Positions 1 to 64,000 of a stretch of DNA of 64,000 nt are shown in pieces. The stretch spans positions 64,001 to 128,000 of the forward strand of contig JBDRKL010000004.1 in NCBI GenBank assembly GCA_043814055.1. Reading direction: 5' to 3'. The position numbers and the translations under genes are program-made. Origin of the DNA: an archaeon. GTDB taxonomy: Archaea; Undinarchaeota; Undinarchaeia; Undinarchaeales; JBDRKL01. A model generated the notes under the pieces. That model was not told the DNA's origin. It did not search any database and was given only the letters and a program-made list of their open reading frames with translations. Every line of letters begins with the position of its first letter. Within the stretch, counting starts at the first letter, position 1.

Positions 1-50
1 TGCTGATGGTATCTGGAGCAATCTACAAGTTCAAAAACATCTTTGGCTAA

Positions 51-566
51 TTACTTGCCAAGCGTGACTGATTTCCTGGACTCGTCCAAAAGCACATAGC
101 AGTCAAGGTCAACTTCGTTGCCGCAGGCGCTGTCATACCAGTAAACCTGGAGCGCTGTGTTTCTCCTGTCCTTGCTCGCCAGCTGGTCGCTGTCCACGCT
201 TATCTTGGCTGTGTATTCCTGAGCTGCGGTTCCCTCATAGCTGAACGCGTCGTTCGCAACCATAAATACCTCGTAGGTGTCTCCGTCAAGCTTTGTCAAG
301 CCGAAGCGCTCGTAATTGTTATCCCGGATGTTGCCCTCAACGCTGAACGCGGTCGGGACTAGAATCGCAACATAGGTCTCGCCTTTGCCTTCTACTGCGC
401 TGAGCTTGAACTTCACGTTTGCTGTGCCGTCCTCGTCAACTAATCCGTCTTGGCTGTAGCTGTCAATGCTGATAGAAACTGGTGTTGTGTCTGCATCCTC
501 GCTGGTGATGCAGCCGCTGAAAGCGACTAGAATAATTAGTATAAGTGCTAGCAGTAATTTTTCCAT
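51..566 (-). CDS. Hypothetical lipoprotein
   Basis: N-terminal hydrophobic stretch ending in lipobox-like FSGC; no recognisable domain. Confidence 0.7.
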   Translation of the reverse strand: MEKLLLALILIILVAFSGCITSEDADTTPVSISIDSYSQDGLVDEDGTANVKFKLSAVEGKGETYVAILVPTAFSVEGNIRDNNYERFGLTKLDGDTYEVFMVANDAFSYEGTAAQEYTAKISVDSDQLASKDRRNTALQVYWYDSACGNEVDLDCYVLLDESRKSVTLGK

Positions 567-620
567 AGAGCGGAGTAGTGAGTTGGGGTTTAAATAATTT
601 ATTTAAGCTCCGTAACCTCT

Positions 621-1550
621 TTACATGTCAAAATCAGTCGGAACTCTACTAAGAAGATCAACAACTTGTTCTGGCAGTTCTTTTAAGGTGGTTCTGAACT
701 CTCCGCTTGCACAGCCCTTTCCACTATTTGACAATCCTTTCTCTTTTAATTTTGCAATGAACTTATCTGTTATTTTTGGAATTCCCCAATTAATAATAAC
801 TGGGTCGTGTTTCCCTTTGTACTCTATCGCAACTGTTGTAGCGTGCCCAATATCCCTAAGGCTAATATGTTTGTAACCTTCTATTGTTATGAATTCAACC
901 CACGTGTATCCAATTCTTGATTCTATCAAAGCATCTGCAATACTCTTGGCAACGTTGTCAACTTCTCCGTAGAAATTGATAGTTCTCTTATATCCAAGAG
1001 CCTCTCCTGCATCAACTTTTTTTGTTATTTTCCCTTTGTACTCAACTATTCCATACTTGTGTATTACATGCAAAAGTTCATTAAATGAATACGTCTCATC
1101 TGAAAGCTTCGCAAGGCCTTTTTCATTTGCAATACCACATCCAAATATATTGTCTACAACACTTAGCGCAAACTCGCTTCTGAGCATTGATACTTTTTTG
1201 ATATATGCAAGTGAATATGAACTGTGAACTGGGCCTCCAAACTCTTTTTGCACATCAAGTTTCTTTGTGCTGTACCACTTGTGCAATTTGCTCATATTTT
1301 CTGGTTTTTCCAGCTCTTCGTGGTATTCGCCATAAACTCTTTGAATGTTCCCCATTAATTTTTTTTCAACATCATTTGGTATGTCAGTCATACCGCGCAA
1401 AAGGTCAACCTGTCCTTTTATTCTCTTGCGAAGCATCTCGGCAACCTGTTCTTCAGAATATCGGAATTGATGTTTTGTTGCTTCCATCAGATTCTTAATG
1501 TACGTATCATTTTCAACGAACATTATGAGATACTTGAGTTTTTTATCCAT
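621..1550 (-). CDS. Hypothetical protein (AT-rich orphan)
   Basis: 309-aa ORF, more AT-rich than its neighbours; no family recognised. Confidence 0.6.
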   Translation of the reverse strand: MDKKLKYLIMFVENDTYIKNLMEATKHQFRYSEEQVAEMLRKRIKGQVDLLRGMTDIPNDVEKKLMGNIQRVYGEYHEELEKPENMSKLHKWYSTKKLDVQKEFGGPVHSSYSLAYIKKVSMLRSEFALSVVDNIFGCGIANEKGLAKLSDETYSFNELLHVIHKYGIVEYKGKITKKVDAGEALGYKRTINFYGEVDNVAKSIADALIESRIGYTWVEFITIEGYKHISLRDIGHATTVAIEYKGKHDPVIINWGIPKITDKFIAKLKEKGLSNSGKGCASGEFRTTLKELPEQVVDLLSRVPTDFDM

Positions 1551-1556
1551 ACTATT

Positions 1557-2594
1557 CTACTGGTTAGGCTCAATTATAACCTTTATGGAGTCCTCAGCCT
1601 TCAGCACCAATTCAAACCCTTTTTGAGTCTCCTCAAGCGGAAGCCTGTGCGTGACCATATCAGCCACATTAACTTTTTTAGATTCAATTAGCTCAATCGC
1701 TTCTTTCAAATCATAATGCACCGCGGCGTATGAACTGGTTAGAGTTGCGCACTTTGACCACAGCTCCTGCAAAGGCATCTCAACATTAACGCCTGGGTCA
1801 GTTGGCGCGAAGAACAGAATTGTCCCGCCTGGCGCAACTGACTTAATCGCCTGCTGTATCGCAGGCAAAGCGCCTGTGCAAACTATCACGCGGTCAAACT
1901 CTTTCGCACACTGACGCTCCGCGCCAGTGGCGCGCTTGGCTTCGCCAAGCTGTGCCTTGTAGTCCTTTGCATTAATCGCTTCATCCGCGCCGAACTTCTT
2001 TGCAGCGTCAAGTCTGAACTGCGAAACATCAGTTGCCGTTACTCTGCAGCCCTTTGACTTTGCGAGCTGAATATGCAAAAGCCCTGATATTCCGCTCCCT
2101 AAAACCAGCACGCTGTGCTCTGGTTTCACTCTTGCTTTCCTCTGCGCCCGAACCACGCAGCCCAGCGGCTCAATGAAAGTTCCTTCCTCAAAGCTCATCG
2201 AGTCCGGCAGCTTAAACGCGCCTTTCTGAACATTAATCTCAGGCAGTTTCAAGTACTCAGCAAACCCGCCTGGGTAAAACTTGGTAGAGCGCAGGGTCTC
2301 GCACACAGTCTCGTTCCCGTCTTTGCACGCCTTGCACTCGTCGCAGGGCACGTGGTGCGTTGCAAAAACTCTGTCTCCTTTCTTGAACAAATCAGATTTT
2401 GATTCTTCAACAATCCCAGCAATCTCGTGACCAAGCACAAGCGGCGCTTTCTTAATGCGATACCACTCCATCACGTCAGAGCCGCAGATGCCTGAAGCCA
2501 TAACTTTCACAAGAACTTCGCCCTGCTTGAGCTCTGGCTTGGGCTGGTCTTCAATTCTTATATCCTTGTTGTTGTAATACATTGCTGTTTTCAT
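1557..2594 (-). CDS. Zn-dependent medium-chain alcohol/polyol dehydrogenase (sorbitol/threonine DH-like)
   Basis: CGSD and GHE catalytic Zn motifs, structural Zn CxxCxxC-x7-C, Rossmann GSGISG. Confidence 0.9.
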   Translation of the reverse strand: MKTAMYYNNKDIRIEDQPKPELKQGEVLVKVMASGICGSDVMEWYRIKKAPLVLGHEIAGIVEESKSDLFKKGDRVFATHHVPCDECKACKDGNETVCETLRSTKFYPGGFAEYLKLPEINVQKGAFKLPDSMSFEEGTFIEPLGCVVRAQRKARVKPEHSVLVLGSGISGLLHIQLAKSKGCRVTATDVSQFRLDAAKKFGADEAINAKDYKAQLGEAKRATGAERQCAKEFDRVIVCTGALPAIQQAIKSVAPGGTILFFAPTDPGVNVEMPLQELWSKCATLTSSYAAVHYDLKEAIELIESKKVNVADMVTHRLPLEETQKGFELVLKAEDSIKVIIEPNQ

Positions 2595-2641
2595 TTTAAC
2601 CTTTGAATGATTTTATATAGTCCAGTCAGCTATTTATTTGT

Positions 2642-3445
2642 ATGACTAAAAATACTTTACTCATCACAGTTCTTTTCGGAGTGATACTGTTCAGCGGCTG
2701 CGTGCAGGAGCAGGAACCAGACGGACCTGCCACCGGAGGAGCTTCTGAGATATGGATACAACCCGCGGAGATCACAATATATGATGACTACCTAACCGTT
2801 ATCCAAGGCAGGGTCGGGTCTCCTCATGACTTAGGAACCATTGAGGCAACCATAGTTTCAATTGTGGAATCCGAGGTATGCCCGTACACAGAGGAGGATT
2901 GCAGCATGGAAACTTATCCAAAAGATGCTGGCATAATAAGGATAGATAAAATCGTTGAATACACATCTTATTCCGAACAGCTCGAGGATCAGCCAGTTGA
3001 AGAATCTGCCGATGAGGTTTCTGAAGAAGGTGTAATTTCAACTCCCGGATCCCCCGGCATTGGTGTGCCAGCCCAACTGCCTGAGTATGAGCAGCTTGCA
3101 GAAGACCGTGAGGTTTCTGCAATTTTTGTGCTCACCACGCGTCCAGTGAAAGTCAATTACATTTCAGTTGAGCCCAGTACTGGCGGGCCTGAGTCCGCAA
3201 CCAGCGGAACTGAATCAGCAACTGATGTGGTTTCGCACAGCGTTGACCAACAAGGTGCAGAACCGTTGCAAAAGGTTTTCAAGCCTATTCCAAAGCAGGG
3301 CAATTACTTTGTATTCACAACCAAAATACTGCCATACCCTCAAACAAGCCAGAAGACCCTGCCCGGTTTGGAAGTTGGGTCAAAATTCCGCGCAGAAATT
3401 GAGTATGACGGAACAGTGTTTATTGAGGAATACAGCATAATTTAA
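2642..3445 (+). CDS. Hypothetical lipoprotein
   Basis: Signal peptide with FSGC lipobox; acidic low-complexity linkers. Confidence 0.7.
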   Translation: MTKNTLLITVLFGVILFSGCVQEQEPDGPATGGASEIWIQPAEITIYDDYLTVIQGRVGSPHDLGTIEATIVSIVESEVCPYTEEDCSMETYPKDAGIIRIDKIVEYTSYSEQLEDQPVEESADEVSEEGVISTPGSPGIGVPAQLPEYEQLAEDREVSAIFVLTTRPVKVNYISVEPSTGGPESATSGTESATDVVSHSVDQQGAEPLQKVFKPIPKQGNYFVFTTKILPYPQTSQKTLPGLEVGSKFRAEIEYDGTVFIEEYSII

Positions 3446-3483
3446 AAGTTTAGGTTTGAGTAGCTGCTATTTTTTAACAGAAT

Positions 3484-4674
3484 TCAACTATTGTTTTCCA
3501 TAACAATTGCTTCAGTTGGATAACCACTATCTATATTAAAATCTACACGGTTGTTTGTCATCCTGTTGTTTCTGAATATGGCCTTTTTTCCTTCTTCCTC
3601 TCCATACAGGAAATTCTGATTCAAGTATACACCTGCGTACTGTCCCTCAATGACATTCTCTTCGACAACAGGATAAGCATTTTTATAAATAACAATTCCA
3701 ACACCACCTCTATCTGGGTCAGGCTGCAGGCTTCGGTCACCCAGATGGAAATAATTGCCCTTGATTAGGGAAGAACCGCCAGCATAATCAATTCCTTCAT
3801 GGCCGCAATTATATATTTCATTATTAAGTATTTGCGGGCTTATTGGTTTATTATGGCCAATGCAAATACAGCATTCCAGGCTATTTCTAATAATACTATT
3901 GGCTAAGACAACATCAGAGGATTCTTGAAAATTATTATATCGGGAATATTCAACAATTGCATACTCCAGTTTTCCATGATTAATACTCAAGCCATCCCAG
4001 TCATATGTTGTTGGCGTATCACTGTCTGAAGTAAAGAGTATTTTGTTGTCTTGAGTTCCAGATGCATTCAATGTACCAGCTATCATAATTCTTGTGCTTT
4101 TTGTTTCAATTCTATCAGGATCTTTTGGAAATGGCGGATCATGTGGATGATCCACTCCGCCATGCTGGTCATCACTCATAGCAGCTACTTCAATAATCGT
4201 TCCAGGCAGTATCGTCAAAGTTGCCCCTTCTATCACATTTATATCGCCTGTAACATGAATTGTCCCACCCCATACGTCATCTTTATTTAAAACACCACTT
4301 TTTACACAGTCAACTGCGCATTCTTTATATGTCTCTCCTACATCACAAAGACCATTGCCGCAGCAAGGGATTATTGGCTCATTTGTGCACTTCTGCCCGG
4401 GATAATCATAGCTGTCTGTTGTGCATTTGTTTTCATCGTTGCAATTTGGGCAGTCAGTCAGGCAACTTGAGTGCGTTTCAGCACCCTCGTCGCATATTTC
4501 ATTGCCGCAGCAGGGAAGTATTTCAGAATAAGAGCAATTATAATCAGTACAGCCCTTGGTAAAGCATTGCTTGTTCGGGCAGTCTTCTGCGGATTTGCAT
4601 TCTTTTTCTTGAATGCATCCGCTAATCAAAACAATTCCTACCAGCAATCCGATTAAGATTATTTTTTTATTCAT
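3484..4674 (-). CDS. Lipoprotein with Cys-rich repeats and right-handed beta-helix domain
   Basis: ISGC lipobox; two PCCGNxxC repeats; C-terminal beta-helix-like repeats (IxNNxI). Confidence 0.75.
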   Translation of the reverse strand: MNKKIILIGLLVGIVLISGCIQEKECKSAEDCPNKQCFTKGCTDYNCSYSEILPCCGNEICDEGAETHSSCLTDCPNCNDENKCTTDSYDYPGQKCTNEPIIPCCGNGLCDVGETYKECAVDCVKSGVLNKDDVWGGTIHVTGDINVIEGATLTILPGTIIEVAAMSDDQHGGVDHPHDPPFPKDPDRIETKSTRIMIAGTLNASGTQDNKILFTSDSDTPTTYDWDGLSINHGKLEYAIVEYSRYNNFQESSDVVLANSIIRNSLECCICIGHNKPISPQILNNEIYNCGHEGIDYAGGSSLIKGNYFHLGDRSLQPDPDRGGVGIVIYKNAYPVVEENVIEGQYAGVYLNQNFLYGEEEGKKAIFRNNRMTNNRVDFNIDSGYPTEAIVMENNS

Positions 4675-6092
4675 TTTACTCGAAGTATCAGTGGATAATC
4701 CCTGACAATCAAATCCTGGATTACCAGGTCCCCGTTTTCATTGCTTATTATTATATTTTGTTGATAGTCATTCAGGGTATCAGTGCCCACCACTTCCTGG
4801 GCAGTAACATCTGAGATAGTCAAGTTGGCGTTTATTCCAGGATCTTCATCAACTGCCACGCCGTCCGTCCACAGCGCGACCATCCTCTCGCCGCCTGGCA
4901 GCGAAAAAGCATAGCTCCTCATATCCGTTGCCCCGCTTTCTATCTCCATCGGCAAGTCCATGGGCTCAGCCCCTGCCATAGCCGTGGCCAGATTTTGGGT
5001 CACAATTACCTGCTTCCTGTTGCTCGCGGCGAGCCCGGTGGTGCAGTCCATGCCCCGAACCATCACAGTGCCCCTGATAAGGTACTTTGCAGCCGCTGTT
5101 TCAGTGTACTCGTCGTATTCAGAGGGATGGGCGCTTTCGGAGGTCCGCCAGTGCAGCTCCTCGGCTATGTACTCGCCCTCAAAGCCGTTGGCAGAAGCCG
5201 TATCCTTGATTTCCTGGATTAGGTTTGGATAGTCATAGTAGTATTCCGCCCTGTATTCCGGCGAGCTTCCGGAGCCAAAGTGCCAGGAAACACCGTCCAC
5301 CAAAGGCATTACATCCGACTCCAGGATGTTGAAGAAGTAGTCACGGCTGCCAGGCTCGGTAAAAGGGGAGACTGCCCCAACCACTATCTTCGCGTCCGGG
5401 TCCTCCTGGCGGATGACTGGGATGGTCCGAGTAGCCAGATTTATGTAGTCATCCGATTCCACATACTGCTGGTCACCCTCTCCCTTCCCAATGTCCGGCT
5501 CATTCAGCAGTTCATAGTATTCTATGCGGCCTTTGAAATGGCTGGCAACGAACTTCACATAATCTAGATAACGCTCTATTTCCTCCTCTGTCTTGAATCT
5601 TGAATAGTCCGCTTCCAGCTTGACCGGGATTTCCTCATCCCAGTAGACCAGGGTATGCATGACCTTTATGCCCTTCTCATTCAGGATCGTTACCGCCCTG
5701 TCCTGCTCGGGATAAACATAGTGCTCGGAATACGACGTATCCTCCACTTCATTCCAGTCAAAAACGTCAATGCTCACGCGCATCCAACTCAGCCCCATCT
5801 CATTGATGCGATTGGCGAAGCGTTCCGGGGTCTCGGACGTCTCCGGGTTATCCATGAAGAGGTCCTTCTGTATTGTATACATCTCCCCCATCTTGTTGTC
5901 TTCGAGGTTCTCTGACCACTCTAGCGGGATTTTGCGTATGGACTGCGTGTTTCCGCTCTGAAACCACTCAAATCCGGGTTCAGTCTCCGGTTCTTCCTCT
6001 TCCGCAGGCTCTATCTCTTCTTCCTTTTCTTCAACACAGCCGCTAATAAAAATAATTCCTACCAGCAATCCGATTAAGATTATTTTTTTCAT
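4671..6092 (-). CDS. Lipoprotein, glycoside hydrolase clan A (GH5/GH39-like)
   Basis: ISGC lipobox; YYELLNEPD acid/base motif; VSWH; IAEE nucleophile-like motif. Confidence 0.75.
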   Translation of the reverse strand: MKKIILIGLLVGIIFISGCVEEKEEEIEPAEEEEPETEPGFEWFQSGNTQSIRKIPLEWSENLEDNKMGEMYTIQKDLFMDNPETSETPERFANRINEMGLSWMRVSIDVFDWNEVEDTSYSEHYVYPEQDRAVTILNEKGIKVMHTLVYWDEEIPVKLEADYSRFKTEEEIERYLDYVKFVASHFKGRIEYYELLNEPDIGKGEGDQQYVESDDYINLATRTIPVIRQEDPDAKIVVGAVSPFTEPGSRDYFFNILESDVMPLVDGVSWHFGSGSSPEYRAEYYYDYPNLIQEIKDTASANGFEGEYIAEELHWRTSESAHPSEYDEYTETAAAKYLIRGTVMVRGMDCTTGLAASNRKQVIVTQNLATAMAGAEPMDLPMEIESGATDMRSYAFSLPGGERMVALWTDGVAVDEDPGINANLTISDVTAQEVVGTDTLNDYQQNIIISNENGDLVIQDLIVRDYPLILRVK

Positions 6093-6122
6093 TTTCTAAC
6101 TATCATCATTTCATGTGTGTTC

Positions 6123-8168
6123 TTAGCTTATAACGATACGTTCAGTAGTCATATCACCTTTAATAATCACTATATCACCTTCACGGTAGATCTCTAGCAT
6201 TTGATTTGGTTCAATAAAAATACCAGATGGGACATCTTCTATGTTATATGGAACGTCTCCTTCAACAACTGTTGGATCTAGCCGCGGGTTTCTATATATT
6301 TCCGGATCTGCGTAAACTTTACCTTCTTCATTTATGAGTTTAAGATTATCAAACTTGGTCCAGTTTCTATTCTCATCACGAAGATTCATCATTATTCCTG
6401 TTTGGTCTGCACTAAACACCATCATAATATTTTGAACTATAATCATGCTGTCTATTTTAAAACGTATATCGAATGCTGTAAGGTTTTCCCTACCTAAACC
6501 ACCATAAGTGGTAATTGAATATTCTGTTCCCTCTTGAATATATTCAGGCAAGTGGAAGGTTGTGGAATTTTTTTCTTTGCTTGCTACACTAGCAATTTCA
6601 ATTACAAGATTCTTTAAGAGTTCAGGCGTTCCTATAGTTAAGTCTTGGTACGCCGTTTCAAGAGTATCTACGTCTTCTGGGTCAAATATATTAATAGCGA
6701 CTGCATCACTCAGGAGGCCGCACGTAGCTTCATAATGTGCAAAGAAGAAGTATATTTCCCCTTGGAAATGCTGTTTAATTTCTGGTATAAGCGTGTTGAT
6801 CTTTTCAAGTGGAAACGCCGCCCCGGCACCACTCGCCATGTATGGGATTCTGCCTTTTCCTGTAACGTCATAAATTGAAATTACTTTTGCTTTTTCGAGT
6901 TCGTTAAGGAAAGTTTCCTCTTTTATTAACTTATCCCAATCCCATAAATCTAATACTTTGATGTCTTCTGGTTCATAGCCGTCCTGTTTTGCTATAATTT
7001 CACTAATGCATATTTCCATGATGTCTTGTGCATAGGCGTATTTATTAGCAAGGTCACTCTCTTTTTTGTATTGGGCAAAAATTTCTTCTGCTTGTTTAGT
7101 AGCGCTAGTTTCACCAACCACTTCTTTTGTGTGCTCTATAATCAAATCTAACATGTCTGTGTTGTAAGATAATGAAACATCCATCACTCTATCGTTAAGC
7201 GGGTCATAAGCGTATACAGTATGTAACCACTTTTTTTCTTCTGGATTGTCTTCTAAGGCTCCAGTTGAATCCACCATAATCCATTCCCCATTTACATAAG
7301 CTTCTGTCCAGGCATGTCCTCCTGGATAAGGAATACCACCACCAAACATACCAGCCACCTCTCTTGCAGGTATTCCAGATGCCCTACAAAGGGCAGTAAT
7401 TAAAGTAGCCCAATAATCACAATGAACTGGAACTTCTTTTTTTTCTAATATTGCTTTTGGTGTATCCTGACCTATTTCATAACCAGCAGTCCAAGTGACA
7501 TTAATATCTTCCCTAACCCATGAAACAATTTTTTCAATCGATTCCATGTCCCCGGAACTCCCTTCTGTTATATTATTAGCCAGAGGAATAAGTTCTTCTA
7601 CAAAGTACTCCAGGTCCATAGCATAATTCTTGCTTGTAATCATATCTGGTTCAATTGTATCAGTCACCAAATAAGCTAAAACTTCTTCATCAGCCTGGTG
7701 CAGGTCAGTTTTCGATTTGAAAATATCAAAAAGTGATTTAAAATATTTCATTTCAGAATCAGTAAATCCACCCAAAGAGTATAAATCCACAAAAACCTGT
7801 TCAAGTTTTGGATATTCCTCTATCCCAGGCATATTTTCCTCTAATACAGCTTTGGGTTCTGGACAATCCTGCGGACAGGTTAAATATGTTTCTCCACCAA
7901 ATTCTTTACCAACTCCTTTTCCTCTAGGGAGTATTGTTCCATTACCCAGACCGGTTGAATATGTGTCCCCAGAGTCACATTCCCCATTTCCACAACAAGG
8001 AATTATTTTAGAATAAGAACAATTATTACCAATACACTCCTTATTAAAACAAGTCTTATCCGGACAATCCTTTGTAACCTTGCATTCTTTTTCTTGAATG
8101 CATCCGCTAATCAAAACAATTCCTACTAAAATTACAACTGCCCAAACATGGCAACTCTTAAGCTCCAT
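6123..8168 (-). CDS. Lipoprotein with transglutaminase-like domain
   Basis: HCDYWA...LCRASGIPAR...GHAWTEAY...W..VDST gives the Cys-His-Asp triad; ISGC lipobox and Cys-rich N-terminus. Confidence 0.85.
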   Translation of the reverse strand: MELKSCHVWAVVILVGIVLISGCIQEKECKVTKDCPDKTCFNKECIGNNCSYSKIIPCCGNGECDSGDTYSTGLGNGTILPRGKGVGKEFGGETYLTCPQDCPEPKAVLEENMPGIEEYPKLEQVFVDLYSLGGFTDSEMKYFKSLFDIFKSKTDLHQADEEVLAYLVTDTIEPDMITSKNYAMDLEYFVEELIPLANNITEGSSGDMESIEKIVSWVREDINVTWTAGYEIGQDTPKAILEKKEVPVHCDYWATLITALCRASGIPAREVAGMFGGGIPYPGGHAWTEAYVNGEWIMVDSTGALEDNPEEKKWLHTVYAYDPLNDRVMDVSLSYNTDMLDLIIEHTKEVVGETSATKQAEEIFAQYKKESDLANKYAYAQDIMEICISEIIAKQDGYEPEDIKVLDLWDWDKLIKEETFLNELEKAKVISIYDVTGKGRIPYMASGAGAAFPLEKINTLIPEIKQHFQGEIYFFFAHYEATCGLLSDAVAINIFDPEDVDTLETAYQDLTIGTPELLKNLVIEIASVASKEKNSTTFHLPEYIQEGTEYSITTYGGLGRENLTAFDIRFKIDSMIIVQNIMMVFSADQTGIMMNLRDENRNWTKFDNLKLINEEGKVYADPEIYRNPRLDPTVVEGDVPYNIEDVPSGIFIEPNQMLEIYREGDIVIIKGDMTTERIVIS

Positions 8169-8224
8169 GTTAAATTATTAAATTCAACTCAGTTATAAAG
8201 GCTTTTAAAAGGCAAATTAAGCGG

Positions 8225-9007
8225 TTACTTCTGCTTACCCTTGAAAACCTGCAATGCCTCTTCCGGCTTTGCGCCCTTGTGCACAACTTCCTTAATCGCT
8301 TTCATCATGCCTACTGGGTCGTGGCTCTGGAAAATATTCCTTCCCATGTCAACTCCGACAGCGCCGGCCTGTATCGCGTCATAGGCCATCTGCAGAGCGT
8401 CCTTTTCAGGAATCTTCTTCCCGCCGGCCATTACAATCGGCACTGGGCAGGTCTCAACAACCTTTTCAAACCCGTCGCAGTAATACGTTTTTACAATATG
8501 GGCTCCAAACTCCGCGGCCATCCTGCACGCGAGTGACAAATACCGCGCATCCTTGTTTAATTCTTTCCCAACTGCAGTAACCGCAAGCACTGGAACTCCG
8601 TTCTCCTCTCCCCAGTCAACCCACTTCGCCAGGTCAAGCAGAGTGTCTCTTTCAAACTTTGAGCCAACCATAATTGAATATGCAACCCCTGCGACGTTTA
8701 ACCGCAAAGCGTCGTCCCCGCTGACTATGCTGCCTTCGTGCAGCAGCTCTTCACTTAAAATGCTCGTGCCGCCTGAAACTCTCAGAACAATTGGAATGTC
8801 AGTCTCAGGTGAAATGTAATTCCGCAAAGCTCCGCGCGTAAGCATAAGCACGTCAGCGTGCGGTATCAAGGGCTCTACTGCGGTTTTGATATTCTCAAGC
8901 CCGGTTGTCGGGCCCATAAAGTAGCCGTGGTCAACGGCGAACATAACTGTCTTTCCAGTATCTGGCTTGATTATTCTTGATAAACGATTTTTCATTCCCC
9001 AGTCCAT
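8225..9007 (-). CDS. Class I aldolase, DhnA/LsrF-like
   Basis: MDWGMKNRL start, AVDHG, VKTYY Schiff-base Lys, AGG and MGRNIFQ motifs. Confidence 0.85.
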   Translation of the reverse strand: MDWGMKNRLSRIIKPDTGKTVMFAVDHGYFMGPTTGLENIKTAVEPLIPHADVLMLTRGALRNYISPETDIPIVLRVSGGTSILSEELLHEGSIVSGDDALRLNVAGVAYSIMVGSKFERDTLLDLAKWVDWGEENGVPVLAVTAVGKELNKDARYLSLACRMAAEFGAHIVKTYYCDGFEKVVETCPVPIVMAGGKKIPEKDALQMAYDAIQAGAVGVDMGRNIFQSHDPVGMMKAIKEVVHKGAKPEEALQVFKGKQK

Positions 9008-9110
9008 TTTGAAAATACCTCCCTAAGGTAAGTTTATGATAGTTAGTGGTTTATAAAAGGGTTGTGGAGCGCTATCCACTATCTTTATATACTCCCGTCC
9101 ATATCTAATA

Positions 9111-9168
9111 CCTCCACATCGTGATGGATCTTAGCATTCGTTAGGATGCGATGAAGAGGTGATATACA
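9111..9168 (+). promoter_or_regulatory. Candidate K-turn in the 5' UTR of rpl7ae (autoregulation)
   Basis: C-stem CAUCGUG/UGCGAUG, 3-nt bulge AUG, tandem GA/GA; CCUC can pair with GAGG of the SD; TATA-like TTTATAT at ~9084. Confidence 0.65.
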
Positions 9169-9690
9169 ATGGCTAAATTTGAAGTGCCACAGGCACTAGT
9201 AAACAAGACGTATGACGCTTTCAATTCCGCTTCTGCTAGCGGCAAGATTAGAAAGGGAACTAATGAGACCACAAAGGCTATCGAGCGAAAACAGGCTCTC
9301 CTCGTGGCAATCGCCGAGGACACAAGCCCTCCTGAAATCGTTGCGCACATTTCAGTGCTCTGCGACGAGAAGGGCATACCTTACGTGTATGTTCCGAAGA
9401 AGGAAGAGCTCGGCAAGGCAGCTGGAATGTCAGTTCCAACCTCATCCGCAGCAATAACCGAGGCGGGCGAGGCAAAGAAGGCAATTGACGATGTTGTCAA
9501 CGACCTCAAGGCGCTAAAGGCAGGCAAGTCCGAAGGCAAGAAGGCTGAGAAGCCAGCTGAGAAGAAAGAGGAAAAATCCGAGGCCAAGAAGGAAGCCCCA
9601 AAAGAGGCCAAGAAGGAAGAGAAGCCAGTGGCAAAGGCAGAAGTAAAAGAGGCTAAGCCAGCTGAGAAGAAAGAAGCTAAGAAGGAATAA
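9169..9690 (+). CDS. rpl7ae: Ribosomal protein L7Ae (eL8) with long K/E/A-rich C-terminal tail
   Basis: [16 protein letters not shown]...LCDEKGIPY...ELGKAAG. Confidence 0.97.
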
Positions 9691-9738
9691 TTAAAAAATG
9701 ACGAGACAAAGCTTGACAAATAATTCCAGCTTCGTCTG

Positions 9739-9776
9739 CATTTCAAAGCAGATGAAGAGCAGGAGACTTTGAAATG
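9739..9776 (+). promoter_or_regulatory. Start-codon-sequestering hairpin, copy 1 (rps28e)
   Basis: CATTTCAAAG-N18-CTTTGAAATG perfect 10-bp stem including the ATG. Confidence 0.55.
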
Positions 9777-10040
9777 GCTGAACAAAAACCGCAGCAGCAA
9801 AAGGGCAAGAGCAGGGAGGACAAGCAGGCAGGAGCCTCTGAGTCTTACCCCTCCAAAGTTGTTGAGATAATCAGGCGCACCGGAGCAACTGGCGAAATCA
9901 CCCAGGTGCGGTGCGAAGTTCTTGACGGCAGGGAAAGGGGCAAAGTCCTCAGGCGGAATGTCAAGGGCCCGGTCCGGATGGGCGATATCCTAATGCTCAA
10001 GCAGACCTATATAGAAGCTGCGGAGATAAGGCAGGTGTAA
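9774..10040 (+). CDS. rps28e: Ribosomal protein S28e
   Basis: [16 protein letters not shown]...[13 protein letters not shown]. Confidence 0.96.
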
Positions 10041-10042
10041 AA

Positions 10043-10360
10043 ATGGCAAGATGCTCATTCTGCGGAGATGATGTTGAACTCGGAACCGGGAAGATGTTCG
10101 TCAAGAAAGACGGCGCTGTCCTGCACTTTTGTTCAATGAAATGCGAAAAGAATATGCTAAAGCTCAAGCGCAATCCAATCAAGACGCCGTGGACGTATGC
10201 TTACAAGAAATTCAAGGGCAAGCTCAAGGTCGGCGAGGAAAAGGTCATGACCGAGGAAAAAGTCAAGTCAGGCCCGACGCCGAAGATGGTTGACGGCGGC
10301 GACGCTTCAAAGGAAGAAAAAAAACCAGCCAAGGAAGCTCCAAAAGAGGGGAAAAAGTAA
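10043..10360 (+). CDS. rpl24e: Ribosomal protein L24e
   Basis: CSFCG...[11 protein letters not shown]...FCSMKCEKN. Confidence 0.96.
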
Positions 10361-10393
10361 AATGAGACGCAAACTGCTCTCGCAGTTCGCGTT

Positions 10394-10431
10394 CATCTCA
10401 AGGCTGAGTATATGGAGGAAACTTTGAAATG
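10394..10431 (+). promoter_or_regulatory. Start-codon-sequestering hairpin, copy 2 (ndk)
   Basis: CATCTCAAGG-N18-CTTTGAAATG; same length and sequence pattern as 9739-9776. Confidence 0.5.
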
Positions 10432-10851
10432 GAAAAAACTTTCTCAATGATTAAGCCCGACGCTGTTGGGAAAAATCTTATTGGTGAAATTATAAAGCGC
10501 TACGAGTCAGCAGGCTTGCAAATCTGCGCTGCAAAGCTAATCAACCTACCAGAGGTACAGGTCCGCGAGCTCTACAAGGAGCACGAGGGCAAGGAGTTCT
10601 ACGAGGGCTTGGTTGAGTTCGCTCTCTCAGGACCTGTTGTTGTTATGGTCGTGTCAGGCGAGAACGCGGTTGCAAAGCTGCGCAAGGTAATCGGCGCAAC
10701 TAACCCAAAGAACGCAGAACCTGGCACAATACGAGGGGACCTTGCGAAAGAACAGGAGCTTCCGGCGAACATGGTGCACGCATCGGACTCACCTGAGAGC
10801 GCGGAAAGGGAGATTGCGATATTTTTTAACGAAGACGAGATTGTAAAATAG
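10429..10851 (+). CDS. ndk: Nucleoside diphosphate kinase
   Basis: IKPDA, PGTIRGD and NMVHASDS (catalytic His); conserved rpl7ae-rps28e-rpl24e-ndk order. Confidence 0.97.
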   Translation: MEKTFSMIKPDAVGKNLIGEIIKRYESAGLQICAAKLINLPEVQVRELYKEHEGKEFYEGLVEFALSGPVVVMVVSGENAVAKLRKVIGATNPKNAEPGTIRGDLAKEQELPANMVHASDSPESAEREIAIFFNEDEIVK

Positions 10852-11033
10852 TTCTGTGGGATTATTTGACTGAAGGCCATCAATTTGATTAGTGTTTTTG
10901 CAGCTCAGCATCTCGCTTTCTCTTTTCTCTCAGAGCTGTTACACCTTTATAACAACTAAATTACTTATCCGTAACATTTATATAGCACTAAAATAACAGA
11001 ACAGTTACATTTATATATGAGGTAATGTAACAA

Positions 11034-11282
11034 ATGAATAACAAAACCGAGGACAATGCAGTGACCAACGACGCCGACGCGCCAGTGACCGCAGACCTCG
11101 TTGGGCGAATCGCCGAGTACATTAAAAAAAATGAACACGGGGTTTCAATCCAACAAGTCGCAAAAGAATTTGAAATGTCGCGGTATCAAACGAACTATTA
11201 CCTCGGAATGCTGATAGGACTCGGAAAAGTTGGCGTCAAACAAATTGGACCTGTAAAGGTTCATTACTATAAAAGGAGGTGA
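11034..11282 (+). CDS. Small winged-helix DNA-binding protein
   Basis: SIQQVAKEFEMSRYQTNYYLGML..GKV...IGPVKVHY wHTH pattern; GAGGT SD. Confidence 0.7.
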   Translation: MNNKTEDNAVTNDADAPVTADLVGRIAEYIKKNEHGVSIQQVAKEFEMSRYQTNYYLGMLIGLGKVGVKQIGPVKVHYYKRR

Positions 11283-11285
11283 AAT

Positions 11286-11945
11286 ATGGCAGGATACGTG
11301 GTTGGTCCCTTGTACATAGCGTTTGCGTCAGTCTGGGGCGCCTTTGCAGCATCCCTTCCAGGAATCATAGCAGCTACAATTTTGTTGATAGTGGGTTTCA
11401 TTATCGGTAAGATTGTCGGCGCGGCAGTGAAGGAAGTGTTGCTCAAGGCAAACATAGACAGGCACATTGAGCTGAAGAGGGAAGAACTTAAGCTCAGCAA
11501 CTTCTTCTCAGAGCTAGTTAAGTGGATAATATATCTGTTGTTCATACAGCAGGCAGCATTATCCATGGGTATTATGGCAGTAGCCGCAGCATTCGGTGCG
11601 CTTCTAGCGTTCCTCCCGAGCGTTGTTGAAGCAGTCATCGTTGTAGCAGTCGGTTATGTCTTGGCTCGCTACATAGAAGACGTTGTCTTTGATTCCAGAG
11701 TATCATACTCCGGACTCATGAGTAAAGTGTTCTTCTTCTTCGTAGTGTACGTGTCGATCTCAATTGCGTTACCACTCGTTGGCATCGGTGGAGCACTCCT
11801 CCAGAACATACTGTTAATAATAGTCGGTTCTGTTGGTCTTGGCTTCGCTATTGCAATGGGTCTCGGACTGAAGGATATGTTCGAGGACATTTCAGACGTA
11901 GCTGGTCGCAACCTGATTCGACAGATGAAGAAGCCAAAAAAATAA
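11286..11945 (+). CDS. Membrane protein with MscS-associated TM-helix repeats
   Basis: LPGIIAATILLIVG / LPSVVEAVIVVAVG repeats; AIAMGLGLKD; GGAGGTGA SD. Confidence 0.75.
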   Translation: MAGYVVGPLYIAFASVWGAFAASLPGIIAATILLIVGFIIGKIVGAAVKEVLLKANIDRHIELKREELKLSNFFSELVKWIIYLLFIQQAALSMGIMAVAAAFGALLAFLPSVVEAVIVVAVGYVLARYIEDVVFDSRVSYSGLMSKVFFFFVVYVSISIALPLVGIGGALLQNILLIIVGSVGLGFAIAMGLGLKDMFEDISDVAGRNLIRQMKKPKK

Positions 11946-11957
11946 GCCAATACCTTC

Positions 11958-12151
11958 CAAAAAATTTGCTTGCAGGGCGGCATCAGAACTTCTTGTTCTA
12001 AATGCCATTCTCCCACCTCCCCAAGCTGTTCTGCAAGCACCTTTTTATTTTTGGAATGTTGGCTCTCTCAAAAAATTTGCTTGCAGGGCGGCATCAGAAC
12101 TTCTTGTTCTAAATGCCATTCTCCCACCTCCCCAAGCTGTTCTGCAAGCAC
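11958..12151. repeat. Tandem exact 83-bp structured repeat (2 copies, period 111)
   Basis: 11958-12040 is identical to 12069-12151; each can fold into a 15-bp stem with G-U pairs on the + strand. Confidence 0.95.
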
Positions 12152-12165
12152 TCAATTTTAAAAAT

Positions 12166-12546
12166 TCACCGCAATTCTATGTCTGATTCCCGCCCGAAGA
12201 CCGACGGCAAACTGATTATGTAGGAACCGCTCTTTGAAAGAACCACTATTGGACGTCCCTTCATCAGCGCGTCAATATTAATTTCGTAAACGCCAATGTC
12301 TTTGATCTTTATGGTCTCAATTCCAAACCTCTTCTTAGGTTTCTTTGCAGGCGCAGTTTCCTCAATTTTTGCCTCCTGCTCAATCTCCTGAATCTTTGAC
12401 TCAAGTTCATCTCGGATAATTTCAATGCGCTCAATGTCGTCATCCTGCTTGATAAAAAGAAACATTCTGCTGCCGCACGTACAGCCGTTCAGGATTGGAA
12501 CTGCGTCATCTTCATATGTTGCCTTGCATTTCAAACACTGGTGCAT
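12166..12546 (-). CDS. oapC: Zn-ribbon protein, OapC/ArvC (DUF2072) family
   Basis: HQCLKC...ILNGCTCGSRMF...IETIKI..G.YEINI; operon context. Confidence 0.8.
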   Translation of the reverse strand: MHQCLKCKATYEDDAVPILNGCTCGSRMFLFIKQDDDIERIEIIRDELESKIQEIEQEAKIEETAPAKKPKKRFGIETIKIKDIGVYEINIDALMKGRPIVVLSKSGSYIISLPSVFGRESDIELR

Positions 12547-12572
12547 TTTATTTCACTTCCATCACCATAGAA

Positions 12573-13025
12573 TCAAACCTCTGCGGAAACCTGGAATGAA
12601 TCTGGGTCTCTTTTTATCTTGCGTATCACGCTTGAAGGCCCTACCAGGGTCAATCCAGGGATCCTTGCGTTCTTTCTTGTTACAAAACCCACAACTTTTG
12701 ATATGGTGGCGTAAACAGGATTCTCTCTCTTCGGCAGGCTGCAGAACTCTATGCCGGCGAACTCTGTGTCTATGCTCTCCATTGTCCGCGCAACCAGCCG
12801 CGCCTCATCGTTCGGGTCAAGCGCTTCATCCAGTATCACGATGTGCCCGCCTTTAACATAGTCAAGAACGTTCAACAGCTTCTCTTCCACAGTATGCCCT
12901 TCCACTTTTTCCATTGACAGGAAGTCCATCTCCAGACTCTTTGACCTGCGGGCTGGGCTAGAAGCCTTCTTCTTGGGCTTGATTTTTTTCTGTGCCTTTT
13001 TCTTTGGTTTTGCTTTTTTTGCCAT
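12573..13025 (-). CDS. oapB: OapB/ArvB (DUF2073) family protein with Lys-rich N-terminus
   Basis: ILDEALDPNDEARLVARTMESI..F.GIE...GLTLVGP; start placed at MAKKAK. Confidence 0.8.
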   Translation of the reverse strand: MAKKAKPKKKAQKKIKPKKKASSPARRSKSLEMDFLSMEKVEGHTVEEKLLNVLDYVKGGHIVILDEALDPNDEARLVARTMESIDTEFAGIEFCSLPKRENPVYATISKVVGFVTRKNARIPGLTLVGPSSVIRKIKRDPDSFQVSAEV

Positions 13026-13032
13026 TTTTGTA

Positions 13033-13887
13033 TCACATTGAATGGTCTGATATTGCCTTGTATAACTCATTCAGGTTGTTCCCCTTCAGGGCGGATATTG
13101 AAACAACCGGGTGCTGCGGGAACGCGTTCCTTATCGAGTCCGTGTCTGACTTTTGAAGGTCATTCTTGTTTGCAACAATGATTATTGGGATGTTCTTTGC
13201 CTCCAAGTTTCCAATCAGCATTATATTTACCTGCGTGAGCGGATCCTTGGTTGAGTCCATCATCACGAGAACCGAGTCCACCTTGTCCAGCCACTTTATG
13301 GCTTCAACAACGCCCTTTGTTGCTTCTTCTGCTATTGTTTTTGCTTCTTCTTTTGTGTATTTCCTGCTCGCTGAGTTCTTCTTCTTCTTTTTCTTTATGT
13401 CAAGCTCCTTGCAGAGTTCTGCGAGCTCGTTTTCCTTGATGTTTTCCTTAACTTTCTTTAATATCGTGGTTTTCTTCGTGCTTTTTGTGAATTCAATATC
13501 TTTTTCCTTTGCAATTTTCTTGAGATTTGCTAGTGTCAAATCACTCCACTTTGGCGTGTCTGAAATCCCTGAGGCGCTTTTCTTGTACTTCAGGAAATCC
13601 CTGTAGTCAATCTGCGTCGCGAGCCCCGGCATGTCCAAAAGATTCATAACTAGTTTCTTGTTGCCAGCGCGTATCTCAACGTGCTCAACCTTCTGAATTA
13701 TTCGCGTGGTGTGCGGCATCTCTGAAACTTCGCCAACGGACTTTCCAAGCCAGTCCATGGAAATCTTGTTTGCCAGAGAAGTCTTGCCCGTGTTCGGCTC
13801 GCCATATATGCCCAGCCTCACGGTTTTCTTGCTGCCAAACAAACTGCTAAATAGCTTCCTGATGCGATGTACTATTCTCTTAACCAT
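13033..13887 (-). CDS. oapA: Era-like GTPase OapA/ArvA with internal basic helical insertion
   Basis: GEPNTGKT, DMPG, NKND and SAL G-motifs; EATKGVVEAIKWLD...DPLTQVN. Confidence 0.85.
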   Translation of the reverse strand: MVKRIVHRIRKLFSSLFGSKKTVRLGIYGEPNTGKTSLANKISMDWLGKSVGEVSEMPHTTRIIQKVEHVEIRAGNKKLVMNLLDMPGLATQIDYRDFLKYKKSASGISDTPKWSDLTLANLKKIAKEKDIEFTKSTKKTTILKKVKENIKENELAELCKELDIKKKKKKNSASRKYTKEEAKTIAEEATKGVVEAIKWLDKVDSVLVMMDSTKDPLTQVNIMLIGNLEAKNIPIIIVANKNDLQKSDTDSIRNAFPQHPVVSISALKGNNLNELYKAISDHSM

Positions 13888-13931
13888 TGCTCCCGCGCAG
13901 GTATAAGAATTATGTCTATTTAAACTATTTC

Positions 13932-14510
13932 CTAAACCAGCCCTGCCAGCATCATCACGTAGAATATAACCGCAATCACAAGTCCTGCAAGCAGCATAAT
14001 CACGCCGTGCTTAAGCACAGGCTCCTGGGAAATCTTGCCGGTAAACACGCCGAGCAGGAAGAGTATAATCGCGACTATTGCAATTGAGGTGTAGTAGGCA
14101 TAGGCAATGCTAAGCATGTCAGTGTACACAAAAAAGAATGGTGATATTATCAAAAACGCAACGAGCATCGGGCTTACCCCGTCAACAATCGCGATTATTA
14201 TTGCCATTGTCTCCTTCTTCCTAACCATAATGGTGTTATGGAGCTTTCTAAGCATGTGCTTCTCCATCTCCTTCCTTGAGCGGGTGAGCTCGGCTTTTTC
14301 CGCGGCGTACGCGCCCCACATTCCTGAAATGCACATCGCGATTCCGGCGCCGACACTCGGTAGAATAATATAGTGCGGATCTGTAACTCCAGCGAAGAAG
14401 CTCACCAGCACAATGCCCAGAATCGTCAGTCCGCCGTCAAACGAGTTCATCACGACGTAGCGCCGTATAATGTCATTCTTTGCTATTTTCTTCAGAAATT
14501 TAAGGAGCAT
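13932..14510 (-). CDS. VIT1/CCC1-like membrane protein
   Basis: NSFDGGLT..G and SGMWGAY.AEKAE motifs; about 5 TM helices. Confidence 0.75.
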   Translation of the reverse strand: MLLKFLKKIAKNDIIRRYVVMNSFDGGLTILGIVLVSFFAGVTDPHYIILPSVGAGIAMCISGMWGAYAAEKAELTRSRKEMEKHMLRKLHNTIMVRKKETMAIIIAIVDGVSPMLVAFLIISPFFFVYTDMLSIAYAYYTSIAIVAIILFLLGVFTGKISQEPVLKHGVIMLLAGLVIAVIFYVMMLAGLV

Positions 14511-14511
14511 T

Positions 14512-14829
14512 TCAATATTTGTCGTCTGCCAACTTTGGCACTGGAACGATTTCCTTCTTGCCGGTAACTACCTTGTCTATGCTGTGTATCACGCCGCCGT
14601 GCTCTTCTATAAGCCCCTTTATCGCACCAAAGTTTATGTCCTTGCCCTCTAGAACCATCTTTACTGACTCGGTTTTCTCGTCAATTTCGTCAACAGACAT
14701 GTTCACAATTTCAACAGTCGGATTCTTGCAGATTAGTTTGCTGAAATCAACTAGGTCCGGCTTGTGCGGCTTCAGAATGTCAAGTACAAGAATCCTCAGG
14801 GGTGATGTTGTTGATCCTTTTTTTGCCAT
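14512..14829 (-). CDS. DUF211 family protein
   Basis: LVLDILKPHKP...IEEHGGVIHSIDKVV.G. Confidence 0.85.
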   Translation of the reverse strand: MAKKGSTTSPLRILVLDILKPHKPDLVDFSKLICKNPTVEIVNMSVDEIDEKTESVKMVLEGKDINFGAIKGLIEEHGGVIHSIDKVVTGKKEIVPVPKLADDKY

Positions 14830-14855
14830 AGCTATGCCTTAATGAATCGTGTTAT

Positions 14856-16088
14856 TTATACCTTACTCCACTTACCCAGCGCAGTATCCAGCTCAATATG
14901 ATTCTTCGCGTATTCCTTGAGAGTTTTTCCCTTCGCAACTGCCTCAACTGCCTGCCGCATTGCTCTCGCTCCTGTGAGCGTGCCGCCTGGGTGCCCGTGT
15001 ATACCTCCGCCGGCTTGTATTACAATGTCCTTGCCAAAATTCTTCACAAGCGGTTCAACATGCCCTGGATGTATCCCTCCGGAGCAAACTGAGAAAACAG
15101 ATTTAATTCCAGCAAGCTGCTCATACATTGCGTCGTGAATCTCCTTAATCTCCTTGACCGGCCCTTCCATCTTCCCAACCGCAGTTCCGATGTGTAATTG
15201 GTCAACTCCAGAAAGTCGCGCAAGTTTTGCCAGGACAAGCATGCTTATCCCGTGTCGCCTGTTCCTTGTAATTGCTGCGTGCATTGCCCTGTGCGCGTGT
15301 ATCGGCATTCCAAAGTTTATGTTGCGAATCTCCTGCGTGGCTGCATACCCTGCAGTGAGAATGTCAATCATAATGCAGTTCCCGCCGTGGTCCTTCACGA
15401 ACTGCGCCCTTTCCGCCATGTTCACTCCTGTGATGTTTGCGCAGTAAATCTTCTTCTCGCCGGTTTCACTTCGCGCAAGGTCCATTGCCGCAAGCACTTT
15501 GATAACCCTGTCTTCAAACGGGCAGAACTTCTGAGAAGTCAGGTTCTCGTCGTCTTTTACCAAGTCAAGCCCGCCAGCCCACGCGTGGTACGCAACCGAA
15601 GCAGTCTCTTCCGGGTTTAATCCAACCTTTGGCTTCACTATTGTGCCGCAATGAGGCCTCCTACTCTTTGAAGTTCCAATAATTTTCCTAACTCCCTCCA
15701 TTCCAAACTGCGGGCCCTTGAAAGTTTTCAAGTAGCTCTTTGGAAATGTCAAATCATTCAGGCGCAAATTCTTGACGATTTTCATTCCAAAAATATTCCC
15801 TGCGACGTCGCTGAGCAGCTGCGGAATATTGCCATCCTCAAAAATGTCAACAGGATACGCGACCTTAACCTGATTGCCGCGCAGTTTGTAAACCTTTGCC
15901 GCTAGCCTGTCAATGCGCCTCTTAGTTGTGGTAACCTTGGTCCAAGTTCCAGTTGAGCTCTCGGCGGCAAGTCCGGCAGCGCAGGCTTTCTCAGCCCCGC
16001 ACTCCATGTAAAAATCAGCAAGAACATACTTGTCCGGGTCTGGGTTGAATTTCAGGTCTAAATATTTGTCCTGGTTCGCGTATTTCAT
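14856..16088 (-). CDS. rbcL: Form III RuBisCO large subunit
   Basis: AAESSTGTW, IVKPKVGL, GLDLVKDDE (carbamylated Lys), HAHRAMH, GKMEG, SGG and GGGIHGHP all present; no small subunit nearby. Confidence 0.93.
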   Translation of the reverse strand: MKYANQDKYLDLKFNPDPDKYVLADFYMECGAEKACAAGLAAESSTGTWTKVTTTKRRIDRLAAKVYKLRGNQVKVAYPVDIFEDGNIPQLLSDVAGNIFGMKIVKNLRLNDLTFPKSYLKTFKGPQFGMEGVRKIIGTSKSRRPHCGTIVKPKVGLNPEETASVAYHAWAGGLDLVKDDENLTSQKFCPFEDRVIKVLAAMDLARSETGEKKIYCANITGVNMAERAQFVKDHGGNCIMIDILTAGYAATQEIRNINFGMPIHAHRAMHAAITRNRRHGISMLVLAKLARLSGVDQLHIGTAVGKMEGPVKEIKEIHDAMYEQLAGIKSVFSVCSGGIHPGHVEPLVKNFGKDIVIQAGGGIHGHPGGTLTGARAMRQAVEAVAKGKTLKEYAKNHIELDTALGKWSKV

Positions 16089-16130
16089 TATGAGAAAGAC
16101 TAAATAAGCGAACTTAATAAACCTTATGAT

Positions 16131-16964
16131 ATGGACAAACTTTACTTTGGTACAGCAGGCATTCCCTTGAGCACAAAGGGCAAAGGAACTCCTGCAGGCA
16201 TTCGCCGCGTCAAGGAGCTCGGTCTCGGCGCAATGGAGCTAGAGTTCGTGCGCGGGGTTCATATGAAAGAGCCAACAGCAGAGGAAGTGGACAAAGTGAG
16301 AAAAGAAACCGGCATCAAGCTCACGTGCCACGCGCCTTATTATGTTAACTTAAATTCAGAAGAGAAAGCAAAAGTGGAGGCAAGCAAAAAAAGAATTTTT
16401 GAGTCAGCGCGGATTGCTAATATCTGCGGAGCAACTTCTGTTACGTTCCACGCAGCGTTCTATCAGAAACAAGACTCTGAGAAAGTTTACAAGAATGTTA
16501 AGAAAGAGCTTGAGGAAATAATTAAAACCCTGCGCAAGGATGGCAACGATATTGAAATCCGACCCGAGCTTACAGGGAAAGCAACGCAGTTCGGCAATCT
16601 TGACGAGCTCATCCGGCTCAGCCAGGATATTGAAGGCGTTCTGCCGTGCATTGATTTCGCGCACATGTTTGCGCGCACTGGGAAGTTCAACTCGTACGTT
16701 GAATTTATGTCAATGCTTGAAAAGATTGAGGTCAGCCTCGGCAAGAAAGCCCTGCAGAACATGCACTGCCACGTGTCAGGCATAGAATTCACTGAGAAAG
16801 GTGAGCGCAGGCACTTGGAAATGCCAGATTCTGACTTTCATTACTTAGATTTGGCAAAAGCGTTCAAGGACTCTGGGATGCGCGGCATAGTGATTTCAGA
16901 AAGTCCTAATATTGAATTAGATGCTTTGCTGATGAAAAAATTGTATGGTCAATCAGCTCGGTAG
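16131..16964 (+). CDS. nfo: Endonuclease IV (AP endonuclease family 2)
   Basis: HAPYYVNL, FHA, RPE, IDFAH and HCHVSG metal ligands. Confidence 0.88.
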   Translation: MDKLYFGTAGIPLSTKGKGTPAGIRRVKELGLGAMELEFVRGVHMKEPTAEEVDKVRKETGIKLTCHAPYYVNLNSEEKAKVEASKKRIFESARIANICGATSVTFHAAFYQKQDSEKVYKNVKKELEEIIKTLRKDGNDIEIRPELTGKATQFGNLDELIRLSQDIEGVLPCIDFAHMFARTGKFNSYVEFMSMLEKIEVSLGKKALQNMHCHVSGIEFTEKGERRHLEMPDSDFHYLDLAKAFKDSGMRGIVISESPNIELDALLMKKLYGQSAR

Positions 16965-17072
16965 TCCCGCAATGAATCGCCAGAAAATGTAAAAATAATA
17001 TTGCTGACGTTTCATTGCGCCCGCAGCATCATCAAAGTAATGCGGACAGCCATCCTCCGCGACCAGGCGGAG
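16947..17072. mobile_element. Modular palindromic element (family A) at the nfo 3' end
   Basis: GGTAG-hairpin plus core CTCCGC-GACCAG-GCGGAG (17055-17072); flanked by a 17-nt direct repeat, 16930-16946 vs 17073-17089 (1 mismatch). Confidence 0.75.
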
Positions 17073-17090
17073 TGATGAAGAAATTGTATT

Positions 17091-17741
17091 CTATCTAACC
17101 ACTACGTTTCTAGCTACGTGGTAGACCTTGAGTAAAATAGTTATTATTATTCCTGCCAGAGCAATCCAGAGCGCTGTTGTGTAGCTTGTGATTGATATTG
17201 CAGCCAGAGTCAGGTAAGTTACCATAAGCAAGCCAATTATGGAGCCGATTATCACCGCGGCAAATACTCTGCCCTTGTCAAGTCCGATTGCCCTGCCGAG
17301 CAACGATGCCATTACAGCGCCTGTGCCCTGAAATGGTATTATCATCCAAAGCGTACAGCCAGCGAACGACATTCTTTCAACCCATTTATGGATGCCGATT
17401 ATTCTCTTGGTCTGCGTTGTTATCCATCTCGCGTATTTCCCAACTATTTTTGAGTGCTTAAAAAAGTCCAGGCTTGTGTAAAACCCGAGCCCCACAAAGA
17501 AGTCAATCATGAAAAACGAACTCACAACCACTATCGGGCTGAGTCCCATGTATATCCCAAGCGGTATGGCGGACTCCTTGCCAATCGGCGGCAGGAAGTA
17601 AATCGCCATTAGAAAACCAATTTGGCTGAAGCCAATCTCGTCCAGTGAATAATACAGCAGAAAAACCCAGGCAATCATCAGCAGGAAGGGCGTGTACAGC
17701 TTGACGAAAGTGTTAAGGTCTTCTGGACGCGTGAATCTCAT
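17091..17741 (-). CDS. Small multidrug-export-like membrane protein
   Basis: PPIGKESAIPLG and IPFQGTG motifs; multiple TM helices. Confidence 0.75.
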   Translation of the reverse strand: MRFTRPEDLNTFVKLYTPFLLMIAWVFLLYYSLDEIGFSQIGFLMAIYFLPPIGKESAIPLGIYMGLSPIVVVSSFFMIDFFVGLGFYTSLDFFKHSKIVGKYARWITTQTKRIIGIHKWVERMSFAGCTLWMIIPFQGTGAVMASLLGRAIGLDKGRVFAAVIIGSIIGLLMVTYLTLAAISITSYTTALWIALAGIIITILLKVYHVARNVVVR

Positions 17742-17792
17742 ATAATTCCCTAAGTGCAGAACATTTAAAGCTTTTCTTTCCTAATATAAATT

Positions 17793-18203
17793 ATGCCTTT
17801 TGAATATATTGAGCACGAGGCGGACATTGGAATTAAAGGAACGGGCAAGACAGTGGAAGAGGCCTTTGCAGAGGGAGCCAGGGCAATGTTCGGTATTATG
17901 GTTGATTTGGAAAAAGTTGACCCTGTCAAAAGAATTGAGGTTGAATGCGAAGCTGAAAACATCGGGTCTCTTTTTGTTGAATTTCTTAATGCCCTGCTCG
18001 CTCAAGTCAACATTGCAGAAATGTTCTTTTCAAAGTTTGAAGTTAAGATTGACGGTACTCATCTGACTGCAACTGCGTGGGGTGAGCAGATTGACCAGGA
18101 GAAGCACCAGACCAAGATTGAAGTCAAGGCGGCGACTTTCTCTGGGTTGAAGTATGAAGAGAAAGATGGGGTTCACTCAATTCAGTGTGTGGTTGATGTG
18201 TAG
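17793..18203 (+). CDS. Archease
   Basis: FEYIEHEADIG...EVKAAT...VDV; upstream of rtcB. Confidence 0.93.
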   Translation: MPFEYIEHEADIGIKGTGKTVEEAFAEGARAMFGIMVDLEKVDPVKRIEVECEAENIGSLFVEFLNALLAQVNIAEMFFSKFEVKIDGTHLTATAWGEQIDQEKHQTKIEVKAATFSGLKYEEKDGVHSIQCVVDV

Positions 18204-18290
18204 AGTTAACCAAAGGCAATCAAATGGCTTGGTAAAGTCACAGCTTCATTTATTTCTTGTGGCTTGCTCTTCCTCCGCGAGCAGGCGGAG
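18204..18290. mobile_element. Modular palindromic element (family A) at the archease 3' end
   Basis: ACCAAAGGCA..TGGCTTGGTAA-hairpin-TGCTC-core CTCCGC-GAGCAG-GCGGAG (18273-18290); aligns along its length with 48880-48961. Confidence 0.8.
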
Positions 18291-18373
18291 AAGTCAAGGC
18301 GGCGACTTTCTCTGGGCTGAAATATGAGGAGAAGGACGGGGTGTATTCAGTAATTTGTGTTTTGGATGTATAA
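18290..18373 (+). pseudogene. Displaced second copy of the archease 3' end
   Basis: Encodes EVKAATFSGLKYEEKDGVYSVICVLDV* vs EVKAATFSGLKYEEKDGVHSIQCVVDV* at 18120-18203; first 27 nt identical. Confidence 0.92.
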
Positions 18374-18489
18374 TTTTTTTTATAACAATATATAAATACA
18401 TTCAAATTAACAATCGTTAAGTTCACAATTGTTAATACAGCGACTTTTTGAAGAGACATCCAGCGACTCTGGAACTGCTGAACTAGGAG

Positions 18490-18729
18490 GTGATACAATT
18501 GCTCAATGCATTTTTGCTGATAAACACGAAACCGGGAAGGGGGAGAGAGGTTGTTGAGAAATTGTTGGAACACGAGGAGTTTGAAGAGGTAAGGCAGGTC
18601 TACGGCGACTATGACATATTTGGCAAGGTGAGCATATCAAGCATGGATGAGCTGAACAAGTTCCTGCTTGAAACAATAAGGAACATGCCGGATGTTGAGC
18701 TCTCAAACACACTGGTGCAAATGGGCTAA
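18490..18729 (+). CDS. Stand-alone Lrp/AsnC ligand-binding (RAM) domain protein
   Basis: AFLLINTKPG...VYGDYDI. Confidence 0.85.
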   Translation: MIQLLNAFLLINTKPGRGREVVEKLLEHEEFEEVRQVYGDYDIFGKVSISSMDELNKFLLETIRNMPDVELSNTLVQMG

Positions 18730-18764
18730 AATACTTAAATAGCCGGGAGCAACAGAGCTGCGAC

Positions 18765-20207
18765 ATGGACCTTACCTTGAAGCAAACCGAAGAGCTAGTA
18801 TGGGAGCTCCCAAAAACTGGCGAAATGCTTGTTCCTGGAAGAATCTACGGCGACGAAGAAATCGTGAAGCACCTTAACAATGACGTGAAAGCCGGAAAGG
18901 ACTGGAACGCTCTGAAGCAGGTTTACAACGTGGCGTGCCTGCCAGGAATTCAAAAAGCGTCGCTCGCGATGCCAGACGTGCACCCAGGATATGGCTTTCC
19001 AATCGGCGGTGTCGGGGCATTTGACACTGAAACCGGGGTAATTTCAGTTGCAGGAGTTGGCTTTGATATCAACTGCGGAGTCCGGACTTTAAAGACACCG
19101 CTCAAAAAGGATGATGTTGAAAAGAAAAAGAAAGAGCTCGCTGAAGTTTTATTCAGGGTAATCCCAGCTGGACTCGGCTCAACCGGCGACATCCGCCTGA
19201 GCATAGACCAGATTGACGAAGTGCTGGTAAATGGTGCTAAGTACTCAGTAGAAAATGGATATGGCTTAAAGGAAGACCTTGAATTCATTGAAGAAAATGG
19301 AAAAATCGCAAATGCAAATCCTGAGAATGTCTCACGAACCGCGAAGCAGAGGCAGTTCAAGCAGATAGGCACGCTCGGCTCTGGGAATCATTATCTTGAA
19401 GTGCAGTATGTTGATGAAATCTTTGACGAGGTGGCTGCAAAAGCATATGGGCTGGAAAAAGGCCAAATCCTGGTTTCAATTCACTGCGGCTCCCGCGCGC
19501 TCGGCCACCAAATCGGAACTGACTACCTCAAAACTTTGGAAGCTGCGTCAAAGAAATACAAAATCCCAATCCGCGAGAAAGAGCTTGTATGCGCCCCGTT
19601 CACGAGCGAAGAGGGCCAGCAGTACTTCACCGCAATGAACTGCGGAATAAACTGCGCGTTTGCGAACCGCCAGGCGCTTGCTCACTTGACGCGGAAGGGT
19701 TTCACAGAAGTATTTGGTCTTGGAGAAAAAGAAGTTGAAACCTTTTACGAAATCGGGCATAATACCTGCAAGCTTGAGGAGCACGACGGCAAAAAGCTCA
19801 TCGTGCACAGGAAAGGCGCAACAAGAGCGTTCGGCCCTGGGCGAAAAGAAGTGCCGAAAAAATACCGAGAAATCGGCCAGCCAGTCCTGGTCGGCGGGAC
19901 AATGGGGACGTGCTCTTACATACTCCACGGGACTCAGAAAGGGATGGACGAGACCTTCGGAAGCGCGTGCCACGGGGCAGGGAGAAATATGAGCCGCCAG
20001 CAGGCCAAGCGCGAGTACTTCGGGGAAACAGTTATAAAAGAGCTCGCCGCAAAGGGCATAATAATCAAGGGTCATTCAAAGTCCGGAGTTTCAGAGGAAG
20101 CGCCAGGTGCCTACAAGGACGTTACTGAAGTGGTTGACGTAATGCATACTTCAGGAATTGCGAAGAAAGTTGTGAAAGTTAAACCTTTAATATCAATAAA
20201 GGGATAG
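18765..20207 (+). CDS. rtcB: RNA-splicing ligase RtcB
   Basis: MPDVHPGYGFPIGG, DINCG, GSGNHYLE, HCGSR, HRKGAT, HGAGR and EEAPGAYK. Confidence 0.97.
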   Translation: MDLTLKQTEELVWELPKTGEMLVPGRIYGDEEIVKHLNNDVKAGKDWNALKQVYNVACLPGIQKASLAMPDVHPGYGFPIGGVGAFDTETGVISVAGVGFDINCGVRTLKTPLKKDDVEKKKKELAEVLFRVIPAGLGSTGDIRLSIDQIDEVLVNGAKYSVENGYGLKEDLEFIEENGKIANANPENVSRTAKQRQFKQIGTLGSGNHYLEVQYVDEIFDEVAAKAYGLEKGQILVSIHCGSRALGHQIGTDYLKTLEAASKKYKIPIREKELVCAPFTSEEGQQYFTAMNCGINCAFANRQALAHLTRKGFTEVFGLGEKEVETFYEIGHNTCKLEEHDGKKLIVHRKGATRAFGPGRKEVPKKYREIGQPVLVGGTMGTCSYILHGTQKGMDETFGSACHGAGRNMSRQQAKREYFGETVIKELAAKGIIIKGHSKSGVSEEAPGAYKDVTEVVDVMHTSGIAKKVVKVKPLISIKG

Positions 20208-20223
20208 GGGGTGAAAAAAAATT

Positions 20224-20322
20224 ATGCAGGACGATGATGAAGATTATCCAAGGGATCTTGAGGATCTAGATGACCTGGAAAACCTGGATGATGTAACCGA
20301 CCCATGCGACGGTTCTATTTAA
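20224..20322 (+). CDS. Putative 32-aa acidic micro-protein
   Basis: MQDDDEDYPRDLEDLDDLENLDDVTDPCDGSI*, preceded by SD-like GGGGGTGA just after the rtcB stop. Confidence 0.5.
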   Translation: MQDDDEDYPRDLEDLDDLENLDDVTDPCDGSI

Positions 20323-20442
20323 TAAAATTCTCTGCGCGGGCAGTTGGCGAAGTTTAATATTCAATTACTTCGGAGTAGCCGGCGCTAACAATAGCTCCAA
20401 AGCAAGATTTATTAATTACTACTGCTCATTCCTACTGAAACC

Positions 20443-21084
20443 ATGATAAAGTCAATAAAAAACTTTATGTTCAGGATGTCCGCGACCCAGATAATCGCAG
20501 GCATCATCCTATTGGCATCCGTCCTCATATTCGTGCTTTTCTCTGCAATATCATCCGCCTCAGGCATTGGCAGCCATCCGATATTTGGGTTTCTCCTGCT
20601 CTGTTTTCTGCTCCTGCTCACGCGGCTTTCAATCCTTGTCAAGGTCGGAATCGGGTTTGTGAACATAATACTCCTCCCTGTAACAATGTATTATGGCCTA
20701 CTACCTGCGTTTGCAATGATACTCCTTACCAGCTACATTTACATAAAAATCGCGACCAGGCCAACCCCGATTGACTTCTTAATCACAAAGGGCGTGCAGG
20801 GCGCAATCGCCCAGTCAATTTACTTCTCAATCTGGGTGCTAACTATCCACTTGATGTTCAAGTTTGTGAGCTTTGAGTACTTCTTCATCCACTTGACTTT
20901 CATGTATATGCTCTGCATTGCAATCTACATAATTTACATGGTGCCAGCTCTTCACATTATCGCGCTTGACCCTCTCCCAATCACGCTGGTCAATGGAATG
21001 ATGATGATGGCGGTTCAGTTCATACTCATAACCCTAACCGGGAGCAGCTTTTTTATGTTTGTTAAGTCGCTTGCCGGAGTCTAG
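20443..21084 (+). CDS. Hypothetical polytopic membrane protein
   Basis: About 6 hydrophobic segments. Confidence 0.65.
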   Translation: MIKSIKNFMFRMSATQIIAGIILLASVLIFVLFSAISSASGIGSHPIFGFLLLCFLLLLTRLSILVKVGIGFVNIILLPVTMYYGLLPAFAMILLTSYIYIKIATRPTPIDFLITKGVQGAIAQSIYFSIWVLTIHLMFKFVSFEYFFIHLTFMYMLCIAIYIIYMVPALHIIALDPLPITLVNGMMMMAVQFILITLTGSSFFMFVKSLAGV

Positions 21085-22559
21085 TTGTAGAACCTGCTCC
21101 ACTTGTGGCTGCCGATTGTCGCGCCTATCCAAACCAGAACTGGCAATATTTCAAGGCGGCCTATCCACATCTGGAAAATGAGGACTATTTTTATCAGCAT
21201 CGGCGCGGTTGCGGAAGTTATTCCAGTGCTCAACCCGACTGTTGCAGCAGCTGAAGTTGTCTCAAACAATGAGTCAATGAAGCTGAAGCCATACGCTGTT
21301 ATTATAAGGGTTCCAACAATGATAAAGAGCATATAAATGAAGAAGTACCACGAGACCTGATTTGCCTCCTCCTCTGAGAACACTTTCTTCCCAACTTTCA
21401 GCGGGAGAACCGAGGTCTTCGGCAGGAGGAACTTGTTTATTATCCAGGGCACTGAGCTGAGGAGCATTAGCAATCTTATGATTTTCAGTCCGCCAGCTGT
21501 TGACCCGGCTGACCCGCCGATGAGCATCAATACTATCATAACGCTCTTCACGAAATCATCTGCCAATGCTATGTCCATCGTCGCGTAGCCAGTGGTTGTG
21601 CTGGCGCTCATAACCTGGAAAGCGCTGTGCCGCAGAGGCTCTGGGTCTCCCTGACCCTGCAGGTACAGGGCAAGTATTCCAGTGAACACTATAAATATGA
21701 CAAGCAGAGCCTGCACTTCTCTGCTCTTCGCAAAGCCCCTAAGTTCCTGCCACTTCCAGCCAAGGAGCTTGTAGTGAAGTATGAACGGTATTGAGCCGAC
21801 AAGCATCAATGCCATTATTGCAATTTCAATCCCAACGCTTGAGTAAGCGCCTATGCTCACGGCCTTGATGGAGAAGCCGCCTGTTGAGACAACTGTGAAC
21901 ACGTGGTTGATAGCGTCGTAAAGCGGCATTCCAAGCAGGTAAAGAATGAGCGCCCCAACCGCAGTGTACAATAAATATATCTTTGCCATGTTGCGCACAG
22001 TGTGGTGCACGCTCGGCTCAAGTCGCTCTTCCCTCGCCTCGCCCCTGAACAGGTAAGAAGCTGACATTCCAGGCCCGACCATAACTGTGAGGAAAAGCAC
22101 AACTACGCCTATACCGCCTATCCATTGCGTCAAACTGCGCCAGAACAACAAGCTTAGCGGCACTGCTTCAATATCTGGCAGAGTGCTTAATCCCGTTGTT
22201 GTAAATCCGGACATTGACTCAAAGTAGCTGTTCACAAATGCATCCGCCCCAAGCCCGCCATAGAGCTGCGGCGAGAGCATGTAGTAAGGCGCAGCTCCAA
22301 CCAGCGCCATTATTGCGAAAGCACTGGCACCAAGAACCATAGCCCGGCCAAGTGTCAAATGCCCTCGCTGGTAACGCTTGAACAGCGTGAATCCAAAACT
22401 AAGTGATATCACGGACGCGATTACATAAGGCAAGAACGGCTCACCGTAGTAGACCGCGAGAATAACCGGGAGCAGAATTAAATTGCCTACAACCAGGAGA
22501 ATTATGCCTAGGTAATGCAGTACTGTTGAAGCGAATTCAGGAGTTATCTTGGCTCTCAT
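21081..22559 (-). CDS. trkH: Trk potassium uptake membrane protein
   Basis: FESMSGFTTTG, STGGFS, GGSAGSTAGG and TVGLS pore motifs. Confidence 0.95.
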   Translation of the reverse strand: MRAKITPEFASTVLHYLGIILLVVGNLILLPVILAVYYGEPFLPYVIASVISLSFGFTLFKRYQRGHLTLGRAMVLGASAFAIMALVGAAPYYMLSPQLYGGLGADAFVNSYFESMSGFTTTGLSTLPDIEAVPLSLLFWRSLTQWIGGIGVVVLFLTVMVGPGMSASYLFRGEAREERLEPSVHHTVRNMAKIYLLYTAVGALILYLLGMPLYDAINHVFTVVSTGGFSIKAVSIGAYSSVGIEIAIMALMLVGSIPFILHYKLLGWKWQELRGFAKSREVQALLVIFIVFTGILALYLQGQGDPEPLRHSAFQVMSASTTTGYATMDIALADDFVKSVMIVLMLIGGSAGSTAGGLKIIRLLMLLSSVPWIINKFLLPKTSVLPLKVGKKVFSEEEANQVSWYFFIYMLFIIVGTLIITAYGFSFIDSLFETTSAAATVGLSTGITSATAPMLIKIVLIFQMWIGRLEILPVLVWIGATIGSHKWSRFYN

Positions 22560-23212
22560 TATTTGACCAGTGACTTTATCACATCAGGCGCCGCCTTGCT
22601 CTTTGCGGTTATCCAGAGCAGGTCGCCGGCGTTAAGTGTTTCATCGCCCTGCACTAGTATGATGTCCTCTTTCCTCTCTATCACGACTATTTTTGAATCC
22701 TTTGGCAGCCCGCACTTGTTCGCAGCCTTGCCCACTGCAGGCGAATTGTCAGTCAGGTAAAGCTCAAGAAGCTCCATCTTCCCGCCTGCCAAAGTCACAG
22801 CGGTCTTCGCGCCCTTTAGCCGGAAAGAGTTCATGAAATCACTGACAATTGAGCTTGTTACTGATATTGCACCATCAACCCCTGCCTGTATGAATAGGGT
22901 TTCATTCGCAGGATTATTTACTCGTGCGGCAATTTTTCCAACCTCGGCTTTCTTCGCGAGGTGGCAAATCATCAAATTCACGTTGTCATCGTTGGTCAGC
23001 GCCGCGATCGCGTCCGCGCGGTCTATGCCCGCGTCCTTCATTATCTTCGCGTTCGTGCCGTCGCCCTTGATTATGAGCGCGTCAAGCTCGTCAGCAAGCT
23101 CTTCTGCTCTCTCGTCGTCCTGCTCAATGATTACAACGTCCTCGTTCTCCGCAACGAGCGTCTTCGCTAGAATCTCTCCTGTTTGCCCGCCGCCTACAAT
23201 TATAACGTACAT
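22559..23212 (-). CDS. trkA: Trk potassium uptake NAD-binding protein
   Basis: IVGGGQTG RCK_N domain plus RCK_C domain. Confidence 0.93.
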   Translation of the reverse strand: MYVIIVGGGQTGEILAKTLVAENEDVVIIEQDDERAEELADELDALIIKGDGTNAKIMKDAGIDRADAIAALTNDDNVNLMICHLAKKAEVGKIAARVNNPANETLFIQAGVDGAISVTSSIVSDFMNSFRLKGAKTAVTLAGGKMELLELYLTDNSPAVGKAANKCGLPKDSKIVVIERKEDIILVQGDETLNAGDLLWITAKSKAAPDVIKSLVK

Positions 23213-23307
23213 ATTTCAGCATAAGGAGCTGGATTATAAAAGCTTTTGGCAGATAGAAAGCTATTTATAAACACATTTCTACATATACAACTCACTTAGT
23301 GATTCTT

Positions 23308-23583
23308 ATGCAGCACTCACGAGGATTCCGCGCAAAGTCAAGATACAAGCTCAGTGGAGGGCGATTTTCAATAGCCGAGGCTTTGCAGGAGTTCAAACCG
23401 GGGGACAGAGTTCGTGTAAACATTAATCCAGCTGTGCACAAGGGTATGCCTCACCCGCGCTTTCAGGCGGCGGACGGGTGCGTTGTGGAGAAGCGCGGCC
23501 GGTCCTTCAGGGTTGAGGTCAATATAGGCAATGCGACGAAGCAAATACTGGTAAAACCAGAGCACCTTAAGCCGCTGAAATAG
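23308..23583 (+). CDS. rpl21e: Ribosomal protein L21e
   Basis: SRGFRAKSR...HKGMPHPRF...PEHL. Confidence 0.95.
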   Translation: MQHSRGFRAKSRYKLSGGRFSIAEALQEFKPGDRVRVNINPAVHKGMPHPRFQAADGCVVEKRGRSFRVEVNIGNATKQILVKPEHLKPLK

Positions 23584-23595
23584 GGGGAGTAAAAA

Positions 23596-23934
23596 ATGGT
23601 AGGAAAAAAAATATTATCTCAGAAAGCAGTGCCTCTTGTTGAGGTCCAGAAAATTGTGGAGACCCGCAAAAAAGAGGGCGAGCTCAGCTATGAACAGAAC
23701 CTCACGCTGGAGTACTGCAAGAAATTCGCAAAGCTTAATCAAAAAGATACTGCGGCAGCTATCAAGGAGCTCATTGATCTTGAAAAAGTAACAGAAACAC
23801 ACGCCGTATCGCTCACTGACCTTATGCCAAATAACGAGGGTGAGGTAAAGCTTATTTTTGCCAAGGAACATTTTATCCTTGCTGAAGATGAAATCAGCAA
23901 GATTCTTGAGGTATTAGGCAAGTACAGGAAGTAA
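23596..23934 (+). CDS. rpo4: RNA polymerase subunit Rpo4 (F)
   Basis: ELSYEQ..LEY..KF...DLMP; conserved rpl21e-rpo4-DUF655-rsmA order. Confidence 0.92.
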   Translation: MVGKKILSQKAVPLVEVQKIVETRKKEGELSYEQNLTLEYCKKFAKLNQKDTAAAIKELIDLEKVTETHAVSLTDLMPNNEGEVKLIFAKEHFILAEDEISKILEVLGKYRK

Positions 23935-23935
23935 G

Positions 23936-24601
23936 ATGCCAACTGACGAGAATGCGATTGTTTTGGACTATTTGGCCGAAGGGCGGGCAGACTCAAGCGT
24001 GCCGGGATACAAGCGCGAAAGGCGAGTAGCGCAGGTGCTTGGAATTGATTACTTCAGCCTGCTTGAGATTTCAATCCGCGAAGATGACAGTGCTGCGCAG
24101 GGCGACCACATTTACATCGGCAAGGGAGTGCGCGACAAGGTTCACCACATAATCAGGCGGCTCAACCACAGCGATTTGACCTCAACTGCAAAGGTTGAGC
24201 TTGAATATGTTCTTGAAAAGCTCGTGAAGACGAACGAGGCAAAGTTCGTGAAATTCTTCAACGAGTGCGGGTCATTGACAATGCGCCTGCACAGGCTTGA
24301 ACTGCTCCCTGGCGTGGGGAAGAAGCACATGTGGGATATCACGAAAGCGCGCAGCGTGAAGAAGTTTGAGAGCTTCGCGGACATAGCGGAGCGCGTGAAA
24401 CTGCTCCCAGGCCCAGAAAAGCTAATAGTCAAGAGAATCATATGGGAGCTAAAGGGCGAGGACGACAAGCTCAAGCCGATAAAGTACAAGATATTTGTGG
24501 GCGCGCAGCTTCTGCCTGGTGAGGCTGAAAAGCCAACTGCCAAAGCTGAGGAAAAGGAAAGTGGAGCTAAACCAGCTGAAAACCCTGCTGAATCAGAATA
24601 A
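23936..24601 (+). CDS. DUF655 putative RNA-binding protein
   Basis: IVLDYL...YIGKG.RDK...RLHRLELLPGVGKK. Confidence 0.9.
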   Translation: MPTDENAIVLDYLAEGRADSSVPGYKRERRVAQVLGIDYFSLLEISIREDDSAAQGDHIYIGKGVRDKVHHIIRRLNHSDLTSTAKVELEYVLEKLVKTNEAKFVKFFNECGSLTMRLHRLELLPGVGKKHMWDITKARSVKKFESFADIAERVKLLPGPEKLIVKRIIWELKGEDDKLKPIKYKIFVGAQLLPGEAEKPTAKAEEKESGAKPAENPAESE

Positions 24602-25349
24602 CCTGAAGCTTTCTTCCAGGTTGGATCAGAACTTTTTATACGATTCTGAAATTCTTAAGCGCGAGGTTGAATACGCTGAGCTTTCAGCAGACGATGTTGT
24701 GCTTGAAATTGGGCCTGGAGTCGGAACTCTCACTGAGGAAATTCTGAAGAAAACAAAAAATGTCACAGTGATTGAAAAGGACGCAAAGTTCAAGCATATT
24801 CTTGAAAAGCTCGGTTGTAAAGTGATAATCGCGGACGCTATGGAAGTTGAATGGCCCATGTGCAGCAAGATTATCTCAAACCTTCCATACTCAATCTCAA
24901 GCCCATTAACTTTTAAAATCCTTGCGCAGGACATTGAACTCGCAGTGCTTTGCTACCAGAAGGAATTCGCGCGGAGAATGTCCGCGCGGCAGGGCGCAAA
25001 GGGCTACTCGCGGCTCAGCGTGAACTGCTACCTCCGCGCGGTTGTTGAGCTCAAGGAAGACATTCCAAAAGAGAAATACTTCCCAATTCCAAAGGTTGAT
25101 TCCACAATTGTTAAATTAATTCCAAAAAGTGGCACAGTGCCGGAGCATTTTGACAGCATTTGCCGCGCGTTATTCCAGCACAAGAACAAGAAAGTACGCA
25201 ACGCGCTGATGGATTCTGCGCACGAGATTGACAGCGACAAGGAAAAAGTCAAGGCCTGGGCTGAAGGGCTTTGGGAAATAAAAGACAGGAAAGTTACACA
25301 GCTCACGCCTGAAGAAGTTGTGGCGCTTGCTGGAAGTTGGACTAGTTAG
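24561..25349 (+). CDS. rsmA: 16S rRNA m6,2A dimethyltransferase
   Basis: QNFL, LEIGPGVG, NLPYSISS and PKVDS; GTG start inferred. Confidence 0.93.
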   Translation: MELNQLKTLLNQNNLKLSSRLDQNFLYDSEILKREVEYAELSADDVVLEIGPGVGTLTEEILKKTKNVTVIEKDAKFKHILEKLGCKVIIADAMEVEWPMCSKIISNLPYSISSPLTFKILAQDIELAVLCYQKEFARRMSARQGAKGYSRLSVNCYLRAVVELKEDIPKEKYFPIPKVDSTIVKLIPKSGTVPEHFDSICRALFQHKNKKVRNALMDSAHEIDSDKEKVKAWAEGLWEIKDRKVTQLTPEEVVALAGSWTS

Positions 25350-25388
25350 TGGAGAAAATATTTAACGAACCCAAACCATACTACAGTT

Positions 25389-25922
25389 ATGGAACTGCCA
25401 AAGCTGAAAGAATGCAGGGGTTGTGATAAGCATTGCTGCAGGGGTGGCGCACTTGTAACTCTGGCGGATGCTGAGCGGGTGCGCTCCGCAGCATGCAAAT
25501 TATTTGGGGAAGAACTACTTCTTAAAGACATAGTCAACTGGGGGTGGTACAGGCCTCAGCTTGAGATAAAGACGCGCAAACAGAGTAAGCTTGTTGAGGA
25601 AAAGGACCGCTATTGCCTCTTCTTCTCCAAAGGCAGGTGCAGAATATACAAGGAAAAGCCGCTTTCGTGCAGCCTTTTTCCTTTCATAGTGAATGAAAGC
25701 GTCAGTGTATCCCTGAGATGTCCTGCACGGAAATCTGCGAAAAAACTGCTCTCTCGCGGAGAATACCGGGCAAACGTGGAGCGCGTTGGGGGTATAATTA
25801 AGGCAGAGTACGCCAAGAGTGTGGGGCTCTTCAGCAGTATGAAGGGCAGGATAACGCTTGAACGGCTTGACAGGCTCAGAGCGAAGGATGAGCTGGCATA
25901 CCTGAAGAGAATTATGGTTTAG
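25389..25922 (+). CDS. YkgJ-like CxxCxxCC cysteine-cluster protein (cargo)
   Basis: CRGCDKHCC...CLFF...CRIYKEKPLSCSLFPF. Confidence 0.8.
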   Translation: MELPKLKECRGCDKHCCRGGALVTLADAERVRSAACKLFGEELLLKDIVNWGWYRPQLEIKTRKQSKLVEEKDRYCLFFSKGRCRIYKEKPLSCSLFPFIVNESVSVSLRCPARKSAKKLLSRGEYRANVERVGGIIKAEYAKSVGLFSSMKGRITLERLDRLRAKDELAYLKRIMV

Positions 25923-25937
25923 GTTTTTTGGCAGTAG

Positions 25938-25997
25938 GACAGGAAAGTCATATCACTGAGCCCTGAGGAAATCATAACGCTTTCTGAGTCATTTTAG
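25938..25997 (+). pseudogene. Displaced second copy of the rsmA 3' end
   Basis: DRKVISLSPEEIITLSESF* vs DRKVTQLTPEEVVALAGSWTS*; GACAGGAAAGT identical at 25284 and 25938. Confidence 0.85.
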
Positions 25998-26050
25998 TTA
26001 TTTCGAAAATTTCCGAAAAGTATATAAATCACTATTTTCTACCTCTGCGC

Positions 26051-26542
26051 ATGGGAGAAAAGGAAGAGCTTGCTAACCTAAAGAAGGATGTAATCAACAT
26101 ATACTCCACAATCCCTGAAATGATGGGGATTAACCGCGCGCTTGGCGTTATATGGGCTACACTAGCTTTTGAGGGTTCATTGACGATGGCAGAGCTCTCG
26201 GAAAAAACCGGCTACTCGCTTTCAACTCTTAGCCCATACCTGAAAACGCTTGATTTAATTGGCCGCATAGAGATCCGCAAGGAGGGCAAAGTAACAAAGT
26301 ACCAGGCTTTGACTTCTATGCGCGAGATTATGGACAAAATGATGGCGTCAATTCAGCTGAAATTCTCAACCTGCATAGCTGCACTGAAACAGGCAGAAGC
26401 GCATCTCAATACAATGAAGAAAACCGAAGATGTTAAAAATACGCTTGAAGTAGTACGAAAGCTAAGAGAGGAGCAGGAAGGATGTTTTGATCATATGATG
26501 AAAAATCTTTCAAAAATGCCAGAGGGATCAATAAATGGCTAA
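26051..26542 (+). CDS. GbsR/MarR-type transcriptional regulator
   Basis: GINRALGVIWATL...LTMAELSEKTGYSLSTLS. Confidence 0.85.
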   Translation: MGEKEELANLKKDVINIYSTIPEMMGINRALGVIWATLAFEGSLTMAELSEKTGYSLSTLSPYLKTLDLIGRIEIRKEGKVTKYQALTSMREIMDKMMASIQLKFSTCIAALKQAEAHLNTMKKTEDVKNTLEVVRKLREEQEGCFDHMMKNLSKMPEGSING

Positions 26543-27230
26543 GGAAAACATGTTTGAAATAAAGGACGTCTGCAAGACCTACATGATGGGTGATGTTGAG
26601 ACCCGCGCAGTATGCAACGTGTCTGTAAATATCACGAAGGGCGATTACACAGCAATAGTCGGCGCCAGCGGCTCAGGCAAGAGCACGCTGATGCACATGA
26701 TTGGCTGCCTTGACACCCCAACCAGCGGAACCATACTCGTGGACGGCATTGACATCTCTGAAATGACCGAGGATGAACTAGCGCTGGTCCGCAGGGACAA
26801 AATCGGCTTTGTCTTCCAGTCATATAATCTTATAACAAGCTTCTCTGCGATAGAAAATGTCGCGCTCCCGCTCAGGTTCGCAGGAACCTCACGAGAAGCG
26901 GCTAACGCAAGGGCAGAAGATCTCCTTGAGAGTGTCGGTCTCGGCCACAGGATGAAGCACAGGCCGAACGAGATGTCCGGCGGGGAGCAGCAACGCGTTG
27001 CAATCGCCCGCGCAATAGTGAACGACCCTGATGTAATTCTCGCGGACGAGCCAACGGGAAACCTTGACTCAACAGTCGGGGCTCAAATTTTTGACCTTCT
27101 AGAGAACCTGAACAAGAAAGAAAAGAAGACATTAATCATAGTCACGCACGACGTGCACTTGGCCGAACGAATAGACAAGCAAATACGCCTAAAGGACGGT
27201 CAAATCATAAACAAGGGGGTTTCTATATGA
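26535..27230 (+). CDS. ABC transporter ATPase (LolD/MacB type)
   Basis: [33 protein letters not shown]. Confidence 0.95.
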
Positions 27231-28378
27231 AGAAATTTTTGGTTTTAGCAATTGCATTAATGATGCTGGTGTCGGTAAGCGCTGTTTCAGCAGCCGAGGC
27301 TGACCTTAGGTTGTCCGGAGAAATTCCGGACGGCGCAGTCCAGCCAGGGGACAGTTTTACCCTGCGTTTGGTCTTTGATAACATTGGCACAACCGGAGCC
27401 ACGAGCATTGACTATGAGATAATTGCCGGCTCTGCCATATCTGGGTATTCAACTGGGCACAGTGAAATCGGCGGCGTCCCTGCGGGAGAATCTCGAATAG
27501 TTAAAGTGCCGCTTACAGTTGCAAGCGATGCGAGCACTGGCGCCCACCCGCTAACCGTCAAGGTTAGGTACGGCGGCGGTTCAAACTCGCCGTTACAGGA
27601 AGAGTTCACTGTGCAGGTTGGCAACCGTGCTGACTTATATCTGCAGAACATCTGGCTTGAGCCCGAAGTTTTTGAGCCAGGTTCAGATGTAACACTTTAC
27701 GCAAGCTTCAAGAACGTTGGCGAGGACGCTGCAAGAAAAGTCTCTGCAGTGATTGTGGCGAACTCAACTGACATAAAGCCAGTCCTATCCGGCGGCGAGG
27801 CGTATGTGGACATAATAGGCAAGGGTAGCACAAAGGCGCTTCCTTTCACAATAGCTGCAGAGAGTGGAACCAGCACCGGAATGTACGATGCCACCATAAC
27901 CGTGAACTACGAGGACTCAACAGGAGTATCAGCTAGCGAAGAGTTTGACATAGGAATTCCTGTTTCCGGAACTCCAAGCCTGGAAATCCTAAACACCAAG
28001 ATAGAAACAGGCGAGTACAAGATTGAGGTGCAGAACCTCGGAACTTCAAAGGCAAAAGCAATCAAGGTAACCCTGCGCCAGGACGGCCAGATTGTCGGCG
28101 TTGACATTGAGAACGAGATAAAAGCTGACAAGAAGAGCACTTTCCGCTTTACAGCCTACACTGCGGGTGTTGGTGAAGTGACAATGGAGTACCTTGACGA
28201 AGAGAATCGCGAATACAGCGAGACGATTCCTGTTTCAATCAGCGGCTCTGCAAGCGGAGGCTCAGGTGCCAGTGGTATAATTTTCTTCCTAATTGCTGTT
28301 GTTGAAGGAATATACATCTACAAGCTGAGAAAGAAGCTCAAGAAACAGAATAAGCAGGAAAAACAGCAGAAGAAGTAA
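27227..28378 (+). CDS. COG1361-like S-layer/Ig-domain membrane-anchored protein
   Basis: Signal peptide, repeated PG...N.G Ig-like domains, C-terminal TM helix and basic tail; typical partner of MacB-type ABC systems. Confidence 0.75.
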   Translation: MKKFLVLAIALMMLVSVSAVSAAEADLRLSGEIPDGAVQPGDSFTLRLVFDNIGTTGATSIDYEIIAGSAISGYSTGHSEIGGVPAGESRIVKVPLTVASDASTGAHPLTVKVRYGGGSNSPLQEEFTVQVGNRADLYLQNIWLEPEVFEPGSDVTLYASFKNVGEDAARKVSAVIVANSTDIKPVLSGGEAYVDIIGKGSTKALPFTIAAESGTSTGMYDATITVNYEDSTGVSASEEFDIGIPVSGTPSLEILNTKIETGEYKIEVQNLGTSKAKAIKVTLRQDGQIVGVDIENEIKADKKSTFRFTAYTAGVGEVTMEYLDEENREYSETIPVSISGSASGGSGASGIIFFLIAVVEGIYIYKLRKKLKKQNKQEKQQKK

Positions 28379-28384
28379 AACAAG

Positions 28385-29488
28385 ATGCTTGACCTTGCCC
28401 TTAGGGACCTAACCAGCCACAAGCTTAGAAGCTTTCTGACCGTCCTAGGTGTAATCATAGCAATTGCCGCCATAGTGTCCCTGGGCTCTTTCACTGCCGG
28501 AATAAACGAGCTTGTTCAGGGTCAGGCTGAGATGGTATCTGGAAAGATATTGCTCACCCAAGAGGGGGCTAGTACTATGCAAGGTCCTCCTTCTGGCGAG
28601 ATAACAACAGACGATTTGGACGAAATCCGGCAGATGGACGGTGTTGACGCTGTTGCAGGTCTATTTCTCAAGCAGTCCGGCCAGCGAATGCTGGTCGGCG
28701 TTGACTTTGACAATATGGAACTCCTTGAGATGGACGAGATAAAAATGGAGGAGGGGGATTGGCCAGAGGCTGGAGATTACAAAATTGCTGTTGGCCACAC
28801 GGTTTCTGAAACCTCCAATCTTGGAATAGGAGACACGGTCAAGTTTGAGGATACCGAGCTTGAGGTCTCTGGAATTGTGGAAGAGCTCGGCACATTCATA
28901 GACCTGGGCATGATAACTTCTTTAGAAATCGCGCAGGAAGCTTTTGATGCCAAAGATGTGGTGACAATGGCTTACGTGAAGCCGAATGACATTTCAGACG
29001 TTGAGAGCATAGTTGAGGATATTGAAGAGGAGTTTTCAACAATTAACGCAGGAACAGTTGAGGAAGAGATAGAGAAGGCGCAGGAGGGGATAAGGCAGAT
29101 ACAGCTCATAACACTCAGCATCGGCTTTATCACTTCGCTCGTAGCGGCAATCGGAATCATAAACACGATGTTCATGTCAATCACTGAGAAGACCAAGCAA
29201 ATAGGCATAATGAAAGCAGTTGGCGCCAGCCACAGGGACATAATCATGGATGTTCTCCAGCAGGCGCTTCTGATGTCATTTTTCGGCGGGTTCGTTGGAG
29301 TTATGATTGGTTTAATAGGCACAGCTGGCGTGAACGCGGCAATGGGAATGCCGCTCGCGCGCGTGACTTGGTCTTTAGCGCTCTACAGTTTCTCTTACGG
29401 CGTGGTCCTTACGCTCGGCTCTGCGCTCTACCCAGCAATTAAAGCATCCAAAATTGACCCAATCAAGGCAATACAGGGTGGTGCCTGA
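28385..29488 (+). CDS. ABC transporter permease (MacB/FtsX type)
   Basis: KLRSFLTVLGVII...GIINTM...IGIMKAVGA...PAIKASKIDP. Confidence 0.92.
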   Translation: MLDLALRDLTSHKLRSFLTVLGVIIAIAAIVSLGSFTAGINELVQGQAEMVSGKILLTQEGASTMQGPPSGEITTDDLDEIRQMDGVDAVAGLFLKQSGQRMLVGVDFDNMELLEMDEIKMEEGDWPEAGDYKIAVGHTVSETSNLGIGDTVKFEDTELEVSGIVEELGTFIDLGMITSLEIAQEAFDAKDVVTMAYVKPNDISDVESIVEDIEEEFSTINAGTVEEEIEKAQEGIRQIQLITLSIGFITSLVAAIGIINTMFMSITEKTKQIGIMKAVGASHRDIIMDVLQQALLMSFFGGFVGVMIGLIGTAGVNAAMGMPLARVTWSLALYSFSYGVVLTLGSALYPAIKASKIDPIKAIQGGA

Positions 29489-30600
29489 TGATTCTGGACT
29501 CTACCCGCTCCGAGCTCACGCGGAACAAAACCAGGACAATGCTCACAATAACTGGCATAGTAATTGGCATTTTGCTCATCACCACAATGGCCTCGCTCAC
29601 TGAGGGAATCAAAGTCTCGCTTGACGAAAATATGGGCTTCCTTGAGGGTACAATAACAATAGTTGAGGACGCGGAAGGTATGAGCTTTATGAATTTTGTT
29701 ATGATGAGCGAGCTGGATGAAGACATTGTTGAGGAGCTTGAGGCATATGGCGAGATTGAGCAGGTGGCGCCAGTGCTTGTTGTAACCACTAGCGAAGGTA
29801 CTGTCCAGGGTATGAACTGGGGTGATATGAATATGTTTGATGGCTTTGACATCGGTTTCCAATCCGGTGGGCCATATGAAGATGATTCCAATGAAATAAT
29901 AATTGGAAGCATGATTTACGAGAACTATGACTATGACGTTGGTGATATCATCCGATTCTCTGGCGAGAATTTTGAAATAGTTGGAGTCCTGGAATCTGTT
30001 GGGAATCCACAGGACGACAGTTCAGTGATGACCTCTGTTAAAACCGCTCAGAGAATAGGGGGCAAGGAAGGTATTCTAACTGCGGTAATGGCGAAAGTTT
30101 CCGACCCTGAGGAGGCCGAAAGCATAGCAGAGAAGATAGAAGAGGACTTTGACGATGTAATCGCGCTGGTTGACAAGGACATTCAGCGCGAAGCTGGGAA
30201 GATGCTCGCGCAGATAAACGCAATGATTTACTCAATCGGCGGCATCGCATCCATGATTTCAATAATAGTCATAATGAACGTGATGTTCATGAGCGTCCGC
30301 GAGCGCACACGCGAAATCGGAACTATGAAAGCCATCGGAGCCACAAACCGGCAGATTCTTCTTGAAATAATGGGCGAAGCAATAATCATGGGTTTCATAG
30401 GCGGCTTGATTGGGCTTGGCCTAAGTTTCCTGGCTGTAATGGCAGTGAACGCAGCGATTGGCAGCCAGATGGCGCTCATATCACCTCGGCTTGCAGCAAT
30501 GTCAATCAGCTTCGCCTGCGTCATAGGTCTTATTGGAGGCGCGCTTCCTGCGAGGCAGGCGGCCAGGCTTGACCCGATTGTGGCGCTAAGATACGAATAA
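29488..30600 (+). CDS. ABC transporter permease (MacB/FtsX type)
   Basis: RTMLTITGIVIG...ERTREIGTMKAIGA...PARQAARLDPIVALRYE. Confidence 0.92.
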   Translation: MILDSTRSELTRNKTRTMLTITGIVIGILLITTMASLTEGIKVSLDENMGFLEGTITIVEDAEGMSFMNFVMMSELDEDIVEELEAYGEIEQVAPVLVVTTSEGTVQGMNWGDMNMFDGFDIGFQSGGPYEDDSNEIIIGSMIYENYDYDVGDIIRFSGENFEIVGVLESVGNPQDDSSVMTSVKTAQRIGGKEGILTAVMAKVSDPEEAESIAEKIEEDFDDVIALVDKDIQREAGKMLAQINAMIYSIGGIASMISIIVIMNVMFMSVRERTREIGTMKAIGATNRQILLEIMGEAIIMGFIGGLIGLGLSFLAVMAVNAAIGSQMALISPRLAAMSISFACVIGLIGGALPARQAARLDPIVALRYE

Positions 30601-30649
30601 AAACTTATTTAAAGCGCGGTTCTCTAGCTTTCTCAAGGAGGTAATTAAA

Positions 30650-30985
30650 ATGACAGATTTACCAAATGCACCAATTAAGAGGATTATGAACAAGGCAGGC
30701 GCAGAGAGAATGTCAGCAAGCGCAGTTGTGAAAGCAGCAGAGGCAGCCGAATCATACCTTGCAGACCTTGCAAAGCAGGCACTGGACAACGCAGCAAACG
30801 ACAGGCCGGCACGCAAGACCATCATGGACAAGGACATTGACGCCGCGCGCGAAGCACTCAGGAGCGGGGCAAGCTTCTCAGCACCAGTTCCATCAGAGCC
30901 AGTTGCAGAAGAGAGCTCAGAGCCAGCAGCTGAAGCATCAGCAGAATCTTCAGAATCCGCAACAGAAGAGAGCACGAGCTTCTAA
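30650..30985 (+). CDS. Archaeal histone with ~40-aa acidic C-terminal tail
   Basis: LPNAPIKRIMNKAGAERMS...RKTIMDKDI histone fold; GGAGGT SD. Confidence 0.9.
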   Translation: MTDLPNAPIKRIMNKAGAERMSASAVVKAAEAAESYLADLAKQALDNAANDRPARKTIMDKDIDAAREALRSGASFSAPVPSEPVAEESSEPAAEASAESSESATEESTSF

Positions 30986-31038
30986 GAAATTTTTTAATTC
31001 GGGAATTTATGCCTAGCGTGAGCTGAGGGCTTATTTTG

Positions 31039-31794
31039 CTAGTCTATTTTCCCAAGCATCCTGAGAACCCCGCCTAGCTCGCCTGCAGTCGGGGTATATG
31101 AGCGTACGCAGTCAATCGCGCAGAGCGCGCCTGTGAAGAAGGATTTCCGCAGTTCATCCATAAGTTCCTCAATTTCAAGTTTGTCCTTATCAGACCGCGT
31201 TATTGAGTGAACATATTTACGTGTGCAGTTTTTTATTTCATCAAGCATTTCAGTAGAATTGTCTGGTTTTGGGGTTTTGCCAAGTTTAGCGCCTGCCTCT
31301 TCTACCAACCCTTTAAGTTTCGTGGTTTCTGCGTTGTCCACATTTGAATCCTTCAGTATCTTTATAGCTGCAAACACTCCCCCTATAAAAAACCTGTTGT
31401 TCCTCGCGCGCCTTTTGTCTAAAAGCACGCTGATTATCGCCTCTTCTACTAGCATGAGCTTTTTGACGCCTTTCTCTGCCTTCATCTCTTCCAGCTGCTT
31501 TACCATTTCCTGATGCTTTTTTACCTCCTTCTCCCCGTCCGCAACATCAAGATAGAATGCAAGGCTGTAATGCTCACTCCTCAGTATTTTTCTCGCCTCT
31601 TCGCACGCTTTCTGGAGGCTCTCCGCTCTGCCTCTAGTTTCGCCTATCCTTTTGTCCATCTTACGGAGCTCTTCCCGTATTACTAATACCCAAGCCAGAT
31701 TCTCCTTTAGGCTCTGCTTGCTGTCAATAAATATCCTGTTCGCAATAGCATATTGGCCTTCAAGCTGCCTGAATAAGTCGCCTGCGTTGGTCAT
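31039..31794 (-). CDS. Hypothetical helical/coiled-coil protein
   Basis: 251-aa ORF with internally repeated FFxG(G/A)V/L motif; no family recognised. Confidence 0.6.
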   Translation of the reverse strand: MTNAGDLFRQLEGQYAIANRIFIDSKQSLKENLAWVLVIREELRKMDKRIGETRGRAESLQKACEEARKILRSEHYSLAFYLDVADGEKEVKKHQEMVKQLEEMKAEKGVKKLMLVEEAIISVLLDKRRARNNRFFIGGVFAAIKILKDSNVDNAETTKLKGLVEEAGAKLGKTPKPDNSTEMLDEIKNCTRKYVHSITRSDKDKLEIEELMDELRKSFFTGALCAIDCVRSYTPTAGELGGVLRMLGKID

Positions 31795-31867
31795 AAATTA
31801 TACGTGTATTCCCCTGCCTATAAACTTTCCCCAAAGTTTAATTATTTGAAGAACTTATTCTTCTTTA

Positions 31868-32095
31868 ATGAAAGCTCCGCCTGGCCGCGGAGGTGGGCCA
31901 CGTCGGGGGATGCTCGCTTCAGCACGCAGCTCGTGCTGAGGCATGCGCTGCGTGTCTCTGCATGCTGGCGCATGCAGATCACTCGATCCCCCATATTGAG
32001 AAAAACATGAAAGCACCAAACACTCCGCCTGGCCGCGGAGGATGGCGTCAGGGGCATTCGCTCCTTTCAGTCGCGAAGCCCCAATAGAGGTTTAG
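31868..32095. mobile_element. Two tandem family-A elements at the nre 5' end (opposite orientation to the other copies)
   Basis: Cores CTCCGC-CTGGCC-GCGGAG at 31875-31892 and 32023-32040, preceded by duplicated nre starts (ATGAAAGC at 31868; ATGAAAGCACCAAA at 32007; functional start 32096). Confidence 0.85.
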
Positions 32096-33298
32096 ATGAA
32101 AGCACCAAATATGTGTATAGCCTGCAAAGGCGCAAGAGCCCTATGCGGCAACGAACGCTGTCCCCTACTCGCAAGAGTAAATGTCACGCCAAAGCTCACA
32201 GGCAGAATTGGAACCGACTTCTTCGGCCCGTCCCCCAGCGTTTTCGTGGGCAGAATAGGCTACCCAAATCTCTATATGGGTCCGCTCGCGACTTTTCAGG
32301 AAGAAGAAAACCCTGAGCTTATGGACACGCCGAGCTCCTGGATGAATATGAGCTATGACAAGATTGTTGAAATGCGCTCAATGCTCATCCGCTCCAAGTC
32401 AGTGCAGAACATTTTCTCAAAATCAAGATTCATTGAAGAGAACCAGGAGCTTGCGCTCGCTGAGCGGCCGACTGATGTTGAGCTGAACTTCTCCCGCGAG
32501 CCAACCTACAAGGTCTCTTTCTCTGACGTGCATCAGCCAATGGGCCCGTCAGCTCCGCTAGAAAAAATGAAAATCACCGAGAACGTGAAGATAAACCGCA
32601 AAGTAGACCGCATAGTTTCAGACGACTTGAAAGCGAACGAGTCAGTGCTCAACCTCTACGACATTGATGTTGACGTTTACAAAATCACCACAATCCTCAG
32701 CTCAGGCGCGCTCGGCCTGGAGCAAAACCAGAAGCTCGTTCCTACAAGATGGAGCATAACCGCTACGGACGATATGGTCGCAAAGAATCTCATTGAGCAG
32801 GTCAAGGACTTCAAGAGCGTGAGTGAGTTCAACGTGTTTGAGTTTGAATACCTCAGCAACCACTTCTGCATACTCGCAATGCCTGGCAACTGGGAGTTTG
32901 AGAACTTTGAGGCCTGGGCGCCGGGCTCGTTCTGGAGCCAGGGTTTGAAGAATACTGCGATTACTGAAGAATACGAATCCTTTGAAGGCCGCAAGAAATA
33001 CGCAACAGAGCAGGGTGGCGGCTACTACGCTGCGCGCCTAGGGGTTGTGGAAGGGCTCAGCGAGCTCAAGCGGCAGGCAAGAATTGTTTCGTTCAGGGAA
33101 ATTTATGAAGGCTACACAGTTCCTCTTGGCGTTTGGGTAGTTAGAGAAGCTGCTCGGAACGCTATGCGCCAGCTGCCTGTGAAATTCACAACCCTAAAAG
33201 AAGCGCTTGCGCACATCAACTCAAGAATGCGAATTGACACGAGTGATTATTTCTCAAAGAGCAGGATTCTGAGGCAGAAGCGGCTTACTGAGTATTAA
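32096..33298 (+). CDS. nreA: Nre family DNA repair protein
   Basis: CIACKG...CP, SVFVGR.GYP, LVPTRWSITA.D, GGYYAAR, C-terminal PIP box QKRLTEY. Confidence 0.92.
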   Translation: MKAPNMCIACKGARALCGNERCPLLARVNVTPKLTGRIGTDFFGPSPSVFVGRIGYPNLYMGPLATFQEEENPELMDTPSSWMNMSYDKIVEMRSMLIRSKSVQNIFSKSRFIEENQELALAERPTDVELNFSREPTYKVSFSDVHQPMGPSAPLEKMKITENVKINRKVDRIVSDDLKANESVLNLYDIDVDVYKITTILSSGALGLEQNQKLVPTRWSITATDDMVAKNLIEQVKDFKSVSEFNVFEFEYLSNHFCILAMPGNWEFENFEAWAPGSFWSQGLKNTAITEEYESFEGRKKYATEQGGGYYAARLGVVEGLSELKRQARIVSFREIYEGYTVPLGVWVVREAARNAMRQLPVKFTTLKEALAHINSRMRIDTSDYFSKSRILRQKRLTEY

Positions 33299-33654
33299 AC
33301 AAAAGGCCAAACACTGTATGAGTACATCCCAGCAATAACTATAATCGCAGCCGCGACTATGTAATTTCCTAAAAAGTATATCACGTACGCAAGCCAGTCT
33401 GGCTTCATATTCTTCTTCAGTCTGTGCAGCTCGTACTCCTCCATCGCTGAGACCATTATGAACGCGCCGTAGGCGAGCAGGAAGAATCCAATCACGTTCG
33501 TGTAATAAAGCAGCGTACCCCCTGCAAATAGGACCATAATGCCGTTCGCTATCGCGCCCTTGTAAGTGAACTTTTCCCGCGTAGCCCAGCCGATTAGCAG
33601 AATCATTATTGCCTGGGCCATTGTTGCAACAATTGACGGCTCTACATACACCAT
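33295..33654 (-). CDS. Hypothetical membrane protein
   Basis: About 4 hydrophobic segments. Confidence 0.65.
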   Translation of the reverse strand: MVYVEPSIVATMAQAIMILLIGWATREKFTYKGAIANGIMVLFAGGTLLYYTNVIGFFLLAYGAFIMVSAMEEYELHRLKKNMKPDWLAYVIYFLGNYIVAAAIIVIAGMYSYSVWPFV

Positions 33655-33685
33655 AAAAAAGCATATGGGAACGTCCTTTATATAA

Positions 33686-34870
33686 TTATTTTGAGCAGTG
33701 AATGCTGATTACGTCCCCGCTCTTCAGTTCATAGTCAGCCCCGACCTTCTTCTTTGTCCGCGCGTCAATTCCGCAAACGAAATTCTTGCCAATATCCGTG
33801 TGAATCTTGTAAGCGAACTCGCGAGCAGTTGTGCCTTTCGGAATCAAATGCGCATCCGGAAGCACGCAGCCTTTCTTGTCCTCATACTTGTTCTCGTCCT
33901 CAACAGGGTAAACCACAATCAGGTTGAGCATTTCAAAAACCGCCTTGTCAATTGCTTTCTGAACTCCTGTGCCATTAAACTTCTTCAAGACCTTTTCCTT
34001 GATAAACTCAAGCGCTTTCTTCTGCGCTTCCTCAACATCCCCTATTATTTCAAAATCATCACTGCCTGGGTCATATTTTAAAATTCCTTTCTCAGCAGCG
34101 CGTCTTAGCGCGAGCTCGGAATCAGCTGAGGTTGGAATCGCGCCCTCCAGGTTCGGCAGGAATTTCTCAGCCTCTGGAATGTCGCACTTGTTCGCGCAAA
34201 TGAGAATCTGCTTTGAAAACTCTCTCAGTTTTGTTGCAAACCTTTTCAAATCATCATCATTCCAGTCAGATGGCTTTTCAATATCCAAACCAAGCTCTCT
34301 CACAGCAGAACCAATATAATGCTCCTTAACTTTCAATCCACTAAATCTTTCAACAAGAGCTTTCATCACCTCGCCTTTCTCCATCTGCAGTTTCCGCGCG
34401 AAAGCTTCCCAGTCCTTCTTGATTAGCGCAAGGAACCACAAATCTAATTCGTTTTCAAGGAACGTGATGTCCTCCTCGGGGTTATGCTCTCCTGGACTGC
34501 ACGGCTTGCCCTCAGAATCTGTTGAGCCAGATGCGTCAATCACGTGAATCAGCGCATCTGCTTGCCTCAAATCATCCAAGAATTTATTCCCAAGCCCTTT
34601 GCCCTCGTGCGCCCCTGGGACTAATCCGGCAACGTCAAGCATCTCAATCGGGATGTAACGTGTTCCATCCCTGCATTCAGAGTTGTTCGGGTTGCACTCA
34701 ACGCCGAATTCCTTGCACGGGCATGGCGCCCTGACGTAAGCTATGCCGCGGTTAGGCTCAATGGTTGTAAAAGGGTAATTCGCAATCTCTGCAGTGGCAA
34801 GTGTCGCGGCGTTCAGGAAAGTGCTTTTGCCGCAGTTCGGTTTTCCGACTATGCCTAATAGTTTTGCCAT
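33686..34870 (-). CDS. ychF: Archaeal YchF/Ygr210-type Obg-family GTPase/ATPase
   Basis: GKPNCGKST, YPFTTIEPN, DVAGLVPGA, NKCD, C-terminal TGS domain. Confidence 0.92.
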   Translation of the reverse strand: MAKLLGIVGKPNCGKSTFLNAATLATAEIANYPFTTIEPNRGIAYVRAPCPCKEFGVECNPNNSECRDGTRYIPIEMLDVAGLVPGAHEGKGLGNKFLDDLRQADALIHVIDASGSTDSEGKPCSPGEHNPEEDITFLENELDLWFLALIKKDWEAFARKLQMEKGEVMKALVERFSGLKVKEHYIGSAVRELGLDIEKPSDWNDDDLKRFATKLREFSKQILICANKCDIPEAEKFLPNLEGAIPTSADSELALRRAAEKGILKYDPGSDDFEIIGDVEEAQKKALEFIKEKVLKKFNGTGVQKAIDKAVFEMLNLIVVYPVEDENKYEDKKGCVLPDAHLIPKGTTAREFAYKIHTDIGKNFVCGIDARTKKKVGADYELKSGDVISIHCSK

Positions 34871-34916
34871 CTCACCACAACCTATTTATGCAAATTCCCT
34901 ATATTATACCTTTGCA

Positions 34917-35420
34917 ATGAAATCACCTATATGCGGGCTCTGCGCGAGTATGGAATCGCTGTGCAGCTCCTGCCAGGGGAAGGTGGACTCCGGTGAGGCA
35001 ACGCTGGCTGATGTTGAGCTAGCGCGCGCTTTGACCCAGCTCGCCCACAACATTCCGCCTCTGGACAAGGCCGAGTTCAAGCGCGCTGTTTCTGTTGACA
35101 ATGTTATGCTCGTTACTGTGCCGAAGGGCACTGCAGGCCAGATGATTGGCCGTGGCGGAACTTTCGTGAAGGAAATTTCAAGCAGGCTCGGCAAGCAGGT
35201 CAAGGTGCTTGAGGAGACCAATGACCACCGCGAAATAATGCAGAAAGTCCTGTTCCCGGCGCGCTGCCTTGGCGTGAACGTGGTATATGGAGCGCGCGGC
35301 AAGGACGGGTTCAAGATCCGGGTTGCAAAGACTGACCGCGTAAAAGTGGACAACCCAGAGTCGTATGAGAAGCTCTTCAGCCAAGTGCTGGGAAAAGAGA
35401 CTAAGATTAGTTTTGAATAG
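34917..35420 (+). CDS. NusA-like KH-domain protein with N-terminal Zn motif
   Basis: PICGLC...LCSSC, IGRGG KH motif; start placed at MKSPIC. Confidence 0.8.
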   Translation: MKSPICGLCASMESLCSSCQGKVDSGEATLADVELARALTQLAHNIPPLDKAEFKRAVSVDNVMLVTVPKGTAGQMIGRGGTFVKEISSRLGKQVKVLEETNDHREIMQKVLFPARCLGVNVVYGARGKDGFKIRVAKTDRVKVDNPESYEKLFSQVLGKETKISFE

Positions 35421-35451
35421 GTTTATTTATGTTGAAGGTTAAGTAATTCTT

Positions 35452-37188
35452 ATGAGACTCGCAATAGTAGATAATGATCAGTGCAACCCTGAAACCTGCG
35501 GAGGCTTTCTCTGCGCCAGGGTATGCCCTGTGAACCGCGCCAAGAAGGCGTGCATTACTCAAAATTCTGAAATAAACCGGCCGCAGATAAATGAGGACTT
35601 GTGCATCGGCTGCGGAATCTGCGTGAACAAGTGCCCGGTTGATGCAATCACAATCATAAACCTCGCAGAGGAGCTCAAGGACGATTTGCTCCACAGATAC
35701 GGCGAGAACGGATTCGCGCTCTACCGCGGGCCAATCCCAATCAAGAACCAGGTTGTCGGTTTACTTGGTCAGAACGGAACTGGAAAAACCACTGCGCTCC
35801 AGATTCTCTCAGGCGACCTGAAGCCGAACCTCGGCGCAGAAACTGAAGCGACCAAGGAGCAGCTCAAGGAATTCTTCAAGGGCTCGGAGATGCAGGACTA
35901 CTTTGAGAACATTGAGCAGAAAAAGATGTCCTACAAGCCGCAGTACGTTGACCGGATTCCAAAAATGTTCAAGGGCAAAGTCAAGGACTTGCTAAAAAAA
36001 TCCGACGAGCGCAAAATCTATGACAAAATGGTCAAGGAGCTCGGCATGGAAGCGTTCTTGGAAAATGATATCACTGAAATCTCCGGCGGAGAGCTGCAAA
36101 AAACTGCGATTGCCGCAGCGATTATGAAAAACGCTGACATTTACTTCTTTGACGAGCCTTCCTCATACTTGGACGTCAAGGAGAGGCTTAAAATCGCGCG
36201 CGCGATTCAGGAATTGGCAAAGGAAAAACTCGTGATGGTTGTGGAGCACGACCTTGTTGTGCTTGACTACCTCACGGACCTGGTGCACGTATTCTACGGC
36301 AAGCCAGCAGCGTACGGAATAGTGAGCTTCCCCAAGGCAGCGCGGAACGGAATCAACGCATATTTAGAAGGGTTCCTCAAGGAAGAGAACGTTCGCTTCA
36401 GGGAAACTCCAATCAAGTTCATTGTGAAGGGCGCGGAGAAAGGAAAGAAACTTAATCCAATTGTAAATTTTGAAGGGCTCAGCAAGAAGTTTGACAATTT
36501 TGAACTCACTGTTGAGAAAGGAGAAATCCACGAAAAGGAAATTGTCGGAGTTCTTGGCCCGAATGCAACAGGCAAAACAACTTTCATGAAGATGCTCGCA
36601 GGGGAATTGAAGTCAGACTCTGGCAATTTGAGCAAGGAAATCAAAATCTCATACAAACCGCAATACATCAAGCCAGAAGATGACTTGTTTGTGCGAGTTG
36701 CACTTGCAAAAACACCCCAGAAGCTCATCGCAGACCTCAGCCTTGAAAAGCTACTTGAGAAAAAGCTCGGCCAGCTCTCAGGCGGGGAACTGCAGAGAGT
36801 AGCAATCGCGCGGTGCCTGAGCCAGGAAGCAGACCTTTACCTGCTTGACGAGCCCTCGGCGCACTTGGACGTTGAGCAGCGCGTGAACGTTGCAGACATC
36901 TTGAAGCGGGATATTTCAACCCGCGAGAAGAGCGCAATAGTAATTGACCACGACATAATGTTCCTTGATTACTTGAGCGACAGGCTCATGACATTCCTTG
37001 GCGAACCAGGTAAAAAGGGCGAAGGCAAAGGACCTTACGCAATGGAAGAAGGAATGAACCTGTTCTTGAAGGACTTGGACATCACGTTCCGCAGGGACCC
37101 GGACACAGGCAGACCGAGGTCAAATAAACCTGACTCAGTAAAAGACAGGGAGCAGAAGAAGAGTGGGAATTGGTATTATGTTAAATAA
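35452..37188 (+). CDS. rli: Ribosome recycling ATPase ABCE1/RLI
   Basis: N-terminal 2x[4Fe-4S] Cys pattern, two ABC cassettes, FRRD...RPR.NK..S.KDREQK. Confidence 0.97.
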   Translation: MRLAIVDNDQCNPETCGGFLCARVCPVNRAKKACITQNSEINRPQINEDLCIGCGICVNKCPVDAITIINLAEELKDDLLHRYGENGFALYRGPIPIKNQVVGLLGQNGTGKTTALQILSGDLKPNLGAETEATKEQLKEFFKGSEMQDYFENIEQKKMSYKPQYVDRIPKMFKGKVKDLLKKSDERKIYDKMVKELGMEAFLENDITEISGGELQKTAIAAAIMKNADIYFFDEPSSYLDVKERLKIARAIQELAKEKLVMVVEHDLVVLDYLTDLVHVFYGKPAAYGIVSFPKAARNGINAYLEGFLKEENVRFRETPIKFIVKGAEKGKKLNPIVNFEGLSKKFDNFELTVEKGEIHEKEIVGVLGPNATGKTTFMKMLAGELKSDSGNLSKEIKISYKPQYIKPEDDLFVRVALAKTPQKLIADLSLEKLLEKKLGQLSGGELQRVAIARCLSQEADLYLLDEPSAHLDVEQRVNVADILKRDISTREKSAIVIDHDIMFLDYLSDRLMTFLGEPGKKGEGKGPYAMEEGMNLFLKDLDITFRRDPDTGRPRSNKPDSVKDREQKKSGNWYYVK

Positions 37189-38335
37189 TCACATGCTTAT
37201 ACACAAACAACCCGCTCAAAATCTTCGGCGCAAAAAAAGTTGACTTCTCTGGCATTACAATGTTTGAATCTTCCAAGCCTGCGTTTGCAACTTCCATTAA
37301 TTCTTCAATTGAAACTGGGTGCAGCGCAATCGCAGCATCATACTTGCCCCCGTCAACAACTTTCTTCATTGTGTCAAGCTCGGACTCTGCGTAGTAGTCA
37401 AAGTGCGCGTGGTCCATAATCATGTCGTGCGTCAGCTCAAACACTGGGTAAACTTCCCTTTCAAGAATGCTTGAGTCAAATTTGCCAACAACATCGTCAG
37501 GGACTTCCTTTGCATTCAGCAAATAGGACTTGCCACCTGAGTAGATGCAGAACTGGTGCTTCTCCGGGGTCTTGAACTCGTTAGTCTCTTCGAGCTCAAA
37601 CCTGTCGCTTACTTCGTCAAACTTTTTCACTCCAGTTACCACGCGGTTGTACGCCTGAATCTTGGCCTCTTCAACAATGTACGCCAAAAAGTGCGTCTGG
37701 TTATTCTTCAGCGAAGTGTGATATCTGTGGTGCCCGTCCGCGATATAGAGGTTGTTCTTGCCGATGAGCTCCTTGAGCTTTTTGCCTTCTGCGCTGTTCT
37801 CCTTGACGCGGAAAACTCTGTTCTTTATCCCGTTCAGCTCGCTCTGCCCGCCAAAGTCAGATGTGAACTCATACTCTGGCTCGTATTTTGACTTAATCTC
37901 CTCAAGCACTGAGCTGATTGGGGACTTGGTCAGCAAAAACACAGGGCCGAATGAGTAGCCAGTGGTTCGCCTAAGCTTCAGCCTGCCTTGGACTTTCTCG
38001 TCAAAAGTTTTCTCGTGCCGGATAATCTCGCCTTTTGAGTAATCGCTAACAGCCGCGGCAACGAACACGCCGGTTCGCGTCTCGTTCCCATAGCGCTGCT
38101 CGTAAACATAAAAACACGGCTCGTTATCCTCAATGAGCGCCCCGCGCTCAATAAGCTCCTCAAGCGCGCCAACAGGGTGGGAGCCGAGCGTGATGTGAAA
38201 TAATGAATTCTCTCTCTGCTGCAAAAATTTCTCCAGCTCTGTGCCTGGCTTTATTACGTCATATGGCGGGGCAGTGACCTCGCCGACTTTTTCCTTTGAA
38301 GGCCTAAGGCCTGTAAGTCCAATTATCTCTACCAT
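37181..38335 (-). CDS. DUF1015 family protein
   Basis: APPYDVI, RHEKT, YIADGHHRY, MPEKSTFFAPK. Confidence 0.9.
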   Translation of the reverse strand: MVEIIGLTGLRPSKEKVGEVTAPPYDVIKPGTELEKFLQQRENSLFHITLGSHPVGALEELIERGALIEDNEPCFYVYEQRYGNETRTGVFVAAAVSDYSKGEIIRHEKTFDEKVQGRLKLRRTTGYSFGPVFLLTKSPISSVLEEIKSKYEPEYEFTSDFGGQSELNGIKNRVFRVKENSAEGKKLKELIGKNNLYIADGHHRYHTSLKNNQTHFLAYIVEEAKIQAYNRVVTGVKKFDEVSDRFELEETNEFKTPEKHQFCIYSGGKSYLLNAKEVPDDVVGKFDSSILEREVYPVFELTHDMIMDHAHFDYYAESELDTMKKVVDGGKYDAAIALHPVSIEELMEVANAGLEDSNIVMPEKSTFFAPKILSGLFVYKHVII

Positions 38336-38386
38336 TTCTCAATGCACCTCGTGGCGCTCTATCCGTTCAAGTGGTTTAAATATATT

Positions 38387-38746
38387 TCACTTCCCAACAG
38401 TCATAACCAGTTCTTCTTGCTCAGCAATTATCTTGTTCATGTTGTCGTTTGACAGCTTTTGGTCGAGCTTGATAAGCAGTTGAGCGTATGGATTCCTCTC
38501 GTTTAGCTTGTACATTTTCGCTCTTCCCACGCAACGGGTGTGCTTTATGAGCCCGACTTCTATGAGCCGCGGGATGACCTCGTGTAGCGTGGTCCAGCCA
38601 ACTTCTGCGCCTTCCTCTATGTCCGAGAGCGAGTAGTCCAATCCCCTGCCGAGTATTAAAAGGTCAATAACCCGTATGGTTGGCGAATTCCCAAGCGCCT
38701 TTGTTAAAAAAGTTTCTTCATATGTCATATTTGTTTCCATACACAA
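38387..38746 (-). CDS. Winged-helix DNA-binding protein
   Basis: RVIDLL...DYSLSDIEEGAEVGWTTL...VGRAKMYKLN. Confidence 0.75.
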   Translation of the reverse strand: MCMETNMTYEETFLTKALGNSPTIRVIDLLILGRGLDYSLSDIEEGAEVGWTTLHEVIPRLIEVGLIKHTRCVGRAKMYKLNERNPYAQLLIKLDQKLSNDNMNKIIAEQEELVMTVGK

Positions 38747-38789
38747 CCTCCTATTTAAATGTTTGTTTTTAGAGCTTTATTATTCTTTT

Positions 38790-39065
38790 TTAGAGTATTA
38801 GTTTACTGTCAATTTCCTCTTTAATTTCCTTAATGAAACGCGGATTCAATGAAACGTGGTCGTCTTCAACTGTTTTCTTTAGCATAATTTTTCTCTCCTT
38901 AACTAGGTCTGCTATGGCTCTTTTAGTCTCTTTTGATCCTCGGTTCTCCCGCGGAATCTTCTTTAGCATGTTCACGACACTTGTATGAGCCCCGCCCCAC
39001 TTGCCTCTACGGTCCAAAGTTTCCAGCACGATTCGTCTCATCAAGCAATACTTTTCATAGTCCAT
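38790..39065 (-). CDS. Small basic hypothetical protein (WGGxHT motif)
   Basis: 91 aa; WGGAHT...HVSLNP; co-oriented with the HTH gene. Confidence 0.65.
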   Translation of the reverse strand: MDYEKYCLMRRIVLETLDRRGKWGGAHTSVVNMLKKIPRENRGSKETKRAIADLVKERKIMLKKTVEDDHVSLNPRFIKEIKEEIDSKLIL

Positions 39066-39125
39066 ATCGCCCAGAGCTTCAGATGAATATATAACCTTTT
39101 TTTAACTCTACTAGGTTTGTTGAGC

Positions 39126-40097
39126 ATGAACATCCTCGGAATTGAGTCCACAGCGCACACCTTGGGAATCGGTGTCTGCACAGATGAAGGTGAAATAATC
39201 TCAAGCGAGAAGATTACATACATTCCGGAGTCTGGCGGCATAGTGCCGCGCGAAGCAGCTGAATACCAGGCAGACCATTTTAAAGAAGTTCTTGACAAGG
39301 CAACTGAGAAAGGTGGATTGGATGAAATCGACGCGTTTGCATTCGCGCAGGGACCTGGTCTCGGACCGTGCCTCAGAATCGGAGCCACAGCCGCCCGCTA
39401 CTTATCTGAAGTTTACAAAAAACCGCTCATCGGTGTTAACCACTGCGTTGCACATATCGAAATCGGCAAGCTCGCAACAGGAACAAAAGACCCGGTTGTG
39501 CTTTATGTCTCAGGCGGGAACACGCAGGTCATCGCATACTCCGGCGGCAGGTACAGAGTCTTTGGGGAAACCTTGGACGTTGCAGTAGGAAACTGCCTTG
39601 ACCAATTCAGCAGAGAATTAGGTTTACAGCACCCAGGCGGGCCAAAGATAGAAGCGCTCGCGCTTGAGGGAAAAAATTACATTGAGCTCCCCTACGTTGT
39701 GAAAGGAATGGACTTGTCATTCTCAGGAATACTAACTTCGGTCAAGAACAAAGTGAAAGACCACAGCAAGGAAGATTTGTGCTACTCGTTCCAGGAAACC
39801 GCGTTCGCAATGCTCACCGAAGTCACTGAGCGCGCAATGGCGCACACAGAGAAGCAAGAATTGCTCGTAACAGGCGGGGTCGCGGCTAACCAAAGACTCG
39901 CGGGAATGCTCGGCACAATGTGCAAAGAGCGCGGCGCAGAGTTCCACGTGGTTCCAATGGAGCACGCCGGCGACAACGGTCTGATGATTGCGTGGACAGG
40001 AGCAGTTATGCTCAAAGCCGGGCTAACAACTGAGCTTAAGGATTCAAAAATAAATCAAAGGTTCCGCACAGATCAGGTTGATGTTACTTGGATGTGA
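39126..40097 (+). CDS. kae1: tRNA t6A threonylcarbamoyltransferase Kae1
   Basis: LGIESTAHT, GPGLGPCL, NHCVAHIE, VSGGNT, DNGLMIA. Confidence 0.97.
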   Translation: MNILGIESTAHTLGIGVCTDEGEIISSEKITYIPESGGIVPREAAEYQADHFKEVLDKATEKGGLDEIDAFAFAQGPGLGPCLRIGATAARYLSEVYKKPLIGVNHCVAHIEIGKLATGTKDPVVLYVSGGNTQVIAYSGGRYRVFGETLDVAVGNCLDQFSRELGLQHPGGPKIEALALEGKNYIELPYVVKGMDLSFSGILTSVKNKVKDHSKEDLCYSFQETAFAMLTEVTERAMAHTEKQELLVTGGVAANQRLAGMLGTMCKERGAEFHVVPMEHAGDNGLMIAWTGAVMLKAGLTTELKDSKINQRFRTDQVDVTWM

Positions 40098-40100
40098 TTC

Positions 40101-40556
40101 TTATTTTATCTTGCCACTCTTAAGCAATTTCTCTATTTCCTTTTTCACTTTGTCAGGCTGTTTCTTATATACCGCACTGCAGACAGTCAGCTCAGACAAT
40201 CTGCACTCTACTGCAGTTGCTTGTATTGCCGCTAAGACATCTCCTTTGTTGTGCTCCTCAAACGCAGTAAGTATCTTGGAGTTAAATCTTTTTTTTGGCT
40301 GCGGGTTCCGTGTTGAGGGGCGCGTATTATTCTTTTTTATAGGGCTATCTGGAATTTCGCCTGACTTTATCCTTGAACTAATGCATGCAAGTTCTCTGCG
40401 CTCGTCCTTAGTAAGCATTGAGCGCACAGCTTTGCAAACATTAAGGGCGCTGACTCCACACTCTTTTGAAGTATTGATAATCGCAGTTTCCAGAGTATTA
40501 GTTGCCATCTGCTGCTTGTACTCTTCACGTACTAATACTGGCCACGTTATTCTCAT
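40101..40556 (-). CDS. Hypothetical protein with internal duplication
   Basis: AIINTSKECGVSALNVC / AIQATAVECRLSELTVC HTH-like repeats. Confidence 0.6.
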   Translation of the reverse strand: MRITWPVLVREEYKQQMATNTLETAIINTSKECGVSALNVCKAVRSMLTKDERRELACISSRIKSGEIPDSPIKKNNTRPSTRNPQPKKRFNSKILTAFEEHNKGDVLAAIQATAVECRLSELTVCSAVYKKQPDKVKKEIEKLLKSGKIK

Positions 40557-40562
40557 ATTATG

Positions 40563-41090
40563 TCACTTCTCAACCTTCTGCAACTCAACACCGCAGTCCT
40601 TCATAATCTTCTCAGCCATCAAATCCGGATAGCCGTTCTCATAAATTAGCTTTTTAATTCCGGCATTAACTATCATCTTCGCGCAAACTGAGCACGGAGT
40701 GTTCGTGCAATACATTGTCGCGCCTTTGATTGAAACTCCAAACACCGCTGACTGAATAATTGCGTTCTGCTCAGCGTGCAAGCCAGTGCAGAGCTCGTGC
40801 CGCTCTCCGCTCGGAACTTTCAAATCGTCGCGCAGGCATCCGATTTCGTCGCAGTGCTTCATCCCTTTTGGATTACCATTGTAGCCAGTTGTGAGGATGT
40901 GTTTGTCTTTCACAATCACTGCGCCGACCATCCTGCGCGGGCAGGTTGAGCGCTCTTTCACAAGGTGAGCCATCTTCATAAAATATTCATTGCTTGACGG
41001 TCTCCCCTTAGTTTTACCACCCTCGGTCTCAGCCCAGCTGCCTTTGGACATGAATTCTTCTAGTTTTTCCTTGTAGTTTACTTCAGCCAT
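40563..41090 (-). CDS. dCMP deaminase (ComEB-like)
   Basis: RSTC.RR.VGA, TGYNG, HAEQNA, PCSVC. Confidence 0.93.
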
Positions 41091-41123
41091 TTCAAACTCC
41101 CCAATCGCACAGTGTTTGAAATA
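41088..41123 (-). promoter_or_regulatory. Start-codon-sequestering hairpin, copy 3 (dCMP deaminase)
   Basis: ATTTCAAAC-N16-GTTTGAAAT(G) on the minus strand with SD-like GGGGAG inside; C-G replaces the G-C pair of copies 1-2. Confidence 0.45.
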
Positions 41124-41207
41124 GACACAAAGCTTATTTTACGTATAAACTTTGTGTCGTATGTCTCCCGAAGCAAATAAAAGGTTAGGAGTTTATTAAA
41201 GTTTGCT

Positions 41208-41252
41208 ATGAACAAATTCCTCAAGCTCGGCGCAGAGGCAAAGAATGATTAG
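41208..41252 (+). pseudogene. Displaced copy of the bud32 5' end
   Basis: MNKFLKLGAEAK(ND*) vs MQSKFLKLGAEAK at 41798; synonymous differences only in the shared part. Confidence 0.88.
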
Positions 41253-41808
41253 GTCATCTATTATAGCGGAAAAGATTTGGGAATATCTTAGGGATAACTT
41301 GGGTAAACTCAAAGACAAGTACACAAAGCCCAATGACAGAGTAGAACTGGTAAGAGGGATAGTGAAAGAAATCGGCACAAATGCTCGCACAGTAAACCCC
41401 TTCTTCAGTTACCTCCTTCAGGCTCCGCAAAAAGGTTGGAAAGTAAAATGGGGTTCCTTCTTCAAGAGAATGCATGAAGAGGATGTATTTTTCTTCTTGC
41501 AGTTGTCCCTTTTCATTTACAAGATTACTAGAGGGGGGGCGAGAAAATCAGGTGTGGTTTCTGCAATAGGCCTTGGGTATACGTTCAAAGCAACAGGCAG
41601 GGAACTTGACGACGTGTACAAAACCGGTGCCACAGGGTTTATCTACAGTTACATACGAAAAAATGGCAGCATAACTGTTCCGGATGACTGCACAAAAGTG
41701 CAGGCCTACCTGAAGGATCAGTACCAAAAGCACGATATAACAACAGTGCTTTCAACAATTACAACACTACTGCTCTGTGGGAGTATAGAGGTGCAGGGTG
41801 CAAAGTAA
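41245..41808 (+). CDS. Hypothetical cargo protein between the two bud32 5' ends
   Basis: 187-aa orphan ORF whose stop overlaps the bud32 start. Confidence 0.6.
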   Translation: MIRSSIIAEKIWEYLRDNLGKLKDKYTKPNDRVELVRGIVKEIGTNARTVNPFFSYLLQAPQKGWKVKWGSFFKRMHEEDVFFFLQLSLFIYKITRGGARKSGVVSAIGLGYTFKATGRELDDVYKTGATGFIYSYIRKNGSITVPDDCTKVQAYLKDQYQKHDITTVLSTITTLLLCGSIEVQGAK

Positions 41809-42394
41809 ATTCCTAAAGCTCGGCGCAGAAGCGAAACTCACCCGAAAAGGCGACAAGCTCACAAAGGAGCGCATCAAGAAAGGGTACCGCCTGAAAGAAA
41901 TAGACGAGCCGCTCAGAAAACAAAGAACCGCGCGGGAAGCGAGCCTGATGGACAGGGCAAGGCGAGCCGGAGTTCTAGTCCCAAAGATTTACAAAGTTGA
42001 CAAGGAAAAAATGAGCATTGAAATGGATTTCCTTGAAGCGAAGCGAATTGACCAGGTTCTGACTGAAGAGCTCTGCGCGCAAACAGGAGCTGAAATCGCA
42101 AAGCTGCACGATGCTGACATAATCCACGGCGACTTGACAACTTCAAACATCCTTGTGAAAGAAGACGGCATTTACTTCATAGACTTCGGGCTCGGCGAAG
42201 TTTCAAAAAGCATTGAGAAGAAAGGCGTTGACCTGCGCGTGTTTAAGGAAGCAATCCGCGCGACAAAAGGCGAGGAAGCTGACAAGTACATAGACGCGGC
42301 GATGAAAGCGTATGTGGAAAATTCAGAATCCGGCGCAGAAGTTTTAAAGCGCTTGGAAAAAATCGAGACAAGAGGCAGGTATAAAGAGCGTTAA
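41798..42394 (+). CDS. bud32: KEOPS kinase/ATPase Bud32
   Basis: GAEA, K.YR...RT..EA, IIHGDLTTSN, IDFGL, RGRY. Confidence 0.95.
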   Translation: MQSKFLKLGAEAKLTRKGDKLTKERIKKGYRLKEIDEPLRKQRTAREASLMDRARRAGVLVPKIYKVDKEKMSIEMDFLEAKRIDQVLTEELCAQTGAEIAKLHDADIIHGDLTTSNILVKEDGIYFIDFGLGEVSKSIEKKGVDLRVFKEAIRATKGEEADKYIDAAMKAYVENSESGAEVLKRLEKIETRGRYKER

Positions 42395-43206
42395 TCTGAA
42401 TTGTCTTTGTCTATTCCGCACTTCAAAATCATCTTCCTATACTTCTCCGGTTCAGCAAATTTTTCAGTCAGTTCCAGATACTCTCCCACCAGTTCTTCAC
42501 GCGCCGGCGCCTGACCTTTTTTAAGCCTGTCAAATATCGCAGGGTCTCGCACAGCTTCCCGTCCTATCATAACTCCTTTCACTCCCATGTTTTTTAGAAA
42601 CTCCACCTGCTTTTTTGTGTGTATGTCGCCGTTCGCGATTATGTTTTTTCCTGTTTCCACGCACTCTTCATAAACTGAAAAATCAGCAGGCTCCGCGCTG
42701 GTCTGCGTGCCGTGCCTTGCGTGGACCACGAAGAACTCTGCGTCAACTCCACTAATCAGATTCAGGTAAACCTTGTTCTCCTTGTCCCTCTGATTTAGGC
42801 CGAGTCGCATCTTCACAGATGCCTTGAACCCGTGGTCCCTAAACATATCCAACAGTTTCTTGGTCTTTGCCACGCGCCTAACCAGCGCGCACCCCTGCCC
42901 TTCTCTTATTACTTCAGGGCTCGGGCAGCCAAGGTTGAGGTTGAACCCCTCAAAACCTTTTGGCGGCTCAAACATAGCGAGAAACTGCGTGAACTGCGAC
43001 TCGCTGACTCCAAGGAGCTGGGCGACCACAGGCGTCTCGTCCTTGAAATCAAGGCGGGACCAGGTGAGCTTGTTCTTCCGCGCGAGCCCGCCTACTTTTA
43101 CCAGCTCTGTGAATGTGAGGTCAGCGCCGTGCCTGTGGCAAAGCGTTCTGAACGCGTTGCTGGTGATACCCTCCATCGGAGCCAGCATATACTGGAATTC
43201 ATTCAT
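42391..43206 (-). CDS. tRNA-dihydrouridine synthase family protein
   Basis: LAPMEG, NLNLGCP, VHAR, ANGDI, GVMIGR. Confidence 0.92.
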   Translation of the reverse strand: MNEFQYMLAPMEGITSNAFRTLCHRHGADLTFTELVKVGGLARKNKLTWSRLDFKDETPVVAQLLGVSESQFTQFLAMFEPPKGFEGFNLNLGCPSPEVIREGQGCALVRRVAKTKKLLDMFRDHGFKASVKMRLGLNQRDKENKVYLNLISGVDAEFFVVHARHGTQTSAEPADFSVYEECVETGKNIIANGDIHTKKQVEFLKNMGVKGVMIGREAVRDPAIFDRLKKGQAPAREELVGEYLELTEKFAEPEKYRKMILKCGIDKDNSD

Positions 43207-43344
43207 GCCAATAACTTGAAACGCGGATTATATAAGGTTTATACCGGCGCAGAAACAGCAGAGCGCTGTATAAATCAATGTATAATCTCAAAGAACCGCC
43301 GCGTCCCAGATAAGTATTTAAGCAAAAGTTTTCATAGATATTTT

Positions 43345-44058
43345 ATGAAGGAATTCGATGTGTTGCCCTGCCCAAAGTGCAAAGGTTATTCTCTTGAAGG
43401 GGCTAAAATCCAGGTTAAGGATGGCAGGATACGCATAGTCCACACGGACTGCGGTGGCCGGCCCGCGGTTGCTGTAACCAAGATTTCCAAAAACGTTTTG
43501 TTTGAGCTCAAAACCTGTTTGAAAGATTTCAAGCTTTCAAGCAAGAAGGGATTTGAGCAACCAGGACTGGAGCTCTGGTGGGATATCTTCTCCGCTGTCC
43601 TAAACTCACTAAGTTCTGAAGTTTTCAAAGAAAAAGGGGAGTACGCGGAAGAGAAGGCTGTAATACTCATTAAAACCATACAAATGGCTGAGAAGTATCT
43701 GTGGAGTTATGTAGACCTAGACCCATCGCGTATTCGAGAAATCAATCAGGACAATTATAAAAAATTCCGGGAAGGTATGCTGAAGCAAATGTCAGAGTTG
43801 CTTGGTGAGTCGGTTGAAATTGATACCGATGTAATCCGCGCCAGGGTCAAAGAGTTTGCAGACAATAAATTCAACCCTGAGAGCATTACCGATTGGTGGA
43901 GATCTGACTTTCGCATCGTAAGGCAGTTCATCTTAGATGTAAAAGAACTCGATATGAATTCTGCTGGAAAATCAGAGCTCATATCTTATCTCCTTATTAT
44001 GGAGATGTACTACGGGCCTATCCTTGCCTATGATGAAATAACAGTGCAAAGTAAATAA
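43345..44058 (+). CDS. Hypothetical protein with N-terminal Zn-ribbon (CPKC...HTDC)
   Basis: Start placed at MKEFDV; the longer frame overlaps the dus gene antisense. Confidence 0.6.
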   Translation: MKEFDVLPCPKCKGYSLEGAKIQVKDGRIRIVHTDCGGRPAVAVTKISKNVLFELKTCLKDFKLSSKKGFEQPGLELWWDIFSAVLNSLSSEVFKEKGEYAEEKAVILIKTIQMAEKYLWSYVDLDPSRIREINQDNYKKFREGMLKQMSELLGESVEIDTDVIRARVKEFADNKFNPESITDWWRSDFRIVRQFILDVKELDMNSAGKSELISYLLIMEMYYGPILAYDEITVQSK

Positions 44059-44219
44059 TGGTGCACTATGAGTTGCTTTAGCAGCCATGTGCTAATATAG
44101 GTTCTATAGCGCAAAGAAAGGTAATTATAAATAAGCACCAAGCTCGGCGCAGAGACGTGGAAGTGCGGCAGGTACAAAGAAAGATAGTTTATAAATAGTT
44201 CACTCTACATTATTTTATT

Positions 44220-46319
44220 ATGGTAAGCACGAAGAAAGCAATTATTGTTATTGTTATTCTAGTTATCATACTTGTTGCACTTTTCCTAGTAGCTCTAGAG
44301 GCTGGCTGGTTGGACTCAATCAGTTTTGGCAGTGGCGGTGGAGGCGGTAGCGGTGGGAGCAGTACCCCGCGGCAAGGTGGTCAAACCACTTCAGCTAACT
44401 GGGGGAACATTATTATCCTTATCATAGTTATGGGCAGTCTTGGCGGGCTTGGCAAGGGTATAACAGGTACACAGCGCTACCAGAATTGGAAAGCTGGCAA
44501 GGATGAAGAGGGTGCAAAAACTCCTGACAAAAAGAAATCTAAAGCGGAAAAGGAGGCGGAAAAAAAGAAAAAGAAGGCGGAAAAGGAAGCTCAACAAAGG
44601 CTGAAGAAGGCAGACGAGGCGCGCAAGAAACAAGTAAAAGCCGAGGCGAAAGAGCGAAAAAAAGCCGAACAAAAACGTCTTCCACTTGAAGACATAAACC
44701 AAAAGACGAAAGCACGCTTCGGTGACCCTGGCAAAGTTCCTCTTTCTAAACGGGACATATGCCCGCACTGCGGAAATCTAATTTACAAAGGCACTAAAAA
44801 GTGTCCGCTCTGCAAAAAAGATCCTAGAAAGAAAGCTCAGAAGAAAACGAGAGACACTGCTTCTGCGTCTCAAGGTGCCTCCTCTTTTTGGACAACCTGC
44901 GAAAATTGCGGAAAGCCTCTTGGCAAGGATATGACAATCTGCGAGGTGTGCCACCACGCAGTTGGTCAGAAAGATTCTCCAAAGCAGCCAAAAGGCAAGG
45001 GGGCATCTCCTCCAGTGCACAGCGTTTCTAAATATTCAGAATCTAATAAAATAAAATGCCATAACTGCTACAAGGAAATCTCAAAATATTCTGAGGTTTG
45101 CCCTCATTGTAACGCACGCCAAATTCCAGCAGAGCTTTCTGATCTTCATATCCCGCTGGAAAAAAAGAAGTTCTGGCCTTTTGGAAAAACAGTTGAGTTC
45201 GGCCACGCGCTGTTTGACGAGGACGGCAAGCCGATTCCAAACACGCCGCACGGCTCAACAATCATCTGTCCAAAATGTCATAAATCACTTATGATGTTCA
45301 AGGTCAAGCCGAATCACAGTGTGAAGGCCGCAGTCTGCCCAAACTGCAAGTTCAACGCGCTCAAGGACGACAAGCAACTGAAGGGGCTTTTTGAAAAGAT
45401 AAAGCCGTGCCCATACTGCAAGAGCCACTCGCTCAAGCACACAGTTCTTATTTTAATCAAGCATCAAATCCCTGCCTCAGCTGGGACAAAGGAAGTGGAC
45501 ATTGGCATGTATGGAATTCACAGGGGCAGGTGCTTCACCGCTTACTCCAAGCAAATTGGTAGCAGACCAGCACTTGAGATAACTAAAAAGCATCTTAAAG
45601 ACCACTCAGAGACGGACTGGTATATACCTGGCAAATCTGCCGAGGCTATTTTGTCCGACGACGACTACGCTGGCTTACCTGACCACGGCGGACTGGCTGA
45701 TGATGGTTATTCCAGGGAAACGGAAAATCAGGAAGCTTCACCTGAAAGTCTGACTGAGCAGCTCAGGCAAAAATACAAGGGCAGGATAAAGACTATTGGC
45801 TCAAACGAATCCGTGCGCTGCCCGAAGTGCAAGACGTTGGGCAAAATCCTTTTCATCACATACGGCTACAACTCGCTCGCAGGAACTTACAGCGCAGTAG
45901 GCATCTGCGACAATTGTAAAGAGGAGCAAATCACAGTTGGCACCAAAATCCGCAAGTGCATAATCTGCGGCAACAAGTCGTTGCATTACGCAAAGGTTGC
46001 CGCTTCCTTCAAGGGGCTCACCTTGGTGCACAACGCGTGCTATGCCAAGCTGAAAAACAAAGACGACGCGCAATTTGAGAAACCCAGGAAGAAGCGGGAA
46101 CAGAAGGAGGCCAAGAAAGTGCCCAAGACAGAATCAACCGAGAAGTCAGGCTTTTTCGCGCGGCTTTTTGGCCGTGGTGACAAAGAGGCGGATGAAGATG
46201 TGGGTGGAGCGGATGATATGGCAGGCATGGTCAAGTGTTCTAAATGTGAAGCAATCATGCCCAAGGACGCTGATATCTGCTTTGAGTGCGGCGCTGATTT
46301 TACTGAGGATGATGAATAG
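44220..46319 (+). CDS. Membrane-anchored multi-zinc-ribbon protein
   Basis: Two N-terminal TM helices, K/E coiled coil, 14 CxxC motifs plus two H..C motifs. Confidence 0.75.
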   Translation: MVSTKKAIIVIVILVIILVALFLVALEAGWLDSISFGSGGGGGSGGSSTPRQGGQTTSANWGNIIILIIVMGSLGGLGKGITGTQRYQNWKAGKDEEGAKTPDKKKSKAEKEAEKKKKKAEKEAQQRLKKADEARKKQVKAEAKERKKAEQKRLPLEDINQKTKARFGDPGKVPLSKRDICPHCGNLIYKGTKKCPLCKKDPRKKAQKKTRDTASASQGASSFWTTCENCGKPLGKDMTICEVCHHAVGQKDSPKQPKGKGASPPVHSVSKYSESNKIKCHNCYKEISKYSEVCPHCNARQIPAELSDLHIPLEKKKFWPFGKTVEFGHALFDEDGKPIPNTPHGSTIICPKCHKSLMMFKVKPNHSVKAAVCPNCKFNALKDDKQLKGLFEKIKPCPYCKSHSLKHTVLILIKHQIPASAGTKEVDIGMYGIHRGRCFTAYSKQIGSRPALEITKKHLKDHSETDWYIPGKSAEAILSDDDYAGLPDHGGLADDGYSRETENQEASPESLTEQLRQKYKGRIKTIGSNESVRCPKCKTLGKILFITYGYNSLAGTYSAVGICDNCKEEQITVGTKIRKCIICGNKSLHYAKVAASFKGLTLVHNACYAKLKNKDDAQFEKPRKKREQKEAKKVPKTESTEKSGFFARLFGRGDKEADEDVGGADDMAGMVKCSKCEAIMPKDADICFECGADFTEDDE

Positions 46320-46350
46320 CCTCGCCCAAATTACATAACCTCTTATTCCA

Positions 46351-46770
46351 ATGAAATTCACAAAACAATCCGACAATGAATACTTCGGCAGGTTTGAGGA
46401 GAACGAAGACCTCAAGCAAGCGCTCCTTGAGCTCTGCAAAACTGAAAACATTCAAAGCGGCTGGTTCACAATCATCGGCGCGGTGAAGAACTCTGAAATC
46501 GCATTCTATGACCAGGACCAGGGCAAATACCTGAATATGGCTCTTGACGAGCACGCTGAAATCATCAACTGCACAGGCAACGTCTCTTTGAACGAGGGCG
46601 AGCCGTTCGTGCACATGCACGCAACGCTCGCGGACAGGGAAGGCAGGGCATACGGCGGGCACGTGACGCGCGCAAAGGTCTTCGCCGCTGAGTTTTACAT
46701 TAAAAAATTTGACAAGCCGGTTGAGCGCAGAAAGGACGAGTCAATTGGACTGGGGCTGCTGGAGCCATGA
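46351..46770 (+). CDS. PPC/DUF296 domain protein
   Basis: IGAV...EI...GNV...PFVHMH...YGGHV. Confidence 0.9.
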   Translation: MKFTKQSDNEYFGRFEENEDLKQALLELCKTENIQSGWFTIIGAVKNSEIAFYDQDQGKYLNMALDEHAEIINCTGNVSLNEGEPFVHMHATLADREGRAYGGHVTRAKVFAAEFYIKKFDKPVERRKDESIGLGLLEP

Positions 46771-47312
46771 TTCACTTCGCAACAACAAACCCTGGGAAAT
46801 TCAGGGAAGCAAAGGCTTTGTTTGAGAAAAACAATTTAGAACTCAGCCAGTTCAACGAAGAGCTCACTGAAATCCAGACCGATGATGTTGAGCAACTTGC
46901 CCTACACTCAGTCCGCGAGGCATACGAGAAGCTCAAGCAGCCTGTCTTCGTTGAGGACGCGGGCATTTTCATCAAATCGCTCAAGGGCTTCCCTGGTGTT
47001 TACAGCAAGCAGGCATACCTCACAATCGGCTTGAAAGGAATATTGAAACTTCTTGAAGGCGTTGAAGACCGGAGCGCAGAGTTCTGCGCGGTCATCGCAT
47101 ACAAGGACGGCTCCGGCGAAAAAGTATTTAAAGGAGTCTGCATAGGTAATATCTCCCGCGAAGTGCGCGGGCGAGGTGGTTTTGGTTTTGACCCTATATT
47201 CCTCCCGAAAGGGCGCGAAAAAACTTTCGCCGAGGATGTTGAAACTAAATCCAACCTGTCTCATCGCGCGAACGCTTTGAGCAAATTAATTGGACATTTA
47301 AAAAATGGCTAG
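46767..47312 (+). CDS. rdgB: Non-canonical purine NTP pyrophosphatase (RdgB/HAM1)
   Basis: FATTNPGKFRE, EDAG, FPGVYS, GFGFDPIF, SHR. Confidence 0.93.
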   Translation: MIHFATTNPGKFREAKALFEKNNLELSQFNEELTEIQTDDVEQLALHSVREAYEKLKQPVFVEDAGIFIKSLKGFPGVYSKQAYLTIGLKGILKLLEGVEDRSAEFCAVIAYKDGSGEKVFKGVCIGNISREVRGRGGFGFDPIFLPKGREKTFAEDVETKSNLSHRANALSKLIGHLKNG

Positions 47313-47760
47313 AATGTATTCACGAAGGAAGGGGAAATCCGGCAGCAAGAAGCCGATTAGTTCAGAGACTCCAAAATGGGTCAAGATTCCTCCAAAGGAT
47401 GTTGAAACCATCATAGTTGAGCTCGCGAACAACGGCAGGCACGAAGCCGAGATAGGCATAATCCTGAGGGACCAGCACGGAGTTCCAAGCGTCAAGAATG
47501 TGACTGAGAAGAGCATCTCCCAGATACTCAGGGAGAACAAGCTGGAGCAGCGCCTCCCAAGCGACTTGACCCATCTCATAATCAGGGCTGCAAAAATAAA
47601 GAACCATATGAAAGCGCACAAGCAGGATATGGACGGGAAGCGCGGCCTTCAGTTGACCGAATCAAAAATAAGGAGGCTAGCTAAGTACTACAAGGCTAAT
47701 GGCGTTATTGAAAAAGACTGGCGCTACGAGAACGAGCGGCTTGAATTCCTAGGCGGATAA
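47305..47760 (+). CDS. rps15: Ribosomal protein S15/S13e (uS15)
   Basis: MARMYSRRKGKSGS...IG.ILRDQHG...ESKIRRL.KYYK. Confidence 0.97.
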   Translation: MARMYSRRKGKSGSKKPISSETPKWVKIPPKDVETIIVELANNGRHEAEIGIILRDQHGVPSVKNVTEKSISQILRENKLEQRLPSDLTHLIIRAAKIKNHMKAHKQDMDGKRGLQLTESKIRRLAKYYKANGVIEKDWRYENERLEFLGG

Positions 47761-47762
47761 AA

Positions 47763-48392
47763 ATGGCAAGGGAAACAGTTGACAAGTGGAAGAGCAAGAA
47801 ATTCTTTGATGTTGTAGCCCCGCCGCTATTCAGGAACGCTGTCATAGGGCAGACAATCGCATCAGACATTCGCAAAGTCCCGGGCCGAATAGTAATGGCC
47901 AACTACAGCACAATCATAGGCGATCCGAACTCAAGGAACAACAAGGTCAAGCTCAAGTTCAAAATCACAGGTGTCAAGGGCGAGAAGGCAGAGACAGAGT
48001 TCCTTGGTCACGCGCTTGTCCAGGACTATCAGCGCAGTTTGGCGAGGCGCAGGACGAGCAAGGTATACAAGAATCAGGTAGTCACCACAAAGGACGGAAA
48101 AAGACTTCGCGTGAAATCAATTATTGTTACAACTAGGCAGGTTAAGAAGTCAATGAAGAGCGAGCTTGGCAAGAAACTTCTTGAGTTCATGGCTGAGGAT
48201 GCAAAGCAGTACAATTACAATGAATTCATCAATGACGCAGTTTCTGGCAGGATTTCAATGCGAATGAAGAAAGGGCTTTCCAAGTTCTACCCGCTCAGGC
48301 ACGCAGTGGTTGAAAAGACCGAAGTTATTAAGGAAGCTGTGAAGGCTGAGCCGAAGGTTGAAGAGAAGCCTGCAGAAGAGAAGAAGGAATAG
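47763..48392 (+). CDS. rps3ae: Ribosomal protein S3Ae (eS1)
   Basis: DKWKSKK.F.V.AP..F...Y.RSL.RRRTSK...V.TKDG...YPLR. Confidence 0.95.
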   Translation: MARETVDKWKSKKFFDVVAPPLFRNAVIGQTIASDIRKVPGRIVMANYSTIIGDPNSRNNKVKLKFKITGVKGEKAETEFLGHALVQDYQRSLARRRTSKVYKNQVVTTKDGKRLRVKSIIVTTRQVKKSMKSELGKKLLEFMAEDAKQYNYNEFINDAVSGRISMRMKKGLSKFYPLRHAVVEKTEVIKEAVKAEPKVEEKPAEEKKE

Positions 48393-48427
48393 GAAGCTTT
48401 ATTAATTCTATAAGACACCATATTACT

Positions 48428-56413: not shown

Positions 56414-57472
56414 ATGAAAGTAAAACTCAAGAATCAGTCAAAAAACTTTCGAACAGTTTGGTTTGAGTCTCCTCAAGTTGTTATGATTGACCAGCCAAAG
56501 CTCCCTTTCAAGTTCGCGATAAAGCGGTTCAAGACCTACAAGGAAACAGCAAAAGCAATTTCTGACATGATTGTGCGCGGAGCTCCTGCAATCGGCGCAA
56601 CAGCCGCATACGCAACTGCGCAGGCAGTGCTTGAGTTCAAGGGCGAGGATGTGAAAAAGTTTGACGATTATATGCGCACAGCGTGCAAGCTCATCAAGTC
56701 TGCGCGGCCGACTGCGATTGACCTCGCGCACGCGACAGACCGAGTTTACAACGCGGTAATCCGCTGGGATAATCTCAAGCAGGCCAAGATGATTGCAGTA
56801 GATGAAGCTGAGAAAATTGCTGATGAGTATATTTCAATGAGCCGAAGAATTGGAGAGCACGGAGCAGAATTAATTCAGCACCGCGCGAGAATTCTCACTC
56901 ACTGCAACGCTGGCTGGCTTGCTACAGTTGATTGGGGTACTGCGCTCGCTCCAATATTTACCGCACATAGGTCCGGGACAAAGCTCTTCGTGTTCGTTGA
57001 CGAGACCCGGCCAAGGCTTCAGGGTGCAAGATTAACTGCTTGGGAGCTCGCGCAGGAAGGAATTGACCACGCGATAATCGCTGACAACGCAGCAGGATAT
57101 TATATGCGCAAGGGTGAAGTGGATATGTGCATAGTCGGCGCGGACAGAATCGCAGCGAATGGCGACGTGGCAAACAAAATTGGCACCTATGAAAAAGCAG
57201 TTGTTGCGAAAGAGCACGGAATTCCATTTTATGTTGCTGCGCCAAAGCCGACTTTTGACTTTGAGTGCAAGACAGGCGATGAAATTCCAATTGAAGAGCG
57301 GAATGAGAATGAAGTTAAGAAGATGTGGGGCAAAGAAGGCATAATAAGTGTTGCAAATCCAGGCTCGCCTGCGAAAAATCCAGCTTTTGACATCACTCCA
57401 TCCAAGTTTGTGACAGGTTATATTACTGAAATTGGGATTTTGAAGGCCAATCAGCTCTCAAAACTTGGTTGA
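56414..57472 (+). CDS. mtnA: S-methyl-5-thioribose-1-phosphate isomerase (eIF2B-like family)
   Basis: DQ.KLP, MIVRGAPAIG, RPTA, THCNAG.LAT..WGTA, ETRP.LQGARLTAWEL, GADRI, NPAFD.TP. Confidence 0.88.
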   Translation: MKVKLKNQSKNFRTVWFESPQVVMIDQPKLPFKFAIKRFKTYKETAKAISDMIVRGAPAIGATAAYATAQAVLEFKGEDVKKFDDYMRTACKLIKSARPTAIDLAHATDRVYNAVIRWDNLKQAKMIAVDEAEKIADEYISMSRRIGEHGAELIQHRARILTHCNAGWLATVDWGTALAPIFTAHRSGTKLFVFVDETRPRLQGARLTAWELAQEGIDHAIIADNAAGYYMRKGEVDMCIVGADRIAANGDVANKIGTYEKAVVAKEHGIPFYVAAPKPTFDFECKTGDEIPIEERNENEVKKMWGKEGIISVANPGSPAKNPAFDITPSKFVTGYITEIGILKANQLSKLG

Positions 57473-57624
57473 TTCTCTTCAAATTTTCACTCTTTTTATT
57501 GCTATTTATTCCCCATATTCATAATAAATATCTTCATAGCGGTTTCACCAAGTTCCAAAACCTGCTTTTCCCAAGGCAAACTTATTTATATACTATATAC
57601 GTACTGATTCCAAGGTGAATTTGA

Positions 57625-60600
57625 ATGGCCCCTAAATTAATGAAAATTGGAATATTAGTTGTACTTATAACACTCTTTGTCGCGCAGGCCGCATACGCGA
57701 ATTGCACATACTCCGGCACAGGGGATTGGATAATTGATTCCACTGAAAGCTGTGCCAATACCAGCGAAGTAATAACCCTTAATGGAAACCTTACTATTAA
57801 TGGAGAACTTAATTTCACCAACGTGACGCTCAAGGTCAATGCAACAACGCAGGGTGGTTTTAAGATATTCCTTAACGGCTCTACAACAAAATTCAATGTT
57901 TTCGGCGGCTCAAACATAACCAACGAGAGTGCAGCCAACAGCTACAACATTACTGTTGACAATGGAACCCTCATAATAAACAATTCAGTTATTGAGATGC
58001 TGAACAACTTAACTCTAAGCAATAGCGCCTTAGCAAACTTCACAAACGTAACTTTCAACAGAAGCAACATAAGCATAGCTGACTCAACCTCAAACCTCAC
58101 TGTAAAATGGTATGTTGACGTCTATGTAAATGACACAAACGGAGTCAACACAAGCGCAACAGTTGTAATAAACGATACTGCCAATAACAATCACTTCTCT
58201 GGTGCGAGCAGTGCCTCAACCGGCATGATTACCCAGCAGGTCCTGCCTGAATTCTGGCGCAATAACGCAACTTGGTATTATTATTCATTGTATAATATAT
58301 CTGCATCCAATGCCTGGGGCAGCAATAATACTACTTTAAACCTGACCTCGGACAAAACAGGCTCAAATAATATTACACTCACAGTTACTGCAGTGCCAAA
58401 CTGCACAATAACTGCTCTAAACACTTCAATAACTCTGCCACCACTCGGCTTGCAGATAGTTGAAGTAAACATTACAAACACAGGCGGGCTTACAGACAAT
58501 TTCACCCTGAATACGTCACTCCCAACTGGGTGGTCCTATGACATTGTGAACAGCACAGTCTATAACATGGTGGCAGGTTCATACACTTCAGCAAACTTGC
58601 GCATAATTGTTGGTTCAAATGGCCAGCCCGACTCAATGCAGACGCTTACCCTCTACTGTTATTCGCACAGAAACGCTGGTGCGTTCAATACCTCTACAAT
58701 GAATGTAACAGTTGACGACGCTCTGGAATATGCAACTATAACTCAAAACGCAACGGACTGGATTGAAGGTAACGAGAGCAGTCAGGGAATATGGGGGCCG
58801 TCAAATTACACAACTGCATGGGTCCTCTGGACTCTGAACACAACCGCAAATTCAAGCATCACAAACATCACGAACACAACCTCAATCTTCAACGCAACCC
58901 AGCACGCAAGCGGTTACTGGCTTGATGATGTTTATGAAAATAATACTACAACTGCCATGGTCATAATCGCATATAAGGAAGCAGGATATGCAAACAATAG
59001 CACCAATGGGAATCTTACTCTAGCTGCAAACTATTTGATGACCCAGGCAAAAGTTGATGCCAACCATGCCTGGCCATCAACAACAAACAATGCTTACACC
59101 ACTGCCGTAATCCTAACAGCACTTTACAAAGAAGGGACCTACAATTCTAATACCAGTGCAATAAATGCAACAAAATGGCTTGTTGGAAATCTGACAAACG
59201 CCTCAACAGGCAATTACACCTATTGGAGCTGGGGTAATAATACCACAAACACCTCTTGGGGAATTTGGGCTACAAAATCCGGTTATGGTTACGGGAACTT
59301 GAATAGTACTGAGCAAACCAAGCGGAATGCAGCAGTACTCTGGCTCAAGCACAACCAATCCAGAGACGGCTACTTCGGCTCCAGCGCAAACATCTATGAC
59401 ACTGCAATGGCTGTAATCGCACTTAAAGCAGAAGGTGTTGCTCTTACTGACACATGGGAAATTGACATTGACAAGAATTTCAGCACAACCTATGACCGCT
59501 ACAATGCCTCGCTTGAGCAGGCAATTTACTGGATATACACGCAGAGAAACACCTCATCCGGCGGCTGGGGACTTTCTCCAACAAGCGCGCTGGGCTCTTC
59601 ACTTGGAACACTTGCTTTAGGCGGCTCTTATGCAACTGTGAGCGGACAAGTTCAGGGCTCTGGGAATGCATCTGGCTTCAACATCACTGGGGTAAATGTC
59701 ACATTCGGCTCATACACTGCACAGACAAACAGCTCAGGTCATTACAAGCTGAACGTGCCTGCAGGCACCTACAGCTGGGATGTAGCTCATATAAACTTCA
59801 CTGCTAACTCAAGCACTGGTTTTGTTCTGGGCAACGGCGAGTCCAGAACTCAAAACATTCTGATGCTGCCAGGGATAAACATTACTGGCTTCTACGGTAC
59901 GGAGGAAACGTCAAACAAATATCTCTCAACAGCTTCTCCTGCAGCCAGCGCTACATACAACATCTCTGCAACCGCTGTCTACAAATACAATACCAGTAGG
60001 GGTGTAAATGGAACCTACTACTACAGCTTAAACGTAAGCACAGTCTCCGGTCCATATGCGTCAAATGCCACAACTGGATATTTCATGCAGGGCGGATTGA
60101 CCGCACCGGCCGTAACCGTACAAACGGCATACACAACCAATCTCTCAATCAATGACTCATACGGAAGCTACGCTGAAACAGCAAAAACTCTTACTGTAAC
60201 AGTTGTAGCAACCGGCGACCCAGCAACTGACTCAAGTGGCGGTCCACCTGGATCCACCTCAGACTACGGCCTTTCATTCCTTGAATACAGCCACGCAATC
60301 AAGCTTGCACAAGGTGAGACCCAAACAATTAAAGTCAAGATAAAGAACTCAGGGACGAAATCTCTTGAAAACGTTGCCCTCTCTATAGTAAGCATAAACA
60401 GCGACTGGTACTCCTCAAAAGTTTCAGGCACCAGCTCTGGAATTGAAGGGATGCTGGACAGCGGGGAAGTAGTGACCTATGATGTCACGTTCAACATACC
60501 TGCAACCGCGGATCCAAAAACCTACTCAGGCACCTGGCGCGTAAAGGACTCTGGGGGCAACGCGCTCGCAGAGAAGGCAATGAACCTGACAATCACTGGA

Positions 60601-61038
60601 ACTGCAGTTACAACTGGTAATGGCACCCAAAACGAAACCAAAATAGGTGGGCTCGGGCTGACCCTGCCGGACATCTCTGGTTCAGGCGTTGTGATTATGC
60701 TTATAATCGTGCTCGGTGGTGCTGCAGCCGGCTTTGTAATCTGGTACAAGTTCTTCCGGATGGTGCCAATCTCAGACATAAAAAAGAACATAACAATGTA
60801 CTCATCGGGCGGCGCCCGCCTTGAGGGTGTTGTGAAGTCCGTGACTGAAACCAAGAAGGGTAAGGTCTTTATGATAGCTGACCACACTGGCAAACTGCAC
60901 GTGCGCTATCCATACTACACAACAATTGAGAAAGGCGACCTGATTCGCTCAAAGGGCGTTATGAAAACCTACAAAGAAGTGCCGTACATGGATGCAGTTG
61001 ACCTGCTCAGAGTTACGGTGAAGCACAAAGGGATGTAG
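57625..61038 (+). CDS. Large N/T-rich surface glycoprotein with alpha/alpha-barrel (QW-repeat-like) and Ig-like domains, TM anchor and cytoplasmic OB fold
   Basis: Signal peptide, very many NxS/T sequons, Q..(S/D)G.W/F repeats, C-terminal TM helix followed by F.I.D.TG.L OB-like domain. Confidence 0.75.
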   Translation: MAPKLMKIGILVVLITLFVAQAAYANCTYSGTGDWIIDSTESCANTSEVITLNGNLTINGELNFTNVTLKVNATTQGGFKIFLNGSTTKFNVFGGSNITNESAANSYNITVDNGTLIINNSVIEMLNNLTLSNSALANFTNVTFNRSNISIADSTSNLTVKWYVDVYVNDTNGVNTSATVVINDTANNNHFSGASSASTGMITQQVLPEFWRNNATWYYYSLYNISASNAWGSNNTTLNLTSDKTGSNNITLTVTAVPNCTITALNTSITLPPLGLQIVEVNITNTGGLTDNFTLNTSLPTGWSYDIVNSTVYNMVAGSYTSANLRIIVGSNGQPDSMQTLTLYCYSHRNAGAFNTSTMNVTVDDALEYATITQNATDWIEGNESSQGIWGPSNYTTAWVLWTLNTTANSSITNITNTTSIFNATQHASGYWLDDVYENNTTTAMVIIAYKEAGYANNSTNGNLTLAANYLMTQAKVDANHAWPSTTNNAYTTAVILTALYKEGTYNSNTSAINATKWLVGNLTNASTGNYTYWSWGNNTTNTSWGIWATKSGYGYGNLNSTEQTKRNAAVLWLKHNQSRDGYFGSSANIYDTAMAVIALKAEGVALTDTWEIDIDKNFSTTYDRYNASLEQAIYWIYTQRNTSSGGWGLSPTSALGSSLGTLALGGSYATVSGQVQGSGNASGFNITGVNVTFGSYTAQTNSSGHYKLNVPAGTYSWDVAHINFTANSSTGFVLGNGESRTQNILMLPGINITGFYGTEETSNKYLSTASPAASATYNISATAVYKYNTSRGVNGTYYYSLNVSTVSGPYASNATTGYFMQGGLTAPAVTVQTAYTTNLSINDSYGSYAETAKTLTVTVVATGDPATDSSGGPPGSTSDYGLSFLEYSHAIKLAQGETQTIKVKIKNSGTKSLENVALSIVSINSDWYSSKVSGTSSGIEGMLDSGEVVTYDVTFNIPATADPKTYSGTWRVKDSGGNALAEKAMNLTITGTAVTTGNGTQNETKIGGLGLTLPDISGSGVVIMLIIVLGGAAAGFVIWYKFFRMVPISDIKKNITMYSSGGARLEGVVKSVTETKKGKVFMIADHTGKLHVRYPYYTTIEKGDLIRSKGVMKTYKEVPYMDAVDLLRVTVKHKGM

Positions 61039-61561
61039 CTCTTCTGCTTGGAGATATTGCAAGCTTTTCAAGTTCGCCCAGTTTAGGGTTTGTGTGCCCG
61101 CATTTCTGGCAGACAAAAACTATCTTGGAATGCTCTGGCCGCCCGTCTATGAAATCCTTGTACCTGTCCTTGATATAATTAAAATATTTCTGAGCCGCAG
61201 CCTCGGTCTTTGCTGAAAATATCATGCTCCACTCAAAATCTCCAAACAACATATAAACATCAATTACTTCAACACCCATCTCAGCAGCAACTTCTCCTCC
61301 TTTGAGTCCGCTTATTATCTTGTTCAGGCCTGCCTTGGTCGGCGGACTGGCCTTGAAAAGAACCATATAAGTGGTCCAGCCCATCTTGGTGCAGTCGGTA
61401 AGCGCTGAATATCCTATTATGACCTGCTCGTCTTCAAGAGCTTTTCTAGTTCGGAAGACTGTACTCTGGGCGCAATTTAATTTTTTAGCTATTGCAGAGT
61501 CGCTCTGCCGCGCGTCTTTCTTTAATTCCTTTAGAACTTTTTCGCGTATTTCATCTTTCAT
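61013..61561 (-). CDS. Lrp/AsnC family transcriptional regulator
   Basis: L.KDARQS...IAKKL....STV....K.LE...VI.GY. Confidence 0.88.
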   Translation of the reverse strand: MKDEIREKVLKELKKDARQSDSAIAKKLNCAQSTVFRTRKALEDEQVIIGYSALTDCTKMGWTTYMVLFKASPPTKAGLNKIISGLKGGEVAAEMGVEVIDVYMLFGDFEWSMIFSAKTEAAAQKYFNYIKDRYKDFIDGRPEHSKIVFVCQKCGHTNPKLGELEKLAISPSRRATSLCASP

Positions 61562-61624
61562 AACTCCACAATTCTCTCAAAACTATTATTTAAAACTTTC
61601 TTTCTATGCGATCCAGTGCATAAT

Positions 61625-62152
61625 CTAATTTCGCGTCTTGCAAACTGCCTTAATCCTTTCAAGGACAAGCGGGTTTTTCAAAACATCCTCGCCCTTCTTT
61701 TTCAAAACTCCAACCCCGCCGATAAAAATCATCTGGTGCGCTCTGGCGAATTTTTCCATTGCTGTTATTGTGCCCTGTATTGAATCCTTGCTCGCTTCTC
61801 CGGATGCTCCTGCAATTACGTTCTTCCCCCTCAGCGAAAGTTTTTGGTACAAATAATTAGTCCTGTCCATAAAGTTTTTCATAAGACCTGAGACATTGTC
61901 AAAATAGCAAGGGCTCCCAAGCACAATCGTGTCTGCCTTTAGCAGTTCAACCTCAAGCGTTTTCATACCATCCCGGATTACACACTTCTTGGTTTCCTGG
62001 CATTTGTCACAGCCATTGCACTGCTTCAGTTTAAGGTCTCTCAGCGCGATGAATTTCCTCTTCGTGCCAAGCTCTTTCATAATCGCCTTGACAAGCTTGT
62101 CAGTGTTGCCGTTCTCCACGGGGCTTCCTGATATGCCGAGTATGTAGGTCAT
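61625..62152 (-). CDS. Iron-sulfur flavoprotein / flavodoxin family
   Basis: ISGSP..NGNT, CNGCDKC...C, GSP.YF..VSG.MKNF.DR; start at MTYILG. Confidence 0.9.
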   Translation of the reverse strand: MTYILGISGSPVENGNTDKLVKAIMKELGTKRKFIALRDLKLKQCNGCDKCQETKKCVIRDGMKTLEVELLKADTIVLGSPCYFDNVSGLMKNFMDRTNYLYQKLSLRGKNVIAGASGEASKDSIQGTITAMEKFARAHQMIFIGGVGVLKKKGEDVLKNPLVLERIKAVCKTRN

Positions 62153-62186
62153 GAGTAAAATGGTTTGGGTATAAACCAATTTGCAC

Positions 62187-62246
62187 GGTAGCGGTGCAGC
62201 ATCACCAATTTGATGCACCGCACTTTCCCTCCGCAAGTAGGCGGAG
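62187..62246. mobile_element. Family-A element abutting the CCA end of tRNA-Gly
   Basis: GGTAG-CGGTGCA..TGCACCG hairpin with loop GCATCACCAATTT as at 48914, then CACTT-core CTCCGC-AAGTAG-GCGGAG (62229-62246). Confidence 0.8.
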
Positions 62247-62427
62247 TGGTGCGCCGGCCGGGACTTGAACCCGGGTCGCAGCCTGTTTGCAACCCACTTC
62301 GCAGATTTACTGCCGCGAAGCGGCTCCGAATCGCGTAGCGATTCGTTTTTTGGTCGAGCTTTTTGCGCGCGTAAGCGCGGAAAAAGGTCGTGGCAAGGCT
62401 GAATCATAGCCGCTAGACCACCAGCGC
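62247..62427 (-). tRNA. tRNA-Gly(GCC) with 106-nt intron (62285-62390) at 37/38; CCA encoded
   Basis: Acceptor GCGCTGG/CCGGCGC, anticodon stem CAGCC/GGCTG, canonical BHB with central helix UUGC/GCAA. Confidence 0.93.
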
Positions 62428-62466
62428 ATTGACTCTTACAGAGTCTTTTTCAATACTTAAGAGTTC

Positions 62467-62541
62467 TGGTGGGCCCGACCGGAATTGAACCGGTGACCTT
62501 TTCCACGTCAAGGAAATGTCATACCACTAGACCCCGGGCCC
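62467..62541 (-). tRNA. tRNA-Val(GAC), intronless; CCA encoded
   Basis: GGGCCCG/CGGGCCC acceptor stem, loop TTGACGT, GGTTCAATTCC T-arm. Confidence 0.95.
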
Positions 62542-62889
62542 GTATCCAGGGTTTAGCACCCTACCCTGGAAGTATTATAGAGGGGTTGGAGTGTATAAAT
62601 ATATTTGGTAGGCATCAGTTTACCATGGCAGCATTCCAACGAGCGCGAGAACCAGAATAACAATAAGTGCTAAACTGCTGAAAGCTGCAATCTCTACTCC
62701 AAATTCTGGTCCTTTTAACAGGGTCAACGCAAGTATTACAATGAGTCCATTGCAGACCACTACGAGTAGAGGGTTATGATGCCCTTTCCGGTTTAGAATC
62801 ATGATTGTTCAAATAATTGTCTTTGCTTTTATATATTATTTTCTAGACTGGAGTATACAGAACGCGTATGTCCCCAAGCCCGCTCAACA

Positions 62890-63033
62890 TCAGGATTTAA
62901 ACAACTTTTTCTTACAGCGCAAATACGCCTTTTTTAAACGCTTTGCATACGCTGGATGAAATGTTAAGAAGACAAGAATCGCCATGCCTATAATGCTTAT
63001 TCCAAGTATTATTGCAATTTTTTCTGTTGCCAT
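62890..63033 (-). CDS. Short single-TM ORF, possibly a truncated transporter fragment
   Basis: MATEKIAIILGISIIGMAILVFLTF... (47 aa) directly after the CBS gene; another hydrophobic fragment at 62620-62802. Confidence 0.35.
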   Translation of the reverse strand: MATEKIAIILGISIIGMAILVFLTFHPAYAKRLKKAYLRCKKKLFKS

Positions 63034-63042
63034 CTTATTTTT

Positions 63043-63555
63043 TCACACTCCAATATTTTGCAGCAAGTCAATCAAACTGCTTGGCGTTACAACGCCTCTG
63101 ACTTTCTTATTCTTGTCTAAGACAGGGATGTAGTGAAAACCCTCTTTATATACCAACTCTATTACTTTGTTGATAGGAGTGTCCAGGCTTACTACAGAGC
63201 TGTGTTTATTTATCAACTCTTTGGCATTTTTGTACTGGAATTCCCTTATGTAGCCAACATTCAGCAATTGTACAAGCGGTTCATATTTTACCTGATGCAA
63301 AAACAGTTTAATCATGTCTTCGTCGCTAATTTCCCCTACAAACTCATCCTCTTTTGTAACTACTATGCAAACATTCGTGTCCTCCCTTTTTAGTTTGTTT
63401 AGTATTTTTTCTGCGTCATCGTCAGGATGAAGGAGAACAGGTCTGATCATTGCATCTTTCGCAGTCAATCCGCCTACACCTGCAATTTCAGAAATAGCTA
63501 CAGCGTCTTTCTTTCTTAACTTTCTATTAAAATCTGCAGACTTTATTTTTTTCAT
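63043..63555 (-). CDS. CBS domain pair protein
   Basis: TAKDAM...FVGEIS..D and IPVLD....GVVT..L. Confidence 0.88.
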   Translation of the reverse strand: MKKIKSADFNRKLRKKDAVAISEIAGVGGLTAKDAMIRPVLLHPDDDAEKILNKLKREDTNVCIVVTKEDEFVGEISDEDMIKLFLHQVKYEPLVQLLNVGYIREFQYKNAKELINKHSSVVSLDTPINKVIELVYKEGFHYIPVLDKNKKVRGVVTPSSLIDLLQNIGV

Positions 63556-63830
63556 TCCGCCCCCCTCTTTTTAACAATTTTATCATATACCTTAAACAAC
63601 TCCTTAATCTCTTTTATTTTAAGGGAATAGAATTTCTCAGGCGGCTTTTCCTCGGAATTTACAAAACCAAAATCATACAGCAGTTTCAGGTGCTTGGACG
63701 CAGAAGACTCGGTTAGGTTTAGTTTCTCAGCTATTTCATGGACAGATACCTTTTCTTTCTGGCAAAGTATATGCAACATGTCCCTTCTTGCCCTGGACCT
63801 TATCGCTCTGGCAAGTTGTTCATCCGGCAT
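63552..63830 (-). CDS. ArsR/SmtB family transcriptional regulator
   Basis: R..ML.IL.....VHEIAEKL.LTESSASKHLKLL...G.V; start at MPDEQ. Confidence 0.88.
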   Translation of the reverse strand: MPDEQLARAIRSRARRDMLHILCQKEKVSVHEIAEKLNLTESSASKHLKLLYDFGFVNSEEKPPEKFYSLKIKEIKELFKVYDKIVKKRGAE

Positions 63831-64000
63831 AATTTTGTGTAAGCTTGGCGACTTTTTAAGTGTTTCTATGTTGCACAACTGAGCAACCAAAAAACTGAAA
63901 AAGTTTGGATTTTTGCCGTGCCTTTATATGCAAATGAGGCGATTTACACAGGAACTAGGTCATATAATTTATTCAAATCAGGGTTTACTTTCCCTTCCCT

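Follow-up and report, generated by a model that had tools for sequence, protein, structure and literature searches.

Several kinds of mobile DNA come close to the repeats described here. In prokaryotes, MITEs are exemplified by the SM elements of Sulfolobus, the Correia elements and the RPE of Rickettsia. IS91/ISCR elements and Helitrons move by one-ended rolling-circle transposition, for which a Y2/Rep enzyme is required, and the integrase elements of archaeal viruses and plasmids, which bring their own integrase, are kilobases in size and rely on a single fixed att site. Target-primed reverse transcription typically gives duplications of variable length, and the Mauriceville and Varkud retroplasmids of Neurospora form hybrid cDNA with tRNA and integrate by homology. 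The window analyzed here, a 64,000-nt stretch of an archaeal genome, contains eight copies of the motif CTCCGC-N6-GCGGAG. We tentatively interpret the element to which this motif belongs as a non-autonomous, homology-guided, replicative mobile DNA element of a new kind, a reading to which we give a little less than an even chance; as searches recovered no known transposition enzyme, its mode of spread may be one not described before.

As an earlier note on this DNA had reported, exact matches to the core lie at positions 17055, 18273, 31875, 32023, 48730, 48824, 48944 and 62229 of the window (8 observed versus 0.01 expected, with none of 100 shuffles reaching 8). Extending the scan to the whole 0.98-Mb genome, a 14-contig draft, yielded 26 exact cores with an excess of adjacent gene-end duplicates, and when compensatory variants and a covariance model were included the genome held about 43-45 copies (43 covariance-model matches at E≤0.01). 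In a sister family, three genomes carry 6-18 copies each, and these together with the present genome form the set of four carriers (78-82% complete); copy numbers across the families of the one order are 43, 18, 13, 6 and 0-1. The description of the element as dispersed, modular and non-coding, with no enzyme nearby, was likewise borne out. There are about 40 unrelated target sites genome-wide; a tRNA gene is found no more than 300 nt away from 16 of 39 copies, and one copy lies inside an ftsY-type reading frame (named by Pfam). Relative to genes, the element is found in either orientation, about 40% of the copies being antisense to both neighbors or divergent from them. Rfam searches returned no family covering the element, either in the window at the gathering score or at 20 element loci at E≤1. 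Comparison revealed neither a polymorphic nor an empty site, nor any intermediate; the nearest metagenome relatives share only 57% identity in archease, and the flanks from the sister genus gave no DNA-level alignment.

The CTCCGC-N6-GCGGAG hairpin forms the 3' end of a small (55-130 nt) modular element, in which optional hairpins are followed, from 5' to 3', by a conserved hairpin A or B, the loop-pairing nucleotides, a 3-nt linker and the terminal hairpin. Hairpin B, the alternative to hairpin A at this slot, has an invariant TTC..GAA and one bulged pyrimidine, a conservation that hints at recognition by a specific protein. The loop of the terminal hairpin pairs with 4-6 nt upstream across the fixed 3-nt linker to form a pseudoknot: at 42 of 52 cores the complement is perfect over at least 4 nt, with the 3-nt linker and in one orientation (chance about 1/256 per orientation, binomial). 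The pseudoknot helix occurs in at least 12 covarying variants, and among 32 sequences each of its four pairs shows 11-14 double-sided changes, with 89% of the pseudoknot cells paired compared to 37-48% when the partner was slid. For the whole short form, 95.5% of cells are paired, with compensatory change in 13 of 21 pairs. Since the pairing is almost purely Watson-Crick (418 cells versus 3 G-T and 2 A-C; 3 G-U in 441 cells), the element appears to fold at the DNA level; strand bias was absent. The two ends of the element are different hairpins rather than inverted copies of each other, and terminal inverted repeats are absent.

In the window, where gene names were checked with Pfam, the copies lie at the ends of several genes. 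Copy 1 (16947..17072, plus strand) combines a module-A hairpin carrying a nested insert with the terminal hairpin (17055-17072) at the 3' end of an nfo-like AP endonuclease gene, and its flank copies (16930-16946 and 17073-17089) agree at 16 of 17 nt. The claim that the host gene is always left intact fails here, since the last five codons and the stop codon of nfo now lie within the element. Copy 2 (18204..18290, plus strand; 87-88 nt) consists of a 5' hairpin, a module-A hairpin, the pseudoknot and the terminal hairpin (18273-18290), and is flanked by two versions of the archease 3' end (18121-18203 and 18291-18373), which are 83 nt long, differ at 18 positions and both end in a stop codon. 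Two minus-strand copies are associated with the start of nre. In copy 3 (31875..32006), which has the terminal hairpin at 31875-31892 and several other hairpins, the ATGAAAG of the nre start is repeated beyond the terminal hairpin at 31868-31874, a 7-nt repeat that is weak when taken alone. Copy 4 (32021..32095) is built of the bulged hairpin B and the terminal hairpin (32023-32040), and the real nre start (32096-32109) has an exact copy at 32007-32020 (14/14 nt).

A C/D box sRNA gene at about 48431-48492 (plus strand), whose C/D box labels we assigned by eye and regard as presumptive, gave rise to all the sRNA-end copies; it had no Rfam match in the window search. The segment that the earlier note took for the sRNA (48575-48604) proves to be a duplicate already. 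Between the identical copies of a 48-nt duplication (48445-48492 and 48554-48601) lies a hairpin module of a different type that lacks the CTCCGC core (48493..48553, plus strand). Copy 5 (48611..48753, plus strand), with several hairpins, the terminal hairpin at 48730-48747 and a 6-nt filler, lies between sRNA 3'-end copies at 48588-48610 and 48754-48776. Copy 6 (48777..48841, plus strand) is a short form with the bulged hairpin B, a pseudoknot with a 6-nt complement and the terminal hairpin (48824-48841), and is followed by an sRNA-end copy at 48842-48855. Copy 7 (48856..48961, plus strand), with a 5' hairpin, a module-A hairpin and the terminal hairpin (48944-48961), lies within a 120-nt tandem unit and is followed by an sRNA-end copy at 48962-48975. 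A ninth, related element (48976..49085, plus strand) has 5' and module-A hairpins and a different terminal hairpin at 49063-49081. For copy 8 (62170..62246, plus strand), composed of a module-A hairpin, an ACTT/AAGT pseudoknot and the terminal hairpin (62229-62246), no flank duplicate was found; its core ends at 62246 and directly meets the CCA end of a tRNA-Gly gene that contains an intron (62247-62427, minus strand). The gene-end duplicates seen earlier at nfo, archease, nre and the C/D sRNA copies, and the position of the eighth core at the tRNA-Gly CCA end, were thereby confirmed.

Genome-wide, flank duplicates with a score of at least 12 that start 1-7 nt after the core were found at 27 of 41 candidate cores, whereas the 95th percentile score of 400 mismatched control pairs was 10. 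The duplicates repeat 7-92 nt of the opposite flank, are placed just after the terminal hairpin and in many cases are identical, in keeping with the variable duplication length and the lack of a target consensus noticed before. The remaining 14 of the 41 cores had no clear duplicate, and two of these lie exactly against the CCA end of a tRNA. Pseudoknot and duplicate indicated the same orientation in 20 of 21 cases (p=1e-5). In a replication set chosen by the model alone from the three other genomes, flank duplicates were present at 10 of 20 copies, so that the excess of gene-end duplicates holds both genome-wide and in these genomes. The preponderance of gene ends is probably a survivorship effect in a compact genome, gene ends not being the target as such. 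Differences between coding duplicates are mostly synonymous and many have diverged in a codon-aware manner, which points to diverged functional alleles. In the archease duplicate, the 26 nt nearest the hairpin are identical and the farther part has diverged, the opposite of the pattern expected from a carried guide plus a local copy, so that a second process, homologous exchange with another lineage, is needed at this site. On its gene side this duplicate stops at the stop codon, not at a transcript end. Some junctions (GGAG-AG-CTCC; GTTC-G-GAAC) resemble quasi-palindrome completion, which one study describes as a signature of template switching, itself provoked by hairpins (PMC5677150).

Where the target is a tRNA gene, the junctions are concentrated in the T-loop and the D-arm. 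The uninterrupted 3' duplicates start at positions 53-59 in eight of nine cases (at 58-59, or with a scar at 57/58 and a stop at 53), and for the 5' duplicates the end falls at positions 9-18 in all eight; none of the junctions is at the anticodon loop. The 5'-class duplicates take in untranscribed promoter DNA. A module lies downstream of 16 of 22 CCA-encoding tRNA genes and of 5 of 18 others (scored by eye; Fisher p=0.01), and a TrmI homologue is present. The prefix AGCTCCACGGGCCCA is common to two tRNA 5' loci, while in the sister family GTTCGGAAC or GTTCGGAGC occurs in five tRNA loci, replacing three different native T-loops; in each instance the prefix is common to different loci and the remainder of the duplicate is local. 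The duplicates at two tRNA-Leu loci are nearer to each other than to their own genes. Because different loci share altered prefixes at the tRNA junctions, the element seems to take along a piece of an earlier target, which would guide its re-insertion. The previously proposed re-entry through a captured flank fits the shared prefixes, the tRNA-Leu pair and the allele-like coding duplicates, but a simple circle that integrates by a single crossover does not fit the tRNA cases: there the local flank is present in both copies, and different loci have just the first few nucleotides in common.

Searches of the four carrier genomes yielded no RVT_1 (PF00078), no Y1_Tnp (PF01797), no DDE_Tnp_1 (PF01609) or rve (PF00665), with controls matched, no Prim-Pol and no Cas1 (PF01867), the last being present only in the non-carrier G009. 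The best match to the tyrosine recombinase PF00589 scored 14.4 bits against a cut-off of 27.1 and contained an internal stop, and the TnpB-type PF07282 gave sub-threshold matches only (16.5 and 14.7 bits). Y2/Rep (PF04986) gave no match in the four carriers, but its control likewise matched in 0 of 14 reference genomes. The earlier note's observation that the window lacks a cognate enzyme extends, for six families, to all four carriers, and its suggestion of HUH/rolling-circle-like or target-primed entry is not supported, with Y1, RVT_1, DDE, rve, Cas1 and PrimPol absent and no integrase above cut-off. An enzyme could be located on an unbinned plasmid, on a virus or in a host cell. Fen1 and RNase HII are present in 13 of 13 genomes of the order, so the carriers show no obvious replication defect.

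Only the end products of the process are observed, and from them we infer how the element could spread. A single strand ending in the terminal hairpin and a few nucleotides of the previous target would pair through this guide with a similar sequence elsewhere, for instance one of the conserved tRNA-gene boxes (T-loop or D-arm) or, in a related cell, the end of the same gene, and the paired strand would then be extended on the new target. The 5' end of the element would next be joined to DNA already copied past that point, so that the 7-92-nt target segment between the two points would come to lie on both sides of the element, with its second copy abutting the terminal hairpin. The enzymes of host replication and repair would probably carry this out, for example by template switching at a stalled fork or through a structured flap that escapes processing; alternatively, a trans-acting factor may be the agent. 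Insertions would persist where the duplication restores an intact gene end, and gene ends would for this reason dominate in a compact genome. The strictest form of this model, a folded DNA that propagates itself without any transposase, taking its guide from the last target, pairing through it with a similar site and being copied in there by host replication, which duplicates the new target, is possible though rather doubtful in our estimation. The conserved TTC..GAA and bulge speak for a protein partner, for which a purely host-polymerase model has no need.

Among conventional explanations, we consider it unlikely, if still a serious contender, that the element is a MITE-like non-autonomous transposon whose folded ends are recognized by a transposase encoded elsewhere, with a widely variable stagger and gap repair duplicating the target. 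The direct repeats do act like target-site duplications, many being identical, hairpin B resembles a protein recognition site in its TTC..GAA and bulged base, and the genomes are just 78-82% complete; however, the ends are different hairpins rather than terminal inverted repeats, the six enzyme families are lacking in every carrier, and we know of no transposase family that yields duplications spanning 7 to 92 nt. Staggered cuts would not predict junctions clustered in tRNA boxes or shared altered prefixes, and this explanation has to attribute the prefixes and diverged copies to later gene conversion and homologous exchange between lineages. We give a lower probability to an RNA-mediated route, SINE-like or retroplasmid-like, in which the element would be transcribed and resemble a tRNA acceptor arm at its pseudoknotted 3' end. 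A reverse transcriptase provided in trans would copy it, changing template to host RNAs or nicked DNA or using them as primers, and the resulting hybrid cDNA would enter by homology. Variable target duplications would follow from such a route, and the tRNA 3' junctions at 58-59, or at the 57/58 scar and the stop at 53, lie where archaeal m1A57/58 would block copying, and a TrmI homologue is present. The preference for CCA-encoding genes and the two copies that abut the CCA end exactly are also in its favor, and the Mauriceville reverse transcriptase initiates at tRNA-like 3' ends and at tRNAs (PMC9925561). Against it stand the absence of RVT_1, the near-pure Watson-Crick pairing without strand bias, unlike functional RNAs, the promoter DNA within the 5'-class duplicates, the copies antisense to or divergent from both neighbors, and the archease duplicate that ends at the stop codon.

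Less probable again is an immobile host cis-element, such as a terminator or a processing or protein-binding site, that spreads slowly by gene conversion and whose hairpins provoke slippage duplicating the neighboring DNA. That hairpins provoke template switching (PMC5677150) would agree with this, as would the core-less hairpin modules found between local duplications in 13 of 28 strongly folded spacers and the one 120-nt tandem unit, but slippage predicts tandem flank-plus-element units, not the flank-element-flank order, and such a site would not be expected in both orientations relative to genes, inside the ftsY-type frame and at about 40 unrelated sites, nor to differ so widely in copy number between families of one order. 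The draft state of the metagenome-assembled genome allows for mis-joined repeats, yet an assembly artefact is highly improbable, with the identical architecture recovered in four separate assemblies, many duplicates diverged in a codon-aware manner and the genes remaining intact.

If the homology-guided reading is true, DNA can be mobile without an element-encoded or recognizable transposase, its next target being specified by a piece captured from the previous one. Target range would then depend on the sequence carried: within a genome it would include conserved tRNA boxes, and between lineages the ends of orthologous genes. It would also explain the dozens of repeats in very small symbiotic archaeal genomes without IS elements, the structured flanks of tRNA genes and perhaps their unusually long introns, and the exchange of gene ends between lineages. 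A short element with such explicit rules, namely its fold, a fixed 3-nt linker, a junction at the foot of the hairpin and the guide, makes the hypothesis directly testable. Even under the ordinary rivals, the repeats constitute an undescribed structured family with strong covariation that marks an enzyme or protein partner yet to be found.

Compared with known systems, the element resembles MITEs in being small, non-coding, folded, multi-copy and mostly intergenic, with an occasional copy in frame, as in the ftsY-type gene, but it differs in its lack of terminal inverted repeats, in duplications that are not of fixed short length and in having no parent IS or transposase that we could find. 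With REP/BIME-RAYT, IS200/IS605 and their miniature derivatives it shares hairpin ends in place of inverted repeats, a fold that matters in single-stranded DNA and a short guide near the hairpin foot that pairs with DNA elsewhere in the element; these systems, however, do not duplicate the target, whereas 27 of 41 copies here have a flank duplicate, and they need the Y1 HUH transposase that all four carriers lack. In the present element, moreover, the 4-nt partner is the hairpin's own loop and not a cleavage site. Casposon or CRISPR-type integration is similarly at odds with the absence of Cas1 from the carriers. The quasi-palindrome completion, short-repeat bounds and hairpin-prone DNA recall the template-switch or flap-derived duplications of FEN1/rad27 mutants (PMC5677150), although those are sporadic mutations and not a propagating family, and Fen1 is present in 13 of 13 genomes here. 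SINEs, which are target-primed, likewise show variable duplications, microhomology and extra bases at the junctions and an affinity for tRNA sequence, in contrast to which we found no reverse transcriptase, no A-rich tail, pairing of Watson-Crick type only and duplications of up to 84-92 nt. The Mauriceville and Varkud plasmids share a structured 3' end, the capture of tRNA sequence and, as proposed here, re-entry via captured homology, but they are kilobase-sized, mitochondrial and equipped with their own reverse transcriptase, whereas the present element has 55-130 nt and none. IS91/ISCR elements and Helitrons also have a 3'-terminal hairpin and one sharp end opposite a loose one, and they too capture DNA from the flank, but what they capture is donor flank beyond the element and, unlike here, they do not duplicate the new target. 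Finally, integrase elements differ from the present one, with its about 40 targets without a common core and no integrase at the cut-off (best 14.4 bits), but in both cases the tRNA gene stays whole and its 3' portion, beginning at the T-arm, is found again beyond the insert.

The palindromic core CTCCGC-N6-GCGGAG, the terminal hairpin at the 3' end of a small modular element, occurs eight times in the window against an expectation of 0.01, and 26 times in the whole genome (979,685 bp in 14 contigs). When two stem-preserving substitutions were tolerated, 41 candidate cores were found genome-wide, some of them with compensatory changes in the stem (CTCCGG..CCGGAG and GTCCGC..GCGGAC, for example); two of the 41, on contigs C4 and C12 (C4:47220 and C12:19977), are intragenic and resemble chance matches. 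A covariance model built from the short form of the element, with copies counted at E ≤ 0.01, recovered 43 copies in this genome and 18, 13 and 6 copies in three genomes of the sister family; two genomes from a third family had one weak match apiece, and the remaining 10 of the phylum set (17 genomes) had none.

For the anatomy of the element, all copies were placed in one orientation, with the variable hairpins 5' of the core. In its minimal form (~55 nt), the element consists of a conserved hairpin (hairpin B), a loop complement and the core hairpin. Hairpin B has an invariant TTC...GAA and a single bulged pyrimidine, and its outer stem covaries; the loop complement, 4-6 nt reverse-complementary to the start of the core loop, always stands 3 nt from the core. 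A perfect loop complement of at least 4 nt was present, in one orientation, at 42 of 52 cores from the four carrier genomes, in at least 12 distinct covarying versions. In a set of 32 sequences, whose orientation was taken from the duplicated flank and not from the pairing, each of the four pseudoknot pairs showed 11-14 double-sided changes, and 89% of the pseudoknot cells were paired, compared with 37-48% when the partner was slid. Over the whole structure of the short form (21 copies) pairing reached 95.5%, with compensatory change in 13 of 21 pairs, and the observed covariation score was reached by none of 500 shuffles. Longer copies, ~86-91 nt, carry an extra 5' hairpin and the alternative hairpin of module A, and others nest further modules. 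Exact matches on viral contigs to two core variants (12 and 4) were set aside as apparent chance matches in coding sequence; all lie in DNA of 56-72% G+C, with neither the upstream hairpin nor the complement. Among 441 pairing cells, 418 were Watson-Crick, three G-T and two A-C, and the G-U asymmetry by which the folded strand might be assigned showed no strand bias across the same cells. Because the pairing is almost purely Watson-Crick and strand-unbiased, we read the fold as one that would be under selection as DNA, not as RNA.

The earlier note had proposed, from the cores of the window, that the end of the core adjoins a duplicated gene end. To score this across the genome, the 45 nt after each core were aligned to the 260 nt before it, and 27 of the 41 cores gave a duplicate score of at least 12, with the copy beginning 1-7 nt past the core (95th percentile of mismatched control pairs, 10). 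The excess of adjacent gene-end duplications thus held genome-wide, and it was seen again in the other three carriers, where a flank duplicate accompanied 4-5 of 11 exact-core sites and 10 of 20 sites picked by the model alone. When the same 45 nt were compared with the whole genome by BLAST, roughly 21 of 39 copies had a match on the far side of the element, within ~350 nt, and for most of them this local match was the best non-self match. Pseudoknot and duplicate indicated the same orientation in 20 of 21 cases. Duplicates are 7-92 nt long; many pairs are identical and others have diverged. Those of coding ends (five loci) carry 47 nucleotide differences, distributed as 11, 8 and 28 over codon positions 1, 2 and 3, and their differing codons comprise 24 synonymous and 13 non-synonymous ones; three stop-to-stop changes were also seen. 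As judged from these substitutions, the coding-end duplicates appear to differ in the manner of functional alleles, which would make in-place decay of a dead copy impossible as their source. Either the gene end would have been brought by the element from another lineage, or one copy would later have been exchanged homologously; under the second alternative, the exchange would have stopped at the element.

The junctions at tRNA genes fall in two narrow zones. In eight of nine cases at the 3' end of a tRNA gene, the uninterrupted copy begins in the T-loop (positions 53-59); in all eight at a 5' end it stops in the D-arm (positions 9-18), and no junction lies in the anticodon loop. These zones are the two sequence blocks common to all tRNAs. 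In the first few bases past the hairpin, the tRNA block is often present in altered form, with the same alteration at different loci: the prefix GTTCGGAAC or GTTCGGAGC is found at five tRNA loci in two genomes, where the native T-loops read GTTCAAATC, GTTCGAATC or GTTCGAACC, the prefix GTTCCYAAATCC is common to two tRNA-Leu genes and a tRNA-Tyr gene, and AGCTCCACGGGCCCA is common to two tRNA 5' ends. Past the shared prefix, the local flank is present in both duplicate copies. Since the prefix is common to several loci and the remainder is local, it seems that the element takes along a short segment of a former target and that the rest is copied from the new site. The re-entry of a circle through a captured gene end, as suggested in the earlier note, fared less well, since re-entry by one crossover predicts the old flank beside the 5' end of the element, and this was not seen.

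Several further observations concern the tRNA genes. Introns are present in 18 of the 40, 13 of them 42-193 nt long, among which are those of tRNA-Gly (106 nt) and tRNA-Trp (193 nt); in the window, the observation concerns 62247-62427 (the tRNA-Gly gene) and 53547-53664. The introns are made of the same kinds of hairpin module as the intergenic DNA. CCA is encoded by ~22 of the 40 genes, and by eye a hairpin module or element lies within ~30 nt downstream of 16 of 22 CCA-encoding genes versus 5 of 18 CCA-less genes (Fisher p=0.01). In four duplicates, TTA, TCA or CTA stands at the CCA position. Three successive copies of the 5' end of tRNA-Glu(TTC) (reverse complement ACACCACCGGGGCA) lie at C12:18380-18488, with spacers of 74 and 68 nt between them that fold only moderately.

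In a genome-wide survey of local direct repeats (exact, at least 14 nt, with a spacer of 40-260 nt; n=73), the spacer folded below the 5th percentile of the background in 28, and these comprised 15 with a CTCCGC-type core and 13 with other terminal hairpins. Because 13 of the 28 folded spacers have no CTCCGC-type core, flank duplication is shared by more than one type of hairpin module, and on this comparison of sequences the CTCCGC element appears to be the largest in a wider group of modules that would insert alike. One such module without the core (61 nt, 48493-48553 in the window) lies between exact 48-nt repeats at 48445-48492 and 48554-48601. The first of these is the end of a real C/D box sRNA gene (~48431-48492), and the C/D sRNA taken as the original gene in the earlier note proved to be a duplicate of its last 48 nt. 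A ninth related element, at 48976-49085 in the window, shares the 5' and module-A hairpins but has another terminal hairpin (49063-49081). Alternative cores of this kind are found elsewhere too, such as beside tRNA-Ser(GGA) on contig C10 and in another genome, G010.

With respect to genomic setting, a tRNA gene (40 in the genome) is found no more than 300 nt from 16 of 39 copies. Survivorship is the simplest explanation for the preference for gene ends: in a dense genome, only insertions whose duplication restores the gene persist. In the densest cluster (134-141 kb on C10), the neighbours are a DEAD-box helicase, SHMT and unnamed small ORFs, with no transposase-like gene among them. The copy at C12:3743-3798 lies just 3' of a stretch that matches archaeal RNase P RNA in part (48.6 bits), the match running off the end of the locus. 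The copy on contig C9 (C9:26243-26298) is in frame within the acidic N-terminal region of an SRP54-family (FtsY-type) protein, where element and duplicate add ~60 nt and no stop. The frame of the AP-endonuclease-2 (nfo-like) gene enters the element by 18 nt (16947-16964 in the window) and ends at an internal TAG; the apparent ancestral end (..KKLYSI, then stop) is kept in the downstream duplicate.

Relatives were sought with archease. The metagenome scan gave a best identity of 56-57% with no element beside the matches, and the best match among genome contigs was 58%, in a record labelled Methanosarcinales; the records of the nearest loci carry labels such as Nanoarchaeota and Woesearchaeota. 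The genome holding the window is that of a small-genome archaeon. When empty sites were sought in the sister genus, the element alone aligned at the DNA level (75-89%), whereas the flanks did not.

Taken together, the best-supported reading is that of a non-autonomous mobile DNA element whose insertion would be replicative and guided by short homology. As suggested by the end products alone, the 3' tail of the element would pair with the target, the paired tail would be extended on it, and the 5' end of the element would then be joined. An RNA-mediated route is possible: T-loop starts at 58-59 and scars at 57/58 fit copying blocks at methylated adenines, a TrmI homologue is present, and the downstream module is commoner at CCA-encoding tRNA genes, as classified by eye. 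However, no RT was found in the carriers, the pairing is Watson-Crick only, and promoter DNA is among the duplicated sequence.

Profile searches for Y1_Tnp, RVT_1, DDE_Tnp_1, rve, Cas1 and Prim-Pol found none in the four carriers, and gave only sub-threshold matches to Phage_integrase and the TnpB zinc ribbon; Y2_Tnp had no match, but its control search was equally silent in every genome. The carrier genomes are each just 78-82% complete (82% for that holding the window), and the absence of an enzyme, weak evidence from one genome, is stronger evidence from four. The enzyme may come from a plasmid, a virus or a host cell. In the 82% complete genome holding the window, we detected no IS-type transposase family and no tyrosine recombinase above the cut-off, XerA-type included (best 14.4 bits, with an internal stop, at C4:139485-139730). 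A lack of Fen1 or RNase HII in the carriers was rejected, both being present in 13 of 13 genomes of the order.

No Rfam family matched the element, either in the window or in 20 element loci, and a literature search, mainly of abstracts, returned no description of such an element. By eye, a BHB intron, known self-cleaving ribozymes, the K-turn, an integron attC site and a DGR template/variable repeat pair were set aside on strand order, conserved bases or enzymes that do not fit. Some of the junctions complete small palindromes (GGAG-AG-CTCC, GTTC-G-GAAC), and palindrome completion is described as a known mark of template switching (PMC5677150).

What the first reader, a model, noticed from the sequence alone, without database searches (positions are those of the whole stretch)
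62346..62390. The tRNA-Gly intron carries a hairpin module that also occurs as a free intergenic insert
Seen (+ strand): TTTTTTGGT-CGA-G-CTTTTT-G-CGCGC-GTAA-GCGCG-G-AAAAAG-G-TCG at 62346-62390 vs TTTTTTGGT-CCA-G-CTTTT-G-CGC...GCG-G-AAAAG-G-TGG at 48501-48546. Both G-G mismatches are retained and CGA/TCG changes to CCA/TGG. A more diverged inverted relative lies at ~48651-48688. The module boundary coincides with the 5' splice site. Inference: either miniature elements use spliced BHB introns as safe havens, or excised introns (circularised by RtcB) seed insertions, which bears on how archaeal tRNA introns are gained.
Basis: partly seen in the sequence, partly recalled or inferred. Interest (0 to 1): 0.78.

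Follow-up and report, generated by a model that had tools for sequence, protein, structure and literature searches.

The report
Gene-end hairpin cassette inside tRNA introns
The hairpin at the start of this archaeon's tRNA-Gly intron is one copy of a conserved palindromic cassette that otherwise sits flush against the ends of tRNA and other stable-RNA genes in many small archaea, which gives a concrete sequence handle on the open question of how archaeal tRNA introns are gained.

Summary
Observation confirmed and much extended. tRNA-Gly(GCC) (window 62247-62427, minus strand) has a 106-nt canonical intron. Its first 45 nt are a hairpin module that recurs at 48501-48546 (two-arm pattern: 2 window hits, 0 in 100 shuffles). 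A covariance model finds 35 copies in this 0.98-Mb genome and 0-10 in each of 16 phylum mates. An exact two-arm pattern finds at least 111 stretches in other, nearly all archaeal, mostly DPANN-labelled genomes. The conserved end of the module abuts RNA boundaries. These are 3' ends of tRNAs, RNase P RNA, SRP RNA and a C/D sRNA, some tRNA 5' ends and start or stop codons, and the end of exon 1 in introns of tRNA-Gly, -Met and -Val. In 21 of 22 intron cases across genomes it has one orientation and starts at tRNA position 34-43. There its first arm pairs with the intron's 3' end to form the inner helix of the BHB splicing motif. Free copies share only the 5' two-thirds of the intron. No transposase, integrase or reverse transcriptase was found (genome 82% complete). 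Best reading: a gene-boundary (terminator-like) hairpin cassette reused as the core of a family of BHB introns. It is neither a random safe-haven insert nor a retro-copied whole intron. Function and direction of transfer are inferred, not shown.

The parts
62247..62427 (-). tRNA-Gly(GCC) gene: exon 1 62391-62427, intron 62285-62390 (106 nt, after position 37), exon 2 with encoded CCA 62247-62284
   Evidence: ARAGORN -i; sequence; exons align to intronless tRNA-Gly(GCC) of 7 relatives
62346..62390 (-). The module of the finding. On the tRNA strand: arm 1 (62381-62390, contains T5) directly after the 5' splice site, GC apex hairpin (62366-62379), arm 2 (62355-62364), then ACC and an A6 run (62346-62354)
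   Evidence: leave-out HMM 32.8 bits; CM R1 59.7 bits, top hit in the genome
62327..62345 (-). Second intron hairpin. On the + strand it is followed by T6 (terminator-like, antisense to the tRNA). Shared with the trailer of a C/D sRNA on contig C12
   Evidence: (C12:49090-49131, 90% over query 64-105)
62285..62320 (-). Intron 3' third: third hairpin (62297-62320), G-rich arm 3 (62290-62300) that pairs with arm 1, four bases that pair with anticodon-loop positions 32-35, and the 3' bulge. Found elsewhere only in the tRNA-Met intron
   Evidence: strict BHB test passes with central 4 bp, outer 5 bp, inner 5 bp
48501..48546 (+). Intergenic module copy A (CCA/TGG foot, T4/A4 arms), 8 nt downstream of a C/D-box sRNA, in inverted orientation relative to it
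   Evidence: CM 44.9 bits
48428..48492 (+). C/D-box sRNA candidate. Its last 48 nt (48445-48492) are repeated at 48554-48601
   Evidence: weak Rfam hit sR14, E 0.5, 48428-48491; box-like motifs and repeat read from sequence
48554..48601 (+). Partial duplicate of the sRNA (lacks the 5' box), bracketed by module A on its left and module B on its right
48600..48689 (+). Long-form module B in gene-sense orientation: arm 1 flush with the end of the duplicate, A5, two nested hairpins, then arm 2, ACC and A5.
   Evidence: 48689-48674, 12.8 bits; same long form at C4:51042-51133 and C12:67493-67583
62467..62541 (-). tRNA-Val(GAC), 39 nt upstream of tRNA-Gly on the same strand with no T-run between them. 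The first T5 of this two-tRNA unit is arm 1 of the intron module
18918..20204 (+). RtcB RNA ligase gene (the splicing ligase). The single EndA gene lies on another contig (C6:30540-30794, 177-aa ORF)

Best explanation
The hairpin is a copy of a conserved archaeal gene-boundary cassette. Read on the strand of the adjoining gene it has four parts: arm 1 (CAACC or CGACC followed by T5), a variable palindromic apex, arm 2 (A5 followed by GCTTG), then ACC and A5. At most sites arm 1 lies within 0-3 nt of the 3' end of a stable-RNA gene, where its T-run is in the position of an archaeal oligo-T terminator. The opposite strand carries two more T-runs, so the cassette most likely acts as a two-way transcription stop or insulator (inferred).

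In tRNA-Gly, -Met and -Val the same cassette lies flush against exon 1. A short 3' adaptor completes the intron: a G-rich arm 3 plus four bases complementary to the anticodon loop. Arm 1 pairs with arm 3 to give the inner helix of a canonical hBHBh' motif. The endonuclease cuts in the two 3-nt bulges and RtcB joins the exons (structure shown; cleavage inferred). Arm 1 can alternatively pair with arm 2, so the module hairpin competes with the splicing fold.

The intron is therefore built as 'RNA-gene trailer plus adaptor'. I infer that copies of the cassette are moved or duplicated by recombination together with pieces of RNA-gene ends. A copy landing in the anticodon loop can persist once an adaptor lets it be spliced out.
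For: Family and numbers:
- CM R1 finds 35 hits in G000 and 0-10 in each of 16 phylum mates; 12 of 17 genomes have a hit.
- The exact pattern finds at least 111 stretches in genome contigs. Of the 80 listed rows, 79 bear archaeal labels. It finds 1 stretch in viral contigs.

Context in G000 (35 CM hits, my sorting):
- 2 in introns.
- 10 directly after tRNA 3' ends.
- 4 further tandem copies there.
- 3 after RNase P RNA, SRP RNA and a C/D sRNA.
- 4 after tRNA end fragments.
- 1 beside the window's sRNA.
- 11 other or unknown, some after ORF stops or between convergent ORFs.

Context across genomes (123 exact-pattern occurrences):
- 22 inside intron-bearing tRNAs, 21 of them in one orientation starting at position 34-43.
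- 9 after tRNA 3' ends (gap -2 to +2).
- 5 at tRNA 5' ends.
- 3 near tRNAs.
- 84 other.

Hairpin constraint:
- 84% of cells paired against 77.2% in shuffles (0 of 500 reach it).
- Covariation score 0.131 against 0.059; slid controls at most 0.073.
- Foot triplet complementary in 97 of 98 distinct modules.

BHB:
- A strict motif plus an ARAGORN-valid tRNA after in-silico splicing was obtained for 13 of 123 occurrences. In the best-fitting call for 12 of these 13 the 5' splice site lies 0-5 nt before the module, or 1 nt inside it.

Intron-to-trailer kinship:
- The Met-intron module differs from the tRNA-Ile trailer module at 2 of the first 44 positions.
- The Gly-intron module is 89% identical to the copy at C2:8801.

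Orthology: G011 has an intron with the same ends and architecture, but a different module subtype, in the same gene. Seven other relatives are intronless.

Splicing enzymes are present.
Against: - No RNA data, so termination, read-through and splicing are all unobserved.
- T5 on the sense strand of 476 long ORFs is barely depleted (observed/expected 0.91; T6 0.71). Many tRNA genes here have no nearby T5. T5 alone is therefore not a strong stop and the terminator reading is positional only.
- A plain terminator does not need the conserved feet or a paired apex. Wobble pairs are too few (7 against 3) to say which strand, or whether RNA or DNA, forms the hairpin.
- The terminator-like scan of 48300-62600 is not above chance overall (14 found, 14.9 expected).
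- Some copies lie 1-2 nt before start codons or tRNA 5' ends, which fits a promoter or leader role as well.
- The BHB fold costs 12.0 (Gly) and 2.8 (Met) kcal/mol more than the computed MFE.
- No enzyme for moving copies was found.
- The 11 'other' G000 copies and the 84 'other' pattern hits are not explained case by case. ARAGORN misses non-canonical introns, so these classes are rough.
- The CM was trained in part (14 of 37 rows) on G000, which inflates the contrast of 35 against at most 10.
Confidence: 0.5

Rival explanations
1. A selfish non-autonomous palindromic repeat (MITE or REP-like) that inserts, through a hairpin-recognising enzyme acting in trans, next to or into structured RNA genes. 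It survives in tRNAs only where it can be spliced out and has no host function.
For: - Imperfect palindrome with conserved feet and a free apex.
- Multi-copy, with an expansion in G000 (35 against at most 10 hits).
- Near-identical copies in different contexts.
- One genome holds 8 copies, several sharing about 40 nt of left flank.
- Tandem [RNA-end fragment + module] arrays and long flanking duplications.
- The inner part is flipped between two tRNA-Leu D-loop introns.
- Module subtypes differ between the orthologous G000 and G011 introns.
- Patchy exact-pattern distribution: 9 copies in G000 and 0 in 16 phylum mates.
Against: - No Y1 transposase, TnpB-type domain, tyrosine recombinase or reverse transcriptase in G000 (genome 82% complete).
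- Only 2-8 exact copies per genome elsewhere, including 2 in a complete 1.0-Mb genome.
- The same 25 fixed bases occur across many phylum labels, which suggests constraint. My exact pattern forces this, so it is ascertainment-biased.
- Flush placement at RNA ends and the fixed orientation in introns need an added targeting rule.
Confidence: 0.22
2. The 'intron' is the spacer of two adjacent tRNA half genes. Transcription of exon 1 stops at the T5 of arm 1. The 3' half is transcribed from a start inside the spacer (the outer A-run as TATA-like element about 25 nt upstream). The halves anneal through arm 1/arm 3 and the anticodon stem and are trans-spliced, as in known split tRNAs. Read-through gives an ordinary intron with the same product.
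For: - Exon 1 is followed by exactly what follows complete stable-RNA genes.
- Arm 1/arm 3 complementarity of 8-9 positions in Gly, Met and G011-Gly, read.
- Upstream of tRNA-Glu, truncated 5' fragments each start 25 nt after the outer A-run of the preceding cassette.
- tRNA genes here have TATA-like boxes ending 24-28 nt before position +1.
Against: - T5 is hardly avoided in ORFs.
- Introns as short as 42-52 nt leave no room for a separate promoter.
- The distance from the A-run to exon 2 is not conserved (about 60, 64 and 82 nt in Gly, Met and G011-Gly).
- The A-run is a poor match to the TATA-like boxes seen upstream of tRNAs.
- No RNA evidence.
Confidence: 0.1
3. An RNA-level processing signal: the hairpin is transcribed and an endonuclease cuts at its foot, defining RNA 3' ends, 5' ends and the 5' splice site.
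For: The conserved end of the module coincides with three kinds of RNA processing site. Pairing is conserved.
Against: - The offset between RNA end and foot varies from -2 to +3 nt.
- The same DNA boundary would need a cut at the 5' foot on one strand's RNA and at the 3' foot on the other's.
- I found no BHB between leader and trailer of tRNA-Ile when reading by hand.
- RNase P RNA is present.
- Wobble pairs are rare.
Confidence: 0.08
4. Excised, RtcB-circularised introns are the source, and free copies are retro-inserted introns.
For: In G000 the free copies start exactly where the intron starts, and in 9 of 10 tRNA trailers they follow an encoded CCA.
Against: - Free copies lack the intron's 3' third.
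- No RT was found.
- In other genomes the module follows the discriminator plus 2 nt without CCA.
- Copies also follow RNase P RNA, SRP RNA and ORF stops.
Confidence: 0.04

Closest known systems
Intron families shared between different tRNA genes ('large-scale intron transposition', Thermoproteales; Fujishima et al. 2010, seen only as cited in passages of PMC4090602, and of the 2026 Asgard preprint)
   Same: Related intron sequences occur in different tRNA genes of one genome (Gly and Met along their whole length; Val for the module). A second family is shared by Trp and two Arg genes. All are constrained by the BHB motif.
   Different: Here the shared intron core also occurs outside introns, flush with the ends of stable-RNA genes, and across many phylum labels. 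Those papers state that the mechanism of transposition or arrival is unknown.
Split tRNA genes joined by trans-splicing (Nanoarchaeum, Caldivirga; recalled, and abstract of PMC3218864 in the listing)
   Same: A 5' part followed by a sequence complementary to the sequence preceding the 3' part. The two together form a BHB.
   Different: The halves here are adjacent and collinear. Separate transcription is not shown. The complementary stretch is a generic T-run arm, not a gene-specific GC-rich leader.
Mobile-element model of tRNA gene disruption in Caldiarchaeum (PMC3293823, abstract read)
   Same: Intron gain is linked with scattered or duplicated tRNA fragments next to inserted DNA.
   Different: That insert is a 1.8-kb element encoding a recombinase. 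Here the inserts are 45-110 nt and no recombinase was found.
REP/BIME-type palindromic repeats and archaeal MITE-like elements (REPs recalled; MITE-like sRNA element of Pyrobaculum calidifontis, passages of PMC6009581)
   Same: Short imperfect palindromes in many copies, at gene ends, sometimes linked with small-RNA gene duplication.
   Different: No cognate transposase was found. Copy number is low in most genomes. The cassette has a precise role in a splicing motif.
Archaeal oligo-T transcription terminators (recalled general knowledge)
   Same: A T5 or longer run a few nucleotides after the RNA 3' end, with T-runs on both strands between convergent genes.
   Different: Conserved non-T feet, a paired apex and covarying bases are not part of that definition.

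Membership tests
Canonical archaeal BHB tRNA intron | Interrupts the tRNA at 37/38, and removal yields a cloverleaf tRNA | tested here: met
   ARAGORN -i. In-silico splicing gives tRNA-Gly(GCC) with the junction at position 37. Exons match intronless orthologues.
Canonical archaeal BHB tRNA intron | Two 3-nt bulges separated by a 4-bp helix and flanked by helices (hBHBh') | tested here: met
   Central 4 of 4 bp, outer 5 bp, inner 5 bp contiguous; up to 8 of 9 positions with one mismatch when read. For the Met intron the central helix is 3 bp plus A.A.
Canonical archaeal BHB tRNA intron | Splicing endonuclease and RtcB ligase encoded | tested here: met
   PF01974 at 110 bits in a 177-aa ORF. 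RtcB at 558 bits.
Canonical archaeal BHB tRNA intron | The intron is actually excised from the RNA | not testable with these tools
   No sequencing run was listed.
MITE (non-autonomous DNA transposon) | Terminal inverted repeats, no coding capacity, multiple copies | tested here: met
MITE (non-autonomous DNA transposon) | Short target-site duplications of fixed length | tested here: not met
   The intron copies have no flanking direct repeat. Elsewhere the duplications are 7-48 nt pieces of the adjoining RNA gene and vary in length.
MITE (non-autonomous DNA transposon) | A related autonomous element or transposase in the genome | tested here: not met
   No PF01797, PF07282, PF00589 or PF00078. 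The genome is 82% complete, so absence is not proven.
REP elements mobilised by RAYT | A Y1 (RAYT) transposase gene accompanies the repeats | tested here: not met
   (0 hits; the control rang in 6 of 14 genomes).
Oligo-T terminator | A T-run directly downstream of the mature 3' end | tested here: met
   T5 starts 3-8 nt after the 3' ends of 10 tRNAs, RNase P RNA, SRP RNA and a C/D sRNA.
Oligo-T terminator | Transcripts end there; such runs are avoided inside genes | tested here: inconclusive
   Transcript ends are not testable. T5 observed/expected is 0.91 and T6 is 0.71 in 476 ORFs.
Split tRNA gene | Halves transcribed separately from their own promoters | not testable with these tools
   No RNA data. 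Candidate A-run geometry only.
Split tRNA gene | Halves encoded at separate loci | tested here: not met
   The exons are 106 nt apart on one strand.

The most novel reading that the evidence does not exclude
A single conserved cassette, otherwise the trailer of stable-RNA genes, is the portable core from which many DPANN-type archaea repeatedly build tRNA introns: cassette plus a 10-20-nt adaptor gives a spliceable BHB intron. It would be the first sequence-defined vehicle of archaeal tRNA intron gain. Cassette-bearing genes such as this tRNA-Gly may be living intermediates between continuous and split tRNA genes, with exon 1 ending at its own terminator.
Probability: 0.25. Interest if true: 0.85.

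Novelty: new variant of a known kind. Interest (0 to 1): 0.7.

Why it matters
How archaeal tRNA introns arrive is an acknowledged open question. [quoted passage not shown] A 2026 preprint on Asgard archaea tested copying, mobile elements and reverse transcription and found no general route (passages).

Here the 5' core of a whole intron family has a recognisable life outside introns, at the ends of tRNA, RNase P, SRP and C/D RNA genes. It is accompanied by duplicated fragments of those genes. That turns the question into testable predictions:
- Where the cassette ends transcripts.
- Whether exon 1 is made as a separate RNA.
- Whether cassette copies move between trailers and anticodon loops in natural populations.

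It also matters for annotation. Default tRNA finders missed this gene, and several cassette-bearing tRNAs with long or non-canonical introns are likely still unannotated.

Tried and rejected
- Chance similarity is rejected.
- IS200/IS605-type, tyrosine-recombinase and retro-element mobilisation: no gene found in G000. This is not proof of absence at 82% completeness.
- Promoter for the 3' half in the AT-rich loop of the third intron hairpin: the loop ends 18-21 nt before exon 2, whereas tRNA promoters here end 24-28 nt before +1. A start there would fall inside exon 2, so this is rejected.
- Left-arm T-run as a TATA box with a start at the module edge: the spacing fits G000 copies (interior 13-17 nt) but not the many copies with 6-11-nt interiors. 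Not adopted.
- BHB between leader and trailer of cassette-flanked tRNA-Ile: none found by hand.
- Strand of a functional RNA hairpin from wobble pairs: 7 against 3, too few.
- Metagenome scan for the C/D sRNA: 0 matches.
- Metagenome scan for exon 1 plus arm 1: 74 stretches, 0 of 74 a tRNA. All were chance hits and the scan was wasted.
- Viral contigs: 1 stretch, between ORFs, uninformative.
- Sequencing runs: none was listed and no RNA holder was listed.
- Literature searches found no paper describing this cassette. The library lacks most subscription papers, Fujishima 2010 was not readable, and supplements are closed.
- No protein searches, structure predictions or complex predictions were needed.
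The phylum holds 17 genomes in the collection.

Full report
**1. What is at the coordinates**

The minus strand of 62247-62427 encodes tRNA-Gly(GCC) with a 106-nt intron after position 37 (ARAGORN with introns; sequence). ARAGORN without introns and Rfam both missed the gene.

On the tRNA strand the intron has these parts, in order:
- Arm 1: five bases and a T5 run.
- A GC hairpin.
- Arm 2: an A5 run and a near-complement of arm 1.
- ACC and an A6 run.
- A second hairpin.
- A third hairpin with an AT-rich loop.
- A G-rich stretch (arm 3).
- Six bases up to the 3' splice site.

The copy at 48501-48546 has the same layout, with a CCA/TGG foot in place of CGA/TCG and with T4/A4 arms.

**2. Is it more than chance?**

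- A pattern demanding both arms hits the window twice and none of 100 shuffles.
- An HMM built only from 13 copies on other contigs scores the intron copy at 32.8 bits, against a best of 17.2 in 100 shuffled windows.
- The same HMM aligns only one arm of the 48501 copy (10.2 bits) and of the third copy (12.8 bits), which is within the shuffle range.
- A covariance model with the hairpin (R1, built from 37 copies) scores the two window copies at 59.7 and 44.9 bits.

**3. The family**

- R1 finds 35 copies in this 979,685-bp, 82%-complete genome. It finds 0-10 in each of the 16 other genomes held for the phylum, and 12 of 17 genomes have a hit. Fourteen of the 37 training rows are from G000.
- The exact two-arm pattern occurs 9 times in G000 and in none of the 16 phylum mates.
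Of the 80 listed rows, 79 carry archaeal labels, mostly Woesearchaeota, Iainarchaeum, Nanoarchaeota, Parvarchaeota, or 'uncultured Methanosarcinales' MAGs of about 1 Mb.
- Five of those genomes hold 2-8 exact copies each.
- Pairing is conserved. 84% of cells are paired against 77.2% in column shuffles (0 of 500 reach it). The covariation score is 0.131 against 0.059 and at most 0.073 for slid partners.
- The middle base of the foot triplet is complementary in 97 of 98 distinct modules. As few as two switches may underlie this.
- Apex stems differ from copy to copy and are almost purely Watson-Crick (238 such pairs beyond the first position, 5 wobble pairs). This gives no hint of the functional strand.

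**4. Where the copies sit**

My sorting of the 35 G000 hits:

| Context | Copies |
|---|---|
| tRNA introns (Gly, Met) | 2 |
| Directly after tRNA 3' ends (Ile, Ser-GGA, His, Leu-GAG, Leu-TAA, Trp, Ala-TGC, Thr-CGT, Thr-TGT, and a probable tRNA at C10:136226-136450) | 10 |
| Extra tandem copies behind these | 4 |
| After RNase P RNA, SRP RNA and a C/D sRNA (Rfam) | 3 |
| After truncated tRNA 5' or 3' fragments | 4 |
| The window's copy beside a C/D sRNA | 1 |
| Other; some follow ORF stops by 0-1 nt or lie between convergent ORFs (rough ORF calls) | 11 |

This sorting draws. A variant of the module also opens the tRNA-Val(TAC) intron.

Of 123 exact-pattern occurrences in all genomes:

| Context | Occurrences |
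|---|---|
| Inside ARAGORN intron-bearing tRNAs | 22 |
| Following a tRNA 3' end with a gap of -2 to +2 | 9 |
| Touching a tRNA 5' end | 5 |
| Near a tRNA | 3 |
| Unclassified | 84 |

Of the 22 intron cases, 21 have arm 1 first and start at tRNA position 34-43. The unclassified group includes copies 1-2 nt before long ORFs and copies right after stop codons. It also includes tRNAs with non-canonical introns that ARAGORN cannot call.

Phylum mates show the same contexts:
- Introns in G001, G003, G007, G009 and G011.
- A tRNA-Leu trailer in G007.
- Tandem arrays of [tRNA 3' fragment + module] in G008, G012 and G016.

**5. The window's 'free' copy**

The region reads as follows:
- C/D-box sRNA candidate, 48428-48492 (Rfam sR14, E 0.5 only).
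- 8 nt.
- Module A, inverted.
- 7 nt.
- A 48-nt duplicate of the sRNA's 3' part, 48554-48601.

**6. How the intron copy works (structure shown, chemistry inferred)**

The elements are:
- Anticodon stem: 5 bp.
- Loop positions 32-35 paired with four intron bases: 4 bp.
- Bulges CA|C and AC|A.
- Arm 1 paired with arm 3: 5 contiguous pairs, and 8 of 9 positions with one mismatch.

Together these give a canonical hBHBh'.

The Met intron, homologous to the Gly intron along its whole length (78% over query positions 37-138), does the same with a 3-bp central helix. So do the Val intron and the orthologous G011 intron. In the Val and G011 introns I read the pairs by eye.

Thirteen of 123 occurrences pass a strict BHB test and yield an ARAGORN tRNA after in-silico splicing. 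In five of them the intron extends only 10-21 nt beyond the cassette.

Arm 1 can instead pair with arm 2. The BHB-enforced fold is 12.0 (Gly) and 2.8 (Met) kcal/mol above the MFE, although the MFE also misfolds the tRNA body.

One EndA gene (177-aa ORF, the size of homotetrameric enzymes as I recall them) and RtcB are present.

**7. What the cassette does outside introns (inferred)**

For a terminator or insulator role:
- Flush placement behind stable-RNA genes.
- A T5 run 3-8 nt after their ends.
- Two further T-runs on the other strand, one preceded by a hairpin.
- Frequent convergent neighbours.

Against:
- T5 is hardly avoided in ORFs (observed/expected 0.91).
- Many tRNA genes lack a nearby T5.
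- Nothing in that role explains the conserved feet or the paired apex.

A promoter or leader role is possible for copies that touch gene starts.

**8. Origin**

- The Met-intron module differs from the tRNA-Ile trailer module at 2 of 44 positions.
- Free copies match the Gly intron only over its first 68 nt.
- tRNA-Gly(GCC) is intronless in seven relatives. It carries an intron with the same ends, but another module subtype, in G011.
- Cassettes come with duplicated pieces of the neighbouring RNA gene. Examples are 12-19-nt tRNA 5' fragments upstream of the Glu and His genes, 7-18-nt 3' fragments, and the 48-nt sRNA piece.
- No mobilising enzyme was found.

I therefore favour spread by duplicative or ectopic recombination of 'RNA-end + cassette' units, with introns arising when a unit lands in the anticodon loop and gains an adaptor. 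I favour this over transposase-driven insertion, retro-insertion of introns, or fusion of split genes. None of the alternatives is excluded.

**9. Novelty**

Intron families shared among tRNAs are known, and their mechanism is stated to be unknown (passages). I found no description of this cassette, or of an intron core shared with RNA-gene trailers. The library is incomplete and supplements are closed.

Noticed in passing
G000 contigs C12:18318-18550, C3:23811-23998, C12:37675-37868: Upstream of tRNA-Glu(TTC), tRNA-Glu(CTC) and tRNA-His lie one or two truncated copies of the tRNA's first 12-19 nt. Each has its own TATA-like box and each is followed at once by a cassette. The next copy or the full gene starts about 25-31 nt after the cassette's outer A-run.
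   Followed up: partly
G000 C3:23811 (Glu-CTC), C12:152935 (Met), C10:135143 (Tyr), C10:18773 (Cys), C12:132988 (Pro-TGG), C13:16966-17377: Many tRNA genes are followed by a 68-100-nt insert made of other hairpin repeats and then a 13-20-nt duplicate of the tRNA's own 3' end. This pattern resembles integration footprints, yet no integrase was found.
   Followed up: partly
G000 C6:51029-51297 (Trp), C12:115016-115203, C12:117681-117863 (Arg-CCT), C10:136226-136450: A second, unrelated intron family (84-193 nt) is shared by tRNA-Trp, two Arg-type tRNAs (one mislabelled Pyl by ARAGORN) and a probable tRNA that ARAGORN misses.
   Followed up: no
upstream of about 8 tRNA genes in G000, e.g. window 53477-53546 before tRNA-Thr(GGT): A conserved leader element: a hairpin, then a GTCAAC-containing motif, then a short covarying hairpin ending in AGTT directly before tRNA position +1. 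tRNAs without it have TATA-like boxes ending 24-28 nt before +1, as if transcribed almost without a leader, although RNase P RNA is present (C12:3873-4205).
   Followed up: no
L031 versus L083 and L112 (tRNA-Leu genes of three other genomes): The cassette forms a 42-44-nt intron in the D-loop of tRNA-Leu. Its outer arms are the same, but the inner asymmetric part is flipped between genomes, as if inverted by recombination between the arms.
   Followed up: no
L226/L237 (G008), L231, L240, L252 (G016), L233 (G012): Tandem arrays of [16-18-nt tRNA 3' fragment + T-run + cassette + GTTCC-type linker] lie directly behind complete tRNA genes, up to two and a half units long.
   Followed up: partly
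window 53547-53664 (+): tRNA-Thr(GGT) has a 42-44-nt canonical intron without the cassette.
   Followed up: no
G000, 476 ORFs of at least 250 aa: G5 runs on the coding strand are strongly depleted (observed/expected 0.45 against codon-shuffled ORFs), far more than T5 (0.91).
   Followed up: no
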